From NCBI RefSeq assembly GCF_028641065.1, contig NC_073392.1, positions 38,006,001-38,070,000 of the forward strand: DNA of 64,000 nucleotides, given 5' to 3'. The stretch is from Leucoraja erinacea (Eukaryota). The position numbers and the translations under genes were made by a program. The first letter of the stretch is position 1, and every line of letters starts with the position of its first letter. A model generated the notes under the pieces. It made no database searches. It was not told where the DNA came from and was given only the letters and a program-made list of their open reading frames with translations. Positions 1 to 64,000 of the stretch are shown one piece after another.

Positions 1-44
1 ATATTTAATCTTTTATCATGTGTCCAGTCTAACCCTCTATGCAT

Positions 45-424
45 GTCACCTATCCATGTCATGTCTGAGGAAGGATCTTAACCCAAAAGGTCGCCTGTCC
101 ATGTTCTCCAGAGATGCTGCCTGACCTGCTGGATTACACCAACACTTTATTTTACTGAAGATTCCAGAATCTGCAGTTCCTTTTTACTCTTTATTAGTCA
201 GCTCCCAATATTTTCCCAAAAGGCCACTTTTTCTGATAATTGGAATTGTGAAATACATTTCAATATTGCTGAGCATTTCAAATTATCTAACAAGGAACTG
301 CAAATTCAGGAATCATAAGTAAAATAAAGTGTTAGTGTAATCCAGCAGGTCAGACAGCTTCTCTGGAGAACATGGACAGGTTTTGGATTAAGATCCTTCC
401 TCAGACATGACATAGATAGGTGAC
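45..424. repeat. Long inverted repeat (arms 45-182 and 292-424)
   Basis: The arms are reverse complements over about 135 bp, both derived from the Penelope terminal unit. Confidence 0.9.
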
Positions 425-464
425 GGTATGAACATTGACTTCTCCAATTTCAGGAAATACTCAT

Positions 465-762
465 CAGGTAAAGCTGCTGCCATACAGCACCAGAGACATG
501 GGTTTGTGCCTGACTGCGGGTGCTGTCTGTACAGAGTTAGTACATTCTCTCCATGACCTGCGTGGGTTTTCTCCGGTAAGCTCCGGTTTCCTCCCACATT
601 CCAAAGACATATAGGTTTGAAGGCTAATTGTCTTGGTATAAATGTAAATTGTCCTTGGTGTATGTACGATCGTGTTGGTGTGCATGGGATCACTGGTCGG
701 TGCGGACTCAGTGGGCTGAAGGGCCTGTTTAAGTGTTGTGTCTCTAATGTAAACTAAACTAA
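465..762 (+). mobile_element. tRNA-derived SINE (HE1/V-SINE type)
   Basis: GGGTTTTCTCCGG...GGTTTCCTCCCACA.TCCAAAGAC core, CR1-derived GAAGGGCCTGTTT tail and (CTAAA)n. Confidence 0.85.
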
Positions 763-969
763 TTTGATGTTTCAGATGAAAGGTTGGTCATCAAATGCTG
801 ATTATTTTTCTCCATTGATATCACTTGACCAGTTGATTATTACCAGCTTTCATTCCGTTTTACATTCGATTTCCAGCATCTGCATTGATATGATTTTGGA
901 TAATAGTAAAGATTCGACTTTGGTAGTTGTAATCAGTTCCAACAGAGCCAAAATCATGAGAGTTGCAAC

Positions 970-1400
970 CAGGGCTGCCAACTCTCAAGCAAACTCTCAC
1001 GTCCTCACGCTCATCAGAAATTTTCTCACGCTCAGTGGTGAGAGTTTTGTGATCAACGACAACTTTCAAAAACTCGAGAGAGAACTGGAAGGAGACAGGG
1101 GGACAGGGGGGTGTTGAGGGGGGGGGTGAGAGCAGAGAGCGGGGACAGAGGGGGATGCGGAGAGAGGGGAGCGGGGCGAGAGAGAGAGAGGTGTTTGAGG
1201 GGCTGGCGAAAGAGGGAAGAAAGAGCAGCTCCGGGGGAGGAGCAGGCCTCAGTGAGAGAGAGAGGGAGAAAGAGGGCCGTAAAAGGAGGGGGTCGAGAGC
1301 GTTGCGCCGCTGCCGTGAGAGAGATGGGGGGGGGGCTGTGCCGAGATTTGCCAGAGGAGAAACCGGCATGGAGCCTGGGGGAGAGTGAGGCTGGGAGGGT
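970..1400 (+). mobile_element. Left end of the same CAGGGCTGCCAAC family
   Basis: CAGGGCTGCCAACTCTCA followed by CTCACG repeats and a purine-rich tract, as at 20635. Confidence 0.65.
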
Positions 1401-1554
1401 GAAATGAGGGGAGAGACAACCAGTGGCTGGTGAGGAAATAAGTACCAAGCACTGAGGTAGATACAGAGGGGAAGATAGTGGAATTCAGAACAGAGGGGGG
1501 TGAAAGAGAGGTGAAAGCATCCTGCTTGCCTGCTAGATTTTTCACTTACTGTAA

Positions 1555-1927
1555 CTGCAGGAGAAAATGTTCCCGATGGAGGGGGGAGCTCAGAACCAGG
1601 GGTCACAGTTTAAGAATAGAAGGGGGGGTCAGTTAGGACTGATAGAGGGGAGAGAACAGGGGGACTTTCTTCACACAGAGAGAGAGTTGTGAATCTGTGG
1701 AATTCTCTGCCACAGAAGGCAGTGCCGGCCAATTCACTGGATGTTTTCAGAGAGAGAGTTACATTTAGTTCTTGGGGCTAACGACATCAGAGGGATATGG
1801 GGATGAGAAAACAGGAAAGAGAGGGGACTGATTTTAGACGAAGGGGGCCATGATCACATTGAATAGAGACAGTGCTGGCTGAGCGTGAGGCCGATGGCAC
1901 CAAATTCCACGCACCTATTTTCTATGT
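1555..1927 (+). mobile_element. CR1/HER1 LINE 3' end (noisy)
   Basis: GTTGTGAATCTGTGGAATTCTCTGCCACAGAAGGC (VVNLWNSLPQK) and a CACCTATTTTCTATGTTT tail. Confidence 0.8.
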
Positions 1928-2269
1928 TTGAGAAATTCTGTGATCAACGAATATATAGCATATAAACTGCATGGACCCGCGGGTGTTGGAAGCGGAAGCA
2001 GCGGGCCCCCAGATGCGGACCCCCCCCCCCTGGTGAGTGTTTGTCGGGCTGGTGAGTCGCTCACTGCAGACTCTCAGCCTCAGTGCAAGAGTCCCGGGCC
2101 GTCGGAGACGTTGAAGCTTTGCGCTGCTGCTGTGAGAGTCTCTGTGCCGAATTCGCCCAGGTGACCGGCATTGCAGTGGCTGGTGGAAGTAAGTACCAAG
2201 CACTGGTTGCAACGGTGGAAATGTGGAAAAAGGGGGTGGTTGGTGGTAACATCCGACCAATAGATTTTA

Positions 2270-2572
2270 TACTGCAAAGGAAAAAGTTCCCTTTAAAGTT
2301 GCTCAGAAATGTTTAAGAATAAAGGGGGGGGTCAGTTAGGACTGAGATGAGAACAAACTTTCTTCATGCAGAGAGTTGTGAATCTGTGGAATTCTCTGCC
2401 ACAGAAGGCAGTGCAGGCCAATTCACTGGATGTTTTTCAAGAGAAGTTACATTTAATCTGAGACATCAAGGATTAAAAAAAGTGATCAGGTTCTTTTTGC
2501 GAATAGCTTTGATCATATTGAAACAGTGCTGGTTCAGGGCCGATGGCTATCCCTGCAAAATGTTTCTATGCT
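2270..2572 (+). mobile_element. CR1 LINE 3' end (noisy second copy)
   Basis: Same motifs as 1555-1927, including the shared GGGGGGGTCAGTTAGGACTGA variant. Confidence 0.7.
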
Positions 2573-2639
2573 TGGTATAGCAAAAAATGCTGGAGAAACT
2601 CAGCGGGTGAGGCAGCATCTATGGAACGAAGGAATGGTT

Positions 2640-2667
2640 GACGTTTCGGGTCGAGACCCTTCTTCAA
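2640..2667 (-). ncRNA. Minimal hammerhead ribozyme-like motif (C3 changed to U) in unit 2578-2667
   Basis: Reverse complement reads UUGAAGA-A-GGGUCUCGACCC-GAAAC-GUC. Confidence 0.45.
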
Positions 2668-5370
2668 CCATTCTTATTACACTTTGTCATTGTGGAATAA
2701 TAATGGAAGAATCGCCTGCCATTTAAACTGCAGCAGGTAGTTTGCATCCTCTCTAAACATAAAAATCATTAATAGGAAAAAAAATCAGCAAAAATCTCAA
2801 ATTTATTGTAGTCCAGCCTTTACAATACTAATTTAATAAAATATAGAATAAAATCTTTCCTAATTTATCAGTGCAAGCTCTATGGGTTTGCTGCGATGAA
2901 TGTCGTTGCATTATCCTTACAAACGCCTATTGCATACACTGGCATTACAGTCTACCAGATGATTACTCTCATCCTGCAGTGTAGGGCTTAAGTGTGCTGA
3001 TACTTATTTGCATAATATTGAGAGTGAAGAGAGCCTTGGCTATTTGTGTGTAATGCTGTTACACGTGTGATGTTCAAATTCATTCTTTGCCACTTCCTGA
3101 TTCCCAATCCTGATTTATACTGACGTTTTAACAGCCGGCGACCTTGAAACATGATTGTTTAACAGAAGCAATTATCAGGGGAGCTTGCATTAGGTTACAC
3201 TAGATCATGAAAGCTGCTGAATAGAGAAAGGCAGGCACAAAGTACAGCCCATTGCATCAATGTTATATGAATTTGCTGATCGGTAAATCCATCAACATAG
3301 GCCTGCCCTGAGCTCCACAACGAGGCACCGTAACAGCTTCATCTTCCTTCAGTCACTGCAATACCACTGCATCCGGAACCTTGACAGCTTCAGCTGGGTA
3401 TTTTTATTTATTCATGGCCTGCAAAAGCATGAAGTCAGAGGTAGGTGAATTATGCAGTGCAGCAAGTGACTGCAGTAACATTTGTAATCTGATGAATAAG
3501 CTGTCTGAATCTTCGACTTCATCGGTGTTCACATACTGGTTTAACAGTGGGACAGTATTGACGTTATGAGTGCAGTAAGCTACAATTTGTTGTGTGATGT
3601 AATGAAGGAGAGATATAGAAGGTGTGGATAGAGGGCAGATTTACATGGAAGTTGAAACTCTGTTTTAGTGGAGGCGAGCAATAATATTTCTTAAAATACA
3701 CTGTATTGCTCTTGAAGCATGACAACAAAGCTAAAAGGAGCAGTTATGGGCAGAGGTCATTTATTTGTGTTTCGTGTGTGAGGTGTGTAGTCAAGTGATG
3801 TCATTCAGGTGTAACCTGAGATGTTTAAATAATCCCGAGGTATTTTGTTTTATTGTTTGGAAGGTGATAATTTAATGAAGGGAAACAGACGGGGTGACCA
3901 AGGGTAAAGGGTAAACTAAAGAGAACAAGTAAAAATTACTGTGAATCTCACTTTTTAACAAGGAAGGGAAGAAAGTCCAGGTTATAATTGAAATTTAATC
4001 TGATATCATTTTTAATTGATTAACAGAAGATATCCATAATAAATAAGAACTCCTTTTATTAAATAGTTGCAACATTGAGCAATGGTTATGACTTTGTTGT
4101 GTTAATGAAACAGATTGTCCTCAAGCAGGCATAAATACTTGGTTAAAAAGATATATTGATTTTTTTTTAGCAATGTTCCTTCAAAATAAAACGCAAGATA
4201 TGTAGGATAATATTTTTTTATTTCACTGCCATCCTTGAGAATTAATTCTCTTAAAAACAGTAATAATACTTTGATTGTTAACAAAAAGCTTTTTTGTGTA
4301 TTTGCATTTGTTCTTATGTTTCCTGGGCTACGAGATTGTGAAAATACTGTTCTTTATTAAAAATGGTGTGTCTTGAAATTGTTCTTTTTACATTAAGGTA
4401 CTCTGGGGTGATGACATGGGGGCAAGTTTGGTTTGATGTGCTAACTGAATGGATCTTTCAGCAAATGGAGGAGATTTTTACAAATGGAAGATGTTAATGC
4501 TTTCAATAAATATTATTCATTTTGAAAAGGTGATGAAGAAGTTAATAAAGGCAGGGCGGTAGACATTGTTTACCTAGACTTTTTAGCAAGGCCTTTGACA
4601 AGTTTATGTTTGGTAAGCTAGTCTAGAAGTTCAGATCACTTGAAATCCAGAGTGAGCTAGAAAACTGGATACAAAATTAGCTTGATGGAAGGAGTTAGAG
4701 GTTGGTAGTGGAAGGTTGTTATTCCGTTTAGTGGCCAGTGGTGTATTGTTATTGTTTGCTGCTAGATCCACTTTTGTTTGTCATCCGTGTTAATGATTGG
4801 GTTGACGATGTTGTTAACAGATGCAAATGACACCAAGATTTGTGATGTAATGGACAGTGCAGAATATTCTCCCAGATTGGACCAGGATCTAGATCAAATG
4901 GGAAAGTATACTAAGGAATTACAGATAGAATTTAACACAGATAAGTGCAATGCGTTGCATTTTGATAACTTAAACTAGGCCAGGACTTGAACAGTAAATG
5001 GTTGGACCTTGGAGAGTATTGTAGAATAGAGAGACCAAGAGGTACAGATATTTACTTCCCTGAAAGTGGTGACGCAGGTAGTCATTGTTGTGCAGAAGGG
5101 GATTGGCATACTTGCTTTCACCGGTCAGGGCCACCCAGCACAGGCGGTTGGACATCATGTTGCTGTCATTGGTGAGGCCACACTTGGAGTATTATGTGGA
5201 GTTCTGGTTGCCCAGCTAGAGGAAGCATGTTATTAAGCTGGAAATATACAAAGAAGTTTCATGTGGATGTTATTGGGACTTGTGGGCTGGAACTATAGGG
5301 AGAGTCTGGGTAGGCCGGAACTGTTTTCCTTGAGTCGAAGGAGATTGAGGGATGACCTTATGGGGGTAAA

Positions 5371-5720
5371 CAGGTCCACCACCGATTTTCCAGCACCCTT
5401 GGTTCCAGAGCATTGCTGTATCATCCGTTTTGCCGGCCTTCCAAGAGTAGTCGAACGGTCCGCCTAGCCGAGGAATCCCAGATACCAGCTCACAAAGTCA
5501 ACCTCGGAGGTTGGCTATGGGAATGGATCTGCCAGCTCCGTCCAGGCTAGAATTTCAAAGCCCCAGCAACGAGGCAAATTCGACCCACCTATTGGCTGTG
5601 GAAGTTGGCTATGGGGACTGATGTGCCGGCTGTGGCGGGGCTGGAGTTCCAGAGTCCCATCTGCAGGATGAAAGTTTGACCCCCCGCCGACCCCCCCCCC
5701 CCCCCCCCCCCCCCCCCCAT
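5371..5720 (+). mobile_element. Probable non-autonomous DNA transposon fragment (Tigger/pogo-like end) inside a CR1
   Basis: Starts CAGGTCCACCACCGATTTTCCAGCACCCTTGGTTCCAGAGC, homologous to the reverse complement of 11895-11963. Interrupts a CR1 that resumes at about 5730. Confidence 0.45.
5691..5718. repeat. Poly-C tract (28 nt)
   Basis: Direct reading. Confidence 0.9.
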
Positions 5721-6444
5721 CTAAAACTTCTGAGCCTAGGTTTGAAATGAGAGGCAACATTATTTAAGTGACCTAAGGGACAACTTTTTTACACAGAGGC
5801 TGGTGGATATATGAAACCCGCTGCCAGACAAAGCTACAGAGTTAGGTACAATTACAATATTTAAAAGACATTTGGAAAGGTACATGGATTAAAAAAAGGT
5901 TTTAGAGGAATATGGGACAAACACAGACAAATGGAACTTGCACAGATACATATCTTGGTCAGCATGGATGAGTTGGCTGAAGGACCTGTTTCTATGCTGT
6001 TTACCTCTATTACTAATTAGAGCAATAGCTGTGTAGCTGATTTTTAAAATATTTCGAACTTGAAGGTGTGGAATGTTGATTTATTTTATTGAAGGACAGC
6101 TGGGAGATTCCTAATCCTATCAGTTAATTATTGGAAAAAATGCAAATCCAAGAATAGATATTTTCATTAGGAGTGTTTATTTTAAATTAAACATTACTCC
6201 ATTTCTCAAGAACTTTTAGTTCTTTATAATCTTTTAACTAGAGAGCAGTCATAAGCTACTATCTACTTAATTGACGACCCTTGGACCATCCTTAACTGGA
6301 CTTCACTGGACTTTATCTTGCATGAAACATTATTCTCTTTATCATGTATCTGTGGATGGCTCGAATGTAATCATCAATCGCTGACTGGTTAGCTTGCAAA
6401 AAAAAGCTTTTCACTGTACCTCAGTATACGTGACAAACTAAACT

Positions 6445-6645
6445 CCCTTGACTGTGTGGGTGTTCTCCAGGTGCTCTGGTTTCATCCCACATTCCATAGA
6501 AGTGCAGGTTTGTAGGTTACTTGGCTTCTGCAATTTGTCTATAGTGTACAGGATCTAACCCGTATACGAGTGATTGCTAGTCAGCGCAGACTTTGTGGGC
6601 CAAAAGGCCTGTTTCCACGTTGCATCTCTAACCTAAACTAAACTG
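6445..6645 (+). mobile_element. HE1/V-SINE, 5'-truncated
   Basis: Core plus (CTAAA)n tail. Confidence 0.75.
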
Positions 6646-6764
6646 AACAAGGACCTTGGATAGACACAATCTGCTGGAGTAACTCTGCGGGACAGGCAGC
6701 ATCTCTGGAGAAAAGGAATGGGTGATGTTTCGAGTTGAAGTCCTTCTTCAGACCTTTCACATCT

Positions 6765-7560
6765 ACTGCGGCTCCACACAGAGATGATCACTTCGGTTTC
6801 TGAGAGGCCCGATTGTCTCCCTAGTTACTTTCCTTCCCTAAATGTAGTTATAAAATCTCTTTGGATTTTCCATATTATTATCTACCAGAGTTAGCGCCTG
6901 CCCTCATTTTGACCACCTGATTTATTTCTTAAATATGTTCCTCAGTTCCCAAACCTCCTCCAGGAATACACTTGATCCCAGCTGCCTAAACCCATCCCAT
7001 ACCTCCTTTGTCTTCATCAGAGCCTCATCATCCAAGTTTCCATACTCCTACTTGCTTTGTCCTTCTCTCAAATAGGAACATTTGTGGCCTAAACTCTGGT
7101 CTCACTTTCCGTTCGTTCCTTTGCCCGCAAACAACCTACGCCAATAAACTTGAGCAAGTTCCTGTCTAATGCCCTCAAAGTTGGCCTTGCCCCAATTAAG
7201 AATTTTAACTCGTAGGATGCCACGTCCTTAGCCATCTATCTATATATTATTAAAACTCTCATCTTGACCACTTCCTGTCTGCGTTGTAATTAAATTTGCG
7301 CAAAATTTGTCCCCCATAGCGCTATGATTTTTCGCCAGCCTACTCACCATCTCCTCTGCTGCGTCAAATGGGTTTTGTTCCGATCGATGAAATAGTACAA
7401 CAGTTATGAAGGTTTTGAAGGTTTTCCCTCTCCACCACACACCCCCTCCAGCACCCCCCACCCCTCCCACTTGGCACTATGGTAATGCCAGTCTATGTTG
7501 GGAAAGTTTAAATCCCTGCTGTGGCAACCTTATTAGTCTCGCTGCTCCCTGCAGTCTCCT
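6765..7560 (-). mobile_element. CR1 LINE endonuclease/linker fragment
   Basis: Minus-strand GDLNFPNIDW-like motif near 7490-7520 and downstream ORF2-like sequence. Confidence 0.55.
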
Positions 7561-9017
7561 GACATTTACATGTCACTGAAAGCAGTGCTTTAACTGATAT
7601 ATCAATTATTTCAAGGGTAAATGTTCCAGCATCCAAGTTAGCTGCTGAATGCCGAGCCCTTTCATTCCATAAATTGCCAGGTGGAACAAATCCATTGTAA
7701 AGGGTGTTTTAGAACAGTGTTATCTCCAAAGCTAGGCTCCACTACGCTGCGATACTTAACCTAGCTGGATGAGAAATTTACGAACATTCAGTGCATTAGA
7801 ATTCCATGCTGTTCTGATGAGGTCATCTTCCCCAAAATGCACAGCAGGAAGAAATTATACTTTTGCCAGTTGGGTTTCAATGGAACATTTTAAAGATAAA
7901 TACTGGTATGTTGATATTCCCCTTTGCTGAACAGCTTTGAAAACAGATATTCTTGTGGTTGAAGAGAACAAGGACAGATTTGGTTTAATACAGTAGTTAA
8001 AAAAGTACTTCTAATATTTTTCTGCAAACCTTAACCAAGCTAGCAATTTCTAAAATCAAATTAAACACTGTACTTTGTTTGAACCTGAAAACATGAAGGG
8101 GAGAACTGGGACTAAAGAGGATTTGCAGAGAAAATGATGATTATTTTGAGATAAAAGGATGATCACCAAATAATTGGGACTGTGTTTGAAAGCAGGGAAA
8201 CAATGGTCTCTCCAGCAGGTTCTAGTCTATTGCCAATATAGTTGCTGATATCAGCAACATAAATGCTACAAGTGGAAACTGGCCATCATTACACATGATG
8301 CTTGTTGGTGTCTATTGAAAAGGAATGCAGCATCCACCGATGGGACTTTGAAATGGGACTTTGAATGAGATGAAACAATACTTCTGTGCAGCCTTTATGA
8401 TAATTGAAGTCACTTTTGTAATTTGGAATAGCTTGTCTAAGAGAACAATCTTTTGGACGCAAGTCTCAAGATGAAACCTTTATTTTCAATAACTGAAATT
8501 TGTTGTATCTCAAATGTTCAATCAAAATCAGAGGAACATTGACACAGGAGTAGACCAATCTGCCCTTTGCCCTGTTCTGCTATTCAATTAGACCATTGCT
8601 GATCTGCATCATAACTCTATTTACTTGCTTTGGTCTGTATTGCTTAATACCAAACAAAAAAAAATACTTGTCTGAATTTGAAATGGTCAAATTATTAGTT
8701 TCTCAGTTTTCTCTTGGTGCAGAGTACAAGTGTGAAGTCATAGTTATTACAGAGTTGTGAGCTAAATACTCATGGTTTCTTCTCCCCAAAGTCGCCACAT
8801 GGCAAAATGATCCAAATATGAATCCAAACAAACACTGCATTTGAACAGAAACAAAATGAAAACGTTAAGGTTCTCTCTTGAGAGATGACGTCAGCTGTGG
8901 ACCTGTTGCAGCGGTAAACTGCAGTGGATGAAGGCTGGCTGGAAGGCTGGAGTTAATGTGCGTCAGTCTCTCAAAACATTTCTTTGTGATCCCATTTTCT
9001 CATCCATTGTCTACACT

Positions 9018-9360
9018 ACAGGCTAGATGCAGGAAAAATGTTCCCGATGTTGGGGGAGACCAGAACCAGGGGTCACAGTTTTTGTGGAGAATTTAGGACT
9101 GAGATGAGGAAAAACATTTTCACCCAGAGAGTTGTGAATCTGTGGAATTCTCTGCCACAGAAGGCAGTGGAGGCCAATTCACTGGATGTTTTCAAGAGAG
9201 AGTTAGACTTAGCTCTCAGGGCTAACAGAATCAAGAGATATAGGGAAAAAGCAGGAACAGGGTACTGATTTTGGATGATCAGCCATGATCATATTGAACG
9301 GTGGTGCTGGCTCAAAGGGCCAAATAGCCTACTCCTGCACCTACTTTCTATATTTCTACA
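9018..9360 (+). mobile_element. CR1 LINE 3' end
   Basis: MFPMLGETRTRGHS...FTQRVVNLWNSLPQKAVEANSLDVFKRELD. Confidence 0.9.
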
Positions 9361-9633
9361 CATTATCCATTTATCAGGCGCTCCCTACATGTTGGGTGCA
9401 ATTTACACTGGCCAATGAACCCACAAACCAGCACTCTTTGGGATGTTGGAGGAAACAAGAGGACCCAAGCAAACCCATGCAGTCATAAGGAGAATGAGCA
9501 AACTCCACAGACTGCCCAAGTGTGGCACCATCTTTTGTAGGACTCGAACTAGGCGGCAAATCATTTGTAAATGCTCCATGATGGTATTGTTGACAGCTTT
9601 CCAGTACAGATGGGGCAGTAATTAATGAGCTTT

Positions 9634-9892
9634 AGGGCCAGTCCCACTTGGTGATTTTTTCAGTGACTGCCGCCGACATATCAGTGTCGCCATAAGATCT
9701 TGAACATTTCAAAATCCAACGGCGACAAAAATTGTTGCGTCACTTAAAAGAACACGCGTCATAGGTCATCACGCCATGTCATAAGTAATCACGCCGCGTC
9801 ACCGCCGCATCTCACCGCGTATTTTTCGGTGACCTGATACATCAGTCAATGATGCCGGCAGTCGCCAAAAAAATCGCCGTCGGACAGGACCT
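9634..9892. mobile_element. PIF/Harbinger-like MITE
   Basis: AGGGCCAGTCCCACTTGGTGATTTTTTCAGTGACTGCCG versus CGGCAGTCGCCAAAAAAATCGCCGTCGGACAGGACCT form an imperfect TIR, with TWA-like flanks. Confidence 0.7.
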
Positions 9893-10315
9893 TTAGATTT
9901 GTCCTGTTTCTTGTGGACTCGTGCAGTGAATTGCACTGGAACTGTTTGGAGAAAAGCGTCCAGTTAAACAGCAAAGTCTTCAACATCACACTTGGAATAC
10001 TCTCTGGTCTTGTTGCCTTTTGATGTGTTGGGTGATCTTTAGTTGTTACAGTTACATGAAGACATAAATTGAATTGATAAAAGACTGATTCTGGAGATGG
10101 GAAAGACTGAAAGAAAAAGTTGGCACTTCTGAGATTGTAGTAAAGGCTGTTTGGGCATTTGACTTTGAGCTTTGCCATTTTTGTGGAGAGGAATGTTTTT
10201 GTACACACATCCTTATGTCAGTTGTACGTTAGCTAAATTGATCTGTTGATTATGGATCGGTTAGCTCTATCCATTACATGTGCTTTTGCTGCATGACAAC
10301 CATGTAATCCCGTGA

Positions 10316-10880
10316 AGGTAGACACAACATGCTGGAGTAACTCAGTGGGTCAGGCAGCAGCTCTGGAGAGAAGGAATGGGTATGTTTTGGGTTGAGACCC
10401 TTCTTCAGATTGATGTCAGAGGAGGGGGCGGGACAAATGGAGGAGGCCCAGGACAGAAAGGTCAGATTGAGAATGGGAGGGGGAGTTGAAGTGCTGAGCC
10501 AGCGGGAGATCAGGTAGGTTAAGACGGACTGAGCAGAGGTGTTCAGCGAAACGATCGCCGAGCCTGCGCTTGGTCTCGCCGATGTACAGAAGTTGACACC
10601 TGGAACAGTGGGTACAGTAGAGGAGGGTGTAGGAGGTGCAAGTGAACCTCTGCCTCACCTGGAAAGACTGGGTCGTTGGATGGAGTCGAGGGGGGAGGTG
10701 TTGGATCTCCTGCGGTTGGAGGTGAAAGTACCTGGGGAGGGGGTGGGAAGGGACTGGTTGACCAGGGAGTTTCGGAGGGAATGGTCTCTGCGGAAAGCAG
10801 AATGGGGTGGAGATGGGAAGATGTGGCCAGTAGTGAGATCCCGTTGGAGGTGGCGAAAATGTTGGAGGATTTTCTGCTGT
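10316..10880 (-). mobile_element. Penelope-like retroelement 3' fragment (GIY-YIG endonuclease plus terminal repeat)
   Basis: QRFTCTSYTLLYCTHCSRCQLLYIGETKRRLGDRFAEHL...AQHFNSPSHSQSDLSVLGL, followed by the short terminal unit with a decayed hammerhead motif (10316-10410). Confidence 0.88.
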
Positions 10881-11235
10881 AATCCCCTGGAGTTTGGGTT
10901 GGCACCTCTGTTTCAGGTATTTAGTGTAGTTTCTAGCACAGTTTTATGCACTCTCCACTCTACCATGATTACTTGAGCGGGTGTCAGGTCAGGATATGAG
11001 TTTGTGTAGGAACATCAAACATAGGTACAACATTTTGTGTTCATCTTCAGGATATGAGTTTAGTTTATTAGTTATGTAACTTTTGGTAGTCTACATCATT
11101 GTGTGAGCTTCCAGCTTCATGGTGCCATATTGATTCTTGAATCTATCCATTTAACTCTGCAATATATAACGGTGAGGTGAGAATTACTTCATGTCAAATC
11201 AACAGAACATGGATAGGTGACAATGGGACCCTTCG

Positions 11236-11510
11236 GGTCACAGTTTAAGGATAAGAGGGAAGTCTTTTAGGACTGAGATGAGAAAATCATTTTTTACACC
11301 GAGAGTGGTGAATCTGTGGAATTCTCTGCCACAGAAGGTAGTTGAGGCCAGTTCATTGGCTGGATTTAAGAGGGAGTTAGATGTGGCCCTTGTGGCTAAA
11401 GGGATCAGGGGGTATGGAGAGAAGGCAGGTATGGGATATTGATTTGGATGATCAGCCATGATCATATTGAATGGCCTAATCCTGCACCTATTTTCTATGT
11501 TTCTATGTTT
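11236..11510 (+). mobile_element. CR1 LINE 3' end
   Basis: RVVNLWNSLPQKVVEASSL and a (TTTCTATG)n tail. Confidence 0.9.
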
Positions 11511-11569
11511 CCTCTGACTGATGCAGTCGGCTGAGTTACTCCAGCACTTTGTGTCGAATCCCTTTAAAA

Positions 11570-11963
11570 CTAGGCACCGATGCTGCTGATCTGCACCAGC
11601 GAGCCATTCTACAACATGAGCCGCAACAACAGCCGTGTCACCGGATCGTGCGGTGGGTGAAAGGGGCTCGTTGGTGCGCCTTGCGAGTCGGGAGTGGTGT
11701 CAGAAGCCGGGGCTACAAACGGCCAGGGAGATGGTGGGAGCCGGGGATGGGTGGGCAGGTCATTTCATTCACATTCAGTTTACATTTGATATTAGTTTTA
11801 TTTAAGTTTCTGGCACTCCATGGTGCTTTAGGGACACGGGAGACATTAGTGAGCCAGGGTAGCATTGTCGTTTCATTATCGTGTGACCTCTGTTGGTCTG
11901 GAAAAATGGATAATCCAAAAAGGCTCTGGAACCGAGGGTGCCGGAAAATCAGTGTTCAACCTG
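11570..11963 (-). mobile_element. Probable non-autonomous DNA transposon fragment related to 5371
   Basis: Ends GGCTCTGGAACCGAGGGTGCCGGAAAATCAGTGTTCAACCTG. Left boundary uncertain. Confidence 0.4.
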
Positions 11964-12431
11964 CACTATTTCACTATCCTTAATTCTGTTGTAAATTCAG
12001 GAGCAAGAATGATACCTAAGGGTTGCAGTTTTCAATTTCATTCAATCTCTTCACAAAATAACTGGAAATTATTTATTAGCAAAATACAACATGTTGGATG
12101 AACCCAGCGGGTCAGACACCATCTGGAGGAAATGGACAGATGACGTTTTAGATTCTTCTGACTTACTCTCTGTGGACATTATTTATCTTTGGGCCGATTA
12201 TTGGCAAGTAACATCTGTATCAGACAAGTGCCAGATAATTACCATTTCCAACCACAATCCATTGACATTCTGTCATTGCAATTAATTAAATCTCCACCCT
12301 CAGTTCCAAGGCGTCACCATTGGCAAGGTTCGTAGAGCTAAACAGAGAATAGGATGGGATTTGCCTCCGTATTTCCACAATGTGTTTACATTAATTATCG
12401 GAACACATCAGGAGCTTTATGGTCATTCAAA

Positions 12432-12977
12432 AGGGCCTGTCCCACTTGGGCGACCTAATCTGCGAGTTCTGCCGAGTTTGCCCTCGACTCGTACTCGCAG
12501 CATGGTCGACACGAGGTCATAGGAGGTCTTTGTAACTCTCCTTCATGCTCGAGAGTAGTCTCCGTGTACTCAAGGCCTCCGCTAGGTCGCGGCGTATTTT
12601 TCAACATGATGAAAAATGCCCACGAGTGAAAAAAGGTCGGCGTGGAAAAAAATCAATACTTTTTTTACTCGTAGGTTTGGTCGTAGTAGGTCGGCATGTT
12701 AGTCATAGGTAATCGAGGGTAGTCGAAGGTAGTCAGTCGTAGATAGTCTTCATCATAGTCGAAGGGAGGTCGAAGGAGATCGAAGGAGGTCGTCTTCACT
12801 CTCCACTATTCGGCGTCCAATTTTCCCGAAGTTAGTCATAGCTAGTCGAAGCTAGTCTTCAATATTCGAAGGAAGTCTTCTACATAGTCAAAGGAGGTCT
12901 TCAACATGACATTTTTTTCAAACTCTCCTATGCACTTCTAACCTCGCCAATTAGGTTGCCCAAGTGTGACAGCTCCT
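12432..12977. mobile_element. PIF/Harbinger-like MITE
   Basis: AGGGCCTGTCCCACTTGGGCGACCTAAT versus ATTAGGTTGCCCAAGTGTGACAGCTCCT|TAA. Interior made of short GTCGAAG/TAGTC repeats. Confidence 0.75.
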
Positions 12978-13164
12978 TAACAGTACTTATAGCTCAACAC
13001 CATCCAGTAGTACCTAATCTAGTTGATTAGATCTCCATCTACCACTCTAATTACCACATACCATTGTATGGATTGTCCACAAGATGTGACCAGGGCAAGA
13101 AAAAGACACAAAGTGCAGGAGTAATTCAGCAAGTCAGGCAGCATTTCTGCTGAACATGATTAGG

Positions 13165-13192
13165 TGATGTTTCGAGTCAGGACCCTTCTTCA
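13165..13192 (-). ncRNA. Minimal hammerhead ribozyme-like motif in unit of about 13100-13330
   Basis: Reverse complement reads CUGAAGA-A-GGGUCCUGACUC-GAAAC-AUC. Confidence 0.45.
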
Positions 13193-13467
13193 GGCTGATT
13201 ATGGTGGAGATGGGGGTGGAGGGTGGACAAAGTCTGGAAAGTGATAGGTGAATACAGGCAAGGACTTTTATTTGGATTAGCAGTTGGTTGAACAAAGACC
13301 AGAGATGAAAAGACAAAAATTGAGAGATAACCAAAGCTTCCATGTTGCTTCTCAACCCTATGACATCCACCAGCTAGCAGAACAAATGAATCAAGTGCCT
13401 GGGAACAAAACCATCAACAAAATCATCTGCAAAGTCATACACTCTCCTGACATGGATATGTATCTTA

Positions 13468-13752
13468 GTTTTACTTTAGTTTAGAGATACAGCGTGGAAA
13501 CGCACCAAATCTGCGCTAATCAGTGATCCCTGCACACCATCACTACCCTACCCACACCAGGGACAATTTACAATTATACCACGCCAATTAACCTACAAAC
13601 CTGTATGTCTTTGGAGTGTGGGAGGAATCCGGAGATCTGGAGAAAACCCACGGGGAGATCGTACAAACTCTGTGCAGACAAGCACCCATAGTCAGGATCC
13701 AACCTGGGTCTCTGGTGCTGTAAGGCAGGAACTCTATCGCTGCGCCACCAAG
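13468..13752 (-). mobile_element. HE1/V-SINE
   Basis: Reverse complement has a TGGTGGCGCAGCG A-box-like head, the core and the tail. Confidence 0.85.
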
Positions 13753-14356
13753 CTGCCTGTAATTCCTTAATCTTTAATGATGTAAAAGGCTGGAACTCTA
13801 ATAACACTATAGCAAACTTTACACAAATTGAGAAGATGAAAAAGGCTGCCATTCACTAACTCTTTGGTGATAATTGGGAATGAACAGAGGTACCCATGCC
13901 CTGTGATTCCATTTCTTTTCAAATTCCCTATAAGTTTTATTTTGTGAAGTTTTGAATTAAGTATCCTGTTTTTATTTGGAATTTGTTTATACTGTGAGTT
14001 GTTTGTGATTCCCTATGAAGTAAACTTTGCCAAATTATTTTAACATAACATTTTTCCAATATTTGGAAATAGCCTTTCCTGCAATGGGGAAACTCCCTGA
14101 ACTGTGTTTTCAAAGACTCTCTTTAGACTGGAGACACCAATGTTTTTTTTTCCCCGGCAGAAAAATAACTTGCACGTCCACTTAAGAAATGTCTCTTACG
14201 AATATGAGCTTGAATTAGAATTTAAAGCCTACATTGTATCAGTTTAATAGTGCCTTTCTTTAAATTTTTCATATAATTTAAATATAAAATTATGATTTTA
14301 AATGTTTCCCTCTTGTATGTGGGAGATGCTTATTTGCAAATTTAATGGTTATTTAA

Positions 14357-14972
14357 TGAGTATAGAAGCTGGGATGTAGTGTGAAAATTGTACAAGGCAT
14401 TGGTGAGACCAAATCTGGAGTATGGTGTACAATTTTGGTCGCCCAATTATAGGAACGATGTCAACAAAATAGAGAGAGTACAGAGGAGATTTACTAGAAT
14501 GTTGCTTGGGTTTCAGCAACTAAGTTACAGAGATAGGTTGAATAAGTTAGGGCTTTATTCTCTGGAGCGCAGAAGGTTAACGGGGGGCTTGACAGAGGTC
14601 TTTAAAATGATGAGAGGGATAGACTGAGTTGATGTGGACAAGCTTTTCCCTTTGAGAATAGGGAAGATTCAGACAAGAGGACATGACTTCGGAATTAAGG
14701 GACAGAAGTTTAGGGGTAAGATGAGGAGGGACTTCTTTACTCAGAGAGTGGTAGCGGTGTGGAATGAGCTTCCAGTGGAAGTGGTGGAGGCAGGTTCGTT
14801 GGTATCATTTAAAAATAAATTGGATAAGCATATGGATGAGAAGGGAATGGAGGGTTATGGTATGAGTGCAGGCAGGTGGGACTAAGGGAAAATAATTGTT
14901 CAGCACTGACTTGTAGCGCCGAGATGGCCTGTTTCCGTGCTGTAATTGTTATATGGTTATATGGTTATGGTT
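14357..14972 (+). mobile_element. CR1 LINE 3' region
   Basis: YKALVRPNLEYGVQFWSP...ERVQRRFTRM...FFTQRVVAVWNELP and a (TTATATGG)n tail. Confidence 0.92.
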
Positions 14973-15699
14973 AAAATTATTTGCAAACCTCACTCTTGCA
15001 GTAACGGAACACTGTTAATAAGGATGCAACATAGAATGTTATTTCTTTTGAGATCTTGTAGTTATCCTTCCAAATTTATTTGCAAAAAAACCATGAACTA
15101 TAATAATTGAATACTTAGAAAGTTATCAGCATTCCAGTTTTGATTCAATATTTAGTTTTCATTGATCCTTCCCCTTTTAATTATTTAACTTTTCAATTGG
15201 ATATCTTGACTCCATTGCCATGACTATGGATTATTTATTGTCTCTAGTTTTCACAGCGAAGCATGAGCTTTAATTTTGACTGTACCTCCCAACTGAGCAG
15301 TACTTCTTTATCAGGTTGCATATCCTTTGGCCCACCTTAGAATAAATGCTCGGCAAAGCTGGAGTTTATATATTTTTTGTTAATTTTCTTTTATCTCCTC
15401 TCTACATAAATACTACCTGACCTAGATTACCTCCAGTCATTTCTGTTTTACTTCAGATTTCCAGCATTTTTAGTAGTTTCTTTTGATATTATGATGTAAG
15501 CTTTAGCTTTAGCCTGGTGAGAGAATCATTTATTCCTTTATAGTGTACTTGAGGAATTTAGAGTGCATGCAGTCTTCAGATTTGTAGGATGAATAATTGG
15601 ACCAGGACATGCAACTGAATTTCAACTTGCAACTGAATTATGCAGTTCTTGCATAATTCTCATTTTTGTAACAATATTATAAATTCCCACGTTTCCAGT

Positions 15700-18510
15700 T
15701 CAGCAGCTGAAAGCAGGAGTTGACGAGCAGACATTTGACAGGCAGCACACTCAACAAGATCAGTTTCAGTTGAGCAGCTGAACGCAGTTAGCTTCGTGGA
15801 GTCACCTCTCAGTGGATGTGTAGAAAGGACCACAGACACCAATGGAGCAGCCTGTTGGGATGAGGCTGGGTGGCGGTGAAGTGCTTTGTGGAGGATAAGT
15901 GTTGTGGCTTCAGCTCAAGGGGGTTTCGGTGAAAGGGGCGATGGTGGGCTGGTTATGGTTTGTATACTTTCCATCATAAATTGTGCTTTGTTTAACGCGG
16001 TAGAGATGGTAGCTATAGCAGTGGTATGCTCTTCCTGCAGGATGAGGGAAGTTAGGGAAATGTCCGGTGTCCTTGAGCACTGCACCTGTGGGAAGTGCAT
16101 CCATTGCAGCTCCTTACAGACCGCTTCAGGGAACTGGAGCAGCAGCTGGACAACCTCAGGGCCCTGCGGGAGACTGAGGATGTCGTAGATAGGAGTTACA
16201 GTGAGGTGGTCACGCACAATGTACAGGCAGAAAGGAGATGGGCGACCATCAGAAAAGGGAGATGACTGAGTGCAGGAACCTCTGAGGCCATTCCCCAAGA
16301 CAACAAGTCTGCCCCTTTGCAAACTAGTCTTGGGAGAGCAGAGTTGATTAATGTGAATGTCACTGCAGTAGTCCAAGATGATAAAAATCACTGATCCGGG
16401 TTCACCCTGTGAGGCTATATGGTCTCTGAAGAGTTAATGCAAAGGCAGGGATACAGATTTATAGACCATTAGGATGTCATCTGAGGTGGAAGTGACCTGT
16501 ATAAGTGAGACGGATTGCACTGAATTGCAGAGAAGTACTGGTGGCCAGGTTAGTGCCCTCCACATAGCTGGTAAGGCAGCCGGATTAAATATTAATGCGA
16601 AAAACTTGGGATGTTATAACCAATATGGAAACCTGGCTAAGGGATGCACAGAATATGGTATCAGTAGATTGCTGGTAGCTGCAGGACTAAAAGGGTTATC
16701 ACAGTCGGGGATTTTAACGTTTCCAATATCGACTGGCCATGTCATGGTGCCAAAGGCATAGACAGGGTGGAATTTGTTAAATGTGTTCTGGAAAGTTCCC
16801 TGAAGCAATTATGCAGAGAGCTCTTCAGGGGAGAGGGCTAATCTTGACCTATTCTTAGGAAATTCAAATTCTATTAGCTTTAAAATATCCATAAGTTAAA
16901 CGTCTGAATTGTTCTAAGGCCAACATTATTTGTATAAAAACTTGCTAAAGTTGATTGGAGTAGGTTATTTGCAGGCAAAGGGACCTCCCAAAAGTGGAAT
17001 GCTTTTAAATGAGTGACGGTGAGAGTTCAAGGCATGCATGTTCCTGTAAGACACAGCAGTTGGGTTAAGAAAGCTTGGATGATGGGAGGAATTGATGCTC
17101 TGGTCAAGAAAAAGGAGGCATGGGACAACTATAGGCAGCTGAGATTGAGTGTGTTCCTGAAAGAGTTTAGGGGAGTAGATTGAGGAGTATATACAAGAAG
17201 AAAATGTGGAGGGCAAAAAGAGGGCAGGAGATAGTTCCAGTCGATACGACTGAGGAGAATTATATTAAAGAAAAGCGAGCAACTTGAAAGAGAACGGGGC
17301 ACATCAGAGATCTTCAGAAACCGGGTGGCACATTGGTGTAGAGATAGAGTTGCTTCCTCACAGTGTCAAAGATCCAAGTTCAATCCTGATTACAGGTGCT
17401 GTCTGTTTGGAGTTTACACGTTCCTCCTGTAACTACACTGGTTTCCTCTGGGTGCTGCAGTTTCCCCACAGATTCAAAAACTTGCAGGTTTATAGGTTGA
17501 TTGGCTTCTTCTGACCTACTGTATAGATGCAAAGATTGACAGCGTGGAGCCAATGGGTCGAAGGGCTTGTATCCATGCTGCACCCCTATGTAGAGCAGCA
17601 GGAGATGGGCAAGGTCCTCAATGAGTATTTTTAATGCGAAGAAAGACTTGAAGGGTAGGGAACTATTAATAGAAATGTCTTGAGGATACTCCATATTATG
17701 GTTGAGGAGATGTTGCACTTCCTAAGGTGTATGAATGTAGATAAATCTCTGGATCCTTATCAGATATATCTGAGGGCTCAGTCGGAAGCTAAAGAAAAAA
17801 TTGCAGGAGCCCTGGCTGAGGTATGAATCCTAGCTAGACACTGGTGAGGTGCTGGATAACTGTAAGAGTGACGAAGGTTGTGCCTCAATTTGAGAAGGGC
17901 TGCAAGGAAAAGCCTGGGAACTATAGACCAGTGAGCCTAATGTCTGGAGTAGGTGAGGTACTGGAGAGGACACTGAGGGATAAGATATATATGCATTTGG
18001 TTAGATGGATTGATAATGAATAGTCAGCTTGGTTTTGTTTATAGATCATGTCTTACAAATGTATTTACATTTTTTGAAGAAGTAATCAAGAAAGTTGATG
18101 AGGGCAAGACTAGATGTTGTCTATATTGACTTCAGCAAGGCCTTTGAGAAGGGATATGGCGATCTTATACAGATGTATAACATCATGAGGGCAGTCGAAA
18201 GGGTGAATGTACAAAGTATTTTACCCAAGATAGGGGAATCTAAAACCAGAGGACATAGATTTAATGTGAGTGGGGGGACATTCAGTTGGAACCCAAAGGG
18301 CAACTTTTCCACTAAGAGGGTGGCTGATACATGAAATGAGCTTCCAGAGGAGATAGTTGAGGCAGGTACTAGAACAGCATTTAAAAGACATTTGGACAGG
18401 TAAGTGGATAAGAAAGATTCAGAGGGATGTGGGCTAAACGTGGCCAAATGGGACAAGCTTAGATGGGGCATGGACGTGGGCCAAAGGGCTGTTTCCATGC
18501 TGTATGGCTA
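15700..18510 (+). mobile_element. Long decayed CR1 LINE retaining ORF1 remnants
   Basis: ORF1 Cys motif AVVCSSCRMREV...CTCGKCI, then endonuclease and RT remnants (PGNYRPVSL, VVYIDFSKAF, TRGHRF). Internal deletions; SINE inserted at about 17322. Confidence 0.8.
17322..17583 (+). mobile_element. HE1/V-SINE inside CR1
   Basis: tRNA-like head and core. Confidence 0.7.
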
Positions 18511-19406
18511 TATACATTTTAGACTGCCTTTGAATTGTCATCCTTCCATATCCCAAAAACATGCAAATTATTTGGTCACTGTAAATGATTGAAGTGGTCG
18601 AATTTGGGCTATTTGAAGGAATATGGGGAGAATAAAATGAATAGTGTTAGTATAAATTGGTCTTTGGTGGTCTGTGTCATCGTGGTGGAACTGGACCAAG
18701 ATGGCCGAGCATTCCTTTTCTCCAGTTCAGTCATGAAATCTCCAAAACACAACTTATCCACTGATTCCAAGAAGGGGGCTAACTATTTAATCCTTAAATC
18801 CTTATTATTTCTATATTCTGACCAAAGATCCCCACACTAACTTTCAAACTCTCCATTTTCCATTCCCCACCACCTGGCCGGAGACTTCTTTTGATGGTAT
18901 TGCATTACAGAAAATAGAAGATGTACAGTTAATACCAAATTTTTCAGGTTGGAGGGAGAATTGAATTTTGCAAAATCAAATCTAGTAGATTGGCATGCTG
19001 TTTAACAGTGAACAAAAATAGTGTTCTATACCTCAGTTTCACTTAGCAATGACTCTACCTTCCTCCAGACATTATATTTACCACTCTCTGGGTGAGATTT
19101 TAAATTATATTTCACCATTTGGTTATATTTAGATCTTGCTGATGGACTCATCACTTCTGTTTAACCTTCATCTGTAATTCGGTCCAAAATAATTATTACA
19201 TGTAGTAACTCAAGAACATTAGGTAAAATTACAGAAAATAGGACTGTTCGACCTTGCAATTCAATATGTTTATGGCACATCCTCTAGCTCAATACCATAT
19301 TCTTGCTTTCCCCCTCTGATGCTTTTGTGTCAAGAAATTAATCAATCTCTTCCTCAAATATATCTAGTAATTTGGTTTCCTTCATGCTCTGTGGAATCGC
19401 AAAGAT

Positions 19407-19560
19407 NNNNNNNNNNNNNNNNNNNNNNNNNNNNNNNNNNNNNNNNNNNNNNNNNNNNNNNNNNNNNNNNNNNNNNNNNNNNNNNNNNNNNNNNNNNNNN
19501 NNNNNNNNNNNNNNNNNNNNNNNNNNNNNNNNNNNNNNNNNNNNNNNNNNNNNNNNNNNN
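19407..19560. other. Assembly gap (154 N)
   Basis: N run. Confidence 1.
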
Positions 19561-20040
19561 GTTGGCGCTGTAATTAACATGGCTAACAGAGTGTATGGTC
19601 TTTAAAAGAGGGTGGAGAGAGAGGGGGGGAGAAGGAATGGAGACAACTCAGCGGGCATTAGTGGAAAGAACTCAGCGGACATTACCAGTCGGTTATCCTT
19701 GGTTCTGAAAACTACTGCTTACCTTTTTTTCCCAATGAGCCAATGAAATTCACCGGTCAGCACCGGCTACAACCCACTAGAACCTCCTGGCGACCCACCT
19801 ACGGCACGAGAATTCTCGCTACTCTCGATGGCGGCTTCATTCTCGTCGCCGCTAATTTTTCAACATGTTGAAAAATTTGCGGTGCCCATTATGAGGCCGC
19901 GACTAGTTACCAGAATGCGGGAAGTCGTCGCGACCATGAAGGCGACTCCCCGGCAACCACCCGTGAACATGTGGCGACCATGTGGCAACTGCATAGTCTC
20001 CTGCAGTCGCATAAAAGGTCGCATAAGTAGGACAGGCCCA
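19561..20040. mobile_element. PIF/Harbinger-like MITE, left end in the gap
   Basis: Right end TAAGTAGGACAGGCCCA|TAA and a CpG-rich GGCGAC-motif interior like the other copies. Confidence 0.6.
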
Positions 20041-20184
20041 TAAGTTTAAGAAAAGAGAATTAATGATTTCTGCAGGCAATTCTGTGAGGAGGATGTGCTG
20101 TGCCTTTTTTCTCTCCTGCATAATTTAGCTGTGATCAGATATTCCTAAAACACCCAGTTGCTGCAGAACTACTGTTTTCCTTTA

Positions 20185-20486
20185 TAGAAACATAGAAACA
20201 TAGAAAATAGGTGCAGGAGTAGGCCATTCGGCCCTTCGAGCTTGCACCGCCATTCAATATGATCATGGCTGATCATCCAACTCAGTATCCTGTTCCTGCC
20301 TTCTCTCCATACCCCCTGATCCCCTTAGCCACAAGGGCCACATCTAACTCCCTCTTAAATATAGCCAATGAACTGGCCTCAACTACCTTCTGCAGCAGAG
20401 AATTCCAGAGATTCACCACTTTCTGTGTGAAAAAAGTTTTCCTCATCTCGGTCCTAAAAGATTTCCCCCTTATCCTTAAACTATGA
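20185..20486 (-). mobile_element. CR1 LINE 3' end
   Basis: HSLRIRGKSFRTEMRKTFFTQKVVNLWNSL on the minus strand; (CATAGAAA)n. Confidence 0.9.
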
Positions 20487-21077
20487 GACATAGCTTAAGG
20501 CTTTGAATTAAAGTAAAATATATTCATGCATATTTATTATTTAAGCAAGGTACTAACCTTGGGTGCAGAGAACACTCGCCTTTCAATTCAGCATAATCTG
20601 AAGCTTTTATAATACTTGCATACGAGATCTTCGGCAGGGCTGCCAACTCTCACGCTTTGAGCATGACGCTCACGCATTTCAGCCAATTCTCACGCCCTTA
20701 CGCTGAAGACAGAATTCTCACGCTGACAGGCTGTCTTCAGTCCCTGCGGAGCTATAGGATCTTTGCTGCACAGTTTGTCTCTTTGCGCTGCATGACAGCG
20801 ATCTGCACGGATTGGGGAAGCGCGTTGGTCCCGGGTAGCGGGTGTCAGCGCTTTTGTGCACCGTCTGCGAGCGCTGCACTTCCGGCTGCCATGACAACCT
20901 CGCTCCCTCCCTCCTGCCCTTCAACTCACACGGCAGCAGCAGCGCCAGCGCCGCCAATCCATGCTGCACCGTGCCCGCCAGGCTCCCCATTGGGCGGCCG
21001 GGGAAAGAGAGGGAGGGGAGAAAGAGAGGGAGGGGGAGGAAAGAGGGAGGGGGCGGATGGAGGAGGGGAAGGAAAGG

Positions 21078-21250
21078 CGTGTGTGTGTCTGTTTCCCTGT
21101 GTGTGTCTCCTTGTGTGTGTGTGTGCCTCCCTGTGTGTGTGTGCGTGTCTCTGTGTCTCCCCGTGTGTGTGTGTCTCCCCGTGTGTGTGTGTGTCTCCCC
21201 GTGTGTGTGTGTGTGTCCCTGTGTGTGTGTATCTCCCCATGTGTGTGTGT
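21078..21250. repeat. Compound (GT)n/CTCCC microsatellite
   Basis: Repeating GTGTGTGTCTCCCC units. Confidence 0.9.
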
Positions 21251-21297
21251 CTTTTGTAAAACATGGGGAGGACCACAATGAGGCCAAACATCTAGGA

Positions 21298-21500
21298 CAG
21301 GGTTCGGCAACCTACGGCACACGGGCTTAATCCGGCCCGTAACCTGAAAAACCACGTTTTTTTTCAATTCGTTTTCGCAGGGTCGGGGCAGGCGAGCCGA
21401 CCTGAGAACTGCAGCCAGTCCCTGGGACGCGAGCTGATCTGGGAACGGCAGCCAGTCCCTGGGCACGCAGAATGCCAATTTGATCATTATGGACAAATTG
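21298..21500 (+). mobile_element. hAT (Charlie-like) terminal fragment nested in the 20635-22343 element
   Basis: ATCTAGGA|CAGGGTTCGGCAACCTACGGCAC resembles Charlie termini and their NTCTAGAN target preference. No matching other end found. Confidence 0.4.
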
Positions 21501-22343
21501 GGCCAGCCACATACATGTTGTATAACTCTGACTCTATGAAGATCTGAATGGGCTTAGAATTACCATTTAAGCAAAATTGCCCCCACTTTCCCCATTTTGA
21601 TTCTTGAAATTAATATCCCTTTGCTCTGTTAACAGCGTTAAAGTACTTATGAGGTCGAGTCAGGAAAGGGAACATGTTATTTCTTTTTAGTTTGCTTTAA
21701 TTTGTTAGTTGATTGTTTGTTGAGTGCCATCATTTCTGAAATGGTCTTAAAGTAACTTAACTGTTTTAAAGCAGTAATAAGTGATTTTTGTCCAAATAAT
21801 TGGAACTTGCATAAAATGTTTGCATTATTAGTAGGACTGCCAACTCTCACGCATTGAGCGTGAGATTCACGCATTTCCCAAAATTCTCACGCTCTCACGC
21901 CGATCTCAAAATTTCTCATGCTCAAATATCTGCGGGTGCTGAAAGTTCAAAATAAAGCAAAAATTGTTTTAGAGGTGAGTAAAAACCATGATGGGAATAT
22001 CAGGTGAATGCATAGTCTTTTTCCCAGGATATGTGATTCAAGCACTTGGTTTAAAGCAGGGCTATCAAACTACCAGCACCAACCCCCCTCCCCCTTCCTC
22101 TCTGAGGCACGGCACACACCTCCCACCCTCACCTCTGGCGGCTCTATGTCCGTCGACCGCTCTGTCCACACCCCATGGAGTTTTAACCCCGGCCCGGAGC
22201 CAGAAGCGGACCGGGTGAGTGCCGCCTCCGGAGCCTACTATGGGAGGGGGAACACCCTACCTCCCACACCCTCCCCCCCCCTCGGGCGCTACACTCCCTC
22301 ACAATTTCTCACTCTCAACTCTCACCCAATGTTGGCAGCCCTG

Positions 22344-22510
22344 TCTTCGGTTTCCTCCCACGCTCCAAAGACGTACAGGTTTGTAGGTTAATTGGAATGG
22401 TGCAAGGGTAAATTGGCCCTAGTGTGGTGAAGAGGGTCACAGGTCGGTGCGGACTCGGTGGGCCGAAGGGCCTGTTTCTGAGCTGTATCTCTATACTAAA
22501 CTAAACTAAC
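22344..22510 (+). mobile_element. HE1/V-SINE 3' part, split by the 7-bp-TSD element
   Basis: Core, GGGCCGAAGGGCCTGTTT and (CTAAA)n. Confidence 0.85.
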
Positions 22511-23621
22511 AGTTGCACAAGGTAATCTAACATAATGGGAAAATTATATTAGCATCAGCGTTGTCTCGGTAGCAGCACCTGAAGGACTGGAGAGTGGCCA
22601 ATGTTGTTACTTTGTTTAAGAAGGGAAGTAGAGCTAATCCAGGGAACTATGGGCTGGCAAGCCTATCCATATACCACCCATATTACTCCCAATGGGAGTA
22701 AATCCTATCTTGAAGAATTCTCTCCAATAGTTTCCCTACCACTGACGTGAATAGAGGTTTCTATACCATGTACAGGCAGATTAGACCAGTTTACCATGAT
22801 ACCAAGTTTGGCACAAACATTGTGGGCGAATGGCCCATTCCTGTACTGTGTTCTATTCCTTGGTATAAATTTTATCTTATTTTACTTGAACTGAAGTATA
22901 TAAATTATTTTCCTAATACTAATAATTAATCTGCAAGGAAATATGCAGTAAATATAAACATGAACCCTGATTTTAAAAATTGCTTTTGAATATAGTTAGA
23001 CATGGGTGAAATATCAGATGACTGGAGGTTGCTAATGTTTTGCCTCTATTTAAGAAATCGTGCAAGGAATAGCCTGGGAACTGGAGACCAGTAAATTATT
23101 TTAACCTGTATGCATCAGCAGTTTGGAATATATTATTTAGTGGCTTCCGGCAACAGTGTGAGTTATTGAAATATACACAAGAGTAGATTAAATGTTTGAA
23201 ATAATTGGAAAGCTGATGGTTTGAAGATTCACTAGGTGCAGACTAGTAAGATGCAATTTATTACAGAAATGCTGAAATGAACAGTATGTGTAGCGCCCTT
23301 TCTGTGACATTTGAGAAGTAATTCGAGTAGTTTATTTCTTCTTTCCGGGACTATAAATAGTGGGAGAAATCTAAACAGTCTTTCATATAAAGCATGTTAA
23401 TGCAAATGTTGTTAACAATATCTGAGGTCTAAATGTGACATGAGTATGGTGAGCAATCCAGCAGTTGAATTAAGTCGCATCGTGGTCACATTTAAAGCTG
23501 CTTTGCAAATTTCTGAAATATTATAGCATTAAAATGGTTCATCTTGTGAAATACTCTTTTTTTTTTTTCCAAAAATAGGAAGAGAAAATATCAATCTAAC
23601 AGTAAGCATGCAAATTTATAA

Positions 23622-24580
23622 AGTCATAGAAGCATAGATTCATACAGCGTGGAAAGAGGCCCTTCAGCACAACGTGCCTACGCCAGCCAACATGCTGCAT
23701 CTAGACTAGTCCCACCTGCCCGCGCTTGGCCCATAACCATCTAAACCTACCTTCTAAACCTACCTTCTAAACCTACCATCTAAACCTATCCTGGCCATGT
23801 ACCTGTCCAAATGTCTCTTAAACATTACGATAGTACCTGCTTCAACTATTTCCTATGGCAAATCGTTCCTTATGCCCACCACACTTTTGTGTAAAAATGT
23901 TACCCCTGAGGTTCCTATTAAATCTTTCCCCCTCATATTAAATCTATGTCTTCTTGTTCTCGATTCCCTACCCTGGACAAAAGACTCTCTATTTTTCCCA
24001 TCTATTCCTCTCATGATCTTGTATATCTCTATAAGATCACCCCTCATCCTCCTGCGCTCCAAGGAATAATGTCCTACCCTGTGCAAACCTTTACCTATAT
24101 CTCAGGCCCTTGAGTCCAGGCAACATCCTTACAAATCCTCTCTGCACACATTCCAGCTTGACCACATAATTCCTATAATATGGTGACCAAAACTGAACAG
24201 AATTTTCTAAATGTGGCGTCACCAATGTATTTTACAACTGTGACATGACCTCCTAACTTCTATAGTTCATACTCTGACAGATGAAGGCCAATATGCCAAA
24301 AGCCTTCTCGACGAACCCTATCTACCAGTGATACCACTTTCAAGGAACTGTGTACCTGCACTCCTAGATTCCCCTGCTCTACAACTTTTCCCAGAGCCCT
24401 GCCTTTCACTTTGTAGGTCCAGCCCTTGTTAGACTACCCAAAATGCAACACCTCAAACTTCTCTGTACTAAATTCCATCAACCGTTCCTCAGCCCACCTG
24501 TCCCACTGATCAAGAATCTGCTGCAATTTTTGACATCTTCACTATCTGCAATACCACCCACAGTAGTATTATTTGCAAAC
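23622..24580 (-). mobile_element. CR1 LINE 3' region
   Basis: YSLERRRMRGDLIEIYKIMRGID...SRTRRHRF on the minus strand. Confidence 0.88.
23739..23790. repeat. 13-bp tandem repeat x4
   Basis: WTCTAAACCTACC repeated four times within a CR1 tail. Confidence 0.9.
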
Positions 24581-25193
24581 TTTGATGACAGAGTTTTACC
24601 ACAGAAAAATAGTTTTAACACTGAATGTGATTCCATTCACAAAATAGGTGGAAAGCTGTACTTGTTTTACTTCCTTTATTTTTGTCAATGTGGGTTTATT
24701 TTTAATTATATTAATTACTGTGCAATTCACTTTCTGTCAGTCGAACGTAATCAAACCAGACTTCTTAGTTAACATATTTTATGTATTAGTCATAATTACA
24801 TTTGTGTGGTGAAGAAGATAATCAATTAATTTGTGATGTGGAAAATCACAACTGAAAAAAATGTTTCACCTTATTTCTAACAGTTAAGAAACTTTTATAT
24901 ATATCAAAATGGTCAATTTTTATATCTGTATCAAACCTGTTCACAAACTTGCATGTTTAAATGTCAACCTCTTTGTTGCAAATGAATGTTAACCTCAAAT
25001 GTTCTAAGTCGCTTAAAATGCAATGAAATAGCTTATTAGTGAGGTATTACATTAAATGCAGTTGGAACATTAATTGTCCTCTCTACTGCCACAGATATTT
25101 TTAGAGCACCTCACGACAATAGAAAAATAGAACTGTATATGAGTAATAGAAATGGAGATGAACATGGCAATTGACAATTAAATTGGCAATTGT

Positions 25194-25221
25194 CTGAGGA
25201 AGGGCCTCGACCCGAAACATC
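25194..25221 (+). ncRNA. Minimal hammerhead ribozyme-like motif in a TSD-flanked 100-bp unit
   Basis: CUGAGGA-A-GGGCCUCGACCC-GAAAC-AUC. Confidence 0.5.
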
Positions 25222-25424
25222 ACCTATTTCCTTCGCTCCATCGATGCCGCCTCACCCGCTGAGTTTGTCCAGCATTTTTGTCTACTGACAATTAAATTAA
25301 TATATTTTTTGTTCGGAGAAATGATTTGGATGTTTAAATATCGTAGCAGTATGAGCTTGGGGTGTTGGAAGATTGTTTTCAAATAAAGGACACATGAAGC
25401 AATATTAACTTCAGGAGTAGCATC

Positions 25425-25613
25425 TTATTGGTCGCCGCTAAATTTACATGTTGAAATTTTTTGGCGATAGTGGGTTTGATGCCAATGAGCGTAGTTTGAC
25501 TTCTCCTGACGTAGGTGCTAGGATGACGTAGGTTGTTTCCGGTTTTTTCGGCAACCTGCTACGACTATGACAGTCACCGGCAGTTGCCTAAAAAGTCGCC
25601 ATGGGACAGGCCC
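25425..25613. mobile_element. PIF/Harbinger-like MITE, right half only
   Basis: Ends AAAAGTCGCCATGGGACAGGCCC. Shares GTCGCCGCTAA...CATGTTGAAA with the copy near 19850. Confidence 0.6.
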
Positions 25614-26100
25614 ATTCATGTTTTAAATTAGGGTGGATGTGCTAATGAGTATGAATTTGGATGGTCGTAGAATGTACAAGGACTTTTGTAAAACACAGGG
25701 TGATTGGAGGGTTTTAGAGGCGTCGTAATGGCACCATGCAGGAAAGATGTACTTTTGATATCCCACATATAGACCAAGCTCAATGTTGGTCACTTGGACA
25801 TTGAGCATTTACCACAGAAAAACATTTCGACTGGATAGAGCCGAGTAGCTGAGCAAACGGGTGAGATGGCAATTTTGAATGCATTCAGTAAGGGGTGAGA
25901 AAGACTTATTGTCGGTGGCCTGGGTGCACCCACTGATTCACCACACTACCCACCCTGACCACACTTACATCAGCACACAGCCTTTCCACACTGAGCCCAG
26001 GGCCATTCATTGCTGAGGGAGCACTGGTTTACCCCAGTTTTCAGGCAAAGCTGCACATAACAGTGGAAACGGCATGTGTTTGTGCAAGATTACTGCAATA

Positions 26101-27601
26101 CAGTGCATTCAGAAAGTATTCAGACCCCTTCATTTTTTCCACATTTTGTTACGTCACAGCCTTATTTTAAAATTCATTTTTTTTTAATCATCAATCTACA
26201 CATAATAAATAAGTGAAAACAGGTGTTTAGAAATGTTTGCAAAGTAATTAAAAAGAAATTACCGATATATCACATTTACATAAGTATTCAGACCCTTTAC
26301 TCGGTACTTTGTTGAGGCACTTTTGGCAGCGATTACAGCCTCAAATCTTCTTGGGTATGACACTACAAGCTTGGCACACCTGTATTTGGGTAATTTTTCC
26401 CATTCTTCTCTGCAGATCCTCTCAACCTCTGTCAGGTTGGATGGGGGGGCTCGATGCACAGCTATTTTCAGGTCCCTCCAAAGATATTTGATCGGGTTCA
26501 AGTCTGGACTCTGGCTGGGCCACCCAAGGACATTCACAGACTTGTCATGATGCCACCAGTGTTGGCTTGGCTGTGTGCTTAGGGTCGTTACCCTGTTGGA
26601 AAGTGAACCTCCGCCACAGTCTGAGGTCCAGAACATTCTGGAGCAGGTTTTCATCAAGCATCTCTCTGTACTTTGCTCTGTTCATCTTTCCCTCAATCCT
26701 GATTAGTCTCCCAGTTCCTGCCGCTGAAAAACGTCCCCACAGGATGATGCTGCCACCACTTTGCTTCACAGTAAGTATGGTATTGGCCAGGTGATGAACG
26801 GTGCCTGGTTTCCTCCAGATGTGACACTTGGCATTCAGGTCAAACGATTCAATCTTGGTTTCATCAAACCAGAGAATCTTGTTTCTCATGCCTTTTGGCA
26901 AACTCCAAGCGGGCTGTCAAGTGCCTTTTACTGAAGAGTGGCTTCAGTCTGGCCACTTTACAATAAAGGCCTGATTGGTGGAGTGCTGCAGACATAGTTG
27001 TCCTTCTGGAAGGTTCTGCCATCTCCACAAAGGAACTCTGGAGTTCTTGGTTACCTTTCTGACCAAGGCCCATCTCCCCCGATTGCTCAGTTTGGCCGGG
27101 CGGCCAGCTCCATGAAGAGACCTGGTGGTTCCAAAGTTCTTCCAGTTAAGAATGACGGAGGCCACTGTGTTCTTCGGGACCTGCAATGCTTCCAAAATTG
27201 TTTTATACCCTTCCCCAGATCTGTGTCTTGACACTGTGGGACCTCATATAGACAGGTGTGTGCCTTTCCAAATCATGTCCAATCAATTTAATTTACCAAT
27301 GGTGGACTCCAATCAAGTTGTAGAAACATCTCAAGGATAATCAATGGAAACAGGATGAACCTAAGCTCAATTTTGAGTGTCATAGCAAAGGGTCTGAATA
27401 CTTATGTAAATGTGATGTTTCAGTTATTTCTTTTTAATTACTTTGCAAAATTTTCCAAACACCTGTTTTCACTTCTTCATTCTGGGGTATTGTGTGTAGA
27501 TTGATGTTAAAAAAAAAAGAATTTAGTCCATTTTAAAATAAGGCTGTAACGTAACAAATGTGGAAAAAGTGAAGGGGTCTGAATCCTTCCTGAATGCGCT
27601 G
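26101..27601 (-). mobile_element. Tc1-like DNA transposon, IR/DR type, defective
   Basis: TA|CAGTGCATTCAGAAAGTATTCAGACCCC...GGGGTCTGAATCCTTCCTGAATGCGCTG|TA. Inverted repeats of about 200 bp with inner AAGTATTCAGACCC repeats (about 26282 and 27390). TA TSDs at 26099 and 27602. Confidence 0.95.
26301..27234 (-). pseudogene. Frameshifted Tc1 DD34E transposase
   Basis: Fragments across four frames: RHRSGEGYK...GRPAKLS (HTH and GRP linker), [44 protein letters not shown]. The catalytic E of NPIE reads K, the usual stop reads CGA, and there are internal deletions. Confidence 0.93.
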
Positions 27602-28139
27602 TATATTGCAATATAATTTTTGGTGCTGATTCCATTAGTCTGGATCATAGGCATGTGGCCTGAATGCAAAACGAATTGCAAATGTACTAAAGGAGGAAAG
27701 AACTGTTAACAATATTGGTTAACGCATGAGCCAATTTCAGAAATCGGAACAAAGATACAAGGAACTGCAGATGCTGGAATTTTGGGTAAAAAACAAAATA
27801 TTGGAGTAACTTAACAAATCATCTTTGGAGGGAATGGATAGGTGACGTTTCTTCAGACTTTAAGAAGAGACCCAACCCGAAAAATCATCTGTCCATTTTG
27901 TCTAGAGATATTACCTGACATGCTGAGGTACTCCAGCACTTTCTGTTTCATTATAGGAAATCAGAAGTTCAGTGGATTAGTGTTGAAATAGCAGTTGGTA
28001 GTCATGGTGCTTAGTGTTGCCAGCTCTTACTTTGTTTAAATCTATAATGTATTGGTACTTGGTTTTGTTCTACTTAAAAATTAACTAGGCATTCTTGGGT
28101 ATGCAAAGATACTCAACTTAAACAAGAGCTCTAGATTTT

Positions 28140-28292
28140 GGCGGCGCAGTGGTGGAGCTGCTGGATCAGGTTGGATCCTGACTACGGGTGCTATCTGTAT
28201 GGAGTTTGTACGTTCTCCCCGTGACTGTGAGGGTTTTCATCGGTCGCTCCGGTTTCCTCCCATACTCCAAAGGCGTACAACTTTGTAGGTTG
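28140..28292 (+). mobile_element. HE1/V-SINE 5' part
   Basis: GGCGGCGCAGTGGTGGAG head and core, truncated by a Penelope terminal unit. Confidence 0.75.
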
Positions 28293-29539
28293 TAGGAAGG
28301 AACTGCAGATATTGGTCTAAACCAAACATAGACAGAAAATGCTGGAGTAACTCAGCGGGACAGGCAACACCTCTGGAGAGAAGGAATGGTTGACATTTTG
28401 GGTCAAGACCTTCTTAAGATTGAATCGGGGGAAGAGGAGGGGGAGATACAGAGATAAGGGAGTGTAAGGTGTGAGAACGAGACATCAAAAGGGGGTGGGG
28501 ATCACTTCCCAGTTCTCTGACCAGTCTGACTGTCCCTGATTACATTTATCTCTGTGTGCTTTGTTGTTACCTACTCCTAACTAACAATGATCTATTCTAC
28601 ATTTTCCTCGATCTGCACCCCCTTTGATGTCACGTCCATTTTTTTTTCTCAAAGGGAATCACATAAAACATGGAACAGAATGGCAAGATTTTGCTGTTTC
28701 ACTCCTAATTGTTGCTTTTGCAGTGTCTTACTAATTGCCACAAGTGATTGTTAAAAGTAAAAGAAGACGTCTAACGTTCTATTAAGCTGCCCAAAACAGA
28801 TATTACTCAAAACAGTTGATTGTCCTTGTTGATGTTTTCCATGTGCTCAGCAAATTATTAAGTAAAAATACCTGTCTGCAACAGGAAATCTCTTTTAATC
28901 TTCCACCACCTCTCATCCTCCCTCTGGCCTTAACAATCTTCCCACCCATATTTATTTGTCTGTTCGCAACCTTTTATCTGTTGCCTCCTCCACCCACCAT
29001 CTCTCCGCTGTGCCTTTCGAATATGGATTCACTGTGATTCAAAGATGCTCTTGTGACTATATTAATCTACATACAGAATGTTTACTGCTGAACCTTTGGC
29101 TCAATATCAAAAAACATTCTATGGAAGAAGCAATGAGGGTTGACGGTTCTTTTTTTGATAAGTTATTGATTTGAATAGAATCCTGAAAAATTTACATTTT
29201 TTGTAACAAAAATGAATAATCTCATGTCTTTTGAGATTATCAAAGGTATTAATGCACTGGTAATGGATTATTCATTCTGGTTGGTAGAATGGTATCAAGA
29301 AGACCGATTTAACTAATAAATAATTCATTGTGGTTGATAATATGTTCTTTATATTGTGGTTAAATGAGGATGAAATACTTGAGAACATAAATCTTAAAGA
29401 GAATTAGATCTAAAAATGGGTTATTAAAATATGAATGCCAAGTGGCTTACAGTCAGAAATAAGTAATTTTCTTGTTTCTATGTAATATATTTTTACTTCA
29501 CTTTTACCCTCATTTATTCATGATATTCACTAACAGCTA

Positions 29540-29697
29540 CAGTGCCCTCCATAATGTGTGGGACAAAGACTGATCATTTATTCATTTGCCTCTGTACTCC
29601 ACAATTTGAGATTTGTAATAGAAACAAATCACATGTGGTCAAAGTGCACATTGTCAGATTTTAATAAAGGCCATTTTATTACATTTTGGTTTCACCA
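29540..29697. mobile_element. End of a second Tc1/mariner-like element running into the gap
   Basis: TA|CAGTGCCCTCCATAATGTGTGGGACAAAG terminus typical of Tc1 TIRs. The rest is hidden by Ns. Confidence 0.6.
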
Positions 29698-29969
29698 NNN
29701 NNNNNNNNNNNNNNNNNNNNNNNNNNNNNNNNNNNNNNNNNNNNNNNNNNNNNNNNNNNNNNNNNNNNNNNNNNNNNNNNNNNNNNNNNNNNNNNNNNNN
29801 NNNNNNNNNNNNNNNNNNNNNNNNNNNNNNNNNNNNNNNNNNNNNNNNNNNNNNNNNNNNNNNNNNNNNNNNNNNNNNNNNNNNNNNNNNNNNNNNNNNN
29901 NNNNNNNNNNNNNNNNNNNNNNNNNNNNNNNNNNNNNNNNNNNNNNNNNNNNNNNNNNNNNNNNNNNNN
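29698..29969. other. Assembly gap (272 N)
   Basis: N run. Confidence 1.
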
Positions 29970-31164
29970 TCGTACTATTAAATTGATGAGGATTGAGTAA
30001 AATAAGTAAGTCGGACTGCCGAGAAGTCTGTCATTTTGAAATGAGGAAAAGAACAAAACCAACAAACAAACAAAAAGCTTATGATGAATAATAAAAACAG
30101 ACTGGTTCCATGATTAGAGGCACACCACAAACTGCTAAACAATGGAAAGAAATGGAGGGAGAAATGCATGGACAAATCTTTCAGGCCATAAATAAGAAGT
30201 TCTGAAAACTGGTATGTATTTCATCAAAATTGGGAATAAAATCATTCAGAGTTAAGAGAGTTATCACATCACTTTTGTTCTATCCTTTGTTTTCTCCAAG
30301 GCATTATTCTGCAAAGTGCACTGAATTCAAAATAAGCATCTCTAATATATAATATTTTACTTTTAGTTTAGCTTCTCATATTTTTAATCATATTTATGCA
30401 CAATCATGTGTCATTTTAATCTATTTCAAGATAGTTATACAGAGACAAGAAGATTGAGTTTTAATCTTCTGCATGGACAGTAAAATTAATAGACACAGCT
30501 TATAGTGTGAGTGTGTGGATTTCTGAGCTTCTAATTTTTAATATTTTTATGCCTGAATGTGCCCAAAGACTAGCCATAATTGTAGTTATGGGATGTATAT
30601 TGTATTCAGTTATTATTGAATGCTGTAAAATATTAATTATTATTACCTTGAAAAGTGCTTTAAATGTGTATGGGAGAATCTGCATGAAGTCAGATTTCCA
30701 TGTCAGGTCATTAATAACCCAGGGAACCCCTGTATTTGGCTGGAAGTTCCAGAATATAAACCTAGCAACAGTGAAGGAATAGAAATATGTTTTTTTGAAA
30801 AGGATAGGTATAAATATTGTAATTGGAAAAGCCAATTTCATTAAAATAAGACAGGACCTGGCTGAGGTTGACTGGAATGATCTACTTGCTGGCAAATCTA
30901 TATCTGCACGTTGGGAAGAATTCAAGTGAGAAAAAGTAGAGACAAAGCAACCCTGTAAGCATAAAAGTCAAGGGTAACAATTTCAAGGAACTCTAAATGT
31001 TGAAGGTTGCGAATTGGATAAAGAGGAAATGTATGGCAGGTATAGAAAACTAAAGGTAAGTGAGGCCTGTCAGGAATACAAACAAATATAGGGATATGCT
31101 TAAAAAGGAAATTTAGAAAGCAATGAGAGGTTACAAATATCACTGGTGAGCAAGTTTAAGGTTA

Positions 31165-31800
31165 TATGGTCATAAGGTTACGAGAAATAGGAGTAGAATT
31201 AGGCCATTCAACCCATCGTCTACTTCGCCATTCAATCATGGCGGATCTATTTCCCTCTTAATCCCATTCTCCTGTCTCCTCCATAACCTCTGACACCTGT
31301 ACTAATCAAGAATCTAGCTATTTCTGCCTTAAAAATATCCACTGACTTGACCTCCACAGCCTTCTATGGCAAAGAATTCCACATATTCACCACCATCTGA
31401 CAAAATACATTTGTCAGGTAGACAAAAGTGCTGGAGAAACTCAGCGGGCTCACTAATACAGCACCCGCTGAGTTTCTCCAGCACTTTTGTCTACCTTCGA
31501 TTTTCCAGCATCTGCAGTTCCTTCTTAAACAAAATAAATTTCTCTTCATCTCCTTCCAAAAAGAACGTCCTTTAATTCTGCTATAACCTCTAGTCCTGGA
31601 CTCTCCCACTCGTGGAAACATCCTCTCCACATCCACTCTATCCAAGCCTTTCACTATACTGTATGTTTTAATGAGGCCCCCCTTCTTTCTAAACTCCAGC
31701 GAGTGCAGACCCAGTGCCGGCAAATGCTCATCATAGGCTGGGATAATTCTTGTAAACCTCCTCTGGACCCTCTCTGGTGGTATGGTGCCTAGAATTGCTC
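31165..31800 (-). mobile_element. CR1 LINE 3' end nested in an older CR1
   Basis: LHSLEFR...KGLDRVDVERMFPRVGESRTRG on the minus strand. Confidence 0.85.
31416..31496. repeat. Perfect 33-bp hairpin with 15-nt loop
   Basis: AGGTAGACAAAAGTGCTGGAGAAACTCAGCGGG / CCCGCTGAGTTTCTCCAGCACTTTTGTCTACCT. Confidence 0.95.
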
Positions 31801-34069
31801 CCAGGTTAATCAGAAGGTGAAGGAAGAAACTGGTTTACACCAAAGGTAGACACAAAATGCTGGAGTAACTCAGTGGGACAGGCAGCAACTCTGGGTAGAA
31901 GGAGCGGATGATTTTTTGAGGAGACCCTTCTTCACGTTCAAGACTGAAGAAGGGTCTAGACTTGCAAGGTCACCCATTCCATCTATCCAGCGATGCTGCC
32001 TGTCCCTACAGAGTTACTCCAGCATTTTGTGTTTAATTAGATGTTCCATACGTCTTTACAGAAAATGAATAGCCAAGTAAAGCGTAGGACCCATTAGGGG
32101 CAGCTTTGTTTGGAGCCAGAAGATACAGGAGTGATCCTGAATGAATACTTTTCATCAGTATTCACTAAGGAAGTGCATTTTGTAGTTGACCAACATAGGA
32201 AAGGGAAGGTGAATATCTCCTGCAAGTTTGAAGTCAAAAAGTGGTGGTATATGGCTCAGCTTTAAAAGGGGTAAATGCGTAGGGTCCTATAAGATCTATC
32301 CCAGGCTGCTGTGATGGAAAAGTAAAGAGATTGCTGGAGCTTTAAGTGAGATTTTTAGATCCTCACTGATCACAAGTGAGGTTTCTGCTGACGAGAAGAC
32401 AGCAAATGTGGCTCTTTTATTCAAGAAGGGCATTTGGAAAAAGCTTGGAATAATTATAGACCTGTGACGTCAGTGGTAGGGAAATCATTGGAGAAAGTGC
32501 TGAGGAACAGGACTAATGAACGCTTGGGTCGCCAGGAACTAATCAAGGTCAGCAAATATGACATTCTCAAGGACTGATCCTATCTGATCACTTTGACTGA
32601 TTTTTTTGAAGAGGTAATCAAGTATATCAATGAGAGTGGAGTAGTAGATGTGGTTTACATGAACCTCACTCAGTAAGGCCTTTGACAAGATCCCACATAG
32701 GAGAATAGTCCAATTTGGGATCCAGGGCAATTTGGCCAACTGGATCCAAGGTTGACTCAGCAAGGGTAGATAGGATGATGGTCGACTGCTTTTAGTGACT
32801 GTCACTAATGATGTTCCACAGGAATAGGTGTTGGAACCTTAGCTATTTGCAATACATGTGAAAGATTTAGATGTAGGTGTAGGATCAGTAAGTTTGCAGA
32901 TGACACAAAGACTTTCTATGATGTACGTCTTTATGACTATGAGAGTTTCGTGTGAGTCAAGGATAATGTAGAGAGAACAAAACTGGATTGATCTAATACG
33001 AGAGCTTGATAGTTGCCATGTACTCGATAGGCCAAAGGGCTAGTTTCTGTGTTTTATGACTCAATGATGCTGTGGTTGTCCATTTAATACATCTTTGTAT
33101 AATTTCAGCAGCATTTTTTCACTGTTATTTCCAACTGTCGTGCAATAAGTTTAGTTTAGTTTATTGTCACTTGTACCAATTGAAAAGATTTTGTTGCATG
33201 CTAACCTGTCAGTGAAAAGATTATACATGATTACAATCGAGTTATCCACAGTGTACAGATACAAAAGCTAAAATACTATTTATTATCCTAATTGCCTCTA
33301 GGAGCTGTTTACTTGTAATTTAAATGCAATGATGCCAAAATGGTTCTGAATACCAACATTAATTAACTAGTCTTGTTGGCAATCTTCCTGCTGAAAGCTA
33401 AAAATTCAAAGAAAGCATTTTAAAACAATAATCACACAAATGTATTCCCAGTCATGGGGCTCACTCCAGCTTTGGATTTAATCAGTACTAACTACTGCAC
33501 CACATGGGACAGAATGTCTCCAACGTGATTTGGATCCTGAGCCGAAAGCTATAAAATTGGAATATTAATGATGAGTCAAAGTAGTATTCATTCTCTCCAG
33601 ACTTTGGCTTGGATTCCCTAACAGCACCGCTTGTCTGTGAATTTCAATATCTTACAAGTTATGCTGATCTGTTGTGCAAATCTAGTCACAAATTTGTAAA
33701 CCTAATGGTGCTTAACTGCACCTGATTATTCAGTACAAATGGGAGTTTGATGGTGCCGGATTATGGTTTTCCAAATATTACCCAAGCATATTTTTGAATT
33801 CATTCCATTTAGATGTTGCACAGTAATGCAATAAATGTCCTAGTGCACCATTAAGTAGAAAGGGAGCATGTGAGACAGGACTCTCATCAGTTTATAGAGA
33901 GCTTGGGAATCTGTGTGCCCCCATGAGTTGAAATAAAGTGTGGTTTGAGCCCAGTGACTTGAAAAGGAATTCGGCAAAAAATATCATTTGGTGAGCAAAA
34001 CAATCAAGATTTCCAAATAGTCTGAAGAATTGGATTTATGCTGTAAAGGGAGGGAATGACCTGGAGTAG

Positions 34070-36075
34070 TAGTCAATATGGTTTTGTGCAGGGGAGATCA
34101 TGATTTTTTGAGGCGACTATTAAGAACGTTAATGTTGGGAGCGCAATAGATTTGATTTACATGGACTTTACATTTAGATGTGGTTTACATTGGCAAGGTG
34201 TTTGACAAGGTACTGTGTGGTAAGCTAGTTTAGAAGGTTTTGGATATGCAAAGGACTTGAGACATTTGGCAAACTAGATGAAAATTGGTTTGATGATAGA
34301 AGTCACTGGAAAGAAATGGGCGAGTGTTTTTCTCACTGGAAGACTGTAATAAGTAGTCTATCACTAATCAGTACTGAGACTTGCTTTGAGTAAACTATTT
34401 ATGGAAACAGGCCCTTAAGCCCAATTTGGCTCTGTCAACCAAGTTGGCCCATCCACTCTACACCCACATGCCCTTGTTTGGTCCAGGTTGATGGAAGTTA
34501 GGGGAGAAATGTGTGTGCACCGTGGGGGTGGGGCTGGAGATTTACTTTAAATTATATAATGGCATGAATATACCAGAGTGAGGCCACACACAGACTGGGA
34601 AAACCAGATCCTCTATTCCACATGGGCAGCATGCAACCCAATGGTGGGAATGTCTGACTGCCAAGGCTCTTGCGGCTCCTGCTAATAGCCGGAATACAAG
34701 CTAGCCTCTCTTCCCCGTTCCCCGATCTGTCTGTCCTTGGCCTTTTCCCTTCCAGATGGAGGTGATATGCAAGCTGAAAGCACAGCAGCTTGTATTCCGC
34801 TAGGGTAGCCTACAACCCAATGGTATGAACATCAACCTCCAATTTCATGACGATGGGGGCTGACCATCTCCATTCTCAGCACCCCCCCCATATCTCTTGC
34901 CACACAATACCTAGTTTCTTTCCCCTCTACCTTTTGCTCATCTCCCACCCATTTCTAATCTTAGTACCCCATGTTCCTTTTACCCCCCCCTTCTTATCCC
35001 TCCCCCGTCCCCTTCCACTGATATCCCTCCCTTTGACTTTTCCCTACACTTCACTTTTTCTTATCTTGCACTGCTGTCTCCTTTTCACCACCAGCCTTTG
35101 TCACTACTCCACACTTCACCCACCCCTCCCTCATCTATTGCCTGGCTTTGCCCCACTCCATCTCACTCCATCGGCTTTCTCCTTCCTACTCCGTCAGTTT
35201 GAAGAAGAGAACAAACCCAGAATGTCATCAGTCTATTTCCCTACGCAGATTCTGACTGACCAGCTGAGAACGTATGGGTCTGATTAATACATTTGTAGAT
35301 GGCGTGAAAATTGCTGCAGTTTAGATAGAGAAGCAGTTGTCTAAGGATACAGTGGGACGGATCAGTTAGAAAGTTGGGCAGAGCGGTGACATGGAACAAT
35401 TATCAGGTAATGCACCCTAGGAAGGTACATTCTGGTAGGACATATAGAGTGTTAAAGTTAGAGTGCTAGAGAGACCTTGGTGTGCAGTGCTGAAGGTGGT
35501 GAGGGTATTTGGTATGTTTGCCTTCAAAGTCAGAGATGTTAAGAATAAAAATTGGGATGTTATGTTGCAGCTGTACAAAACATTGGTCAGGCCACATTTG
35601 GAGTATTGTGCTTAGTTCTGGTTCCCAAAGTGGTAGCAAAAGAGATTCAGTAGGATGTTTCCCAGAGTGGAGAGCTGTCATTATAAGGAGAGATTGGGGA
35701 GGCTAGGTATCTTCACACTGAAACAGAGGAGGCTGAGGGGTGACCTAATATAGGTCAATAAAATGATGTTGGGGCATGGACAGGGTGGAAGTCAGAATCC
35801 CTTTCCAGGACAGGTGAATCTAGAACTAGAGGACATAGGTTTAAGATGAGGGGCAGAAGTTCAAACTAGATCTAAGGGGAAGGTTATCCACACAGAGGAT
35901 AGTGGTGATCTGGAATGAGCTACCAGAGGAGGTGGTAGAAACAAGTATGATTACAACATTTGAATGGGGTTAATATTCAGATAGGCCCATATTCTTTTAT
36001 GCCTTTCCTATTGCAGGAAAATAGGATTAGCATTGAATAGCATCAGCTTCTGCCGTTCAATTCTATAATTCCATG
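34070..36075 (+). mobile_element. Decayed CR1 RT and 3' region (interrupted)
   Basis: YMDF..KVFDKV at about 34160; KTLVRPHLEYC, RRLRGDL and SRTRGHRF after 35550. Confidence 0.7.
34690..35270 (+). mobile_element. Penelope-like 3' end fragment
   Basis: Encodes a QQLVFR*GSLQPNGMNI-type C-terminus, then a pyrimidine-rich UTR and a decayed TTGAAGAAG terminal unit. Confidence 0.6.
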
Positions 36076-36329
36076 AGTCAGATAGAGGATTATCAAAGTT
36101 TTACTATACATTGTAATATTGTGTGAGCTATCCTCTACAAACCATGAGTGAAGCGATTATATTGTCCCCGCAGACTAAATGACCAGAGCATTGAATTTAG
36201 ATCTTAATGAATAATAGCATTTACATTTTATTTATATGCCTGATATCATGTTTACTGTAGCACAGAAATAAGCAGTTTGGCAAAAAAGGCCAACAATGTC
36301 AATGTATTTGATCCACTCTGACTGAGTGA

Positions 36330-37170
36330 TAGAATGAGACAGCACTGAATCAGGCCATTCTGCCCAACTCATCCATGCTGATCAAGATGCCCCATTCACA
36401 TGTACCATTTACCCACATGTGGCTGATATCTCTCTCTAAACCTTTCCACTGCATGTCCACATGACTTTTAAATATTATTATTGCACCTGCCTCAACTGCT
36501 TCCTCTGGCTGCTCATTCCATATACCCACCACCCTCTGTGTGAAATACAAAAGGCTGGAATTTTGAGGAGAAAAAAACAGTGCTCAGGGAACAAATCAGG
36601 ATCATGCAGCATCTGCAGAGGGAACGGGACAGGTACTGTTTTGGGTCGGAATCCTTTATTCTGATAGAGTAGAGGGGGGAAAGCTGGGAAGGGGTGGGGA
36701 TGGGGCAAAGCCTGGCAAGTGATAAGTGGATACAGGTGAAGGGTGGGGGTGATTGACAGACGACTGGAGATAATGACAATTATGACAACAAGGGTGAAAA
36801 AAGGCAAAAGATTGCCAGATAAGGAAAGAAGAGGAGTGAAATATAAAGTTGCAGGGAGAGAAATGAGTGGAAGGGGTCATGGGAGACTAAAGGAAACTGG
36901 AAAATGTGGAAAAAATGCCACTAAGATTCCTATTAAATCTTTTCCCTTTCACTTCAAACCTATGCCCTCTCATTTTCTGATTCCCTTATGCTGAGAAAAG
37001 GATTCTGTGCATTCACCCTGTCTATTCCATCCAGGACTTTATACACCTCGATAAGATCATTCCTCAGCCTCCTGCTCTCCAAGGTTTGAAGTCCCAGTGT
37101 ATCTAATCTCTCCTGAAAGCTCAGGCCTTTTAGTCCTGGCAATATTCTCATAAATCTTCTCGACTATTTC
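36330..37170 (-). mobile_element. CR1 LINE 3' region split by a Penelope terminal unit (about 36543-36905)
   Basis: LESRRLRNDLIEVYK and FTQRVVGIWNEQP on either side of the insert. Confidence 0.8.
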
Positions 37171-37581
37171 CACACTACTTACCATCAGTATATCCTTCTG
37201 CCTGTTTCTGTCTTACGTTCTTCAATCAGATGGTACATTCACCATATGCTCACCGTCCTTTGTAGAATAGTTTATCCTGATTTCATTCCTTGATTTAAGG
37301 CATCTACCTTATATTCACAGCCTCTGGTCTTGAACTTCCCAATGTCAACCTTTTTTTCTTTTTCTGGAGAATAGAGTATCATTAGATAGTTCTCTGACAG
37401 TTTTACTTTTTTTTGTCTTATCTTTGTGTGAATTCCATATAATTTCTCAGAATTGAAATCTGTTCAGTTTAGTTTATTGTCATGTGTACATGTACAGCGA
37501 AATGTCCATTTTGAAATGCAATAATCAAAACACTGTGTAAATGGGTATTTTGTCTTTATAAACCTATCAGTGTAGTTGACA

Positions 37582-37899
37582 AGGTACAGCAGTGGTAGAG
37601 TTGCTGCCTTACAGCTTTTTCAGCGCCAGAGACTCAGATTCGATCCCGACTACGGGTGCTGTATGTATGGAGTTTGTACCTTCTCCCCGTGACCACGTGG
37701 GTTTCCTCCGAAATCTTCAGTTTCCTCCCACACTCCAAAAACGTACAGGGTTGTAGGTTAATTGGGTTTGTATTCAATTTTTTTTAATTGTTCCTAGTAT
37801 GTGTGGGATAGTGTTAATATGTGGGGATCGCTGGTTGAAGCGTACTGGGTGGGCCGAGGGCCTGTTTCATGCTGTATCTCTAAACTAAACTAAACTAAA
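37582..37899 (+). mobile_element. HE1/V-SINE, near full length
   Basis: B-box-like GATTCGATCCC, core and (CTAAA)3 tail. Confidence 0.88.
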
Positions 37900-38946
37900 T
37901 AAAGTACGTTTTGTTGTTTAAACATGGCTTTCTTTTGCAAGCTTACAATAATAGATCTGCATATATGCTTTGATCATGTTACTCATACAAAGTTGCCAGA
38001 GGCCAAGGGCCACTTTATGAGGCTCAAACCTGCTAATTGTTTTTAGTTATTTACAAAATAACACTACTGATTGCTTAATTTCCATTAATATCATGATGAC
38101 ATTATTGATCAGTCTTAGAGCATTCAGGTCCCCTGAGATTCAGTTACTTTGCCCAGCAACAATGATGGAGCAGCCATATATATACCCATTATAGGTCCAA
38201 ATCAGGATGGAGTCAGAGTTGGGGGAGGGAACTTGAATGCAATAGTGTTCCCTTGTGCTTGCTTCCCTGGAAACTTCAGAAGATTGTTTGTTAAACTTAT
38301 TATCTTTTTTTTTAAAATGCTCATATTTGTGGTTATTATTTCCAAAACCATTAGAGCGAATGAAATGTGGAGACCGTAGGATTAACTAATTAAAATTTTC
38401 TTGTGCAAACACAGTCCAAGTGCAGATTGTACATCGTTCGTGGTTATGAAATCTTACGAATTAGCATTAATTCAGGAAATCTACGTTTATACAAAATCAA
38501 ATACTATTAATAAATTCATAAAGACAAAATGTAGCATTCATAATGTGAATGTGTATTAATAGAACTGCCTACACTACATCACATGGTCCCCCTCCCTGTT
38601 GTATTGCTGTTTACACTGACAATCCAGATCAAATGATTACGGCATTTCCTCACAGTTGCAAATACCTCCATGGGAAAAGCTTTTAACAAATCAGGTTGAT
38701 TAGACAGATCAATCAACTACTCCCAAGAAAGCCATTCATTTTCTCCTTCACCTTCTGTTGAATTTTCATTTTCTTCTGAAGCGTAAAGGATATTACACTG
38801 AACGGGTTGTGTCTCCTGCATTGTGTTAGAAAACAGATCTAGTTTTATAACATTTGCACGTTGCATCCTCCTTATGTTTTATAATGCTTTCATGAACTGA
38901 AGTTCTATTAATACATTAGGTTTGCCTTTTGGTTACTTGTTTTGCC
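37900..38946 (+). promoter_or_regulatory. Probable promoter/5' UTR region of the MWC-type IQSEC1 isoform
   Basis: Repeat-free, AT-rich, non-CpG-island sequence directly upstream of the start codon. The TSS cannot be placed from sequence. Confidence 0.4.
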
Positions 38947-39011
38947 ATGTGGTGCATACATTGTACATCTGAGAGAACACAGTCATTGCTGCAGCTTGAA
39001 CTGGATAGTAG
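38947..39011 (+). CDS. IQSEC1: IQSEC1 first coding exon (MWC-type N-terminus; not in the ORF track)
   Basis: gccATG at 38947 with an in-frame TAG upstream at 38917. Translates MWCIHCTSERTQSLLQLELDS plus AG, then donor AG|GTAAGC (phase 2). Joins exon 48789 (T GTG GAG) to read ...LDSSVEGDAAGSETG. Closely matches the human N-terminus as recalled (MWCLHCNSERTQSLLELELDSGVEGE). Confidence 0.92.
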
Positions 39012-41294
39012 GTAAGCATATACGGTCTGCTACTTCACAATTATTAATGAAACAACATACCCAAGTATGAACTAATTAAGAGAAATTATTAAAAATGTGC
39101 ACTTTACTGAAAAAATGGTTATATAAATTCAGTAAAGCTCACCTTTTTAATAAGTTCTATTAATTAGTTCATATATAACATTGCTAAATGATGCATCTAA
39201 TTTCATAATCTTTCAAAATACATTGGCATATTACCACATTTAACAACCACCCTTAAGATGGCATTGGGATTTGTTAACAACTGCAGTTCCGTACAAATCA
39301 ATACTTTCTTGCAGCATATTTGATAGCATTGACAATCCACTTTATAATTAACCATGAGTGAAATTAAATGCCACACAGCCTAGCTGCTGCTGCATTGAAA
39401 TCACTGAAAAATGAGCCTCAAAACGTTCACGTCTAGTTATAATGAGAATGTGCTAAGATTGATAAATTATATTTTCTAAATAATTTCCCATTTGAAATTA
39501 GACTTGTAGCGCCGGTTGCTTTCTGCATTAAGATGTCTTTTTGCTTTGTGGTATATTTGATTTAAAGAATTTATGAAATAAGGTCTGGCAAGAGGCCTAT
39601 GAATTTGGCATTCTATGAACTCAGTAATTAAATTGTTGTAGATTCATTCAAGAAAGCTGTTTTAAATTTAGAAAATTGTTAATCAGAATGAGGCCTTTAA
39701 AAATATTTTCCAGGTTTGAAGGAAGCTGAATTGCTTCTGCTTTGCAAGAGGTCATAATCCAGTATTCAACAGTCTGATACAATTTAACAATGACATTGTG
39801 ATATATCTAAAAGCCGCAGTTAATATGCAGTGCCTATGTCTTATTCCCAATTGCCAGTGGAGTACATTATTTGCGATATAACCTCCAATTGTTATTGCTA
39901 TTTATAGGTATCTTCACTCCTCTGTGATTTAATAATATTAAACACACTTACTTCCTGTACATCTGCCTAGCAGTTTAGTCTTTTTAAAGCAATATTAGTA
40001 CTAATGTTACTAGTCATCAAGCCTTAGTTTTTGTAAATCTGATTTCACTTTGTTGCACAGAATCTCAAGCATTAGTATATTGGATTCCTTGCAAATGGGA
40101 AAAATCCAACCTGATAGTACAAATATATACTTTAATAACTATTATGTCCCTATCTCTGGTTCACTTCCAAGTTTCCCCTTGTATTTTCTGCAGGTGTTTT
40201 TTTTTAATTTGAAACGTTTCCTAAATTTGAGCCTAACAAGCTTATAGTAGGATCAAGCTAATTGCATGTATATTTATCACTTGTGGATAGATGAATGATC
40301 TTCCAAATAGTGCACATTTTTCTCTTCCTGAGGAGCACTATTGCAGGTCAAACTGTAATATAACAAGCCCAAATTTTTAATTGTTAACTCGCAAAATACA
40401 GGATTGATGATTTCAATGCACACTTTACAAAAGATCAGGAAGTTTATTGTTGAACTGTATCAATTGCGGATCTGTATTCCATATATATATATACACGGAT
40501 GTGGGATATGTTACATTGTTTTTTTTCTATTTTTGGAAGACTTCGGGGACAGATGGGTCTAAAGTGTTTATCACCTCTCAGAATAAGCTGTGCAATTAGC
40601 TTCACCTTGTAGTATCTGAATCCTATATGATATTTTGGTATAAAAACAATATTACTCAGTACCATGCATATTGACATTTAATCATGGTCTGTCATAATTT
40701 CAGCAGGAATACTTTCTGAAAATTGTATGGATATTTTGCTTGTTCAAGATTCAGCAGCATTTATTCATATTAAAATACATTTATCAGAAAGGCTTCATTT
40801 AATGATGTTGCTTTAAATTCAGAGAGTAATCACATTCAGCCGAAATGAAACTCGTGACTAGGAAATAGCAATGGAAATATCAGGAGATTTGATTTCCTGC
40901 GAAGCATAAACATACTTTAAAAAAAATCCCTGGGTTGATCTGCAGGCTATGTCATCGTGTGTCGCACTTCTTCCTGATTGGTGGTTGTGTGCAGCTGAAG
41001 ATTTGGGCTTGTAATGACAGGAGCAGCAAGAACAGGCATTAGAAGAACAGATTGTGTTCACATCTCTCAGCTGTAGAAAAAATATAGCTCTATTCACAGT
41101 AATTTAATTGAATAGATTCTTGTGATCATCTTTAACTAGATCCAAGGCAAGTTGGCACTTTTATTGTCAAAATGGAATTGAAAAACATTCTGTTTTGGCA
41201 GACTCTCAGACATTGATGCAATTCATTTCAAGGATTATCAATTGCTATTTATTATCTGGCAGTGAATCTTACTAAATCGATTGTTGGTCTACAG

Positions 41295-41324
41295 GATGTG
41301 CAGTTTACTCAATGAGATCAGCAG
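41295..41324 (+). CDS. IQSEC1: Candidate 30-nt IQSEC1 cassette microexon or alternative first exon, (R)MCSLLNEIS
   Basis: GTCTACAG|GATGTGCAGTTTACTCAATGAGATCAGCAG|GTGAGG. Strong donor, phase 2 in and phase 2 out, no stop in the IQSEC1 frame, located in repeat-free DNA. No transcript evidence available. Confidence 0.45.
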
Positions 41325-42092
41325 GTGAGGATGGGCTTTATTAATTTTATTTTAGAAACCACAACAGCAGTTTGTATTGTATTGGAATATGCTGCTTTGC
41401 ACCTGTTTTGGGTGTATCACAGATACAATAGTGGGGATTTATTTTTTTGTGAAATAATTTGCAACATGGTAAAAGATTTAAATATCTTAACATATGGTAA
41501 AACCTTTCCTATGCAGTAAACATGTGACAATCATGTGTCCAAGATTTTAAAAGTTAACATGTAAGTTGACTCAGAATTAATTCAGTAAATTGATGTAAAG
41601 AACCATTGAAATATTTTCCTCCTTGCTTAAACATTTTTATGCGAAGTAATAAGAGATTTTAAAATTGTTTGCATCAAATTCAAATGTAGTAGTAATTTTA
41701 GTGTAGGGATTTTTTCAATTTTGCACCTCTACAAATTAAAAATCACTGTTTCACAATTTTTCTGCTTGCAAGCATGCCCTGACCACACAGTGGACAGCGA
41801 GTCATCAAATGTTCATATTCATGTTTATCCAATTTCAGCCGCCAGTTTTCAGACACCTCCTCATACCTACCACAGACAAACACCAGGCCACCATTTCCCA
41901 GACCGTTACTGATCTTGCCACCAAGAGTAATCTCGCCTCTGCAGCCTCCAATGTTACAATTCCCCAGCCCTGCTCTGCCCTTTGGTATCTTCTTCCCAAA
42001 ATCCACAAACAGGACTGCTCTGGCAGATCCTATGTGATGCGTCTTCTCCTGCCCCTTCAGAACTTATCTCTAAAAACTTAGATTCCATCTTT

Positions 42093-42121
42093 CCCCCCCC
42101 CCCCCCCCCCCCCCCCCCCCC
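42093..42121. repeat. Poly-C tract (29 nt)
   Basis: Direct reading. Confidence 0.9.
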
Positions 42122-42404
42122 ACCCTTCTCCTGTCTAGTCCCCTCTGACCTACATTGAAAACACCTCGCTTGTTCTTCAACACTTCAATAGTTTTCAATT
42201 CCAATGGCCCCATTGTTTCATCGTTACCAAGGATGTCCAATCCCTTTACATCTACATTTCCGACCTGGGAGGTCTTAAGGCCCTCCAGTTCCTCCTTGAA
42301 CAGAGACCCAAACATTTCACCAGTACTAACTCTCCTCTGCCCGGCAGAACATCTCCTCACACTCAACAACTCTCTTTTGACCCCTCTCATTTTCTTCAAG
42401 TCAA

Positions 42405-43348
42405 GTCAAGTTAAGTTTATTCGTCACATGCACATACGAGATGTGCAGTGGCAACATGAAATGAAAAGTGGCAATGCTCACGGACTTTGTGCAAAAAGAC
42501 AAACAAACAAACAACCATACAAACAGAATGGAATAGAATCACATATTCTTTTACATATTAAATATTGTGGGCGGAAGGAAAAAGGGAAAAAAAACAGCAA
42601 TTTAAAAAAAAAGCAGTAGAGTGGTACAGTAAAAGTTAGTCCCTGGTGAGATAGGAGTTTACAGTCCTAATGGCCTCTAGGAAGAAACTCCTTCTCAACC
42701 TCTCCATTCTCACAGCATGGCAACGGAGGCGTTTGCCTGACCGTAGCAGCTGGAACAGTCCGTTGCAGGGGGTGGAAGGGGTCACCCATGATTTTATTGG
42801 CTCTAAGGAGTTGCACCTCCTGATGTATAGTTCCTGCAGGGGGGGGGGCGAGTGAAGTTCCCATAGTGCATTCGGCCGAACGCACTACTCTCTGCAGAGC
42901 CTTCTTGTCCTGGGCAGAGCAATTCCCAAACCAGAGGGTAATATTTCCGGACAAAATGCTTTCCACCGCCGCTGAGTAGAAGCACTGGAGGATCCTCGGA
43001 GACACTCTGAATTTCCTCAATTGCCTGAGGTGGTAAAGGCGCTGCCTTGCCTTACTCACGAGTGCCGCGGCATGTGATGTCCATGTCATATCCTCAGAGA
43101 TGTGGACTCCCAGATATTTAAAACAGTTCACCCTATCCACAGTATCCCCATTTATCCTCAATGGTGTGTACGTCCTCGGATGATGTGCCCTCCTAAAGTC
43201 CAAGATCAACTCCTTAGTTTTTTTGATGTTCAAGAGGAGGCTGTTGTCCTGACACCAGAGTGCCAGATCAGCCACCTCCTCCCGGTAGGCCTTCTCATCG
43301 TTGTCTGAGATCAGGCCCACCACTACAGTGTCATCAGCAAACTTTGAC
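42405..43348 (-). mobile_element. Rex1/Babar-type LINE, 5'-truncated, relatively young
   Basis: Minus-strand KFADDTVVGLISDNDEKAYREEV...WCQDNSLLLNIKKTKELILDFRR...FKYLGVHI...KARQRLYHLRQL. (CTTGA)n tail. 12-bp TSD TCTTCAAGTCAA at 42393 and 43349. Confidence 0.92.
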
Positions 43349-44849
43349 TCTTCAAGTCAAAGGTGTAGCCATGGGCCTGTCTTTGTGTTCATTACGTCAA
43401 ATAGCCCTTGTTTCAAATGTACACTGGCACTATTTCTCAACTCCTTTTCCGCTACATCAACAACTGCAGTTGAGCTGCCTCCTGCACCTGTGCTGAACTT
43501 GTTGATTTCATTAACTTTATCACTAACTTCCTGCCCCCAAATTTATTTGGACTACCTCTGACACCTCTCTCCCATTTCTCAATCTCTCGGTCTCCATCAC
43601 AGAGGACAGACAATTGACTGATGTTAGCTGTAAACCCACTGACTCCCCCAGTTATCAGGATTACACCTATTCCCACTCTGCTTCTTGCAAGGATGCCATC
43701 CCCTACTCTCAATCTCTCCATCTCTGTCTCATCTGCTCCCAAGAAGAGGCTTTCCATTCCATTTCCTCTTTCTTTCGTAAATGTGGTTTCCCTCGTGTTG
43801 TAGATGGATCTCAACCCTGTCTCCTCTCTGTTTCACAGTTTTGTTCTCACTCCCTCTCCTCACAGATGGAACAAGGATGGTTTTCTCCTGGTCCTCGCCT
43901 TTCACCTCACCAGCCATTGCATCTGATGTTTTCTCCACCTACAAAGTGATCCCACCACCAGTCACACCCATCCATTCCCACTCCCTTTCAGTAGAGATCA
44001 TGCCCTTCGCAACTCCTTGGTTCGCTCATCCCTGCCCACCTGCCCTATCTCAGGTACTTTCCCTTTCAACTGTAGGAGATGTAACATCTGGTTCTGGTTG
44101 ATTACCTGTCCCTACACCACCTCCACATCCATCCAGGGATCCAAGTAGCCCTTCCAGATGAGACAGGTTATCTACTCATCTACTCAGTGCTCTTGATATG
44201 ACCTACTCTCATCCTCGAGACCAACCAAAAACTAGAAAACCAATTTTGTGGAACATGCCCTCGGTCCGACTATTCTTGCAGGCTTTCCTGATTGCTAACC
44301 ATTTTAACTCCCCTTTCATTCCCATACTGACCTTTCTGTCCTGGACCTCCTCCATTGCCAAAACGAGGCCAATTGCAAACTGAAAGAAGAACACTTCATA
44401 TTCTACTTGGATAGCTTACAACCCAACAGTATGAACATCCTTTTCTCCAGAGATGTTGTTGCCCCGCTGAGTTACTCCAGCTTTTTGTGTCTATCTTCGG
44501 ATATTTATTACTGTTCTGACCATTTTTCTGATAGCAGGCTATTTCAACCAGAATTTAAAAAATATATATTATCTTGCAACGGTGAGATTTTGATCTCTGG
44601 ATTATTAATTTAGCCTCCGCATTGCAGATCTAATAAAACTAAATTCATTTCAGGGAAAGTGTCATATTTTCTAACAGTAAACTAACCAAACCGACTTTCG
44701 GTGCTGTCTACTTTCTATCATAATTTTATTTTCAAACCAAAGTATTGCTTTACAGCTCTTTTCTAATATATTCTTAATTTTTCTTCAAGATATACCAGAT
44801 ATTTCTTCAAGATATACTGCTATTATACTGTGTATATCCAACTTGAAGT

Positions 44850-45165
44850 AACCCCGGCATTCCCTCACATTTTATCCCTCCCACACCCAAGTCGCACTAG
44901 CTTCTCGTTTTTCACCCAACAAACAGCTAACAATGGCGTGCTTCCTTTATCATCATTTTTGCATACTTTCATTCATTGTTCTTTATCTCTCTACATCATC
45001 GTCTATATCTCTCATTTCCCTTATCCCTAACCAGTCAGAAGAAGGGTCTCGACCCAAAACGTCACCCAGTCCTTCTCTCCAGAGATGCTGCCTGTCCCGC
45101 TGAGTTACTCCAGCTTTTTATGTCTATCTTCGGTTTAAACCAGGATCTGCAGTTCCTTTGTACAC
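44850..45165 (+). mobile_element. Penelope terminal-repeat unit with mutated hammerhead motif
   Basis: CAGAAGAAGGGTCTCGACCCAAAACGTCACC...GATGCTGCCTGTCCCGCTGAGTTACTCCAGC...CTGCAGTTCC. Confidence 0.7.
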
Positions 45166-45752
45166 ATTATACCATGAAGTTTGTTTTAAAAGCAGGCAAT
45201 ATCAGAGCAATACAAATCAGATTCAAATGTTGCCCTTATTTTGGATGTTTTATATTATTCTATAATAAACTGAGGATGTTGGGCTAATTCTGACTAATCC
45301 TCTGCAGATGATGTTATGCTGATTTCATATAATGAGTGTTCATTAATATTATCCCAACCTCTGAAACCTCCTTCCTTCAAGAAAAGTGGAAGAGTTCAGT
45401 GTGAGATCGCTTGCCTCATTGCTTCATGTGCAAAAGGAAACATGGCCATTCTGTAATGAATAATAGATTTTTTAATATTAAATGACAAAATAAGTCTATG
45501 GTGTATTCATTAACAAGCACTGATTAAAAGTGTGCCCTCTCCAACAAGGAATTCAGACATTTTCATTATTACAGGCAGATCTTTCACTCTATTGTAGCAT
45601 TATAGTACTCAGAGGAAAAATAATTTTAAATATTTCCATGAAGAAAGAAGTTAACAAAAAATAAAATATTTGCTTGAGAAGACGTAGTTGCATGTTAGGA
45701 AATTGAATTAGTGTTTGTTTCGTGGGACATGAGAAAGATTTAAGGTGCATAA

Positions 45753-46236
45753 ATGGCCTGTCCCATGAGCAGCGACTGCATGCGACAAGCGCGACCTAAC
45801 GTGGTCGCTTGAGCCCTATGGCCTCGCGGGGCCGGTCCCACTTCGATCATCGGCGCTGTATGGAGTTGGTCCCGACATCGCACGGGGCTCCGGAAAACTG
45901 ACAGTATTCAAAAATTCCGCGAGGCAACGGCCTGCTGGCCCGCAGCCGCATTGAGGCCGTACGCACCGCCTCGACGGGCATACGCAGCGTCTTGACGCCG
46001 TATGCAGCGTCTTGACGCCGTACGTTACGTGCGAACTACCCGCAGACTTCGCTCGAACTTCACATCACTCATCGACCTCCACGTGGCCCCTGTTTCTGGT
46101 TTGGTCGCGCTCGCCGCATGCAGTCGCATACTGGTGGGACTGGCCCTGTACAGGGATCACTCGACCCTCGCGCGGCCCCCGCTTCCGGTTTGGTCGCGCT
46201 TGCCGCATGCAGTCGCATGCTCGTGGGACCGGCCCT
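45753..46236. mobile_element. PIF/Harbinger-like MITE with duplicated right end
   Basis: TAA|ATGGCCTGTCCCATGAGCAGCGACTGCATGCG versus CGCATGCAGTCGCATGCTCGTGGGACCGGCCCT|TTA. A second right TIR ends at about 46147. Confidence 0.75.
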
Positions 46237-46908
46237 TTAGTGACATTGTGGTTGGAATCATCAAATCCCTTGTGGGGGAATGGAGGTAGTCAGGAAACTG
46301 GCAAATGCTTATTGCAGCTACATGTACCACCCAAAAGGCATAGTGGAAAATGGGTGGCTGATTATATTCAAGAAGCAAGTAGACACAAGAAACATTAAAG
46401 ACATATTGCAAACAGGCAGGATTGTGGTACAGAGATGATGATGAAGGGCTTGATGATCCAGATACTTGATGTGGTACAGAGATGATGATGAAAGGCTTGA
46501 AGGGCTGATGTTTGCCTGAGATCTGGTAAATGCCAAAAGCTGTTGTCCACCCCTTAATTACTCAAGATCAATGCCATGAAAGATTTTTCCTTCTTCTGTA
46601 GTGCTGGTGATAAGACATTTACTATCTCAATTATTTTTCTGTTTAAATTATTGGAGATTTAATAAATTGATTTATGAATAAAAACTTCCCTAAGCGACTA
46701 AACTTGCAGTGTTAAATTGATCTGACATTGTGGAAACCTATTGTTTTTGCAATTACTGTTTCCAATAGCAAAACCACCTGAATTTTACATAAACAATTAA
46801 AGAAGAACTCAAAGCTGAACATTTCACAACAATTTTGAAGATATCAATGGCACAGATTATGGTTCATTTGGTGCATAGCGTACGTTTACTATCCACTCTC
46901 CTGCTTTC

Positions 46909-46966
46909 TGAATGAATGGATGAATGTATGAGTGAATGAATGTATGAATGAATGAATGAATGAATG
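46909..46966. repeat. (TGAA)n microsatellite
   Basis: Direct reading. Confidence 0.9.
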
Positions 46967-47112
46967 GTACTTTTTTCACCAACAACCTGTGCACCAATTG
47001 ACTGCAATCTTTTTTGTGGCCATACTCTGAGGTGAACCTACCTTCTTTATTAAGTTCCGAGATTAGTGCTTTCCCCTAACTTGGCAGTGAGTACAGCAAT
47101 GGAACACAAGGT

Positions 47113-47412
47113 CCGATGCAGAGGTAGAGTTTCTGTCTTATAGTGCCAGAGACCCGGGTTTGATCCTGACTACGGGCGCTGTCTATACAGAGTTTGTTCA
47201 TTTCCCTGTCACCACGTGTGTTTTCTCCACGTGCTCCAGGTTCCTCCCTCATTCCAAAGACATTCGGGCCTGTCGGTTAATTGGCTGCTGTAAAGTACCC
47301 TTAGTGTGTATGAGGCGAAACTGGGATAACACAGAACTAGTGATCAGTGGTCGGCATGGACTCAGTGGGTTGAAGAGCCTTTTTCGATGCTGTATCTCTG
47401 AACTAAACTAAA
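47113..47412 (+). mobile_element. HE1/V-SINE
   Basis: CCCGGGTTTGATCCTGACTACGGG head, core and tail. Confidence 0.85.
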
Positions 47413-47584
47413 CCTCCACTTCTCCAACTTTCGTCTTTAGTGCTTGAGTATGGAAGTCAAAGATGAGCTGATGTGATTCAGTAAGGAACCACTTGCCTGA
47501 AGCTTTCAGCTCACTAACCTTTTTGACATTCAAAGTTTTCAAATATAATTACGTAATATTTATTTCACTACCATTCTTCTGCTC

Positions 47585-48040
47585 ATCCCAGGAGTTAGTG
47601 GATTAACATATGATGAGCGTTTGGCGACACTGAGCGTGAGTTCAGAAGGATGAGGGGAAGGGGACCTCATTGAAACAAAGTGAATAGTGAAAGGCTTGGA
47701 TAGGGTTGATGTGGAGAAGATGTTTCCACTTAGTGGGAGAGTCTAGGACCAGAGGTCATAGCCTCAGAAATAACAGGACGTTTCTTTAGGAAGGAGATGA
47801 GGACAAATTTCTTTAGTCAGAAAGTGGTGAATCTGTGGAATTTATTGCCACGGAAGGCTGTGGAGGCTGTCAATTGGTATTTTGAAGGCAGAGATAGACA
47901 GATAGATTATTGATGTGTACGGGTGTCAGGGAGAGAAGGCAGGAGAATGGGGTTGAGCGGGAGAGAGATCAGCCATGATTGTATGGCAGAGTAGACTTGA
48001 TGGGCGAAGGGCCTAATTCTGCACCTATCACTATGAACTT
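47585..48040 (+). mobile_element. CR1 LINE 3' end
   Basis: ESRTRGHSLR...FFSQKVVNLWNLLP. Confidence 0.85.
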
Positions 48041-48788
48041 GGCATTACCTTTCTTTTCTTGAACTATACTGACTAAATGCACCAACAGGGCTGTGTTCAT
48101 ATAGAACGCTTTCATCTGTTTTTTCAAATAAAATGTCACCTCCTTTATGTTTTTGTTTAAAATACAAACCAGCTGTAAATAATAAGATCGATTTGATATC
48201 TGGTGGAACTCTGTTGTTAAAGCTTTTGTGCATACCATAAAAAAATGATTGCTTTGCCATTGCTCCAAAGGTCAAGAAAGTAATGGAATAAATGTGCTCA
48301 CAGTATGGGATCAGCACAGAATTGTTTCAGCTGTCAGAAAGGGGAAAATAATTGTATCCATACATCTACTATTTTAAATTATTTGTAAAGTAGTTCTGAA
48401 AAATGCACACAAAGTGTTGGTTTGTATTTTAAAGTGTTTCATCGGTGTTGGGTAAATAAAAAATCAGATCATTGTACAAGGCAAAATGCAGTTTATTTAA
48501 ATTGGCAGCAGCTTTTGATCAATGGCAGTTGAATTTAGGGATTCTTGCCGAGTCATTCAGTGGCAGTGGAGACTCAGAGTCGTTCCAGGATTGGAATATT
48601 ATTTTACAAGCTGATATGTACTTTGAACTACCATATAATGGAAAACTACAAGCCTGCCATCTGTGCACATTAACCCTCCTCGGGTGCATCTGAACTTTAC
48701 TATGTATGACCTAATGTAACAAATAGAAGTATGGACACGGCTAGTCACGTACGGCTAATCAGATTTTAATTTTTTTAACTTTTTGCAG

Positions 48789-49071
48789 TGTGGAGGGTGA
48801 TGCTGCGGGAAGTGAGACTGGCACCTCTCTTGACAGCCCCTCAAGCTACAGCCACGGCCCAATAACACTCAGCGCTGCCGCTAGCCCTGATCAGTTCGAT
48901 GGTTCTTCATTGGTATCATTCGCTATCTCACCCGGTCAGCAACGTCCTCGGAGGCCAAAGCTACAGCATTCCACCTCCATATTACGGAAGCAAGCAGAGG
49001 AAGATGCAATCAAGCGCTCAAGATCTTTGTCAGAGAGCTATGAACTCTCCTCGGATCTGCACGATAAACAG
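48789..49071 (+). CDS. IQSEC1: IQSEC1 internal coding exon (283 nt)
   Basis: Branch-like CTAAT, T-rich tract and TTTTGCAG acceptor; donor CAG|GTATCG (phase 0). Encodes VEGDAAGSETGTSLDSPS...RRPKLQHSTSILRKQAEEDAIKRSRSLSESYELSSDLHDKQ, characteristic of IQSEC1. Confidence 0.96.
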
Positions 49072-49154
49072 GTATCGACTTTTCTTTTGGGGATATGTCA
49101 ATGCAAAAAGCAAAAAAAATAGAATTAAGTTATTTTTGTTTCATGTTAGTTCAA

Positions 49155-49475
49155 AAGTCATAGAAGCAGAATTTGGCCATTTGGCCCAACAAATCTACTC
49201 CAACATTCACTCATTGCTGATCAATCTTTCTCTCTCAACGCCATTACCCTGCTTCTCCCTGTAACCTTTGACATTCTTACATATTAAGAACCAATTAATC
49301 TCCACTTTAAACATACGCAACGACCTGACCTCCACAGCTGTCTGTGGCAATGAATTCTACAGATTCACCACCCTCTAGCTAATGAAATTCTTCCTCATTT
49401 CTTTTCTAACAGTATGTCCATTTATTCTGAGGCTGTGCCCTCTGATCCTAGACTCTCTTACTAGACGGAATAATA
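49155..49475 (-). mobile_element. CR1 LINE 3' end just after the 283-nt exon
   Basis: GGCAATGAATTCTACAGATTCACCACCCTC is the antisense of RVVNL.NSLP. Confidence 0.8.
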
Positions 49476-50880
49476 TATCCTGCACTCTGTTCTTCTTCTT
49501 TTCCTCTTTTGCACTACCTGGCATACTCATGCATGGTGTGCATGAGGTTTTTCAATGTATTTTGATACAAGAGAATGATAAACCATTTCCTTTTAAGACA
49601 AATCAAATCAGTGGAATTTTGCTAAATTAGCTTAAATCTCACCAGCACCCTATGAATTTATACTTGTATCATAAATTTGATTGAGGACGGCTCATATTTC
49701 TTGAGGACAGTCCATATATCTTGAGGAGAGTCAATGGAAATTTATGGGATATATGAATTATTGTTAGAAACGGCTGAGGTACTGGAAAGCTGGACGGCAG
49801 CTAATGTTGTGCCTTTATTTAAGTGCCTTTTTAATTGCCTTTTGGTGTTTTTTTAAAGCTTCCTCATCCTCTATCTTCCTGCTAATAATATTATAGGCCT
49901 CTTACTTTTATGGTGTCTTTGAATTCCTTCTTCAGCCACAGTCACCTCATTCTCCCCTTAAAATCTTTCTTCCACTTTGGCTTGAAAAGAATCTGTGTCT
50001 TCAGAATTACTCCCAGAAATTTCTGCCATTGCAGCTACACCGTCATTCCTGCTGAGGTCCCTTTCCAATCAACTTTAGCCAGCAACTCCCTAATGCCTAT
50101 GTAGTTACCTTTACTCAACAGTAATACCAACACATCTTCTCACTCTCAAACTGCAGGTTGAATTTTCTCATATTATGGTCAATACCTCCGAAGGTTTTTC
50201 TTTACCTTAAGCTCCCAAATCAAATCCAATTTGTTACACAGCACCAAATCCAGATTTGCCCTATTTGGCTCAACCCCAAGCTACTCTATGTAGACAGCTC
50301 GGTGGCATTCTACAAGGATCTGGGCCAAACGCGGGGATGTGGGACTATTGTAGATGGAGCATCTTGGTCGGTGTGGGCAAGTTGGGCCGAAGGCTGCTTC
50401 CATGCTTATGACACTAAGACTCCAAATGTCACCTATGTTCTCTGTAGAAGCTGCCTGACCCACTAAGTTACTCCAGCAGTTTGTGCCTTTATTTTGTAAA
50501 CTAGTATCTGCAGTTCCTTGTTTCTACTGTTCCTTAGCCTCTACCTCTCTTGCAGAGTTGCATATTTAAACAGTTTAGTATTTAGCCATTGTAGACATGT
50601 CATGAATTTCCAAGTGTTTAAATGATTTTTCAAATTTAAGTGGTAAATTCTTTTGCATCATTGTTCTGCACCATGTTGTTCGTTTGCTTCAAATGCTTTT
50701 TAATGCATAGTGCATAGATTAGCATTTACAATAAATCGGGCTGGTATTCATGTTTATACACGAGCTTTATGCTCAGTGCTTGTGGTCAAATCTGGTCATG
50801 ATGTTTTAACAACAAATACTTTTTCTATCCTAATTTTGCTCTTTTAATCAATCTCCTAAAGATCATTCTGTTATGTAATC

Positions 50881-51150
50881 TACAATACAATACAATACAA
50901 TACAATTTTATTTGTCATTTGAACCTCGTTGAGGTCCAAATGAAATGTTGTTTCTGCAGTCATACATACAAAAAAAAAGACCCAAGACACAACATAATTT
51001 ACACAGACATCCATCACAGCGCATCTCCTCCTCGCTGTGATGGAAGGCAAAAACGTATCTCTCCCCTGCACTCCCCTCTCCCCCTCGATGTCAGAGTCAG
51101 TCAAAGCCCCCGGCGGGCGATGGTAATTGTCCCGCGGCCATTAACGCCGT
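50881..51150 (-). mobile_element. LINE 3' end with (ATTGT)n tail (Rex1-like)
   Basis: (TACAA)5 followed by TTTTATTTGTCATT, which is a polyA-like signal plus short-repeat tail on the minus strand. Confidence 0.5.
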
Positions 51151-51741
51151 TAATCTGCCTCTATAATTAGTCACTTTGGCCTTTTGTCCATTTCATTTGT
51201 CATAATGTTCTCAGAGTCATGAGAGATTTTTTATACATTTAAAAACAAATTCTCCTGACTCTCCTGACTGACCTTCTAGCTCTAGGTCACCCTTAACATT
51301 CTAGAATAGTCTGTGCCTCTATCATTGTACATTAATATTGAAAACAGTGTTTTAATCTCTGCAAGTTATGTCTGCAGTATTCCAAATGCATTCCTTACAA
51401 TGCTCATCCATCTCAGTGTCGTGTAAACAACCCTTCTATGTTTTTTTTTTGCTGTAATTATTGATTTATATTAAATTATTCACTTCATTTTGGGACTTTG
51501 TAACTTTGACTATCAGTAAAAAAAGACACAGTAAACTCAGCGGGTCAGGCAGAATCTCTGGGGAACTTGGACAGGTGATGTTTTGGGTCAGGTCCCTTCT
51601 TCAGACTGATTGAGGTGGGAGGAGAGAGGAAACTGGAAGAGAGGTGGAGATGGTGGTGCAGCGTCTGTCACAGCCTGACAGCACCAGGTTACTCGGGTGT
51701 TTCCGGGTGCTCGGCTTTCCTCCCATATTCCAAAGTCGTTC

Positions 51742-52292
51742 ACAAGTTACAGGAATAGAATTAGGACATTCGGCCCATCGAGTCTACCCAACCATTCAAT
51801 CATGGATGATCACTACCTCCTAATCCCATTTTCCTGTCTTCCCCCCATAACCCTTGAAACCCGTTCTAATCATGAATTTGTCTATCTCTGCCTTAAAAAT
51901 ATCCACTGAATTGGCCTCTCCTCTGTGACAATGAGTTCCATAGATTAACTACCCTCTGACTAAAGAAGTTCCTCCTCATCTCCTTTCTAAAAGAGCGCAC
52001 TTTAACTTTGAGACCTCTGATCCTAAACTCTCCCACAAGTGGAAACATCCTTTCCACATCCACTCTATCTATTCCTTTCATTATTCTGTATTTTTCAATG
52101 AGGTTCCACTTCAACCTCCTAAATTCCAGCGAGTAGAGGCCCAGTGTAGTCAAATGCTCATCATATGGTAACCCACTCATTCCTGGAATCATTCTTGTAA
52201 ACCTCCTCTGGAACCCTCTCCAGAGCACAGCAAATCCTTCCTCAGATATGGGGCCCAAATTTGCTCACAGTACTCCAAATGCAGCCTGACCA
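51742..52292 (-). mobile_element. CR1 LINE 3' region
   Basis: LVRLHLEYC.QIWAP, QRRFTRMIPGM...FFSQRVVNLWNSL. Confidence 0.88.
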
Positions 52293-52799
52293 GATGCAGG
52301 TTGCAGGTTAATTGGCTTCTGTAAATTGCCCCTTGTGTGTAGGATATAACTAGTCTATGGGTGATCACTGGTTGGCACAGATTCAGTGAGCCAAAGGGCC
52401 TGTTTCCACACAATATCTGCTAAACAAAATGAAAACTAATAATTAATAACTAATCCCTAATTAGTAATACTAATCATAGATTCACCAATGAGTTCAAACA
52501 CAACAAACTCATCACACTGCACACAATCCAAAAGGCATCCATCTAAATGTCACAACATTCTTTTTCAAAATATCTCTGTCTCCCCAATCTCTATTTGTGG
52601 CTTAAATATGTATACATTTCAGATGGCACTGTGTAGTAGTAATTTTATAATTTCTCCTCTTCTGTCATATTGGTAACAAATAGTTTTACCAGTACTAGGC
52701 GGGTGCCTGTCAAGATTTCTAACAATAAAATTGTTGCCTTCCATTAACATCTTGCTATCACCTTCATCCTCTTCCTCAATTTCAGACGTGCTATTTATT

Positions 52800-53640
52800 G
52801 AACCATGTAGCATGGAAAAAGGCCCTCCGGCCAATCTTGTCCATGCTGCCCATATAAGCTAGTCACATTTATCCACATTTTGCCAATATCCCTCTGAATC
52901 TTCCCTCTGCATACAGCTGTCCAAATGTATTTTAAATGTTTTATTGTACCCGCCTCAACTGTTTCCTCTGGCAGCTCAATCTATATACCCATCAGTCTGT
53001 GTGAAAGGTTCCCTTCGGGTTCCTATTAAATCATTACCCTCTCGCCTTAAACCTATGCCCTCTGTTTCTTGAATTCTGTCCCCTGGGAATAAAACTCTGA
53101 ATTCACCTTATCTATTCCCCTCATGATTTTTTGAACCTCCATAAGACCACCTCCCAACCTCCTGCACTCCAAGCAATAAAGTCCTAGCCTGCCCAACCTC
53201 TTGTATACCTCAGGCCCTTGAGTCCTGCTAACCTTCTCGGAAATCTCTGTACTCTTTCCATCTTAATGGTATTTTTTCTACAGCAGGGTGAGCAAAGCTG
53301 AACACAGCACTCCAAGTGTGGCCTCACCAAAGTGTTGTGCACTGTAACACCATGTCCCAACTTCTGTACCTTACTCCCCGACTGATGAAGGCCACCGTGC
53401 CACAAGCCTTCTTCACCACCTTATCCATCTGTGAATGCACTTGAAGGGAATTATATATTTGTGCTCTGAGATTACTGTGCTCTACAACACTCCGAGGGAC
53501 CTCATCGTTCACCGTTAAGGTTTTGCCCTAGTTTGACTTACCTCACTCCTCACACCAATCTTAAATAACTATGTTTGCCATTATTCAACCCACTTGCCCA
53601 GCTGTTGAAGATCTCGTTGCAATCCATGCTAACCATCTTC
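52800..53640 (-). mobile_element. CR1 LINE 3' region
   Basis: TLVRPHLECCVQLCSP...ERVQR. Confidence 0.85.
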
Positions 53641-54269
53641 CTTTATTCAGAAAAACACCCATTCTTTCAAAGTACAAAGTTGTTGTAGCCTCTGAAATTT
53701 TGAATGTACCTAGTCTGGGCCTGTGCTGCCATTTCCTTCTCTCTCCTTTTTTGAGCAGCTAAAGAGCTGATCTGTTGCTAGCAATTAATTTTGCATGCAC
53801 AAGCCTTTCCTCAGTTCACTACAATTGATCTTGAATTTCCCAAACTCACCCTATCAACACAAAACGATCGTCACTTTGATTACTATAATTCTTTGCTATA
53901 TCGTCCATATTACCAGTCAGTACATGGTCTCTACAGAGTACCAACATCCAATGAGGACTGTATGCAGAGTGTACCGACTAATACATATGAAACAGACAAA
54001 ATAAAACAAGTATCAAATTCAGAGGCAAAAAAAAGTATCAAAGAACAAAAAAAGTATCAAAGAACTATCACAGAACAACAGAAACAATGAAACTAACAGA
54101 AATAACGAGTCCCCTGAAGTTTATGGCCAGCATCGTAAAACAAGTGCCACGGAGATAGGTGGATTTGTTGATTGTGTAGACTTCAATCAACAAAACCTTC
54201 TCTTCACTGACCACCAGCTCAAGACACATCTTTGCTGTGTGCTCAGTCCCCTGCTCTATTCTCTTTATA

Positions 54270-55640
54270 CCCATGGCTGTGTAGCCAGTCACAACTCTAA
54301 TGCCATCTTAAAATTTGCCGCCAACGTTACTGTCATTGGGTCCACTTGACCAGTCAGAGTGCTGGAGGGAGATCGATACTTCAGGAGAGGAAAGATGAGA
54401 GTCCATACGTGTAGGAAGGAACTACAGATGCTGGTATAAACCGACGATAGACACACAATACAGACTGAAGAAGTGTCTCGACCCAAAACGTCATCCATTC
54501 TTCTCATTCCAAAGATGCTGCCTGTCCTGCTGAGTTACTCTAGCATTTTATGTCTATTTGAGGGACCATACACCTGCCTTCGCTGGCGGGGCAGAGGTGG
54601 AGCGAGTCATCAACTTCAAGCTCCTGAGCTTGGACATCTCTGATGATCTTTCTTGGGCCCAGCACATTGGTGCAAATACAAAGAAAATGTCCACCGAGGT
54701 TTGATAATTATTTGGCGCCCAGCAAATATGCACGCCCAGCTATTAATTTTTTGATCCTCTCCACCTGTAAACAGGATTGTGGGTCCTCATCCTTCCCCTA
54801 GCAAAGTCCACAATCAGTTCCTTGGCTTTACTGATGTTGAGAGCCAGCTTGGTGTGCTGGCACCATTTGGTCAGGTAAAGTACAGGAAGTACAAAATATA
54901 GGAAGGAGATAGAGAGCTTCGTAATATGATATCAAGACAACAATCTCTCCCTCAATGTCTACAAGATGAAGGAGCTTATTGAGTTTAGGATGCATGGTGG
55001 AGTACATACCCCAATCAGCATCAATCAGCTGATGTGGAAATGTTGAGACCGTCAAGTTCCATCACATATCAACAACAATCTGCCCTGGACCAACCACATT
55101 GAAGCTACAGCCAAAAAAGCTTACCAACGTCTCGACCTCCTGAGACCAATAAGGAAGTTTGGCATGTACCAGCTTCTAAAATGCACCATAGAAAGCATAC
55201 TATCCGATTACATCACAGCTTGGTTTGAGAACAACTCTGCCCAAGACCACGAGATATTGCAGAGACTTGTGGATGTAGCCTGCTCCTTCACACATACCCA
55301 CTCTCCACCATTGACTCCATCTACATTTCATGCTGTCTCGGGAACGTAATCAAGGACCGTTTTCACCCGGTCATTCCCTCTTCTCCCTTCTTCTATCAGG
55401 TAGAAGGTATAGAAAGCTTGAAAGCACGTAGCACAAAACTTAGGAACAGCTTTATCTCTTCTATTCTCAGAATCTTCAAACATTTCTCCCATCAGCTTGG
55501 GTGTAGTACTGATTTTCCAATGCAGACATGGGACTATTTCCTCAGGTTGTGTAATGCTACAATGCTGCAAAACTATTTTCTGCACTCGGGTATTTTTCTT
55601 CCCATAGCTTTACCCGTGATATTTCTGTATGACTTAATTG
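54270..55640 (+). mobile_element. Fragmented Rex1/Babar-type LINE remnants (with a short inverted piece at about 54740-54870)
   Basis: KFAANVTVIG, KCTIESILSDYITAWFENNSAQDHEILQRLV and RNSF remnants. Confidence 0.7.
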
Positions 55641-55689
55641 TGTTCATGTTTACTTTTTCTCTGTATCTTGGCCCAATCTCTCCCTTAAC

Positions 55690-56140
55690 GCCTTTTAGTC
55701 GTGGCAGCATCCTTGTGAATCTTCTCTCGATTCTTTCCAGCTTGATAACATATTTTCTAAAGCAGGGTAACCAAAACTGAACACTATCTTCCAAATGTAG
55801 CTTCATTTTGTTGTCTTGTCCAACTGTAAAATACCAACCCTACTTCTATACTCAATACGGTGCCTGATGAAGGCCAATATGCCGAAAGCCTTCTCGACCA
55901 CCCTATCTCCCTGTGATACCACTTTCAAGGAAAGTACCTGTGTTCCTAGATCCCTCTTCTCTACAACACTCCCCCGGGCCGTGTGATTCACTGGGAAGGT
56001 CCTGCCCGGCTTTGACTTTCCAAAATGTATCACTTCAAAGCATCTGCATTAAATTCCATTCACCATTTCTCAGCCCACTTGCCCAACTGATCAAGATCTT
56101 GTTGTAATTTTGAATACCCATCCGCACAATACCACCTACA
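55690..56140 (-). mobile_element. CR1 LINE RT fragment
   Basis: IHFGKS...EKRDLG...DRVVEKAFGILAFI; LHLEDSVQFWLP...ERRFTRMLP. Confidence 0.8.
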
Positions 56141-56744
56141 CAGAGCTCCACCAGATTGAGGAAACTAAAGGCTTAGTGTTTTAAAGATCTCTAATATCAA
56201 ATAATGCTGCAAACATTTTGACATGCATTCTTAAGTGACATGTTATTGTTTTCTGTGATGCATTGCAAATTATTACCATATCTGTGGTAAAGTGTGCATG
56301 AAAATGTGAGCCATTACATAGGACTTTATTATTGGTCAAAGACCTAATGCACTTTGAAGCCAAGGCTAGATATAATTCAATAAAGCTTCCTTAATGAACA
56401 ATGATGAACGACTTGTAATTTTGAGGGAATTGGAAAATCTGGATCTCCCACACGCCAAACCATGCTGACCATCCCTTGGTTTCCTGGTCCTTCAAAATAG
56501 TCAAATGGAATTTAAACTAATCAGTCCCTGTCTAGCCAAATGCATCTATATCTTATCCCTTAGAATCCTCTCCACTAATCCACCTACCACCGATATTAGG
56601 TTCACTGTATAGTTCCCAGGGTTTTCCTTGCAGCCCTTCTTAAATAAAGGTACAACTTTAGCCACCCTCCAGTCTTCCGGCACCTCTCTGGCTTCTAATG
56701 ATAATTTATATATTCCCTAATATGGACTCTCCTCTAGATATAGG

Positions 56745-57312
56745 TTTCAAGGGTTCAAGGTCAGTTTATTGTGGTCAAGAAGTTTATTGTGGTCAAGAAA
56801 ATAGTAGTTGAACCACCCGCAGTCGGGGCGATCGAAGCCTCCGCGTTGGGCTGATCAAAGCTCCCATGTCGGAGCGATTGAAGGTCCCACATCGGGGTGG
56901 TCTAAGCACCTGCGGCTTGGAGCTCCCGAAGTCGGTCTCTGACCAGAAGTCTCAAGCTCTACGTTGTTAAAGTCCGCGGGCTCCCGCAATTGGAGCTCAG
57001 ATGTCGATCCCTGGCAAAGGGATCACGGGTTCCACGATGGTAAGTCTGCAGGCTCCCACGGTAGAGCTCCCGAAGTCGGTCTCCAACAAAGGTCGCCAAC
57101 TCCTTGATGTTAGGCCGCAGTGCGGACGGAGATACGACATGGTAACAATTGCATCTCCGTAGAGGTAGGAGATTAGAGAAAGATTCCCCCAAACCCCTCC
57201 CCACCCCACGTCCCACATAAACAAGCTAAGGAACACTAAAACATACATTTAGCACATACAGACAAATGACAAAAGAAAGAAGGGACAGACAAACTGTTGG
57301 CAAGGCAGCCAT
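56745..57312 (-). mobile_element. LINE 3' UTR fragment (Rex1-like tail)
   Basis: TTCAAGGGTTCAAGGTCAGTTTATTGT tail orientation, with internal GAGCTCCCGAAGTCGGTCTC repeats. Confidence 0.45.
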
Positions 57313-57484
57313 TGGACCATCCTCAATCAAATTTATGATACAAGCTTTGCTATAACTTAATAGGGTTCTGGTGAGACCACACATGGTGCTTTTGGTTTCA
57401 TAATTTAAGAAAGGATATGCTTGCATTAGCAACATTTCACTGATTTGAATTCTGGAATGAAGGAGCTGTCTTATAAGGAAATGC

Positions 57485-58230
57485 AATGGTATTGGTTTAT
57501 CATTGTCATGTATGAAAATACAATGGAAAAACTTCATGCGTACTATGCATGAGTATGTCAGGTAATGCAAACGAGAAAATGAAACAGAACAGAGTGCAGA
57601 ATATACTATTCCAGCTGCAGAGAAAGTGCAGAAGTAGATTGGAAGATCGGGGAATTCACTCCTAGCTTCAGAAGTCTGATGGCAGCAAGAAAGAAACTTT
57701 TCTTGAATCAGGTGATATATCCTTTCAAGCTTTTGTACCATCTCCCCAACGGGGTAGAAGAGAGAATGATGGGAATGTGAGCGGTCCTTGATTATATTAG
57801 TTGCTTTCTCATGGTAGCATGGTATAGATGGAGTCAATGTGCAGAGGCTGATTTGGGTGATGGACGACACTGTGTTCACAACTCCTTGTGATTTTGGGCT
57901 GAACTGTTGCCATATCAAGCTGTGATGCAGCTGGTTTGGATGCTTTCTTTGGTGCATCTGTAGAAATTGGTTAATCATTGGAGACATCCTGAATTTCCTT
58001 CGCCTTAGGAAGTAGAGGTATAGGTGTGCTTTGTTGACCATAATGTCAATGTGCTTGGATGAGGACACATTATTGGTGATACTTGTATTTGGAAACCTGA
58101 AGCTCTCGACTATCTCCACTTCAGCACCATTGATATAGTCTGGGGAATGTATTCCATCCCGCTTCCCATCAATGACCAGCTCCTTCATTATGCTGACATT
58201 GAGACAGAGAGAGATTGTCGTCTTGCCACC
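57485..58230 (-). mobile_element. Rex1/Babar-type LINE remnant
   Basis: KELVIDGKR...INGAEVEIVESFRF...KAHLYLYFLRR...IIKDRSHSHHSLF. Confidence 0.75.
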
Positions 58231-59447
58231 ATGTTGAGCAGATTGAACCTAATGGAGTTGAGAAGAATGAGAGGTCATGGAAGTATATCAGATTCTGGCG
58301 AGGTAGATACTGTAGGATATTGGAGGCATAGTTACACATTTAGAACAGAAATTAGGGAGAACTCTTTCTCAGAGAGCCAATGTGAAACAACACCAATTTT
58401 AGATCTCCTCACAAAGTGAAAAATCCTCATTATCTCGCCAAGTTCACTCAGAACCTTTCAAAGAACTCTCATTATTTAAACACAGCATCTTCCTTTTCTC
58501 TCTGCAGAAGGGTGAGCAAATGTGTTTGAGGATGTGAACTGTGATGTTTTATAAGAGTTGGAAACTCATAGAGGGTTTTCATTTTGCAGGGGACTGAACA
58601 GGAAGCATAAGGCATTCAGCCTGATTTGATGAATGCATACAGTGAAATGTTAGCAGAAGTAGGCTGTGTTGCATATTGAGAGAAAGCAATGCTCTTAATG
58701 GAATGGGTAGGAAGGAACTGCAGATGCTGGTTTAAACCGAAAATAGTCACAAAATACTGGAGTAACAGCGGGACAGGCAGCATCTCTGGAGAGAGGGATG
58801 GGTGATGTTTCAGGTCGAGACCCTTCTTCAGACCCTTCTTCTTCACTGAAGAAGGGTCCCGACAAACAGCTGGAATATTCTGCATTGACATAATCTTGCT
58901 TCCTTAAATGTATTTCAACTTGTTAATTTTAGATTTCCTCTATTCAGACAATGATTCCACTTCTCCCACTTAACCCTCCTTCTGAACCAACCTTTTTCCT
59001 TTTGCACTTACACCTCTTTTATTTTGCAAATCATTCATTTTTGCCTTCTGATCTTTCATAACCTTTACCCCATTACAAATGTTGTGGCTTGTCTCCCACC
59101 CTCGTCCTCCCCTTTAACATTCAGACCGTTCACCTTTAACATTTCCCAACTCTGACTGAAGGTCATAGATTTGAAACCTTTCCACTCTTGCTTTCTCCAT
59201 AGTTGCTGCCAGATCTAAGTGTTTCCAATATTTTCTATTGTTATCTTGAAAGAATTCTGGCTTAATCTGTATAATCCTGCAATGTGCACTTAAAACCTAT
59301 TACTTCAATTATGGTTTTGGACATTTAAACTGTTAATTGTTGCAACTGAATAATTATATGATACGTAATAAAGTAGATTAGTACTGAATTGTAAACTGAG
59401 AATTTAAGCCATTTCAAACAGTGTAAAATTAGGATTGTTAATCCTCG

Positions 59448-59846
59448 CTAGAATTCAGAAGATTGAGGGGGGATCTTATAGAAACTTATAAAATTCTTAA
59501 GGGGTTGGACAGGCTAGATGCAGGAAGATTGTTCCCGATGTTGGGTAAGTCCAGAACAAGGGGTCACAGTTTAAGGATAAGGGGGGAAATCTTTTAGGAC
59601 CGAGATGAGAAAAACATTTTTCACAGAGAGTGGTGAATCTCTGGAATTTCTGCCACAGAAGGTAGTTGAGGCAAGTTCATTGACTATATTTAAGAGGGAG
59701 TTAGATGTGGCCCTTGTGGCTAAAGGGATCAGGGGGTATGGAGAGAAAGCAGGTACAGGATACTGAGTTGGATGATCAGCCATGATCATATTGAATGGCG
59801 GACTCGAAGGGCCTACTCCTGCACCTATTTTCTATGTTTCTATGTT
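59448..59846 (+). mobile_element. Young CR1 LINE 3' end ending about 55 bp before the large exon
   Basis: LEFRRLRGDLIETYKILKGLDRLDAGRLFPMLGKSRTRGHS and a TTTCTATG tail. Confidence 0.92.
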
Positions 59847-59902
59847 AAATAAAGCGCAAATGTGCTTTCAAACCTGGTAACTAGGTTATTTGTCTTTTCC
59901 AG

Positions 59903-61194
59903 GTGGAGATGCTTGAGCGTAAATATGGAGGACGTTTCATAACGAGACATGCGGCTCGAACCATTCAGACAGCATTCCGCCAGTATCAAATGAACAAAAA
60001 CTTTGAAAGACTGAGAAGTTCTATGTCTGAGAATCGCATGTCCAGACGCATTGTTTTGTCCAATATGAGAATGCAGTTTTCCTTTGAAGGACCTGAGAAA
60101 GTCCACAGCTCATTTTTTGAGGGGAAACAGATGTCTATGACTGATGATGCAGGAAAATTAGGAGCTATCGTTCAATCAGATTGTGAAGATCTCGGAGATT
60201 CAGCAGTGATGAAGTCTCCAGCTAATAACAACGATTTTGCAGATGCAATAACTGAGCTTGAGGATGCATTCTCAAGGCAAGTAAAATCACTTGCAGAATC
60301 AATTGATGACGCACTAAACTGCCGCACCTTGCACACTGATGATGGGCATCCTACTGAGCAGGCCAAACGTTATAAAGAAAATATGCAAAAGGATGAAGAG
60401 ATGGACAGTATATCTTATGCTAAATCTCTTCATGAAGCTGAACGCAGAAAGTTGGATGACATGTCTGCGTCGTACAGTGATGTCACTCTGTATATAGATG
60501 AGGAAGAGCTTTCTCCTCCACTCCCGGTATCGTTACATTCTGTGGATAGGCCATCCAGCACAGAATCAGATTTACGTCTCCGTTCAATAAATTCTGCCCA
60601 GGAATACTGGTCCATGACCCACAGGGATGACAAACTGGACACGGATACAAGCTGCAGGAGCACCCCTTCCTTAGAGTGTCAGGAGGCGAGGCTTCGTATT
60701 GATCACCTCCCTTTGCTAACGATTGAGCCGCCCAGCGATAGTTCAGTGGATTTAAGTGACCGTTCAGAAAGAGGCTCGCTAAAGAGACAAAATGCCTACG
60801 AGCAAAATCCCAATAGCCAGCGTGGAAGTCCCAAACACATAACACACATATCACATTCAATACCCACTAGAATACACCATCGTGATGAAGAATCTGCTCG
60901 CCATCGACCACGTCAGATTGACAGCCATCTTGCTATAAACGGTTCAGCAAATCGACAAAGCAAATCAGAGTCTGACTTTTCCGATGGGGATAATGACAGT
61001 ATCAATAGCACTTCCAATTCCAATGATACGATAAACTGCAGCTCAGAATCCTCATCCAGAGATAGTTTACGAGAACAAACTTTGAGCAAACAAACATATC
61101 ACAAGGAAACACGAAACAGCTGGGATTCGCCTGCATTTAGCAATGATATCATAAGGAAACGCCACTACCGTATTGGTCTAAACCTCTTCAATAA
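59903..61194 (+). CDS. IQSEC1: IQSEC1 large coding exon (1292 nt): IQ motif, Ser-rich linker, start of Sec7 domain
   Basis: Acceptor TTTTCCAG|GTG and donor AA|GTATGT (phase 2). VEMLERKYGG, IQ motif RHAARTIQTAFRQYQMNKNF (about 59945-60004), and ...RKRHYRIGLNLFN(K) at the Sec7 start. The ORF-track tail after FNK is intronic read-through. Confidence 0.97.
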
Positions 61195-61751
61195 GTATGT
61201 TGTTTTTACTTATCTTTCCATCTCACATTTTGCTCAAATTCTGATGTTGATCTGTGAAATTTAAAGCTGCCCCTTTATTGCTTTTTGATTGAGCAACGGG
61301 CCCATATTTGAAAGGGTATTTGTTAATTATAGTCTTGACTTAGGGAAGTGGAAAATGGTCATCTTGTGAGAAAAAGGAGAAAGGTGTGAATGCTTAGCTT
61401 TTCAAACTTAAACTTTCATGTATTTTTCTGATGTATTATCTTTAATACCTCCGAGTTTAAAATCAAACAATTTTAGGATGTTTCAAATAACAATTTCAAA
61501 ATGATCAGAATGTGTGAATGAGTATCAAACAAATCCTATATTAAGCTTTATTCTTTCTCTTTGCCTTATTTAATATCATTTAATGAAATGTCCATAGTTA
61601 TTGGAGACATTTTGGCCTATGAGGCTTTGCAGCTGCCAGAATCTTCAGTTATACAACAGGGTTTCTACTCCTGGCAACAATAATATGCAGGGGAGCCTCC
61701 TGTTATTTGTCCAGAGCCCCAGGAAATGTTAATCTCTCATAAGGTGTGGAA

Positions 61752-62035
61752 TTTAGTTTAGTTTAGAGGTACAGCATGTAAACAGGCCCATCGGCCCACT
61801 AAATCCGCACTGACCAACAATCTCCTGTGCCCCAGTTTTATCCTACACACTACGGGCAATTTTACAGAACCTACAAACCTGCACCTCTTTGGAACGTGGG
61901 AGGAAACCGGAGCACCCGGAGAAAACCCACGCTATCACAGGGAGAACTTACGAACATCGCACAGATAGCATCCATAGTCAGGAGTGAACCCAGGTCTCTG
62001 GCGCTGTAAGGCATCAACACTACCACTGTGCCACT
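61752..62035 (-). mobile_element. HE1/V-SINE
   Basis: (TTTAG)n, AAACAGGCCC and GTGGGAGGAAACCGGAGCACCCGGAGAAAACCCAC in antisense. Confidence 0.88.
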
Positions 62036-62536
62036 CTGCTGCCCTGCTGCCCTAAGCTACAGATTGGTGCATTTTCTATTAGGGTAGATCTTCTTAATAA
62101 AAAACTGTTCTCCTCTGGCTTTTACGTAGTTAGCAAGTCATGTCCTCCCAACACAGGGAAGGTTCTGTCTCTCAGTCAGTTGATTGCTGAACCCTGGACA
62201 TTGGTGATCCACCATGGACAGTCCAACAGAGGAAGAAGCATCTTCCGCTGACTTCCCTGCACTAAACTGGATAAAATACTTGCTGAAAACCCCAGGTCAA
62301 TTAATTCCAAGAATATTAACTGGCTACAGTCAGAAGATAGAATACAAACTAACTTTTTATGTTGAATTCACTTAAGTGTAACAGTATTTAGTATACTTGT
62401 TATTTTGTTCATTTTAAATTATTTGAAATCTATTTTTCAGTCTATATTTCATTTGTTTCCAATATTTAAAACAAAATCAAAGATATTAACAAACATTTTG
62501 GTTCAATTGACAGTTTTGGCAACTAGTACATTGTGT

Positions 62537-62565
62537 CTGAAGAAGGGTCTTGAACCCGAAACATC
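62537..62565 (+). ncRNA. Minimal type-I hammerhead ribozyme-like motif in a Penelope-derived unit (62535-62668)
   Basis: CUGAAGA-A-GGGU(CUUGA)ACCC-GAAAC-AUC. Core nucleotides and stem II are intact; stem I is short and there is no helix III loop. Confidence 0.55.
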
Positions 62566-63597
62566 ACCTCTTCCTTTTCTCCAGAGATGCTGTCTGACCC
62601 TTTGTGTTACTCCAGTTTTTTGTGTCTATTTCCAGTTTCAACCAGCATCTGCAGTTACCTCCTACACAGCAGTACACTTTGGGGACTTGGCCTTATCAGG
62701 AATTCTGCAATAGAGCCTTTTTTTACCCTACACCCTACCTTTGTAGTCATGTGGGAGCTACCTCCCCAGCGTAAGACTGAGCCTGGGCTCCACTCCAAGT
62801 AAGCTCCCTGTCCAGCAGAAGATCCAACTCAAAAAACCCTTGTGAATCTCCTTCCAACCCCTCGTGGACCTTTCTCTGGAAATCATAAACTTTCAGGAAG
62901 GTGACTTTTGTTTATGTTGAATTTTAAGGAATTATGGAGAATGATATGAGGGGCTCTTAATCAATACAATATAGAAATATAACCTTCCATTTGTAAAGCA
63001 TCATATTTCTTTTTTTGGACACCCTTGATGAGTTGCAGTAAATTAAGAACTTTTGCAGTATCATCTTGCATATAACGCAGGAAATACCAACAACAGTGCA
63101 CAGGATGCCAACAGAAGCAGCAAGCACAAAGTGTAACTCAGCGGTTCAGGCAGCATCAGGGAAGGGAATGGACTGGTGACATTTCAGGTCGGGACTTTAC
63201 TTTATGAGATGCTGCAGTTTGATGAAGATGATGTAGTAGGCGAGAAATTAAATCACACTGGCATTGCCACTGAAATAATGTAAATATGTCCGTTTCTTCC
63301 AGGGTATATTATCTGCAAGATATTGTGTATATGTGCAACACGATTCCCCTAACTCGATTTTGTTGCGTGCAATAATCATTTGTCATTTTACGTGCATAAG
63401 CTCCCATTGTGAAAGGACATCTCGGGCAGCAATTTTCTATCAACGACCTTGCATCTCTGTCCCCTAGTTTTTAAATTTTCTACAAACGGAAATGGATCCA
63501 TCTTATTCAATGTCTAAGCTAATCAGATTTAATTTGTGATCCCCATACTTGCAAACCTCTCTATTAGAATTCTGCAGTTCTGACAATATCCTGATGT

Positions 63598-63651
63598 GTT
63601 CAGTGGATTTAAGTGACCGTTCAGAAAGAGGCTCGCTAAAGAGACAAAATG
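63598..63651 (+). repeat. Exact 54-bp intronic copy of IQSEC1 exon sequence 60741-60794
   Basis: GTTCAGTGGATTTAAGTGACCGTTCAGAAAGAGGCTCGCTAAAGAGACAAAATG is identical at both sites. Confidence 0.97.
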
Positions 63652-64000
63652 ACATAACCAGAACCTTGCCCAGTTCTGCAAGTTGGTAGTCTAGTCTTTT
63701 TAATTGTTACACCATAAGTACTTTGTTCTTAAGGTCAAGCAATACCACAAGCAGTAAAAGTAAATATCATGCAAACATTCTTAAAATCATTAACTATCTT
63801 TCACATTATCTTCAGGAATCATTCCAAGTTGACTCTAAGATTGCTCTGCCAATCTACATTGTTCAGTATGCAATTATTTATTGTGTATTTTATGTCTAGT
63901 TTGGCCTACATCAATTTGATCTTCTCTGGACTGGATTCTGTTTGCCGTCTTACACGTGCCGCTCATAATTACATGGATAACTTTCCTCTCTGACAATTTG

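Follow-up and report, generated by a model that had tools for sequence, protein, structure and literature searches.

Short hammerhead-bearing repeats of Leucoraja erinacea as ends of a Penelope-like element, most of them probably run-off cDNAs

The short repeat dispersed through the window (the whole 64-kb stretch of DNA analysed here) is, as read from its sequence, the hammerhead-bearing pseudo-LTR (pLTR) end, together with the 'tail', of a Penelope-like element (PLE) of Neptune/Nematis type. The unit probably represents the first ~100 or ~135 bases, and also the end repeat and tail, of an endonuclease-bearing (EN+) PLE, most solo copies likely being dead run-off cDNAs that do not propagate themselves.

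Copies in the window and in the genome

Thirty unit copies, 15 per strand, were detected in the window by a profile that was built from slices of it and refined by iteration on other stretches; a previous version of the profile gave 29 (E<0.01), and a control search of the reversed window had a best match of only E=5.2. The dispersed family described in an earlier note on this DNA is real, as all 16 of the coordinates named there overlap profile matches. The exact 33-mer given in that note occurs four times in the window at ≤3 mismatches (0 in 100 shuffles), and the copies are therefore diverged. The unit is 100–135 letters long and was matched 623 times in the 1.3 Mb sampled outside the window, or about a million times genome-wide, and the density in the window is ordinary for the genome. 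A good 5' start was present in 254 copies, of which 117 were solo, 71 UTR-bearing, 59 inverted and 7 direct.

Solo short units lie at 2580–2667 (−), 6654–6753 (−, beginning at +2), 12071–12163 (−, stem II deleted, with a 9-bp candidate target duplication) and 25192–25294 (+, 13-bp target duplication, palindrome lost but core and stem II kept). The short unit at 13099–13198 (−) has also lost the palindrome, with core and stem II intact; its upstream sequence is pyrimidine-rich (0.71) and is probably native UTR, although the copy was binned as solo. Long units are found at 28292–28422 (−), with pyrimidine-rich 3' UTR upstream, and at 45032–45162 (+), a UTR-bearing copy that has the top score and two core changes. 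A long unit with tail at 63–187 (+) is the tail-to-tail inverted duplicate of the long unit at 288–406 (−), from which the GAAA-CGUC part of the hammerhead is deleted. Older or weaker matches comprise 773–884 (+, weak and old, 23 bits), 11519–11565 (+, a hammerhead-less fragment covering model columns 53–104), 15395–15475 (+, a weak fragment), 36552–36658 (−, old, core decayed), 59152–59239 (+, weak and old) and 63122–63203 (−, short and old, core decayed).

The parent element

In the reference locus L051 the unit is followed by an ATG some 35 nt beyond the tail, a reverse transcriptase (RT) with DKG and YIDD, a CX4CxxC linker, GIY-YIG, the UTR and, 3846 bp on from the first, a second unit. 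The unit likewise stands both ahead of the ORF start and behind the 3' UTR in the partial-tandem elements. Protein P0001 is a single ORF with RT and C-terminal GIY-YIG in which DKG, the CX2-5CxxC linker and CCHH-type motifs were recognized by eye against the motifs in PMC8557442; Pfam gave GIY-YIG at E=5e-4 and RVT_1 at E=0.02, both below curated cut-offs, and at E<=0.01 did not pick up the frameshifted ORFs of the window. Partial pLTR tandems, inverted 5' copies, a 30–40 bp tail and target duplications are all present, as is usual for EN+ PLEs. As described in PMC8557442 and PMC3846280, such elements share the C-terminal GIY-YIG, the DKG and CX2-5CxxC motifs, partial tandems, strong 5' truncation, an adjacent inverted copy, target duplications, solo pLTRs and a 30–40 bp tail that is often at one end only. 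Unlike in those descriptions, ORF-less stubs dominate here, and the solo copies have target duplications of their own, whereas several duplication-less solo pLTRs were ascribed to recombination or deletion in PMC3846280.

The earlier note had the unit capping GIY-YIG-coding fragments at two places in the window. This is borne out at the first, where the short unit at 10310–10413 (−) is the 3' end of a 5'-truncated PLE whose frameshifted ORF fragment at 10437–10867 (−) covers the linker and GIY-YIG endonuclease (87% and 67% identity to P0001). At the second, about 35200, the stretch 34700–35268 (+) comprises only a decayed remnant of the endonuclease C-terminus, read by eye and missed by tblastn, about 450 nt of pyrimidine UTR and an old unit (35194–35268). 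A third case, absent from the note, is the decayed long PLE at 41837–44451 (+), with RT-to-endonuclease pieces interrupted by another RT fragment and a terminal unit at 44438–44502.

Only 30 of 627 unit matches were linked to the endonuclease end. Thirty loci in which the unit runs into the ORF comprised 16 partial tandems, 7 elements starting about −8 to +7 of A+1 (see below) and 7 cut within the unit. Loci L052, L053, L054 and L058 were rejected as pLTR pairs, the units at their two ends being unrelated neighbouring copies. Of the 23 ORF-start loci that reach +1, 16 continue upstream as tandems, which requires either read-through RNA or a template jump. UTR types are tied to unit subfamily (32/33 and 11/11), which gives no indication that jumps occurred from one family to another; inter-family chimeras, considered as a sign of template jumps, were not seen.

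Fixed ends of the solo copies

Most copies start within a few bases of the A of the Inr-like TC|AGTCT (A+1), and about 70% of the copies reaching the front edge of the motif lose the upstream UTR there. The native base has a frequency of 0.71 at A+1 and 0.42 at C−1 in solo copies, versus 0.86 and 0.89 in the UTR-bearing class; the edge is not sharp, and between about a quarter and a third of the copies classed as solo extend a few bases into the UTR. The length of UTR carried by UTR-bearing copies varies widely (median about 135 nt). The 3' ends are bimodal, at model columns ~97–107 and ~130–134, which are two fixed sites about 37 nt apart. Target duplications of at least 8 bp flanked 26 of 94 solo copies, versus 1.8 with swapped flanks, and for 17 of these 26 the end lies between −7 and +6 of A+1. 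Many copies begin just before CUGA, as the earlier note had it, and are discrete insertions with their own target duplications. Unit copies are not random truncations: the fixed 5' edge, two 3' sites and own target duplications speak against the case in which all of them would be ordinary truncations of full-length elements.

The pyrimidine tract and CAG lying directly ahead of the core could be a splice acceptor; 'solo' copies would then derive from RNA in which foreign exons had been spliced on upstream. At −1..+2 the solo profile is similar to the consensus of exon ends. The intron of Drosophila Penelope, moreover, ends at helix I of its own hammerhead (PMC4209133). This origin is nevertheless very improbable, and the spliced-template model is largely refuted, because the target duplications abut +1 (17/26 within −7..+6) and do not lie an exon away; in addition, only 6 of the 117 upstream flanks of solo copies match the L051 element, in scattered places with no recurring donor.

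It is unlikely, if less so, that the boundary is a polymerase or integration barrier and not an RNA 5' end, with RT (presumed to be copying tandem or read-through RNA) stalling on entry into the C-rich UTR, or the near-palindrome TCAG-T-CTGA favouring joining. The C-rich tract does start exactly at −1 in all subfamilies, about 10 inverted pairs are joined exactly at the palindrome, and the partial tandems indicate RNA or cDNA able to span the boundary. Against this, the steepest drop falls between A+1 and C−1 and is not spread through the tract, the rate of loss is low once inside the UTR, and Inr/MTE/DPE-like elements with the correct spacing fall at the same site.

Promoter-like sequence and RNA ends

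These elements lie wholly within the unit, from −2 to +33. Promoter consensuses were taken from Table 1 of PMC4581360 and the score was ad hoc, applied once the boundary was known. Sequence L002 matched Inr, MTE and DPE at strict spacing in 6/6, 9/12 and 5/6 positions, best at offset 0, and its score exceeds those of all 63,964 window positions; the youngest subfamily scored lower (7.0 bits), and 5 of 9012 L051 positions score as high. Independently, loose ends of RNA-seq reads peak at L051 2062/2063, which are +1/+2 (677 and 455 reads in run X24); further peaks lie at 2156 and 2193 (1823 and 532 reads). An RNA 5' end was not observed, as four RNA runs gave no position where many molecules begin, although libraries of this kind may not show one; a cap-derived extra G was not seen at −1 of solo copies (0.15). 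As for circular RNA, only a few go-back joints were found in poly(A)/single-cell reads, and genomic duplications could also explain them.

Inverted pairs

Head-to-head pairs numbered 103 versus 7 tail-to-tail (about 5 by chance). A long and a short arm were combined in 57 of 70 inverted pairs versus 34 expected (p=2e-8), and a target duplication surrounded the whole pair in 27 of 70 versus 1.5. In the window, head-to-head pairs lie at 27757–27959 (long arm 27757–27851 (−), short arm 27862–27959 (+)), 31410–31528 (hammerhead-less, short arm (−), long arm (+), 8-bp candidate duplication), 31825–32040 (arms 31825–31934 (−) and 31941–32040 (+)) and 54410–54568 (long-tail arm 54410–54461 (−), short arm 54461–54568 (+)); at 58708–58863 (−) a long unit (58708–58833) is accompanied by a small inverted piece of the unit start at about 58846–58863. 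Arm lengths may be blurred by central deletions in the palindromes. In PMC3846280 inverted junctions are ascribed to self-priming on an antisense template. Of 57 pairs, 17 have the short arm extending further 5' and 14 the long arm, which argues against a simple fold-back from the long arm, although later central deletions could mimic this.

The hammerhead motif

The earlier note had correctly recognized the motif as a hammerhead: CUGANGA, an extra A, a 4-bp stem II, GAAA-CG-UC and a 2-bp stem I. The CUGANGA / GAAA / UH core with helix II and G10.1-C11.1 matches the published definition of minimal hammerheads (min-HHRs), and the extra A between 9 and 10.1 and the ACGU palindrome (15.2–16.2) are in the majority sequence of most clusters, the palindrome often being lost from individual copies through CpG decay. 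PLE ends with minimal hammerheads are already published, and neither ribozyme nor repeat is out of the ordinary as such. The motifs of PMC4209133 share the conserved core, the extra nucleotide between 9 and 10.1, the G10.1-C11.1 pair, the palindromic 15.2–16.2 and the pLTR location, and are mostly single and dispersed, being related by their authors to truncated PLEs. Helix II is 4 bp here and usually longer there, and helix I has 2 bp, like that of their D. virilis variant. The numbers differ, with about a million fragments here (complete motif in roughly 9%, 56 of 627 matches) against 4,000–9,000 motifs in coelacanth and Xenopus, and so does the 5' boundary, which is fixed at the motif's front edge here, unlike in the description of PMC4209133.

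Among the majority sequences of the six subfamilies none of 11 core columns varies, versus 22 of 66 downstream columns (p=0.028). Individual copies show no such preference (38/741 core versus 398/6286 downstream invariant-column changes, p=0.23), and their core decays neutrally. None of the 30 window copies keeps core, both stems and ACGU palindrome together. Stem changes between subfamilies are one-sided, with pairing kept by G-U; one stem II pair has an excess of double changes (10 versus 4.5, p=0.006), and unpaired columns co-vary far more via shared ancestry. Rfam returned no hammerhead family at E<=1, the three matches, all on the palindrome at 31416–31496, being due to chance. Folding of five stretches gave no significant z-score, and none of the predicted folds tested forms the hammerhead; stem II formed in one of four short folds, and in others the purine run pairs with the downstream pyrimidine run. 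No pile-up of starts was seen at the ribozyme-cut site (3, 3 and 3 at columns 33–35 among 378 unpaired matches), and a ribozyme-cut template was rejected, as 5' ends are not in excess at the cut.

Sense copies lie in introns of an IQSEC1-like gene, whose exons were matched on the + strand near 49018–49077 (weakly, E=0.034) and from 59900 (E=1e-26). They include 50418–50522 (+), a long unit truncated at model column 21, and 62535–62665 (+), a solo long unit that retains the core and both stems with ACGU changed to ACAU; a UTR-bearing short unit at 51518–51609 (−) is antisense. An effect on IQSEC1 is unsupported, because no window copy of 30 is complete and strands are balanced (15:15), without depletion of either. 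That sense copies are live ribozymes cutting or regulating the pre-mRNA is scarcely credible: no intact partner for the required dimer lies nearby, the folds tested argue against it, and minimal motifs are reported in PMC4209133 to be inactive as monomers and to have low activity as dimers.

Origin of the solo copies

The earlier note proposed a SINE- or retrozyme-like family. As an independently amplifying family, the unit would be transcribed from an internal promoter and would spread alone by using PLE protein in trans. The fixed ends, own target duplications, promoter-like sequence entirely within the unit, and a million copies of which so few are endonuclease-linked would suit this, and non-autonomous PLE derivatives exist (PMC8557442; bioRxiv 10.64898/2026.07.22.740005). 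The proposal is improbable all the same. Each of the six subfamilies includes solo and UTR-bearing copies, and inverted ones occur in all six; when 297 copies were divided into 6 or 10 clusters (the smallest of 10 having 2 members), none was a solo-only subfamily. The ends are discrete as in SINEs, but a separate lineage of non-coding master copies was not seen in this set, every cluster containing UTR-bearing or inverted copies besides solo ones. Direct repeats are rare (7/254) and irregularly spaced, the core decays neutrally, and the +1 boundary also breaks ORF-bearing elements. Copies stop at the priming sites and so are without the downstream sequence that the anole protein requires (PMC11167929). 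For a Pol III RNA-derived head, Rfam gave no structural-RNA family match; the head of the unit is the PLE 5' end. Non-LTR retrozymes as described in PMC7229834 and bioRxiv 10.64898/2026.07.22.740005 are likewise non-coding, hammerhead-bearing and related to PLE pLTRs, but consist of two or more units repeated head to tail, with complete and mostly canonical hammerheads, and are expressed as circles; the units here occur singly and dispersed, or as head-to-head pairs, and their motif is minimal.

For the run-off origin that we favour, the RNA would start at or near the A of TC|AGTCT from an internal TATA-less Pol II promoter made up of Inr and MTE/DPE-like elements that overlap the hammerhead. 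The element's protein would nick both target strands, and cDNA would be primed at two internal sites on RNA uncut by the ribozyme. A cDNA reaching the RNA 5' end would be joined to the target as a solo unit, or would anneal by microhomology to a second cDNA to give an inverted pair; a minority only would continue into UTR and ORF. Solo copies would have no sequence beyond the tail and would then decay neutrally, so that the hammerhead would be constrained in master elements only.

An in vitro precedent is the Anolis Poseidon element PAc (PMC11167929), which belongs to a different clade from the one here. Its protein cuts and extends both strands, and RT starts at two internal sites that bound the tail; 172 nt of the ORF are needed and ribozyme cleavage is not. 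Alike are the hammerhead at the pLTR/5' junction, the two RT start sites, the extension of both strands and the lack of RNA ends at the ribozyme cut; the PAc ORF starts inside the hammerhead, whereas here it starts about 165 nt after +1. Run-off stubs and long-plus-short inverted pairs are not treated in the main text of that paper.

More tentatively, the stubs could be integrated strong-stop cDNAs, made by a dimeric protein that primes both strands on uncut RNA, at two internal sites near the RNA's 5' end, the first 33 bases doubling as Pol II core promoter and hammerhead. Continuation would then need a jump from the RNA 5' end to the 3' unit, resembling retroviral first-strand transfer, which would build pseudo-LTRs and partial tandems; a failed jump would leave a solo unit, and two failed cDNAs annealed to each other a long-plus-short inverted pair. 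We consider this possible but rather doubtful.

A search of the open literature found no description of this unit family. Among the matches listed there was no PLE paper on 'twin priming' and none on PLE run-off products; Repbase, supplements or subscription literature may already describe these points.

The formation of PLE pseudo-LTRs, tails and inverted ends is still called undefined in the literature cited, and the value of these copies is mechanistic. The natural products number about a million and have fixed ends, so that figures open to testing can be given for a likely RNA start, for a template that was likely not ribozyme-cut, and for two priming sites that were likely used on opposite strands of a single insertion. 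Such stubs may make up roughly 100 Mb of the genome (about 5%), which matters for repeat annotation, where they could be mislabelled as SINEs.

Copy number and other repeats

When ≤3 mismatches were allowed, a 33-mer from the first reading occurred at 4 sites in the window but never in 100 shuffles. Slices of the window were used to build a profile that yielded 29 copies at E<0.01, the reversed window giving nothing real, and a longer profile iterated on other stretches of the genome yielded 30 copies of the unit (15 per strand), among which all 16 sites listed in the earlier note were recovered. Copies inside the N runs (19407-19560 and 29698-29969, 426 bases together) would escape detection. 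Genome-wide abundance was estimated from 130 stretches, each 10 kb long and beginning at a round coordinate; they were spread evenly by hand, not formally random, over 38 contigs, all of them large. The sampled 1.3 Mb held 623 unit matches (reversed control 0; 7 stretches without any), corresponding by bootstrap to 0.91-1.20 million unit fragments in 2.19 Gb. The window density of 30 per 64 kb is the genome average, and the locus is not special. At window 63-406 lies a tail-to-tail inverted duplication of the unit (91%), both arms carrying the same 18-nt upstream piece, an orientation that is unusual in the sample (7/110 close pairs).

The window also contains a Tc1/mariner-like DNA transposon remnant (26201-27484; a DDE_3 fragment, and inverted ends of 101 nt, 89%), another dispersed repeat of high abundance (501-762, 6468-6646, 17374-17499, 22339-22509, 28166-28299, 37618-37795, 47157-47416 and 61752-62009) that resembles shark and ray SINEs of HE1 type, and repeated LINE-like 3' ends, some 91-95% alike (1582-1766, 2285-2455, 9052-9358, 11238-11475, 20193-20486 and 59543-59801), which we take to be of CR1/L2 type.

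Parent element

A GIY-YIG-linked unit copy that had been reported at 10316 was borne out, at 10310; a second, near 35200, is indeed a unit with a decayed endonuclease end, although the latter was recognisable by eye only. A further decayed Penelope-like element (PLE), previously unlisted, lies at 41837-44502, with an inserted RT-type fragment at 42667-43356 on the minus strand that matches Pfam ALKBH8_N and is presumably LINE-derived. The window endonuclease piece served as query in a protein search, in which 150 of 72,338 first-look candidates were scored. Element L051 is a partial tandem that starts with the 3' part of one element, followed by a unit (+1, the A of TC|AGTCT at the hammerhead front edge, at L051 2062), ~35 nt, an ATG, a frameshifted 5' ORF, an open stretch of 800 codons with DKG, YIDD, a CX4CxxC linker and GIY-YIG, and a 3' part comprising the UTR and a second unit ending at the tail. 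From this anatomy, the unit is the monomer 5' end as well as the pseudo-LTR (pLTR) end. The motif rules of PMC8557442 place the element in Neptune or Nematis rather than in Penelope/Poseidon.

Within the sample, coverage was 34 matches at the C-terminal end of the ORF and dropped to 1-3 across its N-terminal half, and only 30/627 unit matches were linked to an endonuclease end. The best 30 loci with a unit running into the ORF comprised 16 partial tandems, 7 starting near +1 and 7 cut within the unit. At three loci (L176:5120-5310, L123:7250-7750 and L099:3520-3780) the ORF start carried a second TGAAGAAG resembling that of the hammerhead; several copies there were joined or flanked via post-tail ORF-start sequence, which points to jumping via microhomology or to copies inserting into the 5' region of the element itself.

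Hammerhead motif

The hammerhead recognised in the first reading matches the minimal PLE motif of PMC4209133, where monomers of minimal motifs are inactive and dimers weak. Between subfamily majorities, 0/11 core columns varied vs 22/66 downstream (p=0.028), and stem changes retained pairing through G-U; this pattern may also be accounted for if these bases are constrained as a promoter. Preferential conservation of the core in single copies was not found, unbiased core columns being mutated at 5.1% vs 6.3% for other invariant columns (p=0.23), and CpG decay strikes G12 and the palindrome in such copies. IQSEC1-like exons lie on the plus strand near 49018-49077 and from 59900; cleavage of this transcript by unit ribozymes was not supported, since the complete motif, present in 56/627 sampled matches, occurred in 0/30 window copies (core and stem II retained in 4). 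In predicted folds the purine run mostly paired with the downstream pyrimidine run instead of forming the hammerhead. PMC11167929 describes PLE ribozyme activity as protein-assisted, yet dispensable for insertion in vitro. At L151:5017-5196 the hammerhead part alone occurs as three head-to-tail copies at 42-nt spacing, with GAAA-CGUC intact in the third only, a natural near-dimer construct.

Copy boundaries and putative promoter

Unit 3' ends formed two clusters, at profile columns ~97-107 and 130-134. In RNA-seq run X24 (species of all runs presumed), 97% of 9,981 reads on the unit continued into unlike sequence; the reads represent copies embedded in host transcripts, and their loose ends (L051 2062/2063, 2156 and 2193) mark copy boundaries, not RNA ends. 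Together the 3' ends and loose read ends give a tail of ~37 nt, within the published PLE range of 30-40 bp. In L051:2062-2260 and in every long unit, both 3' end sites are preceded by a CCAGCA motif, either copy being complementary to one and the same upstream AGAUGCUG segment; the pair may represent a protein site present twice or a fold with two states. In single-cell runs X22 and X23, minus-strand reads on the unit (L051:1850-2650) were ~4-5x more numerous, possibly because oligo-dT primed on the antisense UTR, which is rich in purines.

Both the profile start and 160 nt of preceding sequence were available for 311/627 matches; 57 were dropped for poor match at columns 6-16, and the remaining 254 were classed by upstream sequence as solo (117), UTR-bearing (71), inverted (59) or direct (7). 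The native letter was found at A+1, C-1 and T-2 in fractions of 0.71, 0.42 and 0.44 of solo copies, vs 0.86, 0.89 and 0.87 of the UTR class, and copies entering the UTR ran on for anything between tens of nt and 800+ nt. That solo copies are genuine insertions is shown by the target duplications of ≥8 bp which 26/94 had of their own (control 1.8); 17 of the 26 ended within -7..+6 of +1. Among the sampled unit matches, the ribozyme cut site was not enriched in copy starts.

The boundary sequence TCAGTC/TCAGTCT equals the Inr consensus in Table 1 of PMC4581360, and an intact copy at strict spacing matched MTE at 9/12 and DPE at 5/6. The composite promoter score, which is ad hoc and lower in the youngest subfamily, exceeded that at all 63,964 window positions, the downstream match being best at offset 0. 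In D. virilis, according to PMC2377424, the Inr/DPE promoter of Penelope is internal but lies upstream of its hammerhead, unlike here. Given this placement and the limits of the score, we only infer from sequence an RNA start at +1.

Inverted pairs and proposed mechanism

Head-to-head pairs numbered 103 vs 7 tail-to-tail (~5 by chance) and made up ~20% of events. Arm lengths were compared in 70 pairs with both ends classifiable (33 excluded): 57 were long+short (34 expected, p=2e-8), 11 short+short and 2 long+long. A duplication enclosed the whole pair in 27/70 (control 1.5), and junctions often used short palindromes within the first 30 nt. Inverted pLTRs with the tail at one end are published (PMC3846280 and PMC8557442), an observation that the arm count sharpens. 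Long+short pairs fit a protein that, as in PMC11167929, has two internal start sites and extends each of the strands. RNA would likely begin at +1, with internal priming at ~+100 and ~+135 on two nicked target strands, and the cDNA would likely run off at the RNA 5' end; joined to target it would leave a solo unit, and joined to the other cDNA an inverted pair. Longer copies would require either a tandem RNA produced by read-through or a jump into the repeat at the 3' end.

Origin of the unit copies

The earlier note's SINE- or retrozyme-like family was not supported: 297 good copies clustered into 6 groups, all mixing solo, UTR-bearing and inverted types, UTR types go along with unit subfamilies, and direct tandems are rare (7/254). 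This pattern is the one left by a succession of PLE masters, each of which shed stubs, and not by an independent lineage; small bursts derived from solo copies may have occurred at a level undetectable in a sample of 297. The unit is a real repeat, ordinary in kind and belonging to a known class, and the value of its copies lies in the mechanistic record preserved in their ends.
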